Assembly: GCF_006345805.1 (NCBI RefSeq)
Contig: NC_043021.1
Span: 4,402,001-4,466,000, forward strand
Length of the DNA: 64,000 nt
Reading direction: 5' to 3'
Source of the DNA: Octopus sinensis
Lineage: Eukaryota
The notes beneath the pieces were generated by a model that was not told where the DNA came from, made no database searches, and saw only the letters and a list, made by a program, of their open reading frames with translations. The stretch's first letter is position 1; each line of letters begins with the position of its first letter. Shown in pieces: positions 1 to 64,000 of the stretch. Position numbers and translations under genes: made by a program.

Positions 1-254
1 GTATGTTTACATACCTGTAACTTAGCAGTTCCTGCAAAAGATACTAATAGAATAAAGTACTAGACTTAAAAATAATAAGTCCTGGGGGTTGATTTGTTTG
101 ACTAAGAAACACTTTAAGGCAGTGCCCCAGCATGGCCACGGTCAAATGACTGAAACAAGTAAAAGACAAAAGTTTCAGAAATAAGAGCCAGAAACGAAGG
201 CATGGCAGAGATTGAGAAGAAATGAATGTGGTTATCAAAATTTTGCAAACAGTG

Positions 255-631
255 CTAACCAACTACATGGTTCCAGGTTCAGTCCCACTTCGTGGCATCT
301 TGGGCAAGTGTCTTCTGCTATAGCCCCGGGCTGACCAATGCCTTGTGAGTGGATTTGGTAGACGGAAACTGAAAGAAGCCTGTCGTATATATGTATATAT
401 ATATATATATATATATGTGTTTGTGTGTATGTGTTTGTCCCCCTAGCATTGCTTGACAACTGATGCTGGTGTGTTTACATCCCCGTCACTTAGCGGTTCG
501 GCAAAAGAGACCGATAGAATAAGTACTGGGCTTACAAAGAATAAGTCCCGGGGTTGATTTGCTCGACTAAAAGGTGGTGCTCCAGCATGGCCACAGTCAA
601 ATGACTGAAACAAGTAAAAGAGTAAAAGAGT
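255..631 (+). mobile_element. SINE family A (tRNA-like head, CORE-like CTTGGGCAAGTG segment, internal (TA)n(TG)n, (AAAAGAGT)n tail), 5'-truncated
   Basis: Near-identical to many other copies in the window; ends GAAACAAGTAAAAGAGTAAAAGAG. Confidence 0.85.
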
Positions 632-1010
632 GAAATGGAAAAGAGAAAAACATTTCATCATCCGTTGGCAGAAATATAAAATATTTGACAAGAATGTTTT
701 TATGTTAAAGAATGCAGTACATTGACTGTGTTTGGCAAAAGCAAGAATTTGTTGGAAACTATTCAGTGTAGTATAAAACAAGCTAACCTCAGATATTTAA
801 TGATTTTTTTTTTTTTGATTTTGTTAACACAAAAGGTAATATTCTGAGAGATATTCATTCACTATGTAAGGGAAATAAACTGACACTGATAGACTGCGGA
901 CAATACAGTATGTTGTTGTTGTGAAGGGAGATTTGGCCATCAGGCTGATAGAAGACATGATGTTAGTGTTAACAATGGTGGTGACCAGCCCAAGGAAAAA
1001 CAAAAACCTT

Positions 1011-1755
1011 TGATAAAAGACCTGGGTGTTATTGTCGACAGTGATTTGCGTTGGACAAAATACATCGCTAAAATTGTTAAGAAGGCTGAGGGTGTCTTGG
1101 CATCACTCACCAAATCCTTTGTGAGCCACTCTCCGACTATCTATCTGCGGCTTTATATAGCTATGGTAAGACCTCACCTGGAATTTGCATCACCGGTCTG
1201 GAACCCCTATCTTGCCCAGGATATCAATCCTCTGGAAACCGTTCAGCGACGTGCAACTAAAAGAATACCCTCCATCAGGCATTTGCCATATCCTGAAAGC
1301 CTTACTTCCCTGGGCATGGACACATTGAAACTCCGACGTCTGGCAGCTGACTTGGCAGACACCCATAAAATTATCAACCATCTTACAAACAATAACTCTG
1401 AGCATCTTTTCAAACTCCATCCATCTAACACCCGTGGACATATTTACAAAGTCAGAAAACAGCACAGCTCCCGTGACTTCAGGAAACATTTTTTCACGCT
1501 GAGAGTTGCTGAAGCATGGAACTGCTGGCATCAGTTGTTAGTTGTCGGAGCACTGCATCCTTCAAAACTTCCATGCTTTCTGAGATTCGCCAACACTACA
1601 CCTGATTTTCTGCCCTCCATACACACACAAACATGTATCTGACTCATGCATTGTTCGCTTTCCAGACATTTGTACATTACTGCATGTACTTTATACGCAC
1701 TTTCTGACAAGTTGTGGTGCACCTGAGCACTGTATACTATAATTTCATTATTATA
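1011..1755 (+). mobile_element. CR1-clade LINE 3' end (C-terminus of ORF2 plus 3' UTR), 5'-truncated
   Basis: ORF 1010-1642 reads KDLGVIVD...VRPHLEFASPVWNP...LETVQRRATK...LRRLAADL...NTRGH...FFTLRVAEAWN, typical of CR1 post-RT sequence. Frameshifted after AWN; (ATT)n tail. Confidence 0.9.
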
Positions 1756-2283
1756 AGGCATTCCAGCCAAACCATGCTGTTGTTTTATATATCGGGAACT
1801 ACATTGTCTGATATGTTTTTCCTCTTTGAAAAGGTCAGTGTGTATGATTTGTAGGAGATTTGGTTTTTGTTTACAGATAACTGAATGACCCTGTAGATCA
1901 GTGTTTCCCTACCATTTTGATTACTATTTTACTTAGGTATACTCACCTAGTCATCTGATGTTTAAAAATCATATATTTTAATAATTAAATATTATCAGGA
2001 ATTCAATCATCATCATAGTTTAATGTCTGCTTTCCATGCTGGCATGGGTTGGACAGTTTGACATGGAGCTGGCCAGCTGGGAGCTGTCCAAATTCTGTGG
2101 TATGGTTTCTATGGCTGGATACCCTTCCTAACACCAACCACTTAACAGATGGCACAGGTGAATTTACACAGCACTGGCATGGATGTGTTAACTCAGTACT
2201 GTCATGGGTGCTTTTTAAGTGGCACCAGCACTCGAAAGGACAAGTCTGCATGTGTAGAAGGCAACAATTTTATTTAGTACAGC

Positions 2284-2631
2284 AAAGTCATTGCCAGTAC
2301 CGCCTAACTGGCCCCCGTGCCGTGACACGTAAAAGGGCACCATTCAAGCATGATCGTTACCAACGTTGCCTTACTGGCACCTGTGCCGGTGGCATGTGTA
2401 AAAAGATTCGAGTGAGGTCATTGCCAGTACCGCCTGACTGGCCCCCATGCCGGTGGCACGTAAAAAGTACCCACTACACTCTCGGAGTGGTTGGCGTTAG
2501 GAAGGGCATCCAGCTGTAGAAACTCTGCCAGATCAAGATTGGAGCCTGGTGCAGCCATCTGGTTTGCCAGCCCTCAGTCAAAATCATCCAACCCATGCTA
2601 GCATGGAAAGCGGATGTTAAATGATGATGAT
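2284..2631 (+). mobile_element. SINE/LINE-tail family C (GTGCCGGTGGCACGTAAAAAGCACC modules; GGCGTTAGGAAGGGCATCCAG...CCAACCCATGCTAGCATGG; (ATG)n tail)
   Basis: Repeated many times in the window in both orientations. Confidence 0.8.
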
Positions 2632-2639
2632 GAAATCGT

Positions 2640-2786
2640 CACACCCCTCAGTCCTCATCATTTCCTCAGTGAGGCCCAGTGTCCAAAGATCCTTTCCCAC
2701 CACTTTGTCTGACATTTTCCTGGGTCACCCCTTCCATAGGTACCCTCCATAATTAAAGCTCAGCACTTCTTTATGCAGCTGTCCTC
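2640..2786 (-). mobile_element. Degenerate RTE-type LINE fragment (ORF2 C-terminus)
   Basis: Minus strand reads EDSCIKKC*ALIMEGTYGR, then after a frameshift ...KVVGKDLWTLGLTEEM; similar to 23740-23905. Confidence 0.6.
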
Positions 2787-3187
2787 AGAAGTATAACCAA
2801 TTTATGGCAGCTAAATTTTAACAACAAAATCTTATATGAACCCTGGTCAAGAACCAATGAAGAACTCTCTCGTTTGCTCATTCCCTCCTTGGCTTACATG
2901 TCACAGACAATTGTCATGAAAGTCACAGCTTTAGTTTAAAATCCAGCAGCATTCTTAAACCAAATTTCTCAGAATAGCTGGCCTTTATTTGGTCAACAAC
3001 TAATTAAACAGCTAATAGTAGCAGTGTGGTACTGAATCTTGCTTCCCAGCCATGTGGTTCCAGGTTCAATTCCACTGCATGACAACTTTGGAAAGTGTCT
3101 TCTACTACAGACCTAAGCCAATCAAAGTCTTGCGAGTGGATTTGGTAGATGGTAAGTGGAATAAATCCATTGTACATGTATATATGT

Positions 3188-3228
<41 letters not shown>

Positions 3229-3331
3229 CATGTGTGCGTGTGCATGTGTGTGAGCATGTGTTAGTGTCTCTGTATTGACATGTGATAGTTCTAAATGAGT
3301 GCCAGCATCATGCAAGCTATATATATATATA

Positions 3332-3578
3332 TCATCATCATCAGTTAGCATCCGCTTTCCATGCTAGCATGGGTTGGACGGTTCAACTGGGGACTGCGAA
3401 GCCGGAAGGCTGCATCAGGCCCAGTCAGATCTGGCAGTGTTTCTACGGCTGGATGCCCTTCCTAACGCCAACCACTCCGTGAGTGTAGTGGGTACTTTTT
3501 ACGTGCCACCCACACAGGTGCCAGACGGAGCTGGCAAATGGCCACGAACGGATGGTGCTTTTACATGCCACTGGCACT
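3332..3578 (-). mobile_element. Family C element
   Basis: (CAT)n followed by the reverse complement of the family C body. Confidence 0.8.
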
Positions 3579-4352
3579 ATATATATAGTGTGTGTGTGTG
3601 TATACAATTGAAAAATAGGATAAAATCTTTATAAGAATTTATCAAGTAGTTAGCGTGAAAAACCTCATAAGGGAAAAATCCATCAATTATTCCTCTTAAA
3701 TGTATTTATTTATATTAAGGGCATTACTATACATAAATGCCTCATGCTAGAAGGGACTCTTAATGTCAAAACTACCACAATAAATAAACACATTGTATAC
3801 GTATAAACAAAAGGAAAACAGATGTTAACCAATGATGATGATGATGATATTAAACTATATTTTGGCAAACCATGCCTGTATTTGATTATCTGAACTCATT
3901 TCACACCTTCTCTTTTCAGTCTAATATTAATAACAGGACAAACAAAATATTTCAGGTTTTAAATTACAAAACCAGTTTCAAGCCAGTCCAAGGTATCCTA
4001 AATATAATCACAACATCACTCAATATAATCAATAACTATCAATACTGCTCAATTATGTCTCATTAAAACATCATTTCATAGATTACATAGTAGCACCTAA
4101 TTAACAGAGCTTAAAGTCATCTTTAGATTTTGGCCACAAAATCTTCCATTTCTTATGGATATCTTCCATATCATATAGTAACATGAATTTTGTCCATGGG
4201 TAGCAACTGTTAGTTCCTTTTTTGCTTATCCCTAGAGAGAATGAAAAATGGCTAATATTTCTTTCAGACTTTGCTTTTCTCACATTCAATCAAAACCCAA
4301 AGAATTCCTCTCAGCACATGACTATGATGCTCCCCTACCTTGCCTGGCACCC

Positions 4353-4541
4353 GTGCCTGTGGCACGTAAAAAGCACCCACTACACTCACGGAGTGGTTGG
4401 CATTAGGAAGGGCATCCAGCTGTAGAAACACTGCCAGATCAGACTGGGCCTGGTGCAGCCTCCTGGCTTTCCAGACCCCGGTCGAACCGTCCAACCCATG
4501 CTAGCATGGAAAATGGATGTTAAACGATGATGATGATGATG
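4353..4541 (+). mobile_element. Family C element (left arm of tail-to-tail inverted pair)
   Basis: Family C body ending in (GAT)n. Confidence 0.85.
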
Positions 4542-4555
4542 TACATATATGCACG

Positions 4556-4744
4556 CATCATCATCATCATCATCGTTTGGCGTCCGCTTTCCATGCTAGC
4601 ACGGGTTGGATGGTTCGACCGGGGTCTGGGAAGCCAGGAGGCTGCACCAGGTTCCAGTCTGATCTAGCAATGTTTCTACGGATGCCCTTCCTAACACCAA
4701 CCACTCCGTGAGTGTAGTGGGTGCTTTTTACGTGCCACTGGCAC
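4556..4744 (-). mobile_element. Family C element (right arm of tail-to-tail inverted pair)
   Basis: Reverse complement of 4353-4541 with scattered mismatches. Confidence 0.85.
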
Positions 4745-4828
4745 AATATAGATATATTTACACATACACATGCAAATACATTAAACATACACACACATGC
4801 ATACATATACAAACATATATTCATATAT

Positions 4829-4872
<44 letters not shown>

Positions 4873-6249
4873 CACACACACATAATGAGCTTCTTTCAGT
4901 TTCCATCAACCAAGTTCACCCATAATGCACTGTTTGGCCCAAGGCTATAGTTGAAGACACTTGCAGTGAGACCGAACCCAAAGCCACATGGTTGGAAACA
5001 GAACTTCCTAACTGCACAGCATTGCTTGTACCTACAACAGTCATGTCTTTACCTTTAAGACTGAGGATAAAAATTAATTTTCTCTACCTTCCAAGAAACC
5101 AGACCACACAATCAAGAAAATAAACATCTCAAACTTAAAACGCCAATTATGCCTAATATTTTGGAGATTGGCTATTAGATGTTTGGGAATGATGAAAAGT
5201 TGAAGTTTGGTGGAGAGAAGGGTGGACAAGGGAGAAAATTAACTCCATCTTATTGTGTGATTGATGAAAATCAATAAGTAACATACTTCAATCAAGAAAA
5301 CAATCATTGATTATCATTTGGTGTCATCTCAGAAGGGAATTGCAGCAGGATGAGTCAACAAAACGATGGACCGGAGGTTGATGGGTCACATGTCAACAAT
5401 AGGATGTTATGTTTGTATCTAATCAGTAGATACTGCATTGTATTTGCAGCCAAGATATTTTCTTCATAACTTAAGTTATGGTAATTGTAACACAAAGGAA
5501 CCAATGAAAAAGCCTGTATGCACTCCTCCTAGAAATAGCAGCCAAAAATCTTCCTTACATCACATTAACCTTTTAGCATATCTGGACCAAATACTCTACT
5601 TGTTTTATGCTGGACCTGACCAGGTATGGATTCTCACATCTATTCTACAATGTCATACTAAAAAAGGTGTGGCTGTGGGGTAAGAAGCTTGCTTCCCTAC
5701 CACATGGTTTCAGGTTCACTGTATGGCATCTTGAGCAAGTGTTTCACAGACAGCACAATTGGTGAACACTGGCAAACGTCACTGTCTGAATTCGTACAAA
5801 GACATGTTTTTATGAAGCCTAAAAATATTCAATTAATTGTTTGATCAGTGGTTCCCATGTGACCTTTCTATTTTCCTCATCTCCAAATACAATAAACGCA
5901 TACGTCCTACGCTCGTCTTTTTACAAGGTGAGAAACGTGTTTCATTGACAACCTGCAACTTCTTTTTAAAAGAGAAAGTCTAACTATTTATAAGAGCTGT
6001 GAAGTCTTGTTTATGGCTCTTGTTATTTACTAGGACCTCTGTTTTGGTGCAGAGAATTGGTAATATTCCTGTAGTTCATTGTGTTATTTTTTTTTGTTTG
6101 CTTAGAAATCAGTTGGGTTTCTGCTGTTGATACGGTAATTCGGGTTCCAACTTGAATTTCAGCTCTTCAAAAGTAGTACCCATGTAATAGTCAACCCCAT
6201 GAATTTGACCTTAAAAAGTGGTGTAAAAATTCAACTTTTCCACAAGTAT

Positions 6250-6480
6250 TATTTCTTTATTGCCCACAAGGGGCTAAACATAGAGGGGACAGACAAGGAC
6301 AGACAAACGGATTAAGTCGATTACATCGACCCCAGTGCGTAACTGGTATTTAATTTATCGACCCCGAAAGGATAAAAGGCAAAGTCGACCTCGGCGGAAT
6401 TTGAACTCAGAACGTAACGGCAGATGAAATACGGCTACGCATTTCATCCGGCGTGCTAACGTTTCTGCCAGCTCGCTGCC
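6250..6480 (-). mobile_element. SINE family B (tRNA-like head GGCGGCGAGCTGGCAGAAACGTTAGC...GTTCTGAGTTCAAATTCC; AAAGAAATA tail), full length with TSD
   Basis: Flanked by the direct repeat TTTTCCACAAGTAT (6236-6249 and 6481-6494). Confidence 0.9.
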
Positions 6481-6940
6481 TTTTCCACAAGTATATATGG
6501 TATACACACAAACACACACAGACACCAACCCCAGTACTTATTTTATGAACCCTAAAAGAATGAAAGGCCATATTGACCACAGCAGACTTTGAACTCAGAA
6601 TGCGAAGACAGATGAAATGACACTAAGCATTTTGCTCTGCATGCTAACAATTCTGCCAGTTCCCCACCTTATATTCTGATAAAAATAATAACTTTTAATC
6701 CTGGTATGGGGGTTTCTAATTTTGAGGGTTTTGTGAATTTAAACAACTTTATCATGACAGGTATTTTATGTCATCAACTCCAGTTAATCCCAAAAGGATT
6801 TGAACTCAGAAGATAAAGGGACATAACTAGGTACCACAAAATATTTCCCTTCACAACTAAATCCGATAATCGCCGTCCTTATAATAATAATCCTTTCTAC
6901 TATAGGCACAAGGCCCGAAAATGTTGTGGGTGGGGACTAT

Positions 6941-7156
6941 TTACTCTTTTTACTTGTTTCAGTCATTTCACTGCGGCCATGCTGGAGCACCGCCTTTGAT
7001 CGAGCAACTCGACCCCGGGTCTTATTCTTTTGTAAGCCCAGTACTTATTCTATCGGTCTCTTTTGCCGAACCGCTAAGTAACGGGGACATAAACACACCA
7101 GCATCGGTTGTCAAGCAATGCTAGGGGGACAAACACAGACACACAAACACACACAC

Positions 7157-7226
<70 letters not shown>

Positions 7227-7398
7227 CATATATACGACGGGCTTCTTTCAGTTTCCGTCTACCAAATCCACTCACAAGGCTTTGGTCGGCCCGAGGCTAT
7301 AGTAGAAGACACTTGCCCAAGGTGCCACGCAGTGGGACTGAACCCGGAACCATGTGGTTGGTAAACAAGCTACTTACCACACAGCCACTCCTGTGCCT
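6941..7398 (-). mobile_element. SINE family A, full length, inserted in an older B-like copy
   Basis: Tail TTACTCTTTT to head CACAGCCACTCCTG(T/C)GCCT; the host B-like sequence resumes on both sides. Confidence 0.85.
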
Positions 7399-8160
7399 AT
7401 TTGATTACATCAACCCTGGTGCTCAACTAGTAATTATTTTATCAACCCTACAAGAATGAAAGGCAAAGTCAACACTGGTAGAATTTGAACTCAAAGCAAT
7501 AAAGACAGATGAAATGCTGGTAATGATTCTGCTAGCTCTCTGCCTTAATAATAATAAAATAATAACTGTTTCAAATTTTGGCACAAGGTCAGCGAGTTTA
7601 GGAGGTGGGGTTCGTTTATACCATAGGCCCTAATACTTAACTGGTACTTTATCTTATAAATCCCAAATAATAATGATGCACTCCCAGGCAATGGTTCAAA
7701 TTCCTACAACTACAAGAAGTTCAATTTTATCTTGTAAACATTGTGTGCACACGTTTTTCTCTCCCCTTTGTGCACAAGTTATAAAGGCATGAACACACAG
7801 AAGTACACAACTCACAAGAAACACTGCACAAAGCTACAAATTCTTGTGAGAGGAGGTCAATGAATGACATCAAATCCAATTCTTGACTCGTACTTTATTT
7901 CATCGACCCACTCCCCACCCCACCCATCACTGATTTCAGCAAGATTTGAACTCAGAACAAAGAGACAGAAGAAATATGAAAACACGTTTTCTGGCATTCT
8001 AACAAGTCTGCCAGTTAACCCTCCTTCAAAGCAATGAAAACATCAATGGACTTTTGTTTGGTTGTGCAAACTAATAGAAAAAGCAACCAAATATTCCTTA
8101 TATTACACATGAACATCTTCAAAGAGAGAGAGAGACAGACAGACAGACAGACTCATTAGA

Positions 8161-8580
8161 TTACTCTCTCTTTTTTTACTCTTTTACTTGTTTCAGTCAT
8201 TTGACTGCGGTCATGCTGGAGCACCGCCTTTAGTCGAGCAAATCGACCCCGGGACTTATTCTTTGTAAGCCCAGTACTTATTCTATCGGTCTCTTTTGCC
8301 GAACCGCTAAGTGACGGGGACATAAACACACCAGCATCGGTTGTCAAGCAATGCTAGGGGGACAAACACAGACACACAAACATATACACACACATTTATA
8401 TATACATACATATATACGACAGGCTTCTTTCGGTTTCCGTCTACCAAACCCACTCACAAGGCATTGGTCGGCCCGGGGCTATAGCAGAAGACACTTGCCC
8501 AAGATGCCACGCAGTGGGACTGAACCCGGAACCATGTGGTTGGTTAGCAAGCTACTTACCACACAGCCACTCCTGCGCCT
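8161..8580 (-). mobile_element. SINE family A, full length
   Basis: Matches the other A copies over their whole length. Confidence 0.9.
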
Positions 8581-9670
8581 ATGATGTAGCCCTAGTTATG
8601 AAATACCGAAGAGAAGGTCATGAGTGGGAGAGGCTTTGATCATAGGCTTCAGCTCCAGATTAGCCCTGATTGAGTAAACAACAACAACAGCATATTGACA
8701 ACTGTTGAGACCTCAAGCAAACATCATATTCTACATTTAAAATTAATTTACATAAATTATAGGCAAAGGCATGGCTGTGTGGTAAGAAAAAATGTGCTGC
8801 TTCTGGCCACATGGTTCCAGGTTCGGTCCCACTGTGTGGCATTTTGGGCATCTTCTACTACAGTCTTGGGCTGATCAAAGCCTTGTGAGTGGATTTAGTA
8901 GAAGGAAACTGAAAGAATCCCATCATGTGTGTTTACGTTTGTCTCCCACCACTGCTTGACAACCAGTGTTGCTTTCTTTATGTCTCCATAACTTAGTGGT
9001 TTGGCAAAAAGAGACTGATAGAATAAGTACCAAGCTTAACAAAAAACAAGTTCAGGGGGTGATTCATTTGACTAAAAATTCTTCAAGGCAGTGCCCCAGC
9101 ATGGCCGCAGCCTAATGACTGAAACAAGTAAAAGATGGAAGATAAAATTACCTTAAGTAATTGATACAGATACCTTAGTACATGAAATATGGCATCCAAA
9201 GTTGCCGAGATAAACTTTGCCTTTCATCTTTTAAAAGTCGATAAAGTACTTGTCCAGGACAATATGATAAACAGAATGTTAATACATCAGAAAAGAAAAC
9301 TTGGCATATCTGTGCATTCTGAGTTCAAATCACACCTGTTACTGGCAAAAAAATGTTGATAGGCTTGAGAAGTCTCCTTAAATAAATGTCCAGGTATTTC
9401 AACTGATCACTGGTCATAGCATCCGGTAAGGGAGACTGCAAAGGGATAGTATAGACAGAAAGATAACAGGGTAACGCCATTAGTAGGAGAGGTTAGGAAG
9501 CTAAGGGAGGAGGATTAAGTATTGTAACTGAATAAATCAGGGGAAGTTAAGTTAAATTAAGAGAAGATAAAAGTAATTAAGAATAAGACAATAGAAGGTG
9601 AAAAAGGTGAAAAAATTGAAAAAGTGAAAGAGAGAAATTTCTTCTTTCTTTCTATATTATGCCATAACCC

Positions 9671-9900
9671 TATCATCATCACCATTGTTCGACCGTGGTC
9701 GAGACAATGGAATTTACCATGCTACGCCAGACTTCACAGTCCATCATAGCATTACGGAGGTCCTGTTGCTGGATGCCTGTATCCCTGGAGATTACATCAG
9801 GGTAGGAGAGTGTGCGCCCTCTGGTGTTGCGAGTAGATGGCTTCCAGAGGAGAAGAGTAGAAATTACCTCGTTTTCAGCTCTACAACAATGTCCAGCAAA
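9671..9900 (-). mobile_element. RTE-type LINE 3' end, 5'-truncated
   Basis: Minus strand translates FAGHCCRAENEVISTLLLWKPSTRNTRGRTLSYPDVISRDTGIQQQDLRNAMMDCEVWRSMVNSIVSTTVEQW*, followed by a (TGA)n tail. Confidence 0.8.
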
Positions 9901-10114
9901 CCCTATAGCCCAAGATACACCAGTACAGTAACAGGACTGTGCACTAAATGAATGATGAGGTATTTAGAAGATATAAGGGAGATAGAATACATGTAAAAGG
10001 AACAAAGAAAAAAGAATTGATACAAAACATACGAGAGAGAGAGAAAGTGAGAGTGTGTGTGTGTGTGCAAGAGAGACCAAGGTGTCGGCTAGTTTCAGTA
10101 AGGAATTTTCTTAC

Positions 10115-10360
10115 CTCAAATGAAGATGAGGCAGAAGACTCAGACAGAAGGTTCCCCCAAATGAAAAGGTCCTCGGTCGGATCAAGCTGGGAGATGCTTT
10201 TCCAGCTCGGAGGGTAATCCTCGATTTCCGAGACATCGTCCGTTGTGTCTAACTGTGACACATCATCAGCTGTGAGATCATTTTCGGTCCCTTCCACTTC
10301 TTCCTCCTCTTCTTCCACTAGCTCCCTTATAGGTGGAAGAACATAGCGCTGGTACTCCAT
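10115..10360 (-). CDS. Candidate alternative first coding exon of the minus-strand gene (82 aa acidic N-terminus MEYQRYVLPPIRELVEEEEEE...SSSFE)
   Basis: ATG at 10360; 246 nt of non-repetitive, protein-like ORF; ends GAG|GTAAGA (phase 0). Upstream 10360-11560 is repeat-poor and has no clear acceptor. Confidence 0.65.
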
Positions 10361-11579
10361 CTATTCCTTACGTTTATTCATTCATTTATTTATTTATTTA
10401 TTTATTTACAGTGACATCACGAACAACAACGAAACACAACAGGAAAAGGAACACGAAAAATTCCGAGTTGAACCCATCGCAAATAGTTTCAGAAAAGGAA
10501 AGAAAAAGAAATAAATATCCAAGACAGAACCATGAAGACATCTTGTTGCTGGTATGTAACTCGTCGTTAAATAGGGTGTACATCATTTTGTGTATATGTA
10601 TATGTGTGTATATATAATTTTTTGTTGTTATTTTTCCTTTTGTTTGCAGGCTGTTTATAATTTAAATAAACCAGGCCCAACAAATTTAACAATGACGACA
10701 ACAACAGTGATGAAATATTTAACAAGTACACAACTACCCTTACTTACATGTACAAATGAAAATTACCAAGATACATAATTAGGTTGCATTTTTTTTTTGT
10801 TTTTTAGTATCATTAGCCATCTTTTTTTTTATATGTGTCTTTGTTTTCTTTTTAATTACTTTCCAAACGATAACAGGCTCATTTATTCAGATCCACATAT
10901 TGAATAAATCACGGTAGCTTTTTGATGTTTATAGTACTGTCGGTTTCTGTTGGCATTTGTTTGTTTGTTTATCTATTTATTTAAAATTTATTTTGTTTTC
11001 TTCTACGTCTGAAGTCATGACAGGTTAGCATCAAATAAGTGAAAACAGAATTCATACAAAGGTAATACAAATATATTTATGAGTCCCAACACAGATTAAA
11101 AGGTAATATAATTGTATTATGTGAGGGAGGGGGGGAATGTATGAAATAAAATAATAAAAAAAAGTATCTAAAAAAAAAAAATACATGCTTTCGCAATGTA
11201 AATATAGTGCAAGTCATTTAGATGGAAGCTAAAATATATAGAAAAATAAATAGGATTATCTTCACTAACTAAGAGATAAGGATTAAGACAATATATGCAA
11301 GTAGGCTAAACACAATATCGGATGAAAAAAAAAATGCATTCGTTTTTACATTATTTAGTTCTAACTATTATATGTAGGGCCATACTGGAGCACTGCTTTG
11401 CACATTGAAACTCCCTGATCTACAACACTGAAGAGACAATGGTCTTTTAGTTGGGGGTTTTCAGTATGATGTTGGTTTCTCTTGGTGATAAATTAGGTTG
11501 GATACTTTTAACCCTAAGTGTCTGACAGATCAGAACTGACATAAGATTAAATAACAACAAAAACAATCTCTATATATAA

Positions 11580-11978
11580 TCTTTATATATAAAAGTGAAG
11601 TTGTGTGTCTGTCTCCTACGATTTAGATTCCTAACTACTCCCACATTTTGCAGTGCAGTGTAACCAAAAGCGGATATCTTATAGTCGTGATTCATATCGA
11701 GCCCTTCTGGGTATTAGTGCGCGTCTACGATGAGTCTACGATTTTAAAAAAAATTTACCATAATTTTTTCCCATTTTTAATGCATTTTTTTGCTATTATA
11801 TAAGGGAAGTAACTCTCTAAAAATGTATTATTAAATCTCAGAACGTAAAAAGCTACAGTAACACCCCCCCCCCTTTGTGTTTAGCCATATTGAGATGGCT
11901 ATTATACTTTACATCTCTAAAAATGCTTATATAGTTATTTCCCTTACAAACCCGAGCAACGCCGGGCAATACTGCTAG
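11580..11978 (+). mobile_element. Non-autonomous Helitron
   Basis: A|TC 5' end (TCTTTATATATAAAAG); subterminal hairpin CCCG-AGCAACGC-CGGG; CTAG|T 3' end. The 3' part is shared with 54550-54930. Confidence 0.8.
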
Positions 11979-12454
11979 TCTTTTATATTTTACTTGTTTC
12001 AGTTAGACTGTGGCCATGCTGGGGCACTGCCTTGAAGAATTTTTAGTCAAATGAATCAACCCCAGTACTTATTTTTTTATAAAGCCTGGTACTTATTCTA
12101 TTGGTCCCCTTTGCCAATCTGTTAAGTTACAGGGACATAAACAAAGCAACACCGATTATCAAGTGGTGGTGGGAGACAAAAACACACACACAGCTTCTTT
12201 CAGTTTCCATCTACAAGACCCATGGGCTTCTTTCAGTTTCCATCTACAAGACCCACTCACAAGGCTTTGGTCAGCCCAAGGCTACAATAGAAGACACCAT
12301 GCAGAAAGACTAAATCCAGAACTATGTGGTTGGAAAGCAAATTTCTTACCACAGCCAAATATTTAAAACTCAATATTTATCAGTAAATTACTAACTAAAT
12401 ATAGCAGCAAATTATGGCATTTAGTAATAAGAATTTAGGATATGTAATATTAAT

Positions 12455-12608
12455 TCCTTCTACTATAGGCACAAGGCCTGAAATGTTGAAGGAGGGTACA
12501 AGTTGATTACATTGACCCAAAGCTCAACTGTTAATTTATCAACACCGAAAGGATGGAAGGCAAAGTCAACCACGGTGGAATTTGAACTTAGAAAACAAAA
12601 CTGAAGGA

Positions 12609-12654
<46 letters not shown>

Positions 12655-13629
12655 TAATAATCATCATCATCATCATTGTTTAACGTCCGTTTTCCATGCT
12701 AGCATGGGTTGGACGGTTCAACTGGGGTCTGGGAAGCCAGAAGGCTGCGCCAGGCCCAGTCTGATCTGGCAGTGTTTCTACAGCTGGATGCCCTTCCTAA
12801 CGCCAACCACTAATAATAATAATAATAATAATAATGGTTTCAGATTTTAGCACAGAACCAGCAATTTAGAGGGTAGGGGAGTAAGCTGATTAAATTGATT
12901 CCAGTGATCAACTGGTACTTATCTACCCCAAAAGGATGAAAAGCAAAGTCAACCTCAACAGAATTTGAACTCTGAACATGAAGACAAAATTCCGTTTAGC
13001 ATTTTGTCAAGCATGACAACAATTCTGCCAGCTCGCCACCTTAATAATAATAATCCTTGCTACTAAAGGCACAGGGCCTGAAATTTTGGGGAAGGGGACT
13101 AGTTGATTACACCAACCCTAGTACACAACTAGTACTTATGTTATTGACCTTGAAAAGATGAAAGGTAAAGTCGACCTCAGCACAATTTGAACTCAGAATG
13201 TAGAGACGAAGGAAATGCCGCTAAGTATTTTGCCCAACATGTTAATAATTCTGTCAGCTCAACATAATCATCATCATCGTTTAACATCTGCTTTCCATGC
13301 TGGCATGGGTTGGACGGTTCGACTGGGGTCTGGGAAGCGAGGAGGCTGCGCCAGGCCCAGTCTGATCTGGCAGTGTTTCTACAGCTGGATGCCCTTCCTA
13401 ACGCCAACCACTCCACGAGTGTAGTGGGTGCTTTTAATGTGCCACTGGCACGGTGCCAGGCGAGGCTGGCAACGGCCACGATCGGTTAGTGCTTTTTACG
13501 TGCCACTGGCATGGAGGCCAGTCGGGGCAGCGGCCACATTCGGATGGTTCTTTTACGTGCCACCGGCACGGGTGTCACAACTACAATTTCCATTGACTTT
13601 TGAGCGACGACAACGACAACAACAACAAC

Positions 13630-13675
<46 letters not shown>
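12455..13675 (-). repeat. Chain of old B-like and family C SINEs separated by (TAA)n/(CAT)n tails
   Basis: Alternating B-like and C segments, each beginning at a trinucleotide tail. Confidence 0.75.
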
Positions 13676-13678
<3 letters not shown>

Positions 13679-14146
13679 CTCAGGGAGAGGAATAAGTGTA
13701 GCAAGGGAAAAAATGGTGTCAGAATAAAATAATTAGCAGTTAGAATAAAAAAAATTGTTGACTGTCTTTCTTGATGTTGTAGACAGAAAAGCTGACTTGA
13801 AGAAAAAAAAAAGTAAAATATTTCAAGAACAAAAGCAAATAGAAAGTGATACACGAAAAAAAAATCTGACTAAAACTAAGATGACTAATGAGTGTAAAAA
13901 CTGAACAATCAATACTTATCTCTTTACTAAGAGAAAGAGAGAGACAGACAAAGAAGCAGAGAGAGAGATAAATATTGATGTGGTTAGTTTATAATGTAAA
14001 CATTGTCATGAAACTATTTATAAGATTATGGTCAAAGGAAGTACAGTAATAGAGCAGTAAATCCAAGAGGCTGATTGGTTGGTTACATATTTATTGCAAG
14101 TAATACCCCCCCTCCCATTTAAAAAAACTAAAATACAAACTTATAT

Positions 14147-14545
14147 ATTACTCTTTTACTCTTTTACTTGTTTCAGTCATTTGACTGCGGCCATGCTGGA
14201 GCACCGCCTTTAGTCGAGCAAATCGACCCCGGAACTTATTCTTTGTAAGCCCAGTACTTATTCTATCGGTCTCTTATACCGAACCGCTAAGTGATGGGGA
14301 CGTAAACACACCAGCATCGGTTGTGAAGCAATGCTAGGGGGACAAACATACATACATACACATATACATATACATATACACGACAGGCTTCTTTTCAGTT
14401 TCCGTCTACCAAATCCACTCACAAGACATTGGTCGGCCCGGGGCTATAGCAGAAGACACTTGCCCAAGGTGCCACGCAGTGGGACTGAACCCGGAACCAT
14501 GTGGTTGGTTAGCAAGCTACCTACCACACAACCACTCCTGCGCCT
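14147..14545 (-). mobile_element. SINE family A, full length
   Basis: Matches the A consensus seen in the window. Confidence 0.9.
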
Positions 14546-14687
14546 ATTCATTCACTTTGTACACAAGTTAGCATGGGTTAGATGAGTACATATTTTTGAA
14601 GCATTGTTTTACAACCAGATGCCCTTCATGTTGCTAACTCTTTTTTTTTTTTTTGAACATGGGTTGATTACTTCAACCCCACTGCTC

Positions 14688-14867
14688 TTCGTCTGCCGTT
14701 ACGTTGTGAGTTCAAATTCCGCCAAGGTCGACTTTACCTTTCATCCTTTCGGGGATCGATAAATTAAGTACCAGTTACGCACTGGGGTCGATGTAATCGA
14801 CTTAATACCTATGTCTGTCCTTGTTTGTCCCCTCTATGTTTAGCCCCTTGTGGGCAATAAAGAAATA
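14688..14867 (+). mobile_element. SINE family B, 5'-truncated at TTCGTCTG, inserted into an older opposite-strand B-like copy
   Basis: B body and tail; the host sequence continues on either side. Confidence 0.8.
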
Positions 14868-15075
14868 GGTATATATTTTATTAACTCAGGAAGGATGAAT
14901 GGTAAAACTGACCTCAGCAGAAGTTGAACTCAGAATGTAAAGACAGATGAAATGCTACAAATGCCCAGCATGCAAACAACTCTGACGAGCTTGCCACCTT
15001 TTTCTATACTAATGCTGATTAATGCATCAGATTTGAAATAATTGTGATTTTGTTTTTTTTAACACTTTGATCCCT

Positions 15076-15405
15076 GAGCCGGTGGCACGTAAAAAGCACC
15101 ATCTGAACGTGGCCGATGCCAGCGCCGCCTTGACTGGCTTCCGTGCCGGTGGCACGTAAAAAGCACCATCTGAATCGTGGCCGATGCCAGTGCCGCCTTG
15201 ACTGGCTTCCGTGCTGGTGGCACGTAAAAACCACCCACTACACTCACAGAGTGGTTGGCGTTAAGAAGGGCATCCAGCTGTAGAAACACTGCCAGATCAG
15301 ACTGGAGTCTGGTGTAGCCTTCTGGCTTCCCAGATCCCCAGTCGAACCGTCCAACCCATGCTAGCATGGAGAACAGACGTTAAACGATGATGATGATGAT
15401 GATGA
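15076..15405 (+). mobile_element. Family C element with three tandem internal modules
   Basis: GCCGGTGGCACGTAAAAAGCACCATCTGAA...CTTGACTGGCTTCCGT is repeated before the tail. Confidence 0.8.
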
Positions 15406-15923
15406 TTCATACAACTATAAAAATATCTGAACTTATAAAACTCAGCTACTCTTGCTGGCATAGGACTGCCAATTCTAAAATACTAAATAAACTAAAATAT
15501 AAATCATTATCACGAAACTTTCATTGTATGTATGGTGGTTTGAGAAACAGGGACACTGCATCCCTGTGTGTTGTAAAGGGAGACTCAGAAGGGTGAGTGA
15601 CAGGAAAGGCATCTGGCCATTAAAAAACCCATTCAGCATATAAAAACAGATGTAAAATAATGATGAGAATGACGATTACTGAATGAATGTATTAATTTCT
15701 TTCACACTTTTCCAAAAAGACCAAGTGAATAAATATATTATTAGCAAAATAACATAAACCAGAAAGTGCTTGGACAGTGCTGTCCACCATCCGCAAGACT
15801 AGACAGGCTGGTGCCACTAATTCAAAACCACAAACTGGTCAATGAAAAATGTCAGACCTCTCCCAAATCACACCCTCCCCTCTTCGCTTAAAAAAAAAAG
15901 TAAAGAATATAAGAATATACATT

Positions 15924-16650
15924 GAGTGGCTTAGTGGTTAAGGCATTCGGCTGACAATCGTAAGGTCAAGAGTTCGATTCCCAGCAGTGTATTGTGTCCT
16001 TGAGCAAGACACTTTATTTCGTGTTGCTCCGGTTTCCTCGGCTGTCAAAAATGTGTTGTACCTATATTTCTAAGAGCCATCTTTGTCACATTTTGTGTCA
16101 CACTGAATCTCCTTGAGAACTTCATTAAGAGTACACAGGCGCAGGAGTGGCTGTGTGGTAAGTAGCTTGCTAAACAAACACATGGTTCCGGGTTCAGTCC
16201 CACTGCGTGGCATCTTGGGCAAGTGTCTTCTTCTATAGGCCTGGGCCGACCAATGCCTTGTGAGTGGATTTGGTAGACGGAAACTGAAAGAAGCCTGTCG
16301 TATATATGTATATATATATATATATGTATGTGTGTGTCTGTGTTTGTCCCCCTAGCATTGCTTGACAACCGATGCTGGTGTGTTTACGTCCCCGTCACTT
16401 AGCGGTTCGGCAAAAGAGACCGATAGAATAAGTACAGGGCTTACAAAAAGAATAAATCCCGGGGTCGAGTTGCTTGATTAAAGGCGGTGCTCCAGCATGG
16501 CCGCAGTCAGATGACTGAAACAAGTAAAAGAGTAAAAGAGAGTAAAGAGTATGTCTATGGAGTGCTCAGCCATGTGTACATTCATTTCACATGCAGGCTG
16601 TTCCGTTAATCAAGTCAACTGGAACATTAATTTTCGTAACCAACAGAGTG
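15924..16650 (+). mobile_element. Older tRNA-derived SINE (D-like 3' end) interrupted by a family A copy
   Basis: Head GGCTTAGTGGTTAAGGC...GTTCGATTCCC. The body breaks at ...ATTAAGAGTACAC and resumes TGTCTATGGAGTGCTCAGCC, as in family D (GTTAAGGGTACACGTGTCTGTGGAGTGCTCAGCC). Confidence 0.7.
16137..16551 (+). mobile_element. SINE family A, full length (nested)
   Basis: AGGCGCAGGAGTGGCTGTGTGG head to (AAAAGAGT)n tail. Confidence 0.9.
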
Positions 16651-17303
16651 TCAGTATTTGATGCAATCATAGATGAAGGTGCATGGCTCAGTGGTTAGAG
16701 CATCAAGCTCATAATCATGAGGTAGTGAGTTCGAATCCCAGACTAGGCTGTGTGTTGTGTTCTTCAGCAAGACACTTTATTTCAAGTTGCTCCAGTTCAC
16801 TTAGCTGTCAAATGAGTTGTGGTGTCACTGGTGCCAAGCTGTATCAGAGTTTACCTTGGCACAAGTGCCAGTAAGGCGACACTGGTAACAATCATACTCG
16901 AATGGTGCTTTTTATGTGCCACCGGCATGGAAGCCAGTCAGCTGCTCTGGCAACGATCACACTTGGATGGTGGTCTTAGCGCTCCACTAGCATGGATGCC
17001 AGTCATCGAATTTGATTTTGATTTCGATTCATTTACTGAAATAGCTCATATCCACCGTGTTGTATCTCATGATTTCAACATACCCTGGCTGGGTGGTTAC
17101 ATGCTAGCTCACCCAATATCTGGGATCCTTGGATAACATCAGCAGCATGGAGAGGAAAGGCTGGTATGCATGGACAACTGCTTGTCTTTCATTAACGACC
17201 TTGCCCAGACTTGTGCCTCAGAGGGGAACTTTCTAGGTGCAATCCTATGGTCATTCATGACCGAAAGGGGTTTTTACTCTTTAGCCATAGATTTACACAA
17301 AGA

Positions 17304-17690
17304 CTGTGGAGGCGCAATGGCCCAGTGGTTAGGGCAGCGGACTCGCGGTCGTAGGATCGCGGTTTCGATTCCCAGACCGGGCGTTGTGAGTGTTTATTGA
17401 GCGAAAACACCTAAAAAGCTCCACGAGGCTCCGGCAGGGATGGTGGTGATCCCTGCTGTACTCTTTCACCACAACTTTCTCTCACTCTTACTTCCTGTTT
17501 CTGTTGTACCTGTATTTCAAAGGGCCGGCCTTGTCACTCTCTGTGTCACGCTGAATATCCCCGAGAACTACGTTAAGGGTACACGTGTCTGTGGAGTGCT
17601 CAGCCACTTACACGTTAATTTGACGAGCAGGCTGTTCCGTTGATCGGATCAACCGGAACCCTCGTCGTCGTAACCGACGGAGTGCTTCCA
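17304..17690 (+). mobile_element. SINE family D (tRNA-derived head, possibly Arg-related; CpG-rich, young)
   Basis: Head GGAGGCGCAATGGCCCAGTGGTTAGGGC...GGTTTCGATTCCC with A/B boxes. Near-identical copies at 36638 and 57389. Confidence 0.9.
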
Positions 17691-17986
17691 TAATCCACAC
17701 TAAGACCGAAAGAGAAAAAGACATGATAGTCATAACTTGAGTGTCTTGGATCATAGGACAGATCAGGGGCCAAATACCAGCCAAAGATGGACAGAAGAAA
17801 TTCCAGTCACAAGAAAGTGGTGTCATACAAATGGACCAAGAAGAAGTTGCAGGACCAATGAATGAACACGTGGTATTTAAAATCTGTAATTGGGGTTTTT
17901 CAAGAGGGAGTAGCAGAAGCAGCAGCCTTACTCTTCATTTGATTCTGGTAATTCAAGTAACACTTCTTGTCTATTGAATAAGTATA

Positions 17987-18405
17987 CACTGGCGAAAACA
18001 AAATTGAAGACCAATGATAAAAGTTCTATTTCTTACAAAATATTTTGTTACTAACACCATACAAACTATTTTTATCGTTTAGACCTTATGCAGAATTTAT
18101 TTTTCTTTCGAATGATGCAGACAATAACTATTTTTATACAACTTGAAGAATTCTAATGCTAAATTAATATAAACGTTTCAAATTTACCGGCAAAATTAGT
18201 CTAAGACTGTATCATTATAATTTTATTTAAAGCTTAAGATTGTAGCAAAAATGAGCAACAAGAATGAAATACATATTAGTACTTTGTGCCATAGCCTTCA
18301 TTCTTAATAACTAGGGAACAACGCCTCGGCATTGAATTTGCTAAGTGATTACAAAATTCTATGGGAATGTTTTGCCATATTTTCACCAGTGTAGATCTGA
18401 TATAA
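17987..18405 (-). mobile_element. Tc1-family DNA transposon, 3' end remnant
   Basis: Minus strand reads ...KIWQNIPIEFCNHLANSMPRRCSLVIKNEGYGTKY*, a typical Tc1 transposase C-terminus. TA|CACTGG TIR-like end at 17985. Confidence 0.75.
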
Positions 18406-19351
18406 AGGCAGACAGTTCTTTTATCTTTTACTGTTTCAGTCATTAGACTACGGCCACGCTGGAGCACTGCCTTGAAGCGTCTTTAGTCAAATGAATCAAC
18501 CCCAAGACTTATTTATTTTTTAAAAGCCTGGTGCTTATTGTATTGATCTCATTTGCCAAACCACTAAGTTACAGGGAAGTAAACACACCAACACCAATTG
18601 TCAAGTGGTGGTGGAGGACAAACACAGACACACACACACGCACAGATAAATGTATATATACAATAGGCATTTTTAAGTTTCCATCTACCAAATCCACTTA
18701 TAATGTTTTGGTTGGCCTGGGGCTATAGTAGAAGACACTTGCCCACACGATTTGCAAGACATTGATGATCAGCTTCATGAACATTTCACTGAAGCAAAAA
18801 ATGAACTCGAAAACTTGTGGGCCTTACAAATCAATTTAAGTACACACAGCAGCAATGTTTTGAAACTGACCTATTTTCCATTACATTTCAGACTGATTCA
18901 TCACCGAGTTGCTGAAGCAGAAATATCATTATAGTAAATGTTCTGCTCAATACCACAGATTTACTTGTCAGTTGCTTAACTGCAACCACTTGAGCATGGC
19001 CCTTAGTGGCTGACAATATGTGTATCTCTGATGATGAGCAGAACTAGTGGGGGAGCATCATAACCATATGTTGAGAGGGATTATTTGGGGTTTGAATAAA
19101 TGTAAGAAATGCAAAGTTTGAAGGAAATATTAGCCAATTTTCAAACTTTCTAGGGGTCAGCAAATAGGAAATAACAGTTGCTACCCAAGGACAAAATATC
19201 ATGTTATGCAGTGAATCTTGTAGTTGATAGTGAACATGCTCCTGATAACAATCATTGCCCCTGATATCAGTTATCTTGTACCCTAATGGTCTGGCCACTT
19301 AGAAATCTGAACAGGTTTCTAAGAAACAGCTGAATTATGATGAGCAACACT

Positions 19352-19758
19352 TTACTCTCTACTCTTTTGCTCTTTTACTTGTTTCAGTCATTTGACTGTG
19401 GCCATGCTGGAGCACCGCCTTTAGTCGAGCAACTCGACCCCGGGACTTATTCTTTGTAAGCCCAGTACTTATTCTATCGGTCTCTTTTTGCCGAACCACT
19501 AAGTGACGGGGACGTAAACAGACCAGCATCGGTTGTCAAGCAATGCTAGGGGGACACACACAGACATACACACATACATATATATACATATATACGACAG
19601 GCTTCTTTCAGTTTTCATCTACCAAATCCACTCACAAGACATTGGTCGGCCCGGGGCTATAGCAGAAGACACTTGCCCAAGATGCCACGCAGTGGGACTG
19701 AACCCGGAACCATGTGGTTGGTTAGCAAGCTACTTACCACACAGCCACTCCTGCGCCT
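19352..19758 (-). mobile_element. SINE family A, full length
   Basis: Matches the A consensus; lies head-to-head with an older A copy at 19792-20155. Confidence 0.9.
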
Positions 19759-19791
19759 TTGATGGTAATCTATAAATAATCCATGCATAAA

Positions 19792-20155
19792 GTAGGCACA
19801 AGTGCAGCTATGTGGCAAGAAGTGTGCTTCCCAGCCATATGGTTTCAGGTTCAGTCCCACTGCATGGCACTTTGGGCAAGTGTCTTCTACTATAACCATA
19901 GGCTGACCAAAGCGCCTTGAGTGGATTTGGTAGACAAACTGAAAGAAGCTTGTTGTATATGTGTGTTTTTGTGTGTGTTTGACAACCAGTGAGGGTTTGT
20001 TTGTGTCCCTGTAACTTAGCCGTTCAGCAAAATAGTCCAACTGAATGAGTAACAGGTTAAAAAGAAATAAGTACTGAGGTCAATTCGTTCGACTAAAAAT
20101 TCTTCAAGGAAGTGCCCCAGCATGGCCACAGTCTAATGACTGAAACAAGATAAAA
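19792..20155 (+). mobile_element. Older family A-type SINE
   Basis: Diverged head, body and tail of family A. Confidence 0.75.
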
Positions 20156-20653
20156 GTACTGTAACTTAAAACACGAGGAGAACATAATAAGGAAAGCAGG
20201 CATCGGTGTCGGGAAGTGCATCTGACCATAGAAACTTCTGCCCTGACATAATCTCAATCCACCCATGCCAGCACAGAAAAGTTGGTGTTAAAATAATAAC
20301 AACCTTGATGATGATGATGATGATGATGATGAAGTCATGGTGATGATTATGTCAATAAACTGGGAGAATAAAGCAGTGCTTGCATCAAATTAACAGATGA
20401 ATTAATTAATTATTTTGAGATTAAACATAACTGCCATCAGCTGAGTTTCACAAAACGATATGAATTATAATAGTCTTAAAACAAAGTGACCAAGCACGAT
20501 TGCATCATTTGCTTCCATGTCCAGTGATGCAAAAACCAATTACTGGGACACATTCACAACCAAGCAGACCGGAGTCCAGAGGTATTTATATCCCCACTCA
20601 TTTATTAACGACATCGCTAAAATCTATAACGAATAACAAAAGGATTCACTTAC

Positions 20654-20731
20654 CACGTTAGGTCTATGGCAATGTTTACATATCCCTGGGTCAACTGTGT
20701 ACGTTGACCTCCTCTTTAAAGCAGAACTCAT
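20654..20731 (-). CDS. Candidate alternative first coding exon of the minus-strand gene (MSSALKRRSTYTVDPGICKHCHRPNV)
   Basis: ATG at 20731; 78 nt; ends GTG|GTAAGT, a consensus donor in phase 0. Lies in a ~1.9-kb repeat-free block (about 20400-22290). Too short for the ORF track. Confidence 0.55.
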
Positions 20732-22370
20732 ATCGATAAGGACGATGATGATAACATGTAAATATATGAGTGTGCTTCTCAAATTTCCAATTCAATCCAG
20801 TTTCCTTTTCATTTTGTTTTTGTTTTGTTTGTTTTCCTTGTTGAAGGCAATCAAACATATTATGATCACCCAGATGACAGTTCTCGCAGAAGTTCCACTG
20901 ATGGATATTTTCTGCATACTTTATAGTAAACCTTTATGTTAATCCTTGACTGTGAGACAAGTGGGGGAAAAAAAATCACTATGTAGTATTTGTTTTTATT
21001 CTATTTATTCATTTATTTTATATTTAACATGGCTGGTATCCAAGTATCCATTAAAATAAATATACATCTAAGCAATTATGCAATTTACTGCAGCAACAAA
21101 TTTTCACAGCATGTGCAACTAATTAGGGAAAATTTAACAGAAGTGTATGCGTGGTGCGGGGTGAGATCAAACATACAAGTGAATTAAGAAAGACACAATT
21201 CACTAGACTGACAAATTTATACAAATGTGCAACTAACAAGCATTAGAGACAGGAAAAAAAATTAAGATCAATCTATGTGAAGTGTATGATCAACAAAAAA
21301 ATAAACAACCGACTGGCTATAGCAACCGAAATCAGCCACTCACTTTGATAATTAATATAGAAATATGAATATGTTTAAATATGATAACGATAGTAGTAAC
21401 ACTGATGCTGGTAAGTTTTATACATCACAACAAAGAGGTGGGTGGTGGGTGAGGGTGAATGCATAAAATGACTTCAGTCAATGGATAGGAAATAAAAGGC
21501 GGGTGGGGTGGGGGGGAGTTAAAACTGTTCATATATATTCATTCACCAATGTAATTTAAAAGTGCAGACAACAACTAAGCAAGCTGCAAGCCGGTTGGTT
21601 GACTAAATGGCTAAAACTACACAGGTAGATGCTACCTGCAATATATATATATATACTTATAGCTACTACAGCTGATAGAAATCAATGAGCTCAGGTAATA
21701 ACTGGAAACATTTATATATCTTTAATTGGGCTGGCATGAGAGCAGAAACAACAGTGGCCACACACACGGATGAGAGAAAAGTAGTTCAGTTAGTTAATCT
21801 AGGTGTAAGCTTACTTGTAGGTCTGTTAACAAATCATTCCTTTAGTACCGCAAAAACAACTGACTGAAGTGTTTCAGTGTTAGTAAGCTTCACAGGTAAA
21901 GTGGTATTTAGATTTTTCAAATGCCTGACTAAGCTAAAATGGTAGACACACGGATCAGATCGACAGTCTGACTGTAGCTGAAAGTCATTTAAATGCCACA
22001 CTGTTAATGCAAAGTTAGGGATTAAGTTTCTTGGTACAATACCCATTTATAATGCAGAATATCATTTATGTAATACATCTAAAATATCATCCGCTAATTG
22101 TTCTTGCTTTCTTTTCTTTAATTATTCACAGTAAATTGAAAGGCCATCTTGGAAGAGCCAACGTCAAAATTATAGATCTAAATTTTGAATGATTAATTAA
22201 AAGATGATTTTAAGGTATTTTAATTATGCCATGCTGTCGCCCCTCAGGTAAGTAAGTTTATTTCAATTAACCAAAAACAAAACACATTCCTTGAATCTTT
22301 TATCTTGTTCCAATTATTGTACTACAGCCATGCTGGAATACTGCCTTGACAGATTTAGTCATACAAATTC

Positions 22371-22854
22371 TCTCCTCAAAGACATACAGCATCTCGAAAG
22401 AGTCCAGAAGCTGGCTACCCGCATGGTTCTTGGTCTCAAGCATTTGTCTTATGAAGAAAGGCTGAAGACGCTCGACCATTATTCTCTAGAAAAACGACGA
22501 TGCCGTGGTGATCTCATTCTTGCTCACAACATCATAAGCGGAAAGTGTAACCTCTCGAAAGAGCTGTTCTTCACTCCTGCTCCAGAGCGTCGGCTGCGGG
22601 GTCACTCCGAAAAGCTCGAACTGCGACGATTTCATCTCAATCGAAGGAGAGGGGCTTTCTCCGTCCAGGTTGCGAATCTGTGGAATAAGCTGCCAGACGA
22701 GATAGTGAAGATGCCGACGACCGCTCGGTTCAAAGTCTCTCTTGACCAGAAATGGCCTGAACTCTTTGCATGAACACCCTCCCTGTACATAACTCCATGT
22801 CCCCCTACATGGCCTTGCTTTTTGCTTTTTGAGCCAAAAAAATTAACTTAACTT
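22371..22854 (+). mobile_element. CR1-clade LINE 3' end (second family), inserted in an old A-type SINE
   Basis: DIQHLERVQKLATRMV...YEERLKTL...LEKRRCRGDLI...LRGH...FSVQVANLWNKLP; (TTAAC)n tail; AAATTC direct repeat at 22365-22370 and 22855-22860. Confidence 0.9.
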
Positions 22855-23194
22855 AAATTCACCCCAGTACTCATTTTTTTTATAAGTCCATTACTTACAC
22901 TATCAGGTTCTTCTGCCAAACTGTTAAGTCATGGGGATGTTAACAAACCAATACTGGTTGTCCAGTGGTGGGTGGACAAACACACATATACACACAGTTG
23001 TATTTGACTTCAGAACAGCAACATTAGACCTGTCATACAATAAAGTCTGAACATATAACCACAGGCATAGCTGTGTGGTAAAGAAATTCACTTTGCAACC
23101 ACGTGGTTCCAGGTTCAGTCCCGCTGTGCAGCACCTAGGACAAGTGCCTTCTACTATAGCATTAGACCAACAATTGCCATGTGAATGAGTTTGT

Positions 23195-23905
23195 CATCAT
23201 CATCATCATTTAACGTCCGTTGTCCATGCTGGTAAGGGCTGGACAGTGTGACCAGAGCTGGCAAGCTGGGGGTCTGCACCAAAATCCAGTCTGTTTTGGT
23301 TTGGTTTCTATAGCTGGATGCCCTTCCTAACACCAACCACTTTACAGAGAGGGGTGGATGCTTTTACATGGCACCGCATGGGTGCTTTTACATGGCACCA
23401 CATGGGTACTTGTACATGGCACCACACGGGTACTTGTACGTGGCACCACACGGGTGCTTGTACGTGGCACCACACGGATGCTTTACGTGGGACCACACAG
23501 GTGCTTGTACGTGGCACCACACAGGTGCTTGTACATGGCACCGTATGGGTGCTTTTACATGGCACTGCATGGGCACTTTTACGTGACACCGCATGAGCGC
23601 TTTAATGTGGCACCACACAGGGTCTTTTTCATGGCACTGCACAGGTGCTTTTACATGGCCCCGCATGGGCACTTTTACATGGCATCCTCATGAGTACTTT
23701 ACACCACTAGAAGGATCAGTCTTAACACTTCTACATCAGGGTACAGGTCTTCTTTAGTAGAGCCAGGTGCCAGGTATCTCAGTCCTTTGTCATCTTGCCT
23801 GAAAGGTTCAGTGTCCCAAGGTTGTTCTTCAGTACTTCATCACACGTTTTCTTGGGTTTCCCACTTCCACATGTTCCAGCCACTTTGAGAGATTGGCACT
23901 GTGTG
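23195..23905 (-). mobile_element. RTE-type LINE 3' end joined to a 24-bp minisatellite and a family C-type tail
   Basis: Minus strand reads CQSLKVAGTCGSGKPKKTCDEVLKNNLGTLNLSGKMTKD*DTWHLALLKKT, then the tandem array, then GGTTGGTGTTAGGAAGGGCATCCAG...(ATG)n. Confidence 0.6.
23357..23705. repeat. 24-bp minisatellite (GGTGCTTTTACATGGCACCRCAYG), about 14 copies
   Basis: Tandem periodicity is directly visible and gives 8-aa repeat ORFs in several frames. Confidence 0.9.
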
Positions 23906-23914
23906 GCGACCCAT

Positions 23915-23950
<36 letters not shown>

Positions 23951-23966
23951 TGTGTGTATGTGTGTG

Positions 23967-23998
<32 letters not shown>

Positions 23999-24272
23999 TG
24001 TGTATGTGTGTGTACATGTATGTGTGTATGTGTGTGTGTGTGTATGTGTGTGTGTATGTATGTATGTGTGTGTACGTGTGTGTGTGTATGTGTGTATGTG
24101 TGTGTGTGTGTGTATGTGTGTGTGTGTGTGTGAGTGTGTGTATGTATGTGTGTATGTGTGTGTATATGTATGTGTGTATGTGTGTGTGTGTATGTGTGTG
24201 TGTATGTATGTATGTATGTATGTGTACGTGTGTGTGTGTATGTGTGTGTATGTGTGTGTGTGTGTGTGTGTG

Positions 24273-24305
<33 letters not shown>

Positions 24306-24335
24306 TATGTGTGTGTGTGTGCATGTGTGTGTGTT
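23915..24335. repeat. Compound (TG)n/(TATG)n microsatellite
   Basis: Directly visible; source of the spurious VC/HT ORFs. Confidence 0.95.
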
Positions 24336-24697
24336 TGTGCCTTGCACCACCACTTGGCAACTAGTGTTGTTTTGCTTACATCTCTGTAACTTAACAGTTT
24401 GGCAAAAGAGACCAATAGAATAAGTTCTGAGAGAACAAACTTTACTGTGATATTTACCATGTGAGAAATTCTCATGTAGGCTTCCCGTGTCGAAATTCTC
24501 ATGTAGAATGCACACTTATTTGTTTATATTGCCAACAGGGAGATAAATCCCGCCCCCCCAACTCCAGTGTTAAGATCACCAGATCACATGATTTTGATCT
24601 TCTTTGATCTCATCAGTGAGGGATGCTTGACTACTAGAGATATATAGAAAGTCAGTGCCACAACAGTAACTGGTACCACGATTAACCATTTGGTTAG

Positions 24698-24739
<42 letters not shown>

Positions 24740-24742
<3 letters not shown>

Positions 24743-24955
24743 GGGAAGGTTTACGAAAATAAACAAAAGACGAAGGCAGGTGGAGTACAAACAAACAAAT
24801 GTATTAGTATGGCGCTCAGGAATAGAAATAGAACAAGCCTTTTACGTTTCGAGCCTACGCTCTTCAACAGAAAGATACACAGAAAAAAAACAAGGAGCGA
24901 AACAAGGAGAGGAGAGAAAAAAAATGCGTGTAGGGGCTAACGATCTATCATGGCA
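24740..24955 (-). mobile_element. Possible Penelope-like element terminus with a hammerhead-like motif
   Basis: Minus strand CTGTTGA-A-GAGC-GTAG-GCTC-GAAACG at 24844-24870; the segment adjoins a TA array. Family assignment is inference. Confidence 0.4.
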
Positions 24956-25520
24956 TTCTGACATCAGGCAGAGGTCAGAGGTCAGATGTTAGACGCTAGA
25001 GGGACAGTAGGGGAGATAACAGGGTCAAGTGACTTCCAAAACGAAGGTGGCCCCAACACAAAGGTATATATATATATATTAGTGACAAAGGCAGTATTAA
25101 TATTGAGAGGTAATATTTATTCCCACATAAACATGAATGTTCTATGTCTGTTGGCATAGATTTCATTATATAGCATATAGGCACAGATTTAACCACATAG
25201 CGTATTAGCACAGATGTAACCATGAAGCATACTGGCACAAATTTAGCCATGCAGAATTTCTACACAGATTTAGCCATGCAAGATAAGAGCACAGATTCAA
25301 TTATTCACAAGTCAATGTGAAGTTCAGTAACTTAGAACTTCTTGATCATTCAATTCTAAATCATTGATTTTTTTGAAACTGGTCCAATTTTTTTTTTTTA
25401 AATTAAAAATGAAATGTGGTTATTATAAAAACACATGTTCACTGACCCAAATTGCACACACACACACAAGTGTAGCAATAACTATCGTAATATAATTGTG
25501 TTAAACATATTGTATGTATA

Positions 25521-25728
25521 CAAGGTGGTGCTGAAAGGTCCCTGGTTTTAAGGGTATCACAAAAGGCCTGGTCGGAGGCCCAACCTTCTGAGTTCTTTTA
25601 CACTTAGTGCAGGACCGCAGCAATAATTGTATGAATCAGAGGGGAATATGTTGAATTAAATTATAATTAACTGATCTTCCTGCATTTTATTTTACCCAAA
25701 GCTAGGAACTTTTCAGCACCTCATCATG
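25521..25728. mobile_element. Mariner-type MITE
   Basis: TA|CAAGGTGGTGCTGAAAGGTCCCTGG ... GCTAGGAACTTTTCAGCACCTCATCATG|TA, imperfect TIRs. Immediately followed by another Tc1-like end (TACAGGGTGTCCC). Confidence 0.7.
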
Positions 25729-26803
25729 TATACAGGGTGTCCCAAAATTAAGGCAACCAAAGTTTCAGGCTTTAATAACTATCGATAAATGTGATAAGAT
25801 ATGAAAATTATGCATCATTATAAAAGCTTAGTGTGTCTTCTTTTTGTTTTAGACTAAATAAATTTAGATTTATAAATTAGATAATGGCTATAGACTGAAA
25901 TACCATCATAACCCTCCACAAAGGAGGCAAAAGTAAAACAGCTATAACAAAATCCAATATGAATCCAGTTTCAGCCATCATACAGACAACACACACACAC
26001 ACACACACAATAATTTCAGATTCACTGATGGTTAAAAATAAGTGGAAAAACCAAAAATCAAAATAAGCCAGAGTAATATCTGCAATAAAGCAAGTTTATT
26101 CAACAGATGTTTTGTATTGTGATCATTCCCCAGAACCGCAAGAGATTCAAACAATATACTTTGTGGTATTTATTCCAGTGCTTTACGTTCCGAGTTCAAA
26201 TCCCACCATGATCAACACTGCCTCTATCCTTTCATTTGTCCAGTATGGGGGTGGGGAGCACTATCAGGATGCTGGACTCCACTGACACGGCTCCCAGGGT
26301 CACTGATGCACAAAGCCACCACACTACAGTAAGGACTGGACCTTATTGTGGACAAAACCATATTACTACGATATTTTATAATTTATATTAGTAACAGTTA
26401 TTGCATTGTACCTAGCGGGTTTATGTTCATCCAGTTCCTTGTCTATGGCGCTCTGCCATCCGTTATAAAGCCTCATTAAATGTAGAGCAATTTTTTGATA
26501 CATTAAAAAAAAAAAAAAACATATCTTATACACTATTAAATACAGTAACTGCACGGAATTATTGTTTAATTTCTGGTAAACTCTGAGCAAGTGAGACCTA
26601 GGATCAAAGACGTTCCAGTTTTGACCATCACAAATTTTCTAATATGATGAATTAAAAGTGTCCTTTTTGAGCAAAAGTTTCAAAATATATATCTATGGCA
26701 CCAATGAAATAAAGTACCAATCACACACTGGCATTGGTTTAATCAACTATCTGCCTCTCCTCAAAATTACCGGCCTTGTACCTAAATTGGTTTCAAATTT
26801 TGG

Positions 26804-26911
26804 CCACGGCCAGCAATTTTGGAGTACTCTTACCCCAATGCTCAACTGGTATTATTTTATTTATACCAGTTGAGCATTGGGGTAAGAGTACTCCAAAATT
26901 GCTGGCCATGG
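26804..26911. repeat. Near-perfect hairpin: 49-bp arms, 10-nt loop
   Basis: 26804-26852 is the reverse complement of 26863-26911 with 1 mismatch. Confidence 0.95.
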
Positions 26912-26927
26912 TATTATTTTATTTAAA

Positions 26928-27496
26928 GGCGGAGAGCTGGCAGAAACGTTAGCACGCCGGGTGAAATGCGTAGCCGTGTTTCGTCTGCCGTTACGTTCTG
27001 AGTTTAAATTCCGCCGAGGTCAACTTTGCCTTTCATCCTTTCGGGGTCGATTAAATAAGTACCAGTTACGCACTGGGGTCGATGTAATCGACTTAATCTG
27101 TCTGTCTGTCCTTGTTTGTCCCCTCTGTGTTTAGCCCCTTGTGGGCAGTAAAGAAATAGGTATTTCGTCTGTCCTTATGTTCTGAGTTCAAATTCCGCCG
27201 AGGTCGACTTTGCTTTTCATCCTTTCAGGGTCGATAAATTAAGTACCAGTTACGCACTGGGGTCGATTTGATTGACTTAATCCCTTCGTCTGTCCTTGTT
27301 TGTCCCCTCTGTGTTTAGCCCCTTGTGGGCAATAAAGAAATAGGCATTTTGTCTGTCGTTATGTTCTGAGTTCAAATTCCGCCGAGGTCGACTTCGCCTT
27401 TCATCCTTTCGGGGTCGATGTAATCGACTTAATCCCTTTGTCTGTCCTTGTTTGTCCCCTCTATGTTTAGCCCCTTGTGGGCAATAAAGAAATAAG
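26928..27496 (+). mobile_element. Family B SINE followed by two tandem partial units
   Basis: Full copy to 27160, then units restarting at (T/C)ATTT(C/T)GTCTG; the third unit has a deletion between two GGGGTCGAT repeats. Confidence 0.9.
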
Positions 27497-28160
27497 TATT
27501 GAACTCAACCTTACATTCAGGGGCCAAACACCCTGACCACTAAGCCACAAAACATAAAACCTGAAGAAACTCCAGGGTTTTGTCTAGCTTGGCAATAATT
27601 CTCCAAGCTCACCGTATTGCTTTGTGCCTAAATTAGAAACCATGACTGCATGATCAAGATCTCCCATCTCTAAACATATCGCACGAAGTTAATAACACAA
27701 GAATTAGGTCACTGTCCCAAGATTTACGATCAATTCTTACTTCCATTCTTTTCCGATCTCATAGAAAGCTTCAACACATACACTACACATAAAGACCACA
27801 TCACTGAGAATAAAAGTCTTAAAAGAAATATATAACCTTCAACTTAAGCAACATACGTCAAAGCGAGCATTAAAATTTCCAAGTCTGAACAAGTCTTAGC
27901 TTTGGCTGCCAATTTATCAAGTTTATGTCATCAACCATTTTCTTTTTCCCTAATTACAGGTAACTATGCAACTTGTTGGTTGGTTACAAGAACAATGTTC
28001 CAGTGAAGGAAAGAGATATCAGTAGTGGTACACGTAGTGGTGTTTAACCTTCCCACTTTTACCCGTTTCAGTCACTGAGCTCTGTGCCCATGCTGGAGCA
28101 CTCCCTTCAAGGGTTTTAGTCAAACAAAGGTGCAGGCATGGCTGTGTGGTGTGTGTATAT

Positions 28161-28554
28161 ATGATTTCGATGCAAATGGTTTTGTTATACGACGCCGTAT
28201 TTTACAATCCTGTAAATAATGATAATGGTATTTTTAGATAAGCTTAAAGCTTATGCCATTCACCATGCAATGACTAAGGTAAATAGTCTAATAACAAGGC
28301 AAATAAGCACTCGACAGAAAAAAGAAGGCTTTCCCATCCGTGTGTGAAGGTAACACAGTCATGTTAACAAAGGGATGTGGGTTTGCGTCCCATGCAGATG
28401 TCGAGTGTTTATATGCCTCGTTATTAGACTATTTCCCTTAGTCATTGCACGGTGAACAGCATAAGCTTTAAGCTTATATAGAAATACCATTATTATTATT
28501 TACAGGATTGTAAAATATGGCACCGTATAATAAAGCCATTCACACCAAAAGCAT
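28161..28554. mobile_element. Foldback MITE with ~150-bp imperfect TIRs
   Basis: 28172-28316 is the reverse complement of 28399-28543 with moderate divergence; ~80-bp spacer. Confidence 0.8.
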
Positions 28555-28908
28555 GTGTGTGTGTGTGTGTGTTTATTATAACCTCAGGCCGACCAAAACC
28601 TTGTGAGTGGATTTCGTACTTGGAAACTGAAAGAAGACTGTTGTATATATGTGTATGTGTGTGCCTGTGTCTTGTGTTTGGACCCTCACCATTGCTTGAC
28701 AACTGATGTTGCTGTGGTTACATTCCTGTAACTTAGCGGTTTGGTAAAAGACACTGACAGAATAAGTACTAGGCTTACAAGGAATAAATCCTGCGGTTGA
28801 TTTCTTCGACCAACGGCAGTGCTCCAGCATGGCCATAGTCACATGACTGAAACAAGTAAAGCAATAAAAATGTATGCCATTTTAATCCCAAGCAAGGGAA
28901 TCTCTGCT

Positions 28909-28956
<48 letters not shown>

Positions 28957-30191
28957 TGTGTGTGTGTGATTGCTTTATGATTGAATTTAATAGGCGGAAG
29001 TTCTGGTTGTGTGTGTACATGTGTGTTTGAAGATAGGAGTGAACATATATGTATGTATAAAATTCTTCTTTATCAAATTATATTCTTACATACCTTTCTC
29101 AACATAGGAAACTTTCTGCGAGACAGTTTAGGTAAAGATAATTTTTTTCCTGAGACCGACTCTTTCAATACGTCTATATGCTTCCATAGCAGATTGCATA
29201 CTGTTGCATAAAATATCTGTTTGCACTGAATGAATGAATAAAGATTATAGATCGTATGATAATAGTCAATACACTTGCCTTTTCAGTGTAAATTTCATGG
29301 TCTACTTCATGTGAAAAGTGTTCACAACAGAACTTTCTACTTTCGTTATATAATTGCATATTAATATACGCCCACACGCACACAAACACATATACACACG
29401 TGCCCACACGTTTACATATACAATGGACTTCAATTTCTGCTGACAAATTCACTCACAAGGTTTTGGTTGACCCAAGACTATAGTAGAAGACACTTTCCCA
29501 AAGTGTCATGCAGTAGAACTGAACCCAAGACCACGAGCTTTTGAAGCAAACTTCCTTACTGCACAGCTTTGTCCATGCCCCTAAATCACTATACAGATGG
29601 TGCCACATAAAAATCACCCAGTACATTCTGTGAAGTGGTTGGCATTTGGAAGGGCGTCCAGGCTTAGAAACCAAGCCAAATTAGACTCTGGAAACTGGTG
29701 CAGCTCCCCAGCTTACCAGTTCCAGTCAAGCCATCCAACCCATGCCAGCATGGAAAACAGACATTAAATGATGATGATGATGATGAGATAATGCTAAGCA
29801 ATTTCCCCCAGTCATTATAGGCACAGGTGTGGCTGTATGGTTAAATACCACTGTACAGCACTTTAAGCAAATACCTTCTACAGGGTGGCCTAAAACTAAC
29901 AAAGGGGTCTAAAAGTTGAATAAATTTGTTTTTAATTACATTTTTTTATTAGTAATACACAAAATGTGACTTTCACTCCTAATGTACACATATTACTTGT
30001 GTATATTGAAGGGTTTTAGTCCAACAAATCGACCCTATGGCTTATTTTTTTAAGCCTAGTACTTATTCTATCAGTTTCTTTTGCCAAACTCCTAACTTAC
30101 AGGGATGGAAACCCACCAACATTGGTTGCCAAGTGATGGTGAGAGGATAAACACGAAGACGCAAATATTTTATACATATATATATATATAT

Positions 30192-30505
30192 ATCATCATC
30201 ATCATCGTCGTTTAGCGTCCGCTTTGCATGCTAGCATGGGTTGGACGGTTCAACTGGGGTCTGGGAAGCTAGAAGGCTGCACCAGGCCCAGTCTGATCTG
30301 GCAATGTTTCTACAGCTGGATGCCCTTCCTAACGCCAACCACTTCGTGAGTGTAGTTGGTGCTTTATACGTGGGCAAACGGCCACGATCGGATGGTGCCT
30401 TTTATGTGCCACCGGCACAGGGGCCAGGCAGGGCTGGCAACGGCCATGAATGGATGGTTCTCTTACGTGCCACCGGCACTGGTATCTCAGCTGCAATTTC
30501 CATTG
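30192..30505 (-). mobile_element. Family C element
   Basis: (CAT)n plus family C body and internal modules. Confidence 0.8.
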
Positions 30506-30726
30506 ATATATATATATATATATATATGCAGCATGGGTGTGTGGTAAGAAGCTTGCTTCCCAACCACATGATTCCAGGTTCAGTCCTACTGCATGGCACC
30601 TTGAGCCAGTGCCTTCTACAATGGCCTCAGGCTGACCAAAACCTTGTGAGTAGATTTGATAGAAACTGAAAGAAGCCAATTGTGTGTGTGTGCGTGCGTG
30701 CGTGTGTCAGGTTTCTTTCAGTTTCT

Positions 30727-30924
30727 TATTTCTTTACTGCCCACATGGGGCCATACACAGAGGGGGCAAACAAGGACCGACAACCGGATTAAGTCGATTA
30801 TATCGACCCCAGTGTGTAACTGGTACTTATTTCCTTGGCAGAATTTGAACTCAGAATGTAGCAGCAGACGAAATACCGCTAAGCATTTCGCCTGGTGTGC
30901 TAACGTTTCTGCCAGCGCACCGCC
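30727..30924 (-). mobile_element. Family B SINE (internally deleted) inserted in an old A-type head
   Basis: 15-bp TSD TTTCTTTCAGTTTCT at 30712-30726 and 30925-30939. Confidence 0.85.
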
Positions 30925-32610
30925 TTTCTTTCAGTTTCTATCTACCAAATTAACTTACAATGCTTTGGTCAGCCCAAGGCTATATATGAAGACACTTGTC
31001 CAAGATGCCACACTGTATGATTGAACCTTGGATCATGTGGTTTGGAAGCAAACTTCTTATCACGCAGCCATGCCTATGACATGCACAACATTCTTCTAAG
31101 CGAAAATGACTGTTTACATTTATAAAAACTAAGTCTATCTTGCAATAATGCCAGCTTTCAATCTGACAAGTCCATACACTTCAGGCATTTGAATATACAA
31201 GCCCATTTTTAGGGATATATTTTCTGTGCATACTGGAAAATTTAACTGAGGAAATTTTTAACAGGACTTTTGAGTTATAATTACAATACTGAAGTTGTCT
31301 CCCTTGATTTTTGTAAATTTTAACAAAATTTTTCTGTCTTGGGAGGATCTGAAGCTAACCCGAAGTAGAAAAGGCATGTCATTGCAGAGGTCATAAATAC
31401 AATGAAAGTAATTTGATAAGCATAACTGATTGACTGATTAATTGAATAATTTATTCAAAGAATAGATTAGTTGACCAATTGATGAATAATAAAGAAGTGT
31501 GCACTTCTTGTTATTGGCATAATGACCCATCAAAGATACAACAAAATCTGTTTCGATATAGGAGCTCACAGCAAGAATATTATAAATCAAATAAGGTGGT
31601 GAGCTGGTAGAATCATTAGCATGCCAGACAAAATGCTTAGCGGCATTTCATCCATCTTTGTGTTCTGAGTTCAAATCCTGCCAAAGTCAACTTCGCCTTT
31701 CATCCTTTCAGGGGCAATAAAATATGTACCAGTTGAGCACCAGGATTGATGTAATCGACTTACACCCACTGCAAAATTGCTGGCCTTGTGCCAAAATTTG
31801 AAATCAGTATTCAAACCAAATACCAATAATTTGAACTTCTTATTTTACTACAACAAGCATACAGTGCCCACTTTACAATTTACTACTTTATAGAATTGTA
31901 TAGTATTGTTTCTGAATTTCATCTTCTTGAGGCTAATATAAATAGCAATAAATGTAGTCAAATGAATGCAATTTTTCTGAATGCTAAAATTTGGTTTACC
32001 CTGAACCGTGGCTCTCATTATATTGGTGGACTCCTTAATCTGTCTTAAATCGGTTTTAACAACCTCACTAACACTGGTGTCATGAAAAAATATATCCAAT
32101 ACACTTGAGTGGATCTGGTTAGATGGAAACTAAGGAATTACAATCTGTGTGTGTGTGTCCTTGTCTTGATATCACATGTTAGTTGTAAACAACTATTGTT
32201 CGTTACCAATCCTCTGTGGAAAATATGTTTGGCCATGGGGAAATATTACCTTGCTTGGAAAAAGGCAAGGTTAGCAACAGGAAGGGCAGCCAGCTGTAGA
32301 AAATCTGTTTCAATGAATTTCATCTGATCCATGTTAAGCATGGAAAAATGGAAGTTAAAACAGTGATGATGATGGTTTCTTAAATAAAAAGCACCCACTA
32401 CACTCATGGAGTGGTTGGCGTTAGGAAGGGCATCCAGCTGTAGAAACATGTAAAATATGTTACTGGTTTTTAGTAGTAAGTTGTAGCAGGGCATTAATTA
32501 CATTCATATGACTGTAGCAAGCACAGGCATGGCTGCATGGTAAGAAGTTTGCTTCCCAATCACATGGTTGTAGGTTCAGAGATACACACATTCATATATA
32601 TATATATATA

Positions 32611-32790
32611 CAAAATAAGAAAATGGAGGAATAGATTTCTTTCTATCATCAACTTCCAGATAATACCAATTCATATAATTTATTAACTAGTTCCTATTTA
32701 ATCTAAGTAATTAGTTAATAAATTATATGAATTGGTATTATCTGGAAGTTGATGATTGAAAGAAATCTATTCCTCCGTTTTCTAATTTTG
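32611..32790. mobile_element. Palindromic MITE with TA flanks
   Basis: ~80-bp arms CAAAATAAGAAAATGGAGGAATAG...ATTAACTA and TAGTTAAT...CTATTCCTCCGTTTTCTAATTTTG; ~22-bp spacer. Confidence 0.85.
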
Positions 32791-32966
32791 TATTATGAAT
32801 TTGAAGTAAGACATTTTACCTTCGCCCATATAATACAATAAATGAATTAATTGCATTGCAATTCTAAGCATTTATGTATTAGTCTTCTGGGTACTTTACT
32901 GGCAGTATATTGGATAAATGATATCCCATAGTGGGTTACACCCATAACCCCTATCTCACTTTGTAC

Positions 32967-32997
<31 letters not shown>

Positions 32998-33654
32998 TAT
33001 ATAATGGCTTTCTTTCAGTTTCCCTCTCCCAAATTCACTCAAATGGCATTCGCTTGTGTCGGTGCTATAGTAAAAGACACTTGCCCAAGTGTCCAGTGGA
33101 GCTGAACCCGAAACCACGTTGTCGACAAGCGAGCTTCTTAACCACAGCTGGCAAAAATCAATAAAAGAGAGAAAGTAAGAATTTGTGATGATAGCAAAAG
33201 AAACTGAAAGACATAGGGTTATGTAAGGGAAGTAACTCTAGCAATGCTGTTGCAATGCCTTCTTGACATAAGCGAAGAGCTACAAAGGAAAGGATTTCTA
33301 AAATATTAAGCAAACCATCAGGTTAACCAGTAGGTAGAGACCGGCACCAGAATCAGTGAACCATCAATTTTTTGTTATTAATACTAACTATTCCTTTATA
33401 AATAAATAATAAAAAGTGGTAATTGAGCCAATTTTAATTACAGGTAATTAAAGGAAATAGAGCAACTGATCTAAAAGAGAAAATTTAATGTACACACAGA
33501 CACAGACAGGAGACGTTTAAATAGCTGCAGAATTGAAAAACTTTATATTTTTTACTTGTTTCAGTGGATTGGACAGTAGTCGTGCTAGGGTACTGCTTTG
33601 AAGGATTTTAGACAAACAAATCAACCCCACTATTTATTTTTCACAATCTCTACT

Positions 33655-34048
33655 CAGTGGCTGTGTGGTAAGTAGCTTGTTTACCAACCACATGGTTGTG
33701 GGTTCAGTCCCACTGCGTGGCACCCCTTGGGCAAGTGTCTTCTGCTATAGCCTCGGGCCGACCAATGCCTTGTGAGTGGATTTGGTAGACGGAAACTGAA
33801 AGAAGCCTGTCGTATATATGTATATGTATGTGTATGTTTGTGTGTCTGTGTTTGTCCCCCTAGCATTGCTTGACAACCGATGCTGGTGTGTTTACATCCC
33901 CGTCACTTAGCGGTTTGGCAAAAGAGACCGATAGAATAAGTACTGGGCATACAAAGAATAAATCCCAGGGGTCGATTTGCTCGACTAAAGTCGGTTCTCC
34001 AGCATGGCCACAGTCAAATGACTGAAACAAGTAAAAGAGTAAAGAGTA
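33655..34048 (+). mobile_element. SINE family A
   Basis: Matches the A consensus. Confidence 0.9.
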
Positions 34049-34604
34049 TAGAGAAAAGGCCAATAGGATGTATTTAGAAATCAGATATGCCAGAGACACA
34101 ACCCTTTCTGTGCTAAAAAACAGTAACATTTTCTGTCTTAAACAAAATTATCAAAAACTGTCAATGGAACAATATGCAATGAATTTGAAAATTTACTTGG
34201 ATAATGTGATTTGCAAGACAGATGTAAACCTGATTTTGATCATGCATTAGGTGACTTGGTGTGAGGTCCTCAGCCATAATAGTTGTAAAAGTATTATTGT
34301 ATCATATAAATTATGGAACTCGGGAAATGCTTGTTTTTCTTTTGTAAAATCAAATTAAATTATTCTGTTTATTCCACATCAAATTCATGTTCAATCACCT
34401 CAAAAACATATATGGAGACATATTATATGACATTTTTGGTAAAAGCTACTGATTTTGTTAAAAAAATTGTGTATTTTGGCTGCCATCTTAGATTTCTGCC
34501 TTATTGGAAAATCAAATTGCAAAATTAATACTATTTTTGGATTCAGAATATTAATAAACACATGCTAAGCTAAAATACTATATAAAGTTAATCCAAACAA
34601 GAAA

Positions 34605-34785
34605 TAACAAAAAAACACAACAACGCGAGGACGTGGAACAAATATGGTATTATTGGACGCTCAGAAAAGAAGGAGGGTTTAATGTTTCGAGCGGAGCTCT
34701 TCGTCGGAAACATAGGAGAAGTAAAGATCCAGAGAAGGGAAGACAGAGGAAAAAAAAAATCACCAACGGTACACACACAGTCATA
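34605..34785 (-). mobile_element. Possible Penelope-like element terminus with a hammerhead-like motif
   Basis: Minus strand CCGACGA-A-GAGC-TCC-GCTC-GAAAC at 34683-34707; same architecture as 24844-24870. Confidence 0.4.
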
Positions 34786-35245
34786 TTATATTTACATACA
34801 CTATGGGGCTTTAAATAGATTAAATTAGTATTTACCCCTATGTTGGGGTGGGGTGGGGGTTCAAACTTCAAGGGATATGTACAGGGAGTTGCCCCTCACA
34901 CCTACCCTACAATGTTATTCTCTCTGTGTCCATAGTCTTGCAAGCTGCATGGTAACCTCAATGGTGCTGGTGGCCAAAAAAGAAAAAAAAAGACCATCCA
35001 GTTACACACTGTAAAGTGGTGGGCATTAGGAAGGACATCCAATCATGGAACCAATCACATCGCCGAAATCTCAAAGCTACAAGAGAATGTATGATAAATT
35101 CAAAACAATGTGAATAAAGGGTTAAATTTCATTTTAATTTATATTCCAAACACCAGCTTAGTAATGGCAATGGAATTACACTAAATTCCTTATTCTTTAT
35201 TCTTTAAAATTTACTCCAAGGGCAGAGTATTTCACAGCAGTATCA

Positions 35246-35526
35246 CCAGAGCGTCGGCTGCGGGGTCACTCCGAAAAGCTCGAACTGCAACGATTTCATC
35301 TCAATCGAAGGAGAGGGGGCTTTCTCCGTCTGGGTTGCGGATCCGTGGAATAAGCTGCCGGACGAGATAGTGAAGATGCCGACGACCGCTCGGTTCAAAG
35401 TCTCTCTTGTCCAGAAATGGCCTGAACTCTTTGCGTGAACACCCTCCCTGTACATAACTCCATGTCCCCCTAAATGGCCTTGCTTTTTGCTTTTTGAGCC
35501 AAAAAATTAACTTAACTTAACTTAAC
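35246..35526 (+). mobile_element. CR1-clade LINE 3' end (same family as 22371-22854)
   Basis: Nearly identical to 22582-22854; (TTAAC)n tail. Confidence 0.9.
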
Positions 35527-36022
35527 AAAAGGGTTAGCTGAGATTTCATATTACAGTTTTCTGAAGGACATGAAGATGTGAGGACACCTATAACTTACTC
35601 CATAATGTCACAAGGAATCTTGTCAACATTAAGCAATTACTCTAAGAACAATATATAATTGCAATTATCAGGATTCCTTAAGTAATCATTCACGGAGATA
35701 TATAGAGGAACATCAATCATTTGATAATTATGCAATGACTATTATTTTCAGAATTAATGTCATGTGTAATTAGTGTGGTGTAGTAATTTGTTATTAAGTA
35801 TTGATTAATCCACTCACCTTCCCTTCTACATATCCACCGCACAACAATGTTAACAAAGGAGATCTCAAAGTGGTCATCAAATCTGCTAGAAATAACAGCC
35901 AAATTTCCTGAAAAAGCTTCTACATAGTCACTCAACCTGCTAGAAATAACAGTAATATCCCCACTAACATTACACTCTTCTCATTTAAAAAAAATGCATT
36001 GGCTAGTGTTAGACAGCATACT

Positions 36023-36410
36023 GGGAGTGGCTGTGTGGTAAGTAGCTTGTTTACTGACCACATGGTTCCGGGTTCAGTCCCACTGCGTGGCACCTTGGGC
36101 AAGTGTCTTCTACTATATCCTCGGGCCGACCAAGGCCTTGTGAGTGGATTTGGTAGACGGAAACTGAAAGAAGCCTGTCGTATATATATATATATGTATG
36201 TATGTGTTTGTGTGTCTGTGTTTGTCCCCCTAGCATTGCTTGACAACCGATGCTGGTGTGTTTATGTGCCCATTACTTAGCGGTTCGGCAAAAGACACCG
36301 ATAGAATAAGTACTGAGCTTACAAAAGAATAAGTCCCAGGGTCGAGTTGCTCGATTAAAGGTGGTGCTCCAGCATGGCCGCAGTCAAATGACTGAAACAA
36401 GTAAAAGAGT
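36023..36410 (+). mobile_element. SINE family A
   Basis: Matches the A consensus. Confidence 0.9.
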
Positions 36411-36637
36411 ATAGCTGGAATCCCTTTGATCATAGATTGGCTTAATCAAAACTGGCCTAGGGTTAAACAGCAAAAGCTATCAAGTACTTTCAGACAGATC
36501 CCATTTAGCCTTACATTATTCATCTTCGTTATTTCACTTGGATTGAGATAAAGGATATATAATAGCAATGAAGACAATACTAATACAAATTATAGTTTCT
36601 TTACTAAAACAGGAAGCCTGAGCTATCTTCTTCAAGA

Positions 36638-37013
36638 TGGATGGAAGCACTCCGTCGGTTACGATGATGAGGGTTCCGGTTGATCCGAATCCACGGAACA
36701 GTCTGCTCGTGAAATTAACGTGTAAGTGGCTGAGCACTCCACAGACATGGGCACCCTTAACGAAGTTCTCGGGGATATTCAGCGTGACACAGAGAGTGAC
36801 AAGGCTGGCCCTTTGAAATACAGGTACAACAGAAACAGGAAGTAAGAGTGAGAGAGAAAGTTGTGGTGAAAGAGTACAGCAGGGATCACCACCATCCCCT
36901 GCCGGAGTGTTTTCGCTCAATAAACACTCACAACGCCCGGTCTGGGAATCGAAACCGCGATCCTATGACCGCGAGTCCGCTGCCCTAACCACTGGGCCAT
37001 TGTGCCTCCACAG
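36638..37013 (-). mobile_element. SINE family D with TSD
   Basis: Reverse complement of the 17304 copy; TSD CTTCTTCAAGA at 36627-36637 and 37014-37024; (TCCA)n tail. Confidence 0.9.
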
Positions 37014-37585
37014 CTTCTTCAAGAACAATAGATAGAATCAGTGATCAGAATGTCGAAAACATTAGAAGATACCCTGGAACAGGATTTTTCACATAAAGGC
37101 TATTGAATGATAATGTTTAGAAGATGTTATTCTGTTTTTCATAATAATAATAATCCTTTCTATTAAAGGCACAAGGCCTGAAATTTGGTGGGAGGGGGTT
37201 AGTTAATTACATAGGCCCCCAGTGTTTCACTGGTACCTAATTTATCGACCCCCAAAAGAATGAAAGGCAAAGTCAACCTTGACGGAATTTGAACTCAGAA
37301 CGGAGGGAAGGGCAAAATACCGCTAAGCATTTTGTCCGGCATGCTAACGATTCTGCCAGATAATAATAACTTCAGATTTCGGCACAAGACCAGCACTTTT
37401 TGAGGGGAGGGGGAAGTCAATAACATTGACCCTAGTGATCAGCTGGTACTTATTTAATCAACCCGAAAGGATGAAAGACAAAGCTGGCCTCGGTGGAATT
37501 TGAATCCAGAGTGTAAAGACAGATGAACTGCCATAAAGCATTTGGTCTGGATGCTAATGATTCTATCAGGGTGCCATCTTTAATG

Positions 37586-38032
37586 TCCCTGGGCATGGAC
37601 ACTCCGACGTCTGGCAGCTGACTTGGCAGACACCCATAAAATTATTAACCATCTAACAAACAATAACTCTGAGCACCTTTTCAAACTCCACCCGTCTAAC
37701 AGCCACGGACATATTTACAAAGTCAGAAAACAGCACAGCTCCCATGACTTTCAGAAACATTTTTTCACGCTGAGAGTTGCTGAAGCATGGAACAAACTGC
37801 CGGCATCAGTTGTTAGTTGTCGGAGCACTGCATCCTTCAAAACTTCCATGCTTCCTGAGATTCGCCAACACTACACCTGATTTTCTCCCCTCCATACACA
37901 CACAAGCATGTATCTGACTCATACATTGTTCGCTTTCCAGACATTTGTACATTACTGCATATGCTTTATACACACCTTCTGACAAGTTGTGGTGCACCTG
38001 AGCACTGTATACAATAATTTCATTATTATTTA
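37586..38032 (+). mobile_element. CR1-clade LINE 3' end (same family as 1011-1755)
   Basis: Highly similar to 1308-1755; reads ...AEAWNKLPASVVSC. Confidence 0.9.
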
Positions 38033-38625
38033 TTTTCATGATAATGGTTCCAAATTTTGGCACAAGGCCAGCAGGTTTGGTGGGGAGGGGTAAGTCAATG
38101 TCATATCTCCCCCAATATTCAACTGGTACTTATTTTACTTTATAGCATAAAAAAAAATACAAATATGTTTAAAAAGCAGTTTACGATTTTTATAAAACAA
38201 AATATGTTCCTTTTTTTTTTAAATTTGAATTAGAGACAGGCCTGGCTCTGTGGTTAAGAAATTCACTTCACAACTTTATATGGTACTTTATTTTTATTCA
38301 TCTTGGAGATATGAAAGGCAAAGTTGACCTCAGCAAGAAGGGAACTCAATGTAAGGATCTAAAACAAATACTGCATAACATTTTTCTAACATTCTAACAA
38401 TTCTGCCAATCCACAATCCACTGCTTTTATGATTATGATTTCTAACACTAATTTATGACATGACAATAACAATTTGATATACACAAAAGAAAAAACTTGA
38501 ATTTTAAAAAATCATTTTTCACCCCTGGTCACTTTATAATGAAGTTCTCATGAAATCTTTTTTAATCACATGAAAATTTATTTTTGTACTATTCAGGGAT
38601 ATAAAAAATATTAACAAAAATATCA

Positions 38626-39040
38626 GCAGGAGTAGCTGTGTGGTAAGTAGCTTGTTTACCAACCAAATGGTTCCGGGTTCAGTCCCACTGCGTGGCATCT
38701 TGGGCAAGTGTCTTCTGCTATAGCCCCGGGCCAACCAATGCATTGTGAGTGGATTTGCTAGACGGAAACTGAAAGAAGCCTGTCGTATATATGTATATAT
38801 ATATATACATATATGTATATGTGTGAATATGTTCGTGTGTCTGTTGGTTCCCCCAGCATCGCTTGACAACCGATGCTTGTGTGTTTACGTCCCCGTCACT
38901 TAGCAGTTCGGCAAAAGAGACCGATAGAATAAGTACTAGGCTTACAAAGAATAAGTCCTGGGGTCAATTTGCTCGACTAAAGGCGGTGCTCCAGCATGGC
39001 CACAGTCAAATGACTGAAACAAGTAAAAGAGTAAAAGAGA
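38626..39040 (+). mobile_element. SINE family A, ending ~25 bp from the 39066 splice donor
   Basis: Matches the A consensus. Confidence 0.9.
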
Positions 39041-39066
39041 ATAATAAAAATGAAAGAATGACTTAC

Positions 39067-39970
39067 CATTGTTCCACAAGTTCTTGGAGTTTCGCCCACA
39101 GACAGATTTCCAAAACAGTTCGAGCGAGAGCCGAAACTGTGTTCAAGTAAAAACGAATTACTTTTATCTCCAAATATTAATTTTTCAAGACTTTTGAGTT
39201 TCTCTAAATAACGAAGAGAGACAAGCTTATTGCTGCTTTGAAAAATATCCAGAAATTCAGTTTGAATTCTCTCCTTAATATTATTTAACTGTTGCTGATA
39301 TTCATCATTTTCTAAACATTTATTATAATATTGGTCACCGAGAGATTTAATCTGAGACTGTAGAAATTCGATTTCCTTTTTCAAACACTCAATATCCTGT
39401 TTGTATACAGTGTCGAATATTTCAGATTTTTCAAGCTCTAAAGCAATTCGGATGGAGTCTTCTTTCTCAAGAACAAACAATTTTTTCAATTGCTTCACCT
39501 CTTCATCTTTGTATTTCAAGATTTCATTCAGTTCATTATCTTTTTCCTTGCGAAGCCGTTCAATAACCTGATTCAGTTCAAGCTGCTGGTTTTCCAGCAA
39601 CATTCCTTCAAGATCATGTAAGCACTGCCATTTCTCTTTCTCCCAGGTTTGTCTTTTCATATGTAATTCCTTAGACTGAGCTAAACGTAATCTCTGGTTC
39701 CGTTTTCTTTCGGAGTCAATGGATCTTTGTAATTTTCTAATCGTATTGCACATCTGAGGAAGAATTTCCTTACCTAGACACTGTTTTGATTCCAAGCTGA
39801 AGGAACTGGTTAAAATGTGCCTATGCCCCTCATTCAAGTCGAGATCAGCTAACCTTGAATTGGGGCAAACAGACATGTTTGGACTGAGTCTGCTTCTGGG
39901 TACTGGTGATAAACTGTGGACTGACATTGTCGCTTGAACCCTGACAACTGGAGCACAATTGCCTTCATCA
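39067..39970 (-). CDS. Large exon encoding a long coiled coil (JAKMIP-like N-terminal pattern, as seen in invertebrate RIM-binding-protein-like proteins); first in-frame ATG at 39927
   Basis: Acceptor TTCTATTTTTCTCTTTTTAG| at 39971; frame open through the exon (287 codons from ATG); donor ATG|GTAAGT (phase 0). RKLQRSIDSERKRNQRLR...KEKDNELNEILKYKDEEVKQLK resembles the JAKMIP N-terminal pattern from memory; orthology is not established. Confidence 0.85.
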
Positions 39971-40261
39971 CTAAAAAGAGAAAAATAGAATAAGGAATGA
40001 AACTAAAGTTACAAAACATACATACATATATCATCATCATCATCATTTAACATCCGTTTTCCCAGCTGGCATGGGTTGGACAATTTGACCGGGGCTGGCA
40101 AGCTGGAAGGCTGCACCAGACTCCAGTATGGTTTGCATGGTTTCTACTTTCCAAATACCAACCACTCAGAGTGTAATGGGTGCTTTTATGTGCCACCGGC
40201 ATGGGTGCCATTTGTGTGACACTGGTATCTGCCACAACTGCGATTTTGCTTCCCAAGCACA

Positions 40262-41250
40262 ACAATGCCAATCATCCTCAGCACTGCTGCTTTTACAGTC
40301 TTGAAATGTGTAGCTGCTGTCCTGTTTATTGAAAAGTCTGCACTTAGCAAAATATTGAATGCCTTTTGCTTCTCATCTAAGATCAGACCAATTTCTCCAT
40401 TGTTATCAACAAACCAATCCTGGTGCTTTTTCCCAACAAAACAAAGAATGTTACTACAAACCTCATAAATTTTCTCTTTGAAGGAAATTCCAGCTTCCAT
40501 CACCATCATCATCATCATCGTTTAACGTCTGCTTTCCATGCTAGTATGGGTTGGATGATTTTGACTGAGGGCTGGCGAACCAGATGGCTGCAACAGGCTC
40601 CAATCTTGATCTGGCAGAGTTTCTACAGCTGGATGCCCTTCCTAACACCAACCACACTGAGAGTGTAGTGGGTGCTTTTTATGTGCTACTGGCATGGGGG
40701 CCAGTCAGGCGGTACTGGCAATGACCTCACTCGAATCTGTTTACAAGTGCCAGTGAAGCAACGTTGGTAATGATCACGCTCAACACAGGAAAAATTATTT
40801 ATCTCATTCACAAAACTGCTGTTTACTGATGGTATCTTAAGTTTATTGACATCAATCCATTTAGGTAACTTGATTTTGTTTGCTCTAACTTTAGGCTCAT
40901 CAACAAAATTCACCTGCGCATGCAAAAGCCTATGATCCATCTAGCACTCTGCACCATGCATAACTCACACAATAGCAAAGTCCTTGATATCATGTTTCCT
41001 AGTGAGGATATAATAAGGTGCCATTTCTTAGATCTAGGGTACATACATGTTGTTTTAAACTTATTTTTTACTTGAAACATTGTGTTCATGAAACACAGAT
41101 CCATCTCTACACATATTTGTAATAGCAGTAAACCACTACCGTTGGAACTGCCAACCCCATGCCTTCCTAAAACACTCCGAGTCTCCCAATCTGCACCAAC
41201 ATGAGCACTAAAGTTACCTAAAATGACAACTTTGTAATCATTGGGGTATT
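40262..41250 (-). mobile_element. RTE (BovB-like) LINE remnant: AP-endonuclease and linker region, interrupted by a family C copy
   Basis: VILGNFSAHVG...VLGRHGVGSSNGSGLLLLQIC...NTMFQVKNKFKTTCMYPRSKKWHLI...DHRL..., and after the SINE ...KKHQDWFVDNNGEI. Confidence 0.85.
40500..40778 (-). mobile_element. Family C element nested in the RTE remnant
   Basis: (CAT)n plus family C body between two collinear RTE segments. Confidence 0.8.
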
Positions 41251-41264
41251 GCGTATAATCTCTG

Positions 41265-41670
41265 GCACATGTATGTTTGTGTACATGTGTGTATATGTGC
41301 ATCTGCACATGTGCATGCATGTATGTTAGTGTGTGTATATGTGCTTATGTATGCATCTTTGTGCATGAGTGCATGTATGTGTATGAGTGCATGTGTGTGC
41401 ATAAGTGCATGCGTGTGTGCATGAGTGTATTGTGTGTGCATGTGTGTATGAGTGCATGTATGTGTGCATAAGTGTATGTGTGTGTGCATGGGTGCATGTG
41501 TGTGTGCATGAGTGCATAGTATGTGTGTGTATGAGTGCATGTGTGTGTATATAAGTGCATTGTGTGCATATATGTGTGCATAAGTGCATGTGTGTGCATT
41601 AGTGCATGTGTGTGTGCATTAGTGCATGTGTGTGCATATGTAAATGCATGTGTGTGTGCATGTGTATATA
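41265..41670. repeat. Degenerate (TG)/(TGCA) microsatellite
   Basis: Directly visible. Confidence 0.9.
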
Positions 41671-42276
41671 TGCAAGCATGGAAAAGTGAATATTAAAATG
41701 ATGACGATGATGATGATGGTGATATGTTTTTTTTCTAAATCAATTAAAAATATATATGTAGCCTATTTCATTACGAACACGCTAACTAAATTGTTAAACA
41801 ATACAACAAAATCATTTACTTATGAAGAATTGTATATTTAGACATAAGAAATGAATGGAAGTTAACTGTTCCATTGAGTTCAAGTTCATTATATCTCGAC
41901 TCACTTAACAGTGCATGAACAAGCAGCAGGTAAAGATTTCTTTGGACACAAAATAGTTATGAAGAAAAAAAAGAAAGAATTTTGAATACGTAATCAAAAT
42001 ATGAATTATTCAAACAATTTTTAACACAGAATTGTTTTAGAATTTATTCAAATGGCTTCAAACTCTTAAGAACTTGAAGTATGATAAATGATGGAAAAAC
42101 AATGTTAATTACGTCTTCTGATTTCCCAAAACACACTGATACATGTTGCTAACAGACTGAAATTTGTTTGTTTTGTTTCTTGTCTTTAGTAATGAAAGTT
42201 TTATAAGCACTTAAGTACAGATATATAAACAAGTGTTGTCACTGTTTAACCCAAGGTCAGCTCTCACTGAGTAGAC

Positions 42277-42883
42277 ATATACATTAGAGACAGAGGCAGG
42301 ATTCATATCAAGAGGTAATATTTATCCCCACTTAAACATGGATGTTCTGTTGGAACAAACTATACTGCAGTGGATACCATGAGAGAAACTCTCGCATTGG
42401 CTTTCGGTCCATATAAGCACTCACCAGGTGGAGCTATTACTTCTCTGGTACTATAAAGAGAATGATTAGAACAGTGATTTTCAACCGGGGGTCCACATGA
42501 GGTTTTTAGGGGACCACACAAGCAAAATTGAGTATACAATAGCATTTTATGGCCCCATGAAAAATTTAGTGAGGAAATAAATCACCAGCCATCTCCAGTG
42601 CTGAGACCACCTGATCACGTGATTTCAACCTTCCTTGGTCTCGTTAATGGTGGATGCTCAACTGCTAAAGGTAGATAGCAGCAACTCATCTCCCTACTAA
42701 AGGTACATAGAAAAACAGTGCCAGAACAGGCCCTGGTGTCACGATTAACCAGTGATCTTGTTAGAAGATATACATTAGCGACAGAGGCAGGATTCATATC
42801 AAGAGGTAATATTTATCCCCACTTAAACATGGATGTTCTGTTGGAACAAACTATACTGCAGTTGATACCACGAGAGAAACTCT
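42277..42883. repeat. 116-bp direct duplication (42277-42392 and 42768-42883)
   Basis: ATATACATTAG(A/C)GACAGAGGCAGG...GAGAGAAACTCT occurs twice with ~3 mismatches. Confidence 0.9.
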
Positions 42884-43164
42884 GATGTTGGTTTTTGGTG
42901 TTAAATGCACGCTAGGAGGGAGAGAAATTCCTGCCATCTCCAGTTCTGTCAGAACTAGATGATTTGATTTTGACCTTACTTAGTCTTTTCAATGATGGAC
43001 GCTTGACCGCTAGAGATAGCAGAAACTCATCTCACCACTTGCAATATATTGGAAAACAGTTCCACAACACAACAGCTTGAGCAAGAGTGTTCTACCTTTG
43101 GGCAAGGCAGACCAATGCTTGGTGAGAGAATTTGGAAGACAAAATCTCTGTGAAGGCCCATCAT

Positions 43165-43575
43165 GTATGCGCGAGCATGTGTGTGCACTTCATGTGTGAA
43201 GGCTTGTGTGTGTACACATGCATGTTACATGAGAGTGTGTGTACAAATGTGCATGTTACATGAGAATGTGTTCAATTGTGTGCATGTGGACAGTGTGTAT
43301 GTTATGTGTGTGTACACGTGTGCATGTTATGTGAGTGTGTGTGTGTGCATGTGCACATGAGTGCATGTTATAGGAGTTTGTATGTGCATGATACATGTGT
43401 GTGTGTGTGTGTGTGCACATTTGTATGTTGTGTGAGGGAGTGTGTGTGTGCATGTTACGTGTGAGGGCACATCAAGTGTGTCAGTATGCTATGCATGCAG
43501 GCATGTGCACACATGCATGCATCTATGCATGAATGCATATGCATGTATGCACATGTGAGAATGTGCTTGTATGTA
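43165..43575. repeat. Degenerate (TG)/(TGCA) microsatellite
   Basis: Directly visible. Confidence 0.85.
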
Positions 43576-43606
43576 GGTGCATGTATCTTCATACTGGTAC
43601 CACTCG

Positions 43607-43833
43607 CCGAGCTGGCAGAAACGTTAGCACGCCGGGTGAAATGCGTAGCCGTATTTCGTCTGTCGTTACATTCCGAGTTCAAATTCCGCCGAGGTCGACT
43701 TTGCCTTTCATCCTTTCGGGGTCGATAAATTAAGTAACAGTTATGCACTGGGGTCGATGTAATCGACTTAATCCGTTTGCCTGTCCTTGTTTGTCCCCTC
43801 TGTGTTTAGTCCCTTGTGGGTAGTAAAGAAATA
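43607..43833 (+). mobile_element. SINE family B with TSD
   Basis: 11-bp TSD GGTACCACTCG at 43596-43606 and 43834-43844. Confidence 0.9.
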
Positions 43834-44102
43834 GGTACCACTCGGCTCCCAGTGGAAAACTTCATCCCACATGAACATAAACATTCAATTGTATGGTAGA
43901 TTGTGTAAAACTGCAGAATGAAATACTTGAAAAATGAGGGTTGGCATCGGAAAGGACAGACGACTGCCTCAACAAGTTTCAAAGCAACAGGTGCCAGTAT
44001 GGAAAAAACCAGACGTTAACAACGATCATGATGATGATGATCATCATCCTAATCCAGCTAATTATGTTGATGATGATTATGCTGATGACCCTGATAATAA
44101 TG

Positions 44103-44460
44103 GGCATGGCTGTGTGGTTAGGGAGCTTGCTTCCCAGCTACATGGTTTCGGGTTCAGTCCCACTGCATGGCGCTTTGGGCAAGTGTCTTCCGCGATAGCC
44201 CCGGGCCGACCGGAGCTTTGTGATTGAATTCGGTAGGCGGAAGTTACTGCCGTGTGTGTATGTGTGCATATAGCTGCTCAGTGCCTCTCCGAAAGAGAGA
44301 GAGAGGGAAAAACTACCTCACCTGGCAACAGGTGGGGATTGGCGTCAGGAAGGGCATCCAGCCGTAGAAAACTTGCCACACGCATAGCGCTGCGTATATG
44401 TGCATACATTTTTACATGGAAAGCGGACGTTAAAAGATGATGATGATGATGATGATGATG
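44103..44460 (+). mobile_element. Mosaic SINE (G): family A-type head, distinct body, family C-type (ATG)n tail
   Basis: Body GAGCTTTGTGATTGAATTCGGTAGGCGGAAGTTACTGCC...CTCTCCGAAAG is also at 48243-48430; tail GGCGTCAGGAAGGGCATCCAG...GCGGACGTTAAAAGATGATG. Confidence 0.7.
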
Positions 44461-44839
44461 ACTGTCCAACATACCAGTTTACCAAGCTCTAACAGTCAGA
44501 AACAGAAACACATACTTCATCATAGCCAGAGTCTAGAGCCACAGAAGATTCATGAAGTCAGTGAACACAAATATATCTAAATGTCAGCCACACAACAATA
44601 GAATAACATTTTTTTCTTGAGTAAATATCAGCATTGTGTTTCTATGGCATGATTCATATGAAATGCTATATTCTTTGTCCATTAAATCTAGGATTATTGG
44701 TAAGCGGATCAGAGGTTATTCTTTAAACAAACCAGAGAGTTCTTAATGTGAAATATAAGAGTGCAAACAGAGAGCAGCATTCTTTGTATTTTTTTTCTCT
44801 TTTTGATACGTTTTTACATCCAGTTGTATAACTATAAAT

Positions 44840-45017
44840 AGGTACAGGAGTGGTGGCCGTGTGGTAAGAAGCCTGCTTTCCAAGCACGTGGTTTCAGGTT
44901 CAGTCCCACTGCATGGCACCCCTTGGGCAAGTGTCTTCTACGATAGCCTCAGGCTGACCAAAGCCTTATGAGTAGATTTGGTAGACAGAAACTGAAAGAA
45001 GCCCATCGTATATATAT

Positions 45018-45089
<72 letters not shown>

Positions 45090-45305
45090 TTATGTATGTG
45101 TGTCTGTGTATGTTCCACCACCATCGGTTGACAACCAATGTTGATATGTTTCTGTCCCTGTAACTTAGCAGTTCAGCAATAGAGACCTGTAGAATAAGTA
45201 CTAGGCTTACAAAGTATAAGTCCTGGGGTTGATTTGTTCAACTAAAGGCACTGCTCCATCATGGCCACAGTCAACTGACTGAAACAAGTAAAAGAATAAA
45301 AGAAT
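44840..45305 (+). mobile_element. SINE family A (older)
   Basis: Diverged A copy with a long TA tract. Confidence 0.8.
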
Positions 45306-45404
45306 ATATATACAGACACAGCAGAACCTTGCAGCACGACTGCACTATTGTACGAGTAATTTGCTGTACGAGCCAAGGCTCGTGCAAAGTTTTGTCTTAA
45401 AGTC

Positions 45405-45690
45405 ATTATCATCATCATCGTTTAACGTCTGCTTTCCATGCTAGCATGGATTGGACGATTTTGACTGCGGGCTGGCAAACCAGATGGCTGCACCAGGCTC
45501 CAATCTTGGTTTGGCAGAGTTTCTACAGCTAGATACCCTTCCTAACGCCAACCACTCTGAGAGTGTAGTGGGTGCTTTTTACGTGCCACCAGCACAGGGG
45601 CCAGTCAGGCGGTACGGGCAACGACCTTGCTCGAATCTTTTTACACATGCCACCAGCACAGGTGCCAGTAAGGCGACGTTGGTCGAAATC
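45405..45690 (-). mobile_element. Family C element
   Basis: Similar to 40500-40778 and to the reverse complement of 2284-2631. Confidence 0.8.
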
Positions 45691-45888
45691 CACAGTATGA
45701 GTGAATTTAATATAAACAACCACTAGTCGGTGCTGAGCTTGCACATGCTCTCCCAACAAGTGCAGCCTCCGCTTGCTCAGTTCACGTGTTTATCTTGTGG
45801 CAGCATTCCTGTTGCGTTTTTCCTCATGTTTCTTTTTAGTTTTGTGCATTTTTTGCTCTTATTTTATTTATAATTAGTTGTGTTAGCC

Positions 45889-46600
45889 ATGGGTCCTATG
45901 AAGGTTAGTGCAAGGGACAGTGCTGAGAAGAAAAAGCTGATTACAATAGAATTGAAGAAGGAACTCATTGAAAAACATGAGAGAGGAGTGCATGTAGTGG
46001 ACATAACATGTCAATACAACCGAAACACATCAATGATCTGCACCACCCAGGAGGAAAAGGAAAAAGCCATTACAACAGCAAACCATGTCTCCAGGCCCTC
46101 CAAGGAGATGGAAAAATTGCTTCTCCTGTGGATCAGCAAGAAGCAACTTGCAGGGGATATGATTATGGAGATCATCATCTGCAAGAAAGCACAAGCATTG
46201 TATGGGGATCTTCTGAAGCAGAACCCTGGAACATCAACAGAGGAGACATCAGCAGATACATTTAACCCTTTAGCATTCAAACCGGCCATATCTGGCCAAA
46301 ATATTTAGCCTGTTTTATATTGAAACTGACCAGAGCTCGCCTCTCACCTCAGCCCTACCACGTCATTCTAAAACTAAAAAGATCACATCACTGAAATCTC
46401 TAAACTACAAGATAATGCATGATTAATTCAAAAAAATATAAATAAACAAACATCACATTTGATAGAATAATCTGAACACTAAAGGGTTAAGGTTGGTTGC
46501 AGCTGGTTAGATAAATTTCAAGAAGAGGACTGGTGTTTATAGTGTTGTCAGGTATGGAGAAGCAGGGAGTTCTGACACTAAGGCAGCTGAAGGTTTTGTG
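45889..46600 (+). pseudogene. Tigger/pogo-type transposase remnant (CENP-B-like HTH region), split by a piggyBac-type MITE
   Basis: MGPMKVSARDSAEKKKLITIELKKELIEKHERG...EMEKLLLLWISKKQLAGD...ICKKAQALYGDLLKQNPGTS...TF, then the MITE, then K...WLDKFKKRTGVYSVVRYGEAGSSDTKAAEGFV. Confidence 0.85.
46266..46486. mobile_element. piggyBac-type MITE
   Basis: TTAA|CCCTTTAG ... CTAAAGGG|TTAA; a related partial copy lies near 35052-35125. Confidence 0.85.
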
Positions 46601-47001
46601 CATGGCACAACTGCATCAGTTGAAAGCTCCCTATACCAAATGCCAATAGGTTTTAGGGGCCATCAGGAGAGAATCCATACCAATTTGGGGCCTTCCTCTT
46701 GATTGCTTTACAGCTCACTGGTCCCACCTCACTGATGTGAGGACCCTGTCTGCTTGATCAACTAATTAGAATTCAATCTTGAGTCCCGTCTCAGGTTCAT
46801 CACCACCATTCAAGTTGTGGAGTCAAACAGGTCTGACTTACCTCACACCCAAAACACATCACCTCTCCAACCAAGTTTCATCAGTCTTTTTGAGCAATCC
46901 CAGCATGGCCACAGCCTAATGACTGAAGCAAGTAAAACATAAAACGTATCCAATAACAGGCTCTCTTTTAGAATTCTGATTCAAGTTGGAATTTACTGAA
47001 A

Positions 47002-47405
47002 TACTCTCTTTACTTGTTTTGGTCATGTGACTGTGGCCATGCTGGAGCACCGCCTTTAGTCGAGGAAATTGACCCCAGGACTTATTCTTTGTAAGCCTAG
47101 TACTCATTCTGTCGGTCTCTTTTGCCAAACTGCTAAGTTACGGAGACGTAAACACACCAGCATCGGTTGTCTAGTGATGTTGGGGGGACAAAGACAGACA
47201 CACAAGCATATACACACACATATATATATATATATACATATATACGATGGGCTTCTTTCAGTTTCCGTCCACCAAATCCACTCATAAGGCTTTGGTCGGC
47301 CCGAGGCTATAGTAGTAGAAGACACTTGCCCAAGGTGCAACGCAGTGGGACTGAACCCGGAACCATGTGGTTCATAAGCAAGCTACTTACCACACAGCCA
47401 CTCCT
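47002..47405 (-). mobile_element. SINE family A
   Basis: Matches the A consensus. Confidence 0.85.
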
Positions 47406-49158
47406 ACGGTTTTTTTTTTTTTATCAATCAAATTTCAAATTTCCAAATGCAAAATAAAAACAAATTAAAATATTTGAATCAAAATTCTCAACTCAGCACG
47501 CAGTACAATACCACATACTTCAATGCTACATACATATTACAGACACAACATGACAATACCTCTAGTTGCACTGATGGCAATGTACAGCCGGTTTCGTGAG
47601 CAGCGTATATCAAGTGCACATGCTCACATGGTTTGCTAAGAACCTTCAGACAGAAAAATGTATGAAGTGAGAAAGAGTACCTTGTGACAGCTGCATAACT
47701 CTTGCTTCTTAGGTAAGGAGGAGGGAATACTTGTGGCTAAAGACAGACGATTTAAAGATAATCAGATTAAATTTCATAATAGCAAAAGACTTAATCCAAA
47801 CTCTAGGAAAGCTAGTAATTTTTTTTTTTCCTCAGCCTTCCTTTTTTTTTTACCACAAAGTAATTATTTAAGGATTTTTTTTTCAGTTGCCCTACTAGCT
47901 ACATAAAAAATGAAGTCTATATAACAGTTGGTGCATGTTTTAAACAGTAAAAACTGATGCTACCAAATCATCGTCAGTTCTCTGTGTAACCAAGTCTTGA
48001 CTGTTCATTGTTCGGTGAAGATGGGAATTTTCAGCTTGCCTGTAAACAGATGAAGCTTGAATATGGCTGAAAAGGAATGGCAAAACCTGGTTGGAGAGGT
48101 GATGTGTGAATGTGAGATACCTGTTTGTCTATATGGCAAGTCAGACCTGCATGACTCCACAATTTGAATGGTGGTGATGATCAAATAAGTGATGGGACCT
48201 TACATCAGTGAAGTGGGACCAGTGCACAGTAAATTTGTCAAATGGTGTGTAGTTAAGGAGCTTGCTTCTTAACTACATGGTTTCGGGTTCAGTCCTACTG
48301 CGTGTCACTTTGGGTAGGTGTCTTCCGCTATAGCCCCGAGCCGACCGGAGCTTTGTGATTGAATTCGGTAGGCGGAAGTTACTGCCATGTGTGTATAGCT
48401 GCTCAGTGCCTCTCCGAAAGAGAGAGAGGGTGTCCTGATGACCGTGATACCTACTGACATCTGGCATATAGGGCCAGTTCCCTGGTTTCTCTGCCATACA
48501 TATTTTCCCCACCAGGATGGGATGCCAGTCCATCACATGGTTGCTCATTTTTACCAGCTGAGTGGACTGGAGCAACATGAAATGAAGCACCTTGCTCAAG
48601 ATCAAAACACATCATCCAGTCCAGGAATCAAAACCAGTCTTAAAGTCCTGAGTCCAACATCCTAATTACTAAGTTATGTGCCTCCACCCTCAAATAGAAT
48701 ACCTTGTACTATTTGTTGCAGCTTCCTGTGCACTGTCAACTTTGCCCATTATCTCTTCAGGGGTCAATAAATAAAGTATCAGGTCAGGTTAGGGGATGAG
48801 CAGAATGTTAGAGGTGCCTTGTGGTAGCTATTTCAGCTCCGTGCAGTCTGAGTCAAAATCTTGCCTCCTGTCCACTGGGAAAGTAAAAGAGGTCCTTCTT
48901 TGAGACTTGGAAAAAATAGTAGCAGGCCTTGGTAAATCCTTGAGCAAGTGTCCAGGTATTTTGGTTGACCATTCTCAATGCCAACATTTTTTCACCTGCC
49001 AAGATAACCAACAGATGAGAAAGGAAAAAAAAAAAAGACTTTCAGAACCCCAACAAACAAATGAACATAATATTATTAGTCGTCATTTTAACAGGTGGAA
49101 ATGAATATCCATTCCAGCAGTTCTGACTGTATACGATATCCCACTAAAGAAAAAAAAA

Positions 49159-49490
49159 GGGCAAGTGTCTTCTACTATAGCCTCAGGCCAACCAAAGCCT
49201 TGTGAGTGGATTTGGTAGACGGAAACTGAAAGAAGCCCGTCGTATATATGTATATATATATATATATATATGTGTATGTGTGCGTGTGTGTCTGTGTTTA
49301 TCCCCCTAGCATTGCTTGACAACCGATGCTGGTGTGTTTATGTCCCCGTCACTTAGCGGTTCGGCAAAAGAGACCGGTAGAATAAGTACTGGGCTTACAA
49401 AGAATAAGTCCCCGGGTCGAGTTGCTCGACTAAAGGCGGTGCTCCAGCATGGCCACAGTCAAATGACTGAAACAAGTAAAAGAGTAAAGA
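49159..49490 (+). mobile_element. SINE family A, headless
   Basis: Starts at GGGCAAGTGTC and runs to the tail. Confidence 0.85.
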
Positions 49491-50276
49491 GTATATTTAA
49501 TCTTGCTCATTATCATACACCATTTGTCTACAGTGAGAAATTTTCTCCACAACAAAACACAATGAACAGCTTTCTTACAGGTTCAAATATGCTGCAAGCA
49601 TATCTAAACCTTGTAAATGTATAATAATGTGAAGTGCAGGAATGGCTTTCTGGTTAAGGAATTTACTTCAGAACCTCATGGTTTGGGTTTCAAGCCCACT
49701 GCAGGGATATTGTCAGTTGGTGTCCCAACAGGTGTGTGTGCATGTGCACATGCACACAAACACACTTTCTGCGTGGTCAGAAAGTTTGTTTCCCAACCAC
49801 ATGGTTTCAAGTTCAGTCCCACTATGTGACACCTTGGGCAAATGTCTACTGTAGCCCCAGGCCAACCAAAGCTTTGAGTGGATTTGGTAGGGAGAAACTG
49901 AGAGAAGCCTGTTTTGTGTGTGTATGTGTGTGTGCGCACTACTAGCTCCTTACCTTGTCTACAATTGATATTTGCAAATGAGTGCCCTTCATTTGGACCT
50001 CCTCCTTGCTATGTGGTATGTGAAAAGACACCAACTCTATGAGACCTACACACTCATACATTTATACACATACACTCACAGACAGATATACAGACATATA
50101 CAAAATGTAATGTCATCACCATGGTATAAAATAGAAAGATTATCTCTATGATATGTTATATTGTTTTAATGGAAATGAAAATAAAATCTCATATTGACAC
50201 TGGGGAGCCCTCACATACATATAATAAGATAGACACACACAGACATACATTCATGCATGTCAGTTGTCATATATGC

Positions 50277-50683
50277 ATTTCTTTATTACCCACAAGGGGC
50301 TAAACATAGAAGGGGCAAACAAGGACAGATAAACGGATTAAGTCGATTACATCGACCCCAGTACGTAACTGGTACTTAATTTATCGACCCCGAAAGGATG
50401 AAAGGCAAAGTCGACCTCGGCGGAATTTGAACTCAGAACGTAACGGCAGACGAAATACCTATTTCTTTACTACCCACAAGGGGCTAAACATAGAAGGGAC
50501 AAACAAGGACAGACAAATGGATTAAGTCGATTACATCGACCCCAGAGCGTAACTGTTACTTAATTTATCGACCCCGAAAGGATGAAAGGTAAAGTCGACC
50601 TCAGCGGAATTTGAACTCAGAACGTAACGGCAGACGAAATATGGCTACGCATTTCGCCTGGCGTGCTAACGATTCTGCCAGCT
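50277..50683 (-). mobile_element. Family B SINE plus one tandem partial unit
   Basis: Junction CAGACGAAATAC|CTATTTCTTTAC at ~50458, the same junction as in the 27160 array. Confidence 0.9.
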
Positions 50684-50779
50684 CTATTTAGAATTAAAGG
50701 TATAAAAGTGAAACAATATATCACTTTACAATATAGATCTTATTCTTTTACTTTTATTTTTTGATATTTGACACGTAAT

Positions 50780-51025
50780 ACGAACCATTGCCAATGTTGC
50801 ATTATTTTAATCCAAATGACAAAAGAAAATTGCATGTTGACATTTACGAGGTCTGATAGTATTACCATGTAAAATTTGATTTGATTTGGTTGAGCCATTT
50901 GAGAATGCATTGGGAACCGAGAGACAAAGGATTTTATATAGGTAGATCTTTTGATTTGATGGAACCGTTTGAGAATGCGCAGGGAACAGACAACAGAGAG
51001 ACAAAGAATTTTATATAGAGAGAGA
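50780..51025 (-). mobile_element. Helitron-like 5' terminus, present twice in tandem; no 3' end found
   Basis: Minus strand A|TCTCTCTCTATATAAAATTCTTTGTCTCTC...CATTCTCAAACGG (from 51025) and A|TCTACCTATATAAAATCCTTTGTCTCTC...CATTCTCAAATGG (from 50946). Confidence 0.55.
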
Positions 51026-51610
51026 TGATTTATTTTATTTGCTACCAGGACAGACACAGCTGTAACCCCATTAATAAAAAGTCTACGGGACTAGACACGG
51101 AAATAACAGAAACGATATTACATTAATGGTCTATCTTTTTGGTACTAGGTCAGCGATTTTGTGGGGCAGGGATTAGTCGATAGCATCGACCCTAATACTC
51201 GACTGGTACCGTAATTTATCGACACCGAACGGATGAAAGGTGAAGTTCAACCTTGGTCGGATTTGGACTCAAACTGTAAAGAGCCGGAGTAAATACCGCG
51301 AAACAAATTATCCAACATTCTAACGATCCTTCTGAACAACGATACCCATCAATAGTAAGTGGGTGGAGTTTCATTAATGGTTGTTCCTCAAAGTACCACT
51401 CTGCATGGATTCCCCACCCGCTTTGTGTTGAAAGTATTTCTGTATTACAAGCGAGGGGAAATATTCTGGGGGGAAAAATATATTTCAAAACCCCGCCGAT
51501 AATTGTTTTGTAACATAAGCATTAAACAAAATTTGGTACGAGGGATTACTTTTAGTGTGTTTTAGCGGTTGCCCTCGGAGGGATTTGAACTCAGAACGTA
51601 AAGTGACGTA

Positions 51611-51695
51611 GGTAAAGAATACGCACACCCGGTGTTTAGGGTTAGGTTTAAGTTTAGGGTTACGCCGAAAACGAGTGGTGTGCGTACTCTTTACC
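51611..51695. mobile_element. Small MITE with 19-bp TIRs (GGTAAAGARTACGCACACC) enclosing TTAGGG-like repeats
   Basis: TIRs differ by 1 base; internal TTTAGGGTTAGGTTTAAGTTTAGGGTTA. Confidence 0.75.
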
Positions 51696-52090
51696 TATTT
51701 CTTTACTACCCACAAGGGGCTAAACACAGAGGGGACAAACAAGGACAGACAAACGGATTAAGTCGATCACATCGACCCCAGTGTGTAACTGTTACTTAAT
51801 TTATCGACCCCGAAAGGATGAAAGGCAAAGTCGACCTCGGCGGAATTTGAACTCAGAACGCAAATATCCTTTAATATATATACATATATATCTTAAAGGA
51901 TATCTGTTTCTTTATTGCCCACAAGGGGCTAAACACAGAGGGGACAAACAAGGACAGACAAACGGATTAAGTCGATTACATCGACCCCCCAGTGCGTAAC
52001 TGTTACTTAATTTATCGACCCCCGAAAGGATGAAAGGCAAAGTCGACCTCGGCGGAATTTGAACTCAGACCATAACGGCAGACGAAAATA
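51696..52090 (-). mobile_element. Two headless family B units in tandem
   Basis: Both lack the head; the right-hand unit begins at the GACGAAATAC site, the left-hand one ~12 bp further in. Confidence 0.85.
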
Positions 52091-52474
52091 CACCGCTGCC
52101 TGTAAAGTGGGGTCTCGGATACAAAAGCAACATTAATTAGAAGACAAATAATTTCGAATGCTCAGTTACAAAATGTTAACAAATGTAGAAAAGACTAATT
52201 TCTAACACTGTATTATAAAGGTGAGGAATTTGAGAAGAGAAAGTCGGTTATATCGACCACGGGAGGATGAAACGCGAAGTTGACCAAGGTAGAATTTGAA
52301 CTCAAAACAATAAGGACCCGCAACTAAATAATGGGATTTGTAACAATTCGGAAAATATTTGTTAATGAGTTTTATGTATATATACATTACTATAGCATAA
52401 ATATCTGTATTAATTATTCATTTTTAAGAAAAATATGAAAAATAACAAGAAGAATTATATTTGAATGTTATTTT

Positions 52475-52499
52475 GGATCTTTACTCTTTGAAAAGATCC
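52475..52499. mobile_element. 25-bp minimal derivative of the GGATCTTTT MITE family with a perfect 8-bp TSD
   Basis: GTTATTTT|GGATCTTTACTCTTTGAAAAGATCC|GTTATTTT. Confidence 0.75.
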
Positions 52500-53378
52500 G
52501 TTATTTTTGGGTTTTTTTCATCGACCTTCAATAAAAATATATATATATATATAATACTAAAACATTGCCGTTTTAAAAAAGTGTTTCAATTCATTCAATT
52601 AAAAAGTATTCGTGTTTCTACAATATCATGAAAGAAACTTTGTTACGAGTTTCATTTAAAAAATTTTTTTTCCATTCATTGAAAAGTCGTCCTAACAACG
52701 ACCACTCAATTATAATTGTATATAAAACTGACATACAACAATAAGAAAAAAAACAGCGTGAATAAATTCTACACATATTTACAAAACAGAAATATATATA
52801 TATATACATACATACATGGAGGAAATGAGTTTATTTTCTTTTTTCTGTCTTAACTGTAGGTAAAACTACCACCTCGTGTTTTTGTTACTGGCAATAATGT
52901 CTCATATATAATTCTTGCTCTCGTGGTTACCACTACACATTGTATGTAACTAAACATGTCACAGAAATTTACTATCCAGGAATAAACAACGCACCTGTCT
53001 TTCACCTTCCTTTACCTTACCTAATTAAGCAACAGCTTCTATCATTTCTTCGTCTCTCTCTCCTCTTTCACATATTTTTATATCTCTATCTTACTTCTCA
53101 TTCATATCCTCTTACCTTTTCTAATCACTTCTCTTAGTTTCTTTGTTTCTTTTCTCGCTATTTCTTCTTCTTCGTCTCTCTCTCTCTCTCTTCCTCCCAT
53201 AAGACCTTAGTCTCTTTATCTGATTATTTACCGCTAGTTTCCTCCGCATTCTTTCATTTAATATGTCACACGTATCTCATTCGGACGGCTTTTTCTACCC
53301 TTATATGTCTCTCTTCCATCTTGTTTTAGTCTATATATGTCTCTGTCTATTTCTCTCTCTTTATTTTTTCTATCTAGC

Positions 53379-55092
53379 TACATTCATACATACAAACATA
53401 CATACATACATTCATACATGCATGCATACAAACATACATTCATGCATATACTTACATACATGCATACATACATACATTCATACATATATACATACATACA
53501 TTCATACATATATACATACATACATTCATATATACATACATACATACAAACATACATACATACATTCATACATATATACATACATTCATACATGCATGCA
53601 TACATACATACATAAATTCATGCATACATTCATACATGCATACATACATACATACATACATACATACATTCATATATACATACATTCATACATATATACA
53701 TACATTCATTCATATATACATACATACATTCATACAAACATACATACATACATGCATGCATGCATATATACATACATACATTCATACATGCATGCATATA
53801 TACATACATTCATACATACAAACATACATTCATACATGCATGCATATATACATACATTCATACATACAACATACATACATACATTCATACATGCATGCAT
53901 ACATACATACATGCATGCATATATACATACATACATACATACATACACATACATTCATACATATATACATACATACATTCATACATATATACATACATAC
54001 ATTCATATATACATACATACATACAAACATACATTCATACATACAAACATATATACATACGTTCATGCATGCATACATACATACATAAATTCATGCATAC
54101 ATTCATACATGCATACATACATACATACATACATACATACATACATTCATATATACATACATTCATACATATATACATACATTCATTCATATATACATAC
54201 ATACATTCATACAAACATACATACATGCATGCATGCATATATACATACATACATTCATACATGCATGCATATATACATACATTCATACATACAAACATAC
54301 ATTCATACATGCATGCATACATACATACATACATACATACATACATACATACATACATACATACATACATACATACATACATACATACATTCATACATAC
54401 ATACACAAATTCATACATACATACATAAATTCATACATACATACATTCATACATACATACACAAATTCATACATACATACATAAATTCATACATACATAA
54501 ATTCATACATACATACATAAATTCATACATACATACACAAATTCATACATCTCTCTCTATATAAACGGCAGTTTGTCTGTGCGTTTTCTGTGTGTCTGTT
54601 TTCTCGTACCCTCACTCTGACTACGGCTTTCAACCGATTCTGATGAAACTTGACACACACATAGCCCAATGTCATAATTCAAAACTAACACAGCGAAAAT
54701 TTTGAAAAGTTCCCCCAGTTCTGAAAAAAATCGATAAATTCGACATGGGGTCGAGAATCAGAAACCCAAACCACAGACCGTCTAGGGGACGCAACTCCAC
54801 CTTTTTTAACTCAAAAAAATTTACCATCATTTTTTTCCCATTTTTTTGCTATTTTTTGGCTATAACTCTCTAAAAATGCTTTATAGTTATTTCCCTTACA
54901 AACCTGAGCAACGCCGGGCGATACTGCTAGTACATACATAAATTCATACATACATAAATTCATACATACATAAATTCATACATACATACATACATTCATA
55001 CATACATACACAAATTCATACATACATACATAAATTCATACATACATACATAAATTCATACATACATACACAAATTCATACATACATACATA
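53379..55092. repeat. Long compound (TACA/TTCA/TGCA)n satellite with an internal higher-order duplication
   Basis: Directly visible; the diagnostic variant CATAAATTCATGCATACATTCATACATGCA recurs at 53611 and 54084. Confidence 0.95.
54550..54930 (+). mobile_element. Non-autonomous Helitron inserted at A|T inside the satellite
   Basis: ACA|TCTCTCTCTATATAAACGG ... CCTGAGCAACGCCGGGCGATACTGCTAG|TAC; no TSD. Confidence 0.85.
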
Positions 55093-55371
55093 CAGTTTCA
55101 TAGAACAAGCAGATGTACTTTTTTTATATTCTTAATTGCTCAATTTAAAAGGGGAAAGTGTGTGCAGTTCTTACTACGTTTTTCTTTTCTCTCTCACAAT
55201 GCGTCTGCATTTCCTTTCGTTTCTATTCTTTTATTTGTTTCGGTTATTTGACTGCGGCCATGCTGCAGCACCGCCTTTAGTCTAGGAAATCGACCCTAGG
55301 ACTTATTCTTTGTAAGCCTAGTACTTATCCTGTTGGTCTCTTTTGCCGAACCGGTAAGTTACGGGACATAA

Positions 55372-55404
<33 letters not shown>

Positions 55405-55547
55405 CATATACCGGAGTAAACACATAAATGTGAAACAAGGTGGAAAAAAGAGTACTCAAATACCAGTGGTAGAGTTATGCTTTATTTAAAGCAACGGGAA
55501 ACTCAGAGTAACAGGTTTTGTTGAATTTTCTGCTGCTTTAAATAAAG

Positions 55548-55616
<69 letters not shown>

Positions 55617-56114
55617 TATGTGTGTGTGTGTGTATTACAAATAAGAAAATGGAGAAGCACATTAGTTGGTTCATCAGCTTTAGGATATTAAATTGTTGAC
55701 TTATATATTTATCAAAACGACAACCATAACATAAATATATGCTGGGTACTAGTATCGTAGTACCTATATGCTGTATAAAATTCAATGCATATAAGATAAG
55801 AATACAAGTAGTTATTAAAAACATATACGACAGGCTTCCTTCAGTTTCCGTCTATCAAATCCACTCACAAGTAGGGCTCGCAAAGTTTATATTCTCTGTT
55901 CGCAAAGTTTATATTCTCTGTTATCAAAGTTCGCTCGTACAAAATCTTGCAAAATTTCATTTTTTTGTAGGAGATTTACGGAAAAGTTTTGAAATTTTTC
56001 TTACCTTATTTCAAACTTTGTTAAATTCAGGTTTTAGCTGGGGAAAACAAGCATTTTCGTGAACCAAATCTGTTTGACAAAGTATGTCTTGTTGGCTTAT
56101 GTCAGCTTCATCAT

Positions 56115-56227
56115 CACTATCGTCTGTTATGGCGATCACTATCGTCTGTTATGGCGACCCCTATCGTCTGTTATAGCAACCCCTATCGTCTGTTATGGCG
56201 ACCCATATCGTCTGTTATAGCGATCTC
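56115..56227. repeat. 22-bp CpG-containing minisatellite (CTATCGTCTGTTATRGCRAYCM), ~5 copies
   Basis: Directly visible tandem periodicity. Confidence 0.9.
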
Positions 56228-56598
56228 TTCACTTTTTTTATCAAAAAATTTAGTGTTACTTCCTTGAAATGAATCTGGAACTGGTTATTACATATGCTCA
56301 ACGGGAAAGATCACCCGACTGAAGACTAACAGCATCCCCTTGACTTGCTATGAATAAACTCAGTTACCTGCAAATTCAAAGAGTCAGCCAGGGGTTAGCG
56401 AAGGAGATGACAAGGTGCTGATCTAAGTTTCAAGGGGAAAGAAGGTGAGAATTGATATGTTGCGATATGTTTCAATGAAACAGACAGCACTCTCAACTAA
56501 AAGCGACCGACAACAGTTCAGTCAGTTCAGTTTCAACGATATTTCTTGAAAAGTAAAAATGGAGAAATGTTTTGCGAAAAAAAAAAAAAAGAAACAGC

Positions 56599-56713
56599 GG
56601 ATCTTTTCACTTTGACCGGCGCATTTAAAAAATAGTTATTTGTAACTAAACACTTTTAAGCTTCGTATACAGGTAGAATGTGTTACATAAAACATCTTTT
56701 ATTGAAAAGATCC
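56599..56713. mobile_element. 115-bp derivative of the GGATCTTTT MITE family
   Basis: GAAACAGC|GGATCTTTTCA...TTGAAAAGATCC|AAAACAGC (8-bp TSD, 1 mismatch); internal sequence matches the start of 58484-58888. Confidence 0.85.
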
Positions 56714-57388
56714 AAAACAGCAAGCATTAAAATCGGTTTTGGCAAATCGGTTTCGGTTTTACTGATCATAATATTGTAACTAATAGCCATTTTGAAATAT
56801 GGCGCGAATTGGCAATATGATGTAATGTATTGCCTAAGAATTATTATTTTCGTGTTTTCCATTGGTTAATAATATAACTGCTCATATAAGGATTCTAAAA
56901 AGTTACGTAAAGAATATTTGTAATGTATTTCGATTCTTTTAAGTCAAGTTGAGCAGTTATCAAAACCCTGGATTTTGGGAAAAACCTTAGTGTTTTGTTG
57001 GTTGTAACTGAACTCCACGACACTCAACCCTTTGAGACTTTGGTGATTTTCATGCCATGTCCAAAGACAATCACAAGTTTATTTTGAATTGTTGATTAAT
57101 CTATTAGTTAGATTTACGAATTAGTTAATGAATATATAGTCGTACTTCTACACGACGGAAATTGTCTTTCCTTTCTAATGTAAATGATATAAAATGTTAT
57201 ATTTATATAATAAAACTAATTAAGAAAATGTTTCTCTTCATGTTTTTTTCAACTGAGTATAAATAAATATGCATTTCAGTAATCATTAAATTATATTTTC
57301 TTTTAGCGGTTAAATGAACACTAAGAAAATATACGTACATGTTAATATTCATAGCGTTTCATGAGTATATTTCTCTATGGCATTATAT

Positions 57389-57756
57389 GGGAAACACTCC
57401 GTCGGTTACGACGACGAGGGTTCCGGTTGATCTGAATCAACGGAACAGCCTGCTCGTGAAATTAACGTGTAAGTGGCTGAGCACTCCACAGACACGTGTA
57501 CCCTTAACGTAGTTCTCGGGGATATTCAGCGTGACACAGAGAGTGACAAGGCCACCCCTTTGAAGTACAGGTACAACAGAAACAGGAAGTAAGAGTGAGA
57601 GAAAGTTGTGGTGAAAGAGTACAGCAAGGATCATCACCATCCCCTGCCGGAGCCTGTTTTCGCTCAATAAACACTCACAACGCCCGGTCTGGGAATCGAA
57701 ACCGCAATCCTATGACCGCGAGTCCGCTGCCCTAACCACTGGGCCATTGCGCCTCC
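57389..57756 (-). mobile_element. SINE family D with TSD
   Basis: Direct repeat ATGGCATTATAT at 57377-57388 and 57757-57768. Confidence 0.9.
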
Positions 57757-58121
57757 ATGGCATTATATACTGTAGTTCGGAATCATTACATTCACCCTTA
57801 CTCAAAAAAGCCAAATAAATTAATCTATTTCCCAATAGAAAGCAATAAATAGCATTACATTACTGTAACAAAACTAAATAGAGAATATACTATAATAATA
57901 TAACCTAAGAGAAAGCTCAAGGTATCCTAAAACCAGCTATAATATAAAACCTCGAGGCCGACTCACAAGGCTTTGGTCGGCCCGGGGCTATGGTAGAAGA
58001 CACTTGCTCAAGGTGCCACGCAGTGAGACTGAACCCCTGTTACTTTCCCTTTCTTTCTTCTGAATTTCAACGGTTCCTTTTTGTTTCAGTTATCTTATAT
58101 CTTACACTAATATTCTCTCTA

Positions 58122-58190
<69 letters not shown>

Positions 58191-58193
58191 GTA

Positions 58194-58249
<56 letters not shown>

Positions 58250-58483
58250 ACACACACACCGAGTACCGCGCAGGTCCTTGCATTTTCTAATGATTACAAA
58301 TGTCAACGGTTGAAAAACGGACCTAGTCTTCTCATCCGTAAAATGAGCCTCATTAAATTTTGCTCTGATTGCTTTCAATTTTGGTGTATCAATGCAACCC
58401 TGCACTTTGATTACGACCAACCTATTACTTTATCTCGTAAATTAAAGAATCTGGTGTTATTTGGAATTAAAGTTGGGATATTT

Positions 58484-58888
58484 GGATCTTTTCGGTTTGA
58501 ACGGCAGTTTTTAAAAATAATTTCCACGTAACTAAACACTTTTAAACTTCGTATACTGGTAGAATGTGTTTATAAAACATCTTTTTCTCTTGGCTTTATT
58601 GAGAAAATTCTATAGTTTGTAAGATATTTGTTGTTTTTTCTTCAATTTCTGCAATTTCAACCAATCACTGACGTCTATTGAGGTGAAAACATTCTGTGCC
58701 GTATGAATATGTCCCTCGCTTGAGAAACAGATTGGGTTTATTTACATTTCTGAAGAAAAAAAAGATACCCCCCTAACCCTAGCCCTAAAACAGATTGAAA
58801 TGCAATAGATCGATACTAGGGTCATAATTATGGGTGACAACTTCATATGACACCGCTAGAAAAACTGCCGTTCAAACCGAAAAGATCC
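58484..58888. mobile_element. 405-bp MITE, TIR GGATCTTTTCGGTTTGAACGGCAGTTTTT, 8-bp TSD
   Basis: Perfect 29-bp TIRs; TSD GGATATTT on both sides; contains CCCTAACCCTAGCCCTAA. Confidence 0.9.
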
Positions 58889-59400
58889 GGATATTTGGGT
58901 AATTTTAGCTAATCAACAGACAGCGAGGCATTAACAGCTTGTTACCATGTCAACCACGCGTTGAGTTGTGTTTCACCCGCATGTGTTGATTTTTCACACT
59001 ACGAGGTTTACTTCATCCGTGTGTTTTGTTTTAATAAAAAATTTATATTTATCAATTAGAATCTTATTGTAGTGGGAAAGGTGTAGCAAAAGACGTTGAT
59101 TTAACAGATGAAATAGGCAGGTGGACGACATGAAAGTAAGACAATGGGAAAGCATCGGATTGTGGTTTGAATAATTTATTTAATCGACACTTGCATTTAT
59201 TTGTTGTATACACACAAAAATTCATTACATGACATTAGCAACTTGCAGAAAATTTCTGTCTCGCTATTGACTAAAAGTACACATTTTTTCAATTTTTAAA
59301 CCTCTGTAACTTTTTCCTCCAAATTTCTTTCTTCACAACATCATGCCTTCATAGCAATTACACTGGAAAATTTTATTATTATAGCCGATTTTCAGATTTT

Positions 59401-59804
59401 TTACTCTTTTACTTGTTTCAGTCATTTGACTGCGGCCATGCTGGAGCACCGCCTTTAGTCGAGCAAATCGACCCCGGGACTTATTCTTTGTAAGCCCAGT
59501 ACTTATTCTATCGGTCCCTTTTGCCGAACCGCTAGTGACGGGGACGTAAACACACCAGCATCGGTTGTCAAGCAATGCTAGGGGGACAAACACACACAAA
59601 CACACACACATACACATATATACATATATATGCATATATACGACAGGCTTCTTTCAGTTTCCGTCTACCAAATCCACTCACAAGGCATTGGTCGGCCCGG
59701 GGCTATAGCAGAAGACACTTGCCCAAGGTGCCACGCAGTGGGACTGAACCCGGAACCATGTGGTTGGTTAGCAAGCTACTTACCACACAGCCACTCCTGC
59801 GCCT
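59401..59804 (-). mobile_element. SINE family A, full length
   Basis: Matches the A consensus. Confidence 0.9.
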
Positions 59805-59924
59805 ATTGTCTTTTAAAGAATGAATATTTTGCGAATGAAAAAAATCTAGATCCTAAAACTAATAAAATAAAATAAATCTGTAGAATCCAAAGTAGTGAGA
59901 TTCTACTTCGGCAGAGAGATGGTA

Positions 59925-60525
59925 CACAAAATACGTTTCAGAATTTTTCAAGCTTTTCCAGGAGAGACATTTATTGATTCCAGAGAAGTACAAAACTCCT
60001 TCAAATTAGGATCCTCTCACTTCAAAGCACGTGTAGCATTCCAGCCACTTTGTGAAGCCCCCATAGAAAGTGAAAGACCCTTGTGACAGCCTCCTTCATT
60101 TTCAAAACGACTGCCCTTGATTTTTTACTTCACCTTGGGAAACAGCCGAAAGACACAGGGATAAAGGCCTGGAGTGTAGGGAGGGTGGAGGACAGTTTTG
60201 ATGCCCATCTCTGTCAAGTAGTTGGTTACCAAGATGCTCGTTACTGGGCATCTTGGGAACAAGCTTCACAAATTTTGTGCATGATCAGACCTTCACGAAT
60301 AATTCTGTGTACTGTTGCCACACCAACCCAAACTGTATACTTATTGTCTTTACAGATTGCCGTCTCTTTCCTACCACACTCCTCTTCATCTCTCATATCC
60401 ACTCTACTGCCCTTGAACTTCTTGAACCAGCAAAAAAAAAACATCTTCAGTTCATAAAAGCTAATCAATAAGCAATCTGGAGTATTTCATAAGTTTCTGT
60501 AGCATTTTAGCTCGGTTGCACATTG
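59925..60525 (-). mobile_element. Internally deleted mariner transposase remnant
   Basis: N-terminal ATETYEILQIAY...WFKKFKGSRVDMRDEEECGR...VATVHRIIRE is joined to C-terminal YLTEMGIKTVLHPPYTPGLYPCVFRLFPK...GSRFE...FTKWLE...FEG. Confidence 0.8.
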
Positions 60526-60559
60526 TTTTCACATCCCGACTGGCAACATTCTGCCAACT

Positions 60560-60880
60560 AGTTAGCTTTGAAAAGTAGTGTTGAGAAGGGTATTTTCTAA
60601 GAGCTGTTACAGTTCCTAATCCTAACCCTTAATAAGCAGTGCTCGTTATAGCTGATTAGTTTGCAGAAGGCCGTTGGGTGATGGGGACAATTTGGAAGCT
60701 CGCTACACAAAAACGTTTGATGTTAAACTTGGCAAAAACGCTACTGGTTGAGAAAATTTATAACTTCCTGGGACCTTCACGAAATGTCTGGAGCGCTGCA
60801 AGTGCATTGAAGTAGCAACACCCTACTTTGAAGGAGATAAGGGTTTTATACTTCATCGAAAGGAAATGAGGACAGCAGAG
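60560..60880 (+). mobile_element. Second, shorter mariner deletion derivative in opposite orientation
   Basis: VKLGKNAT-like N-terminus joined almost directly to GTFTKCLERCKCIEV..PYFEGD. Confidence 0.6.
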
Positions 60881-60942
60881 TAAAGTCCTTGATAGACCTT
60901 GATCCATAGGGAGAGAAGGTTTCAGAAGTAGTAAGGGAATAA

Positions 60943-61189
60943 CGTGGACATGCCTACAAAGTCAGAAAACAGCACAGCTCCCATAACTTTCGGAAACATT
61001 TTTTCACGCTCAGAGTTGCTGAAGCATCGAACAAACTGCCTGCGTCAGTTGTTGACTGCCATGACACTGCATCCTTTAAGGCCCTCATGCTTTCCGAAAT
61101 CCACCTGATTATACATACACTTTAGATGAGTTGTAGTGCACCTGAGCACTGTACACAATGTTTTATTATTATTATATTATTATTATTAT
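60943..61189 (+). mobile_element. CR1-clade LINE 3' end (older relative of the 1011 family)
   Basis: CGTGGACAT...TACAAAGTCAGAAAACAGCACAGCTCC...GTGCACCTGAGCACTGTA; (ATT)n tail. Confidence 0.85.
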
Positions 61190-61505
61190 AAGGAGTTTGT
61201 TGAGTAACAGGAGGCACTCCGTCTGAGCTGCTAGAAGTAGTAGCCAATTTTTTAAGCAGTAGCAAATTAGGTACGCTACCAACATAAAAAAGTGAGGGGC
61301 AGATTTAATAATGTAGTCCCAGAAATACTTCCTGAAAACAAGACAGAATATTAATGGCTGGAAAGCTTTTGTTTAAAGATCTGAATAGGTTTTCGTTTAT
61401 ATTATCAATTATACAGTTGAATAAATACGTGTATGGTGAGAAGATAAATCTGACGTTTCAGTACTGATACTGCGTCCGAAAGAAAAGACAATTTTCAATT
61501 GAATA

Positions 61506-61637
61506 CAGGGTGTCCCCCAAAAATGTATACACATAGTGGTTCGGCAAAAGAGAACGATAGAATAAGTACTAGGCTTACAAAGAATAACAAATTTACAAGT
61601 ATTTAAGGTGTGTATACATTTTTTTGGGGACACCCTA
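61506..61637. mobile_element. Tc1-type MITE containing a family A SINE fragment
   Basis: TA|CAGGGTGTCCCCCAAAAATGTATACACA ... TGTGTATACATTTTTTTGGGGACACCCTA|TA; inside is TAGTGGTTCGGCAAAAGAGAACGATAGAATAAGTACTAGGCTTACAAAGAATAA. Confidence 0.8.
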
Positions 61638-61756
61638 TATTTCGAAAAATCTCTATTTAGATGGACGAAAGACCAACACAGAAACAAGAAATTTCTTTTC
61701 CTTGTGAATTTTCCCCCATCACTAACAGGTCACTCGGAGTCATCTCCCTTATTTCA

Positions 61757-61780
61757 CTCTAGAATCCCATGATGCAATTC
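61757..61780 (+). promoter_or_regulatory. Candidate Staf/ZNF143-like site (TCCCATGATGCA) ~180 bp upstream of the USP30-like ATG
   Basis: Resembles the TTCCCANNATGCA consensus; motif match only. Confidence 0.35.
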
Positions 61781-61955
61781 TACAACAACCTCCATAATTG
61801 ACTTTTATTCAATAGGAACTACGCTTCGCTCATTTATAAATATATATAACGTTTCACTGCACATTATTACCGAAAATATATACACTTTGTTGTATACACG
61901 TTAGTTCGTGTTACACGTGATGCTGTAGTTGTGTTGTAGCAGCTGTTTTGAAGCG

Positions 61956-62064
61956 ATGTTTTACAAGAACACGGCTCTCGTGGGTCTGATCACAGTGACG
62001 GTCGCCACAGCCGCTGCCTATGTTTTGTGGGGTCCACCACACAAGAAGAAGAGCCGCAAAAAAG
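61956..62064 (+). CDS. USP30: First coding exon of a ubiquitin carboxyl-terminal hydrolase 30-like protein (mitochondrial outer-membrane anchor)
   Basis: MFYKNTALVGLITVTVATAAAYVLWGPPHKKKSRKK-G|GTAAC: a hydrophobic stretch, then YVLWGP and a basic cluster, matching the USP30 N-terminal YVIWGP...RKKRRKG pattern. Phase-1 donor; the catalytic domain is outside the window. Confidence 0.75.
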
Positions 62065-63400
62065 GTAACCCATCACTCATACATCTCGTAAAACCCTTCT
62101 TCTTTTAAACTACTTTACTTTCCAGCAGAAATGCTATTCAGAAAATCCCAAATACGCACACATAACGTCATATTAATGAGAAATATGTATAGTGTGTATA
62201 TATGATGTAATATAATGTTTGAAGTGGTGTACAAATATTGTATATTAAGTAGGAGGCTGTCAGAATTTTGGATAATTCTTAGTGCTTTCGTTCGATTAGC
62301 CGAACTCTTCCAGATAATATTGCTAGAAATAAGAGTTAAAGACTTACAGCATCAAGAGACTTTAACTCTTATTTCTAGCAATCTAGGTGCTTCGGCACCC
62401 TCAGTCACATTTGATGACGATAAATGTTTTCCTTTATGGTAATATATTGCGTCTAGCTGTTTATATTAAATTAATAATAATAATAATAATAATAAGGTGG
62501 TTGGACGCAATTCAAAACCAAAAACAAAATAATTCACCGTCACTAAAAAGTGACCAAAGGTGCAGGGAGCACCAGCATTGCTAGAAATATACGTAGTGTT
62601 CATGGTTATAGATTTGCCAATATCTTACCCTTCCCCTACTTTGTGGTAAGATGATCTGGTGACCTCTTTGCGATCCTAAGGGTATAGAATCTTCGTTTCA
62701 TATCATACCATTTCTTGTCATTTTGAACAGGCCCCTCTCCCTATTCTCTCTCTCACTGTGTTGTTGTGTTTTTACTGGATAAACGAATGTCTTTAATATT
62801 TGTTTATCTAACAACCTTTGTTATTCTTCCTCGTAGTCAAAGAGGAAACATTTTACGATGGTTTGACCTCCTGGAAATAACAGCTGACTCTCCTTTATGT
62901 TATTTCCTATTACCTTAGAAAAAAAAGTTACATCGGATTAGGTATAGGCTAACTCTATAGTTTTTACGTACATATATATATATAAATATGCGGGACTAAT
63001 CATAAATCCAAAACAATCTGGAAAATATAAATATTGATTTGGGTTTTCTGCGTATGCGAAACGAATGTGCGACCTTCTTTTAGAAATGCGCCTCTCCAAG
63101 AAAATGAAATGCAATCTTAAAAGTTATGAAAATGGAAAACATATACAAAGTAAATGATGTATGCAAAAAATTAGAAAGATTAATCCATTTTTAAATATTT
63201 TATTATAAAAATCTAAAACAGAAACGGGAAACGAGCACCGTGGAATATAAACAAACATGTCGGATGATACAAGGGGCGGTAATTTACTTTTACCTGTCAG
63301 GTATTATTAATGATACGAGGATCTCGACAATATTGTTTGCAAATTCTTGATTGTTTTTAATCAGATTTTTTTTTTACTGTGCACACTGGTTAGGGTTAGG

Positions 63401-63799
63401 GGCAATCTTTCGTCTCTAGTAGACCTTTCCGTCGATTTCCGTAAAAAATTATTTTTTTTTACATATGGGCTTGCGGGAACTTTTGAAGTAATGAGAGCCA
63501 AAGAGACTAAGAGAAAGCGATTGTATGACGAGGGAAGTTCTTTTGAAGTTACCGTCCAGGGGAAGCATTGATGTACATGTGTGTGTGTGTTTGATGTGGT
63601 GTGGGAGACAGACAGTATGTTGTGTAAGTGAAGTGCTTCTGTTAGTGTGTGTGAAAGAAAGAGATAACTGAAATTTTTTACTCGGTGTATGTGTATATGT
63701 ATGTATATTACTTCAAAAGTTCCCGCAAGCCCATATGTAAAAAAAGAAATTTTTTTTACGGAAATCGACGGAAAGGTCTACTAGAGACGAAAGATCGCC
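63401..63799. mobile_element. Foldback MITE with ~92-bp TIRs starting GGCRATCTTTCG, 8-bp TSD GGGTTAGG
   Basis: 63401-63492 is the reverse complement of 63707-63799; TSD at 63393-63400 and 63800-63807. Confidence 0.9.
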
Positions 63800-64000
63800 G
63801 GGTTAGGTGGTGTGCACTCACTTTACCATCGCCCATTTTATGATGTGATATGGTTGGCATCCTTTTTGTCTCGGGAGACAATGGAGTTGCGCATAAAATA
63901 GTCTAGTCTGGCTTTTACATTTCATGTCCTAATACATCTCCTGCTGTGGCTGATATACGACAGAAATAATTATAAAGCAATAGAGTAAATATATTTAAGA

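What the first reader, a model, noticed from the sequence alone, without database searches (positions are those of the whole stretch)
10115..39970. Three ATG-initiated exons spread over 30 kb all end in phase-0 GTAAG donors: probable alternative N-termini of one gene
Seen: the exons ending at 39067 (ATG|GTAAGT), 20654 (GTG|GTAAGT) and 10115 (GAG|GTAAGA) are all phase 0. The two lower exons begin with their own ATG, have no obvious acceptor, and sit at the edge of repeat-poor blocks. Inference: alternative promoters put a 287-aa coiled coil, a 26-aa CxxC-containing peptide or an 82-aa acidic peptide onto a shared downstream exon beyond position 1. The 26-aa exon is absent from the ORF track and could be missed by annotation.
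Basis: partly seen in the sequence, partly recalled or inferred. Interest (0 to 1): 0.7.

Follow-up and report, generated by a model that had tools for sequence, protein, structure and literature searches.

The report
RIM-binding protein gene: alternative start exon
The window holds the first coding exon of a synaptic scaffold gene (RIM-binding protein) and, 29 kb further into its huge intron, a second conserved exon with its own start codon that probably gives the protein a different beginning; the third proposed 26-residue exon looks like chance.

Summary

- **Exon A (39970-39067)** is real. It is the N-terminal coiled-coil exon of a RIM-binding protein (RIMBP2/TSPOAP1-like). It is not a first exon: a strong acceptor lies 43 nt before its ATG, and another cephalopod-like contig shows the same layout.
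- **No other RIM-BP exon is in the window.**
- **Exon C (10360-10115)** is real. The ORF from its ATG to the GAG|GTAAGAAA donor is conserved (53-55% aa) in three lineages of unnamed, unspliced database contigs. Within them it evolves about four times slower than its flanks, with in-frame indels only, and it has no conserved acceptor. It fits an alternative, ATG-initiated 5' exon, but no junction to RIM-BP could be shown. A nested independent gene remains a live rival.
- **Exon B (20731-20654)** has no support. No homologue was found, and comparable ATG-ORF/GTAAG phase-0 sites occur 9 times on this strand and 6 times on the other.

This is an ordinary kind of gene architecture with one apparently cephalopod-specific exon.

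The parts
39067..39970 (-). Exon A. This is the first coding exon of a RIM-binding protein gene. It has a 43-nt leader (39970-39928, with an out-of-frame uATG at 39968), then ATG at 39927 and 287 codons: a disordered N-terminus followed by a long helical/coiled-coil region. The donor is ATG|GTAAGT, phase 0.
   Evidence: Sequence and translation. Homologue P0001 (E 1.3e-45). A profile search hit N-termini of annotated RIMBP2-like/TSPOAP1-like proteins. Structure model.
39971..39995 (-). 3' splice site of exon A: a polypyrimidine tract plus AG (39972-39971). It implies at least one upstream, probably non-coding, exon.
   Evidence: 98th percentile of AG sites. L001 has the same anatomy, with ttcattctttacag 25 nt before the ATG.
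10115..10360 (-). Exon C. An 82-codon acidic ORF that starts at its own ATG (in-frame TAG immediately upstream) and ends GAG|GTAAGAAA, phase 0. It is a conserved coding exon and a candidate alternative 5' coding exon of RIM-BP.
   Evidence: Sequence. P0058 cluster (E 1.4e-9 against 5.8e9 proteins; local tblastn E 2.6e-21). Alignments. Exon 1.4% diverged against 5.7-6.3% in the flanks between two sister lineages, with in-frame indels only. No acceptor.
20654..20731 (-). ORF B. 26 codons, MSSALKRRSTYTVDPGICKHCHRPNV, ending GTG|GTAAGT. It is present as described but unsupported as an exon and is probably a chance ORF.
   Evidence: Sequence. Chance baseline. No homologue. Not in L001. Resemblance to RIM-BP N-termini is at chance level.
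1..39066 (-). The intron following exon A, at least 39 kb. It runs off the low end of the window, is roughly 40% within-window repeats, and contains ORF B and exon C.
   Evidence: No RIMB1_N, SH3, FN3 or other RIM-BP exon was found by tblastn or profile search of all six frames. Repeat map.

Best explanation
The window covers the 5' part of a single RIM-binding protein (RIM-BP; RIMBP2/TSPOAP1-like) gene on the minus strand.

Exon A is its canonical first coding exon. It is spliced to an upstream non-coding exon, starts translation at 39927, and encodes the N-terminal helical region. In Drosophila that region binds BRP/ELKS. A's phase-0 donor joins an exon beyond position 1 that should encode the RIMB1_N domain.

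Exon C lies 29 kb into that intron. It is a second, cephalopod-conserved 5' coding exon, most likely transcribed from an internal promoter, because it has its own ATG and no acceptor. I infer that its phase-0 donor joins the same downstream exon. The product would be a RIM-BP isoform in which the 287-residue coiled-coil N-terminus is replaced by an 82-residue acidic peptide.

ORF B is a chance ORF next to a chance GTAAGT.

Shown: the identity of A, its acceptor, the conservation and boundaries of C, and the absence of other RIM-BP exons. Inferred: the C-to-RIM-BP junction, its promoter, and the non-function of B.
For: Exon A:
- A profile of A plus P0001 finds 57 proteins. Among them are Haliotis, Mytilus, Pecten, chiton, Nematostella and caecilian RIMBP2-like/TSPOAP1-like proteins of 1820-2130 aa, with the match at residues about 45-270.
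- Those proteins carry RIMB1_N, SH3 x3, FN3 and Ig_RIMBP2 domains.
- The octopus-type Met lies where molluscan N-termini begin.
- The acceptor and the phase-0 GTAAGT donor recur in L001. The chiton genomic ORF P0002 reads ...NSSK|VSGQ where the annotated P0062 continues ...NSSK|SLHG.

Exon C:
- Conservation runs exactly from the Met to the donor in contigs L002-L011, and flanking DNA is not alignable to the window.
- Exon divergence is 3/219 against 27/431 upstream and 9/159 downstream, and exon indels are 6 or 3 nt only.
- The acceptor-like AG 20 nt upstream in L002 is CGG in L011, and the window has no acceptor.
- The donor phase equals A's.

Precedent for long and short N-terminal isoforms from one invertebrate RIM-BP gene:
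- Ciona Rimbp isoforms A and B (PMC7565545).
- Nematostella isoforms X1 and X4 of one 90% cluster.
- The N-terminal region has a function in Drosophila (PMC7337501).
Against: - No transcript or junction evidence of any kind was available.
- Every database copy of C is unspliced and reads through into VRKHEK.
- No protein in the 5.8-billion-sequence collection joins a C-like peptide to RIM-BP.
- No C-like ORF from the 143-kb contig carrying the A-like exon is in that collection, although about 62 kb lies downstream of A there.
- C has no similarity to any part of the full-length RIM-BPs held, and nothing outside these unnamed contigs matches it.
- The 300 nt upstream of C's ATG contain several upstream ATGs.
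- The test of B was weak. The search tool needs at least 40 aa, so a 46-codon open frame was used.
Confidence: 0.45

Rival explanations
1. C is the first coding exon of an independent, cephalopod-restricted gene nested on the same strand inside the long RIM-BP intron. Its remaining exons lie downstream (below 10115 or beyond position 1), and it never joins RIM-BP exons.
For: C has its own conserved Met and no acceptor, and it resembles neither RIM-BP nor any Pfam or PDB entry. No database protein links C to RIM-BP. No C-like ORF is on record from the contig that carries the A-like exon.
Against: Same-strand nested genes are uncommon compared with alternative 5' exons in long neuronal genes. 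The phase-0 donor matches A's. RIM-BP genes of other invertebrates do produce N-terminal variants. No candidate downstream exon or conserved block was found in 1-10114.
Confidence: 0.3
2. One reading: A, B and C are three alternative N-terminal exons, each joined to one shared downstream RIM-BP exon, with B and C driven by their own promoters.
For: All three donors are strong and phase 0. B and C each have 1.4-1.9 kb of non-repeated sequence on their upstream side. B's first eight residues resemble the Haliotis RIM-BP N-terminus, MSSALKRR against MNGALQRR.
Against: B-like ATG-ORF/GTAAG phase-0 sites are as common on the opposite strand. B has no homologue and is absent from the 10 kb after the A-like exon in L001. 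Its match to a profile of molluscan N-termini scores 3.0 bits with E 5.1, rank 6 of 1163 ATG peptides, and the true N-terminus scores lower still, so the test has no power. CpG observed/expected around B is at background.
Confidence: 0.07
3. C has no promoter of its own. It is chosen instead of A by mutually exclusive splicing from a shared non-coding exon 1, or in the octopus it is a cassette exon spliced after A through the AG of the TAG that abuts its ATG, which would be in frame.
For: In the window, tag|ATGGAG would keep A's frame open. L002 has a good acceptor-like site 20 nt before the ATG.
Against: The window's AG sites before C score in the 9th-13th percentile with no pyrimidine tract. 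The L002 AG is absent in L011 and weak in L004. In those contigs an in-frame TAA follows that site, so inclusion after A would terminate translation. What is conserved is the Met, not read-through.
Confidence: 0.1

Closest known systems
Ciona robusta Rimbp isoforms A and B (PMC7565545)
   Same: One invertebrate RIM-BP gene gives a long isoform with an N-terminal extension and a shorter isoform that starts inside the gene. The two have different expression domains, and intronic regulatory elements were found.
   Different: In Ciona the short isoform simply lacks the first 11 exons and was seen as transcripts. Here the proposed alternative exon adds its own 82-residue peptide, and no transcript evidence exists.
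Nematostella vectensis TSPOAP1 isoforms X1-X3 against 'RIMS-binding protein 2 isoform X4' (XP_032236491 / XP_048582908)
   Same: These are predicted long (2127 aa, with the coiled-coil N-terminus) and N-terminally short (1592 aa) products of one gene.
   Different: X4 begins at an internal Met of the common sequence with no private coding exon. These are RefSeq predictions.
Drosophila RIM-BP N-terminal region, NTR (PMC7337501)
   Same: It is a conserved alpha-helical/coiled-coil N-terminus. Exon A corresponds roughly to the NTR1 part (residues 24-250), which binds BRP and supports scaffold organisation and vesicle recruitment.
   Different: Homology to the fly protein itself was not tested here; this is inferred through the family. 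That work says nothing of alternative 5' exons.
Vertebrate paralogues TSPOAP1 (RIM-BP1, long N-terminus) and RIMBP2 (short N-terminus)
   Same: Both forms exist: with and without the N-terminal helical region ahead of the SH3-FN3-SH3-SH3 core. A caecilian TSPOAP1 matches exon A's profile.
   Different: Vertebrates achieve this with separate genes (my own knowledge of the family). Here it would be one gene with two 5' exons.

Membership tests
RIM-binding protein (RIMBP2 / TSPOAP1) gene | N-terminal helical/coiled-coil region homologous to that of annotated RIM-BPs | tested here: met
   The profile of exon A plus P0001 hits residues about 45-270 of Haliotis, Mytilus, Pecten, chiton, Nematostella and caecilian RIM-BPs, with E from 4e-19 to 1.5e-5. 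tblastn of these proteins back onto the window hits only 39894-39100. A long helix is predicted.
RIM-binding protein (RIMBP2 / TSPOAP1) gene | RIMB1_N domain (PF25566) after the N-terminal region | tested here: inconclusive
   It is present in the homologues. It is not found in any frame of the window, so it must lie beyond position 1 if the gene is intact.
RIM-binding protein (RIMBP2 / TSPOAP1) gene | Three SH3 domains flanking FN3 repeats and the Ig_RIMBP2 domain | not testable with these tools
   These domains lie outside the 64-kb window. The window's own proteins are not on record in the contig index.
RIM-binding protein (RIMBP2 / TSPOAP1) gene | First coding exon is one large exon ending in a phase-0 GTAAGT donor (the molluscan gene anatomy seen here) | tested here: met
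   Window...GTM|GTAAGT. L001...IV|GTAAGT. The chiton genomic ORF P0002 reads ...NSSK|VSGQ, where annotated P0062 continues ...NSSK|SLHG.
Alternative first exons / alternative promoters of one gene | Each alternative exon lacks a 3' splice site and carries its own transcription start | tested here: inconclusive
   A fails, because it has a strong conserved acceptor. B and C have no credible acceptor. Transcription starts cannot be tested without RNA or CAGE data.
Alternative first exons / alternative promoters of one gene | All alternative donors join one common downstream acceptor | not testable with these tools
Alternative first exons / alternative promoters of one gene | Reading-frame compatibility of the donors | tested here: met
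   All three donors are phase 0. This is expected by chance one time in three for each exon.
Alternative first exons / alternative promoters of one gene | Each exon is a real coding exon (conserved, under purifying selection) | tested here: inconclusive
   Met for A and for C. Not met for B: no homologue was found, but the test was weak.
Independent nested gene in an intron | Own downstream exons and terminator inside or beyond the host intron, never spliced to host exons | not testable with these tools
   No conserved or recognisable coding block lies downstream of C in 1-10114. There are no transcript data.

The most novel reading that the evidence does not exclude
Coleoid cephalopods have kept, since before octopus-like and squid-like lineages split, a private 5' coding exon in the first long intron of their single RIM-BP gene. 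It swaps the BRP/ELKS-binding coiled-coil N-terminus for an acidic 75-82-residue peptide with invariant DDVSEIED and TEDLxIWxxLLSES motifs. This would give an active-zone scaffold isoform with different partners from an internal promoter.
Probability: 0.45. Interest if true: 0.45.

Novelty: new member of a known kind. Interest (0 to 1): 0.3.

Why it matters
RIM-BP tethers calcium channels, RIM and, through its N-terminal region, BRP/ELKS at release sites. An isoform that replaces that region would be a simple way to build synapses with different scaffold organisation or vesicle recruitment, in animals noted for large nervous systems. Practically, exon C, and exon A's link to a non-coding upstream exon, are things an annotation could miss. 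Flagging B as probably spurious prevents a false isoform. It is still a routine gene-structure question, not a new mechanism.

Tried and rejected
- **C as part of canonical RIM-BP.** I first thought C's tail (EDLFIWGNLLSESS) resembled the linker (...NLLAS...) after the coiled coil in bivalve RIM-BPs. Profile searches in both directions found nothing, so I rejected this.
- **An upstream coding exon for A.** The frame is open from the acceptor to the ATG in both the window and L001, in the same phase. However, the octopus Met sits where other molluscan N-termini start (PRSRLS...NSRLADLDLNEG against RRY..NSRHSLRDEYELDF), so an upstream coding exon is not needed.
- **B as a copy of the RIM-BP N-terminus** (MSSALKRR against MNGALQRR). 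The profile score is 3.0 bits, E 5.1, and five other ATG peptides in the window score higher. This is chance level.
- **Linking C to A in another species.**
  - The 20-kb locus L001 has no B-like or C-like exon.
  - Metagenome scans with profiles of C and of A found nothing.
  - The window's own ORFs are not in the contig index.
- **A TATA box for C.** TATAAA lies 14 nt before the ATG in L002 and L011. It is too close to the ATG and is not conserved in L004 (TTTAAA) or in the window.
- **Pfam, PDB and Rfam searches of the pieces.** There were no informative hits for A, B or C or the neighbouring ORFs.
- **CpG observed/expected as a promoter mark.** C's region (0.76-0.78) is no higher than coding exon A (0.74-0.80), and B's is at background (0.55).
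Full report
**1. Observation**

On the minus strand the three features are exactly as described.
- The exon ending at 39067 has donor ATG|GTAAGT, the one ending at 20654 has GTG|GTAAGT, and the one ending at 10115 has GAG|GTAAGA.
- The ORFs read 287 aa from the ATG at 39927, 26 aa (MSSALKRRSTYTVDPGICKHCHRPNV), and 82 aa (acidic). All three end in phase 0.
- Each lies in sequence that is not repeated elsewhere in the window: blocks 39048-40017, 20163-22581 and 10068-11746.
- With a rough consensus matrix of my own, the donors rank in the top 0.3-0.7% of 4054 GT sites on the strand.

The pattern by itself is not rare. ATG ORFs of at least 26 codons that end in a phase-0 GTAAG occur 9 times on the minus strand and 6 times on the plus strand. 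In non-repeated sequence the counts are 4 and 3. Independent evidence is therefore needed for each exon.

**2. Exon A**

Exon A is not a first exon.
- A pyrimidine tract and AG (39972-39971; 98th percentile of AG sites) precede a 43-nt leader.
- That leader holds an out-of-frame ATG at 39968 that opens a 39-codon uORF overlapping the main start.

A word-indexed search of 5.8 billion proteins found one relative.
- P0001 is a 316-aa ORF on a 143.7-kb contig of an ENA assembly (E 1.3e-45; 50% identity over 224 residues).
- In that contig (L001) the exon has the same anatomy: ttcattctttacag| lies 25 nt before the ATG, and the donor is GTG|GTAAGT in phase 0.

A profile of the two sequences, run against 1.84 billion representative proteins, found 57 hits.
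- The long hits (1822-2126 aa) match at residues about 45-270.
- They are named 'RIMS-binding protein 2-like' or 'peripheral-type benzodiazepine receptor-associated protein 1(-like)' in Haliotis, Mytilus, Pecten, a chiton, Nematostella and a caecilian.
- They carry RIMB1_N, three SH3, FN3 and Ig_RIMBP2 domains.

Further points:
- The octopus-type Met lies where other molluscan N-termini begin.
- The chiton genomic ORF reads ...NSSK|VSGQ where the annotated protein continues ...NSSK|SLHG. The large first coding exon with a phase-0 GTAAGT donor is therefore shared across these molluscs.
- The AlphaFold model (two-sequence alignment, mean pLDDT 70) gives a helix over residues 51-167 at pLDDT above 90 for most of its length, more helices to 252, and disordered ends.
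- Exon A is the N-terminal region exon of a RIM-BP gene. In Drosophila this region is alpha-helical, binds BRP, and is needed for scaffold organisation and vesicle recruitment (PMC7337501).

**3. The rest of the gene**

- tblastn with all 57 proteins hit nothing in the window except 39894-39100.
- hmmsearch of N-terminal and RIMB1_N profiles against every stop-to-stop fragment of the window also found nothing else.

**4. Exon C**

The 82-aa peptide found one cluster, P0058 (E 1.4e-9 against the full database; local tblastn E 2.6e-21; 53-55% identity). The cluster is carried by short Logan contigs from at least eight runs that fall into three lineages (L002/L003, L004-L010, L011).

- Similarity starts at the Met (MEYQRY against MESQRF) and runs through DDVSEIED and TEDL(F/M)IW..LLSES.
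- It stops at the donor, which is GAG|GTAAGAAA in all of them.
- Flanking DNA is not alignable to the window.
- Between two of the lineages the exon differs at 3 of 219 sites (1.4%), against 27 of 431 upstream and 9 of 159 downstream. The exon has a single 6-nt indel, while the flanks have indels of 1, 4, 8, 12 and 30 nt. The third lineage adds only 3-nt indels.

This is purifying selection on an ORF that begins with its own Met.

- An in-frame stop lies just upstream in every case: TAG abuts the ATG in the window, and a TAA lies five codons upstream in the other contigs.
- The window has no usable acceptor within 200 nt.
- The acceptor-like AG 20 nt before the ATG in L002 is weak in L004 and is CGG in L011.
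- C therefore behaves as a 5'-most coding exon, not as a cassette.
- It has no similarity to any part of the full-length RIM-BPs held, to Pfam, or to PDB sequences.

**5. Does C belong to RIM-BP?**

This could not be shown.
- All database copies are unspliced.
- No protein joins a C-like peptide to anything else.
- The contig with the A-like exon could only be read for 10 kb either side.

In favour of an alternative RIM-BP N-terminus:
- C is on the same strand.
- It sits in the intron directly after the first coding exon.
- Its donor phase matches A's.
- Invertebrate RIM-BP genes are known or predicted to give long and short N-terminal forms: Ciona isoforms A and B with distinct expression (PMC7565545) and Nematostella X1 against X4.
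- Octopus is reported to have the same RIM-BP gene number as Aplysia (PMC9282427).

Against:
- There is no evidence of linkage.
- C is restricted to these unnamed contigs.

I put alternative 5' exon with its own promoter at about 0.45, an independent nested gene at about 0.3, and splicing-only models at about 0.1.

**6. ORF B**

- The search tool's 40-aa minimum meant only a 46-codon open frame could be queried. Nothing shares even three 5-residue words with it.
- Nothing similar lies in L001.
- Its first residues resemble the Haliotis RIM-BP start. Against a profile of seven molluscan N-termini it scores 3.0 bits (E 5.1), sixth of 1163 ATG peptides in the window, and the true N-terminus scores lower, so the test has no power.
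- A lone CxxC has no partner in RIM-BP.
- With chance sites as frequent on the other strand, B is most likely spurious. I give it about a 10% chance of being real.

**7. Verdict**

- The sequence facts are confirmed.
A is the canonical RIM-BP N-terminal exon but is an internal exon. C is a real, conserved, ATG-initiated exon that plausibly supplies an alternative N-terminus. B is probably chance.
- The architecture is of a familiar kind. The only new element is an apparently lineage-restricted exon, so interest is modest.
- The tools never named the organism of the window or of the related contigs.

Noticed in passing
window 50000-52000 (boundary); 1-49900 against 50000-63999: There is a sharp compositional switch. 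CpG observed/expected in non-repeated sequence is 0.35 below about 50 kb and 0.76 above it, going from 0.28 (50-51 kb) to 0.98 (51-52 kb). It may mark the 5' edge of a germline-methylated transcription unit, that is, the start of the RIM-BP gene body.
   Followed up: partly
window 49954-50061, minus strand: A 36-codon ATG ORF ends in AAG|GTAAGG, the best donor score of the four non-repeat candidates, right at the CpG boundary. Spliced to exon A it would hit TGA at once, so it could be a non-coding exon 1 with a uORF. This is pure conjecture.
   Followed up: no
window 39851-39968, minus strand: An upstream ATG lies two bases into exon A and opens a 39-codon out-of-frame uORF that overlaps the main start at 39927. 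The related exon in L001 has no such uATG.
   Followed up: partly
window 10115-10360 (C peptide) and L002-L011: The motif acidic run plus (F/M)IW-x-x-LL (EDLFIWGNLL / EDLMIWEKLL) is invariant across all copies. The W-x-x-L core after acidic residues recalls short linear binding motifs such as LC3-interacting regions. This comes from memory and was not tested.
   Followed up: no
window 15918-15992 (+); 50300-50700 (-): ARAGORN calls a tRNA-Val(GAC)-like element, and two tandem tRNA-like, CpG-rich repeat copies sit at 50.3-50.7 kb. These are probably SINE heads rather than tRNA genes. Rfam finds nothing at gathering threshold.
   Followed up: partly
window 23800-24520; 53260-54570; 41240-41600: These are long imperfect microsatellite or low-complexity tracts ((TG)n-like, (TATG/CATA)n-like). 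They generate the longest 'ORFs' in the window, up to 433 aa of IHTY repeats, which are artefacts of composition.
   Followed up: no
window 1010-1642 (+), 22291-22773 (+), 37623-37880 (+): Three related ORFs share motifs (…LFKLHPSNTRGHIYKVRKQHSS.DF.KHFFTLRVAEAWN…). They look like tails of a retrotransposon protein, and one abuts the upper end of the repeat-free block that holds B. There were no Pfam hits, so the assignment is unverified.
   Followed up: partly
window 39774, minus strand: An internal GTAAGG (GTCTAG|GTAAGGAA, phase 1) lies 51 codons into exon A. It could be a cryptic or alternative donor, but there is no evidence that it is used.
   Followed up: no
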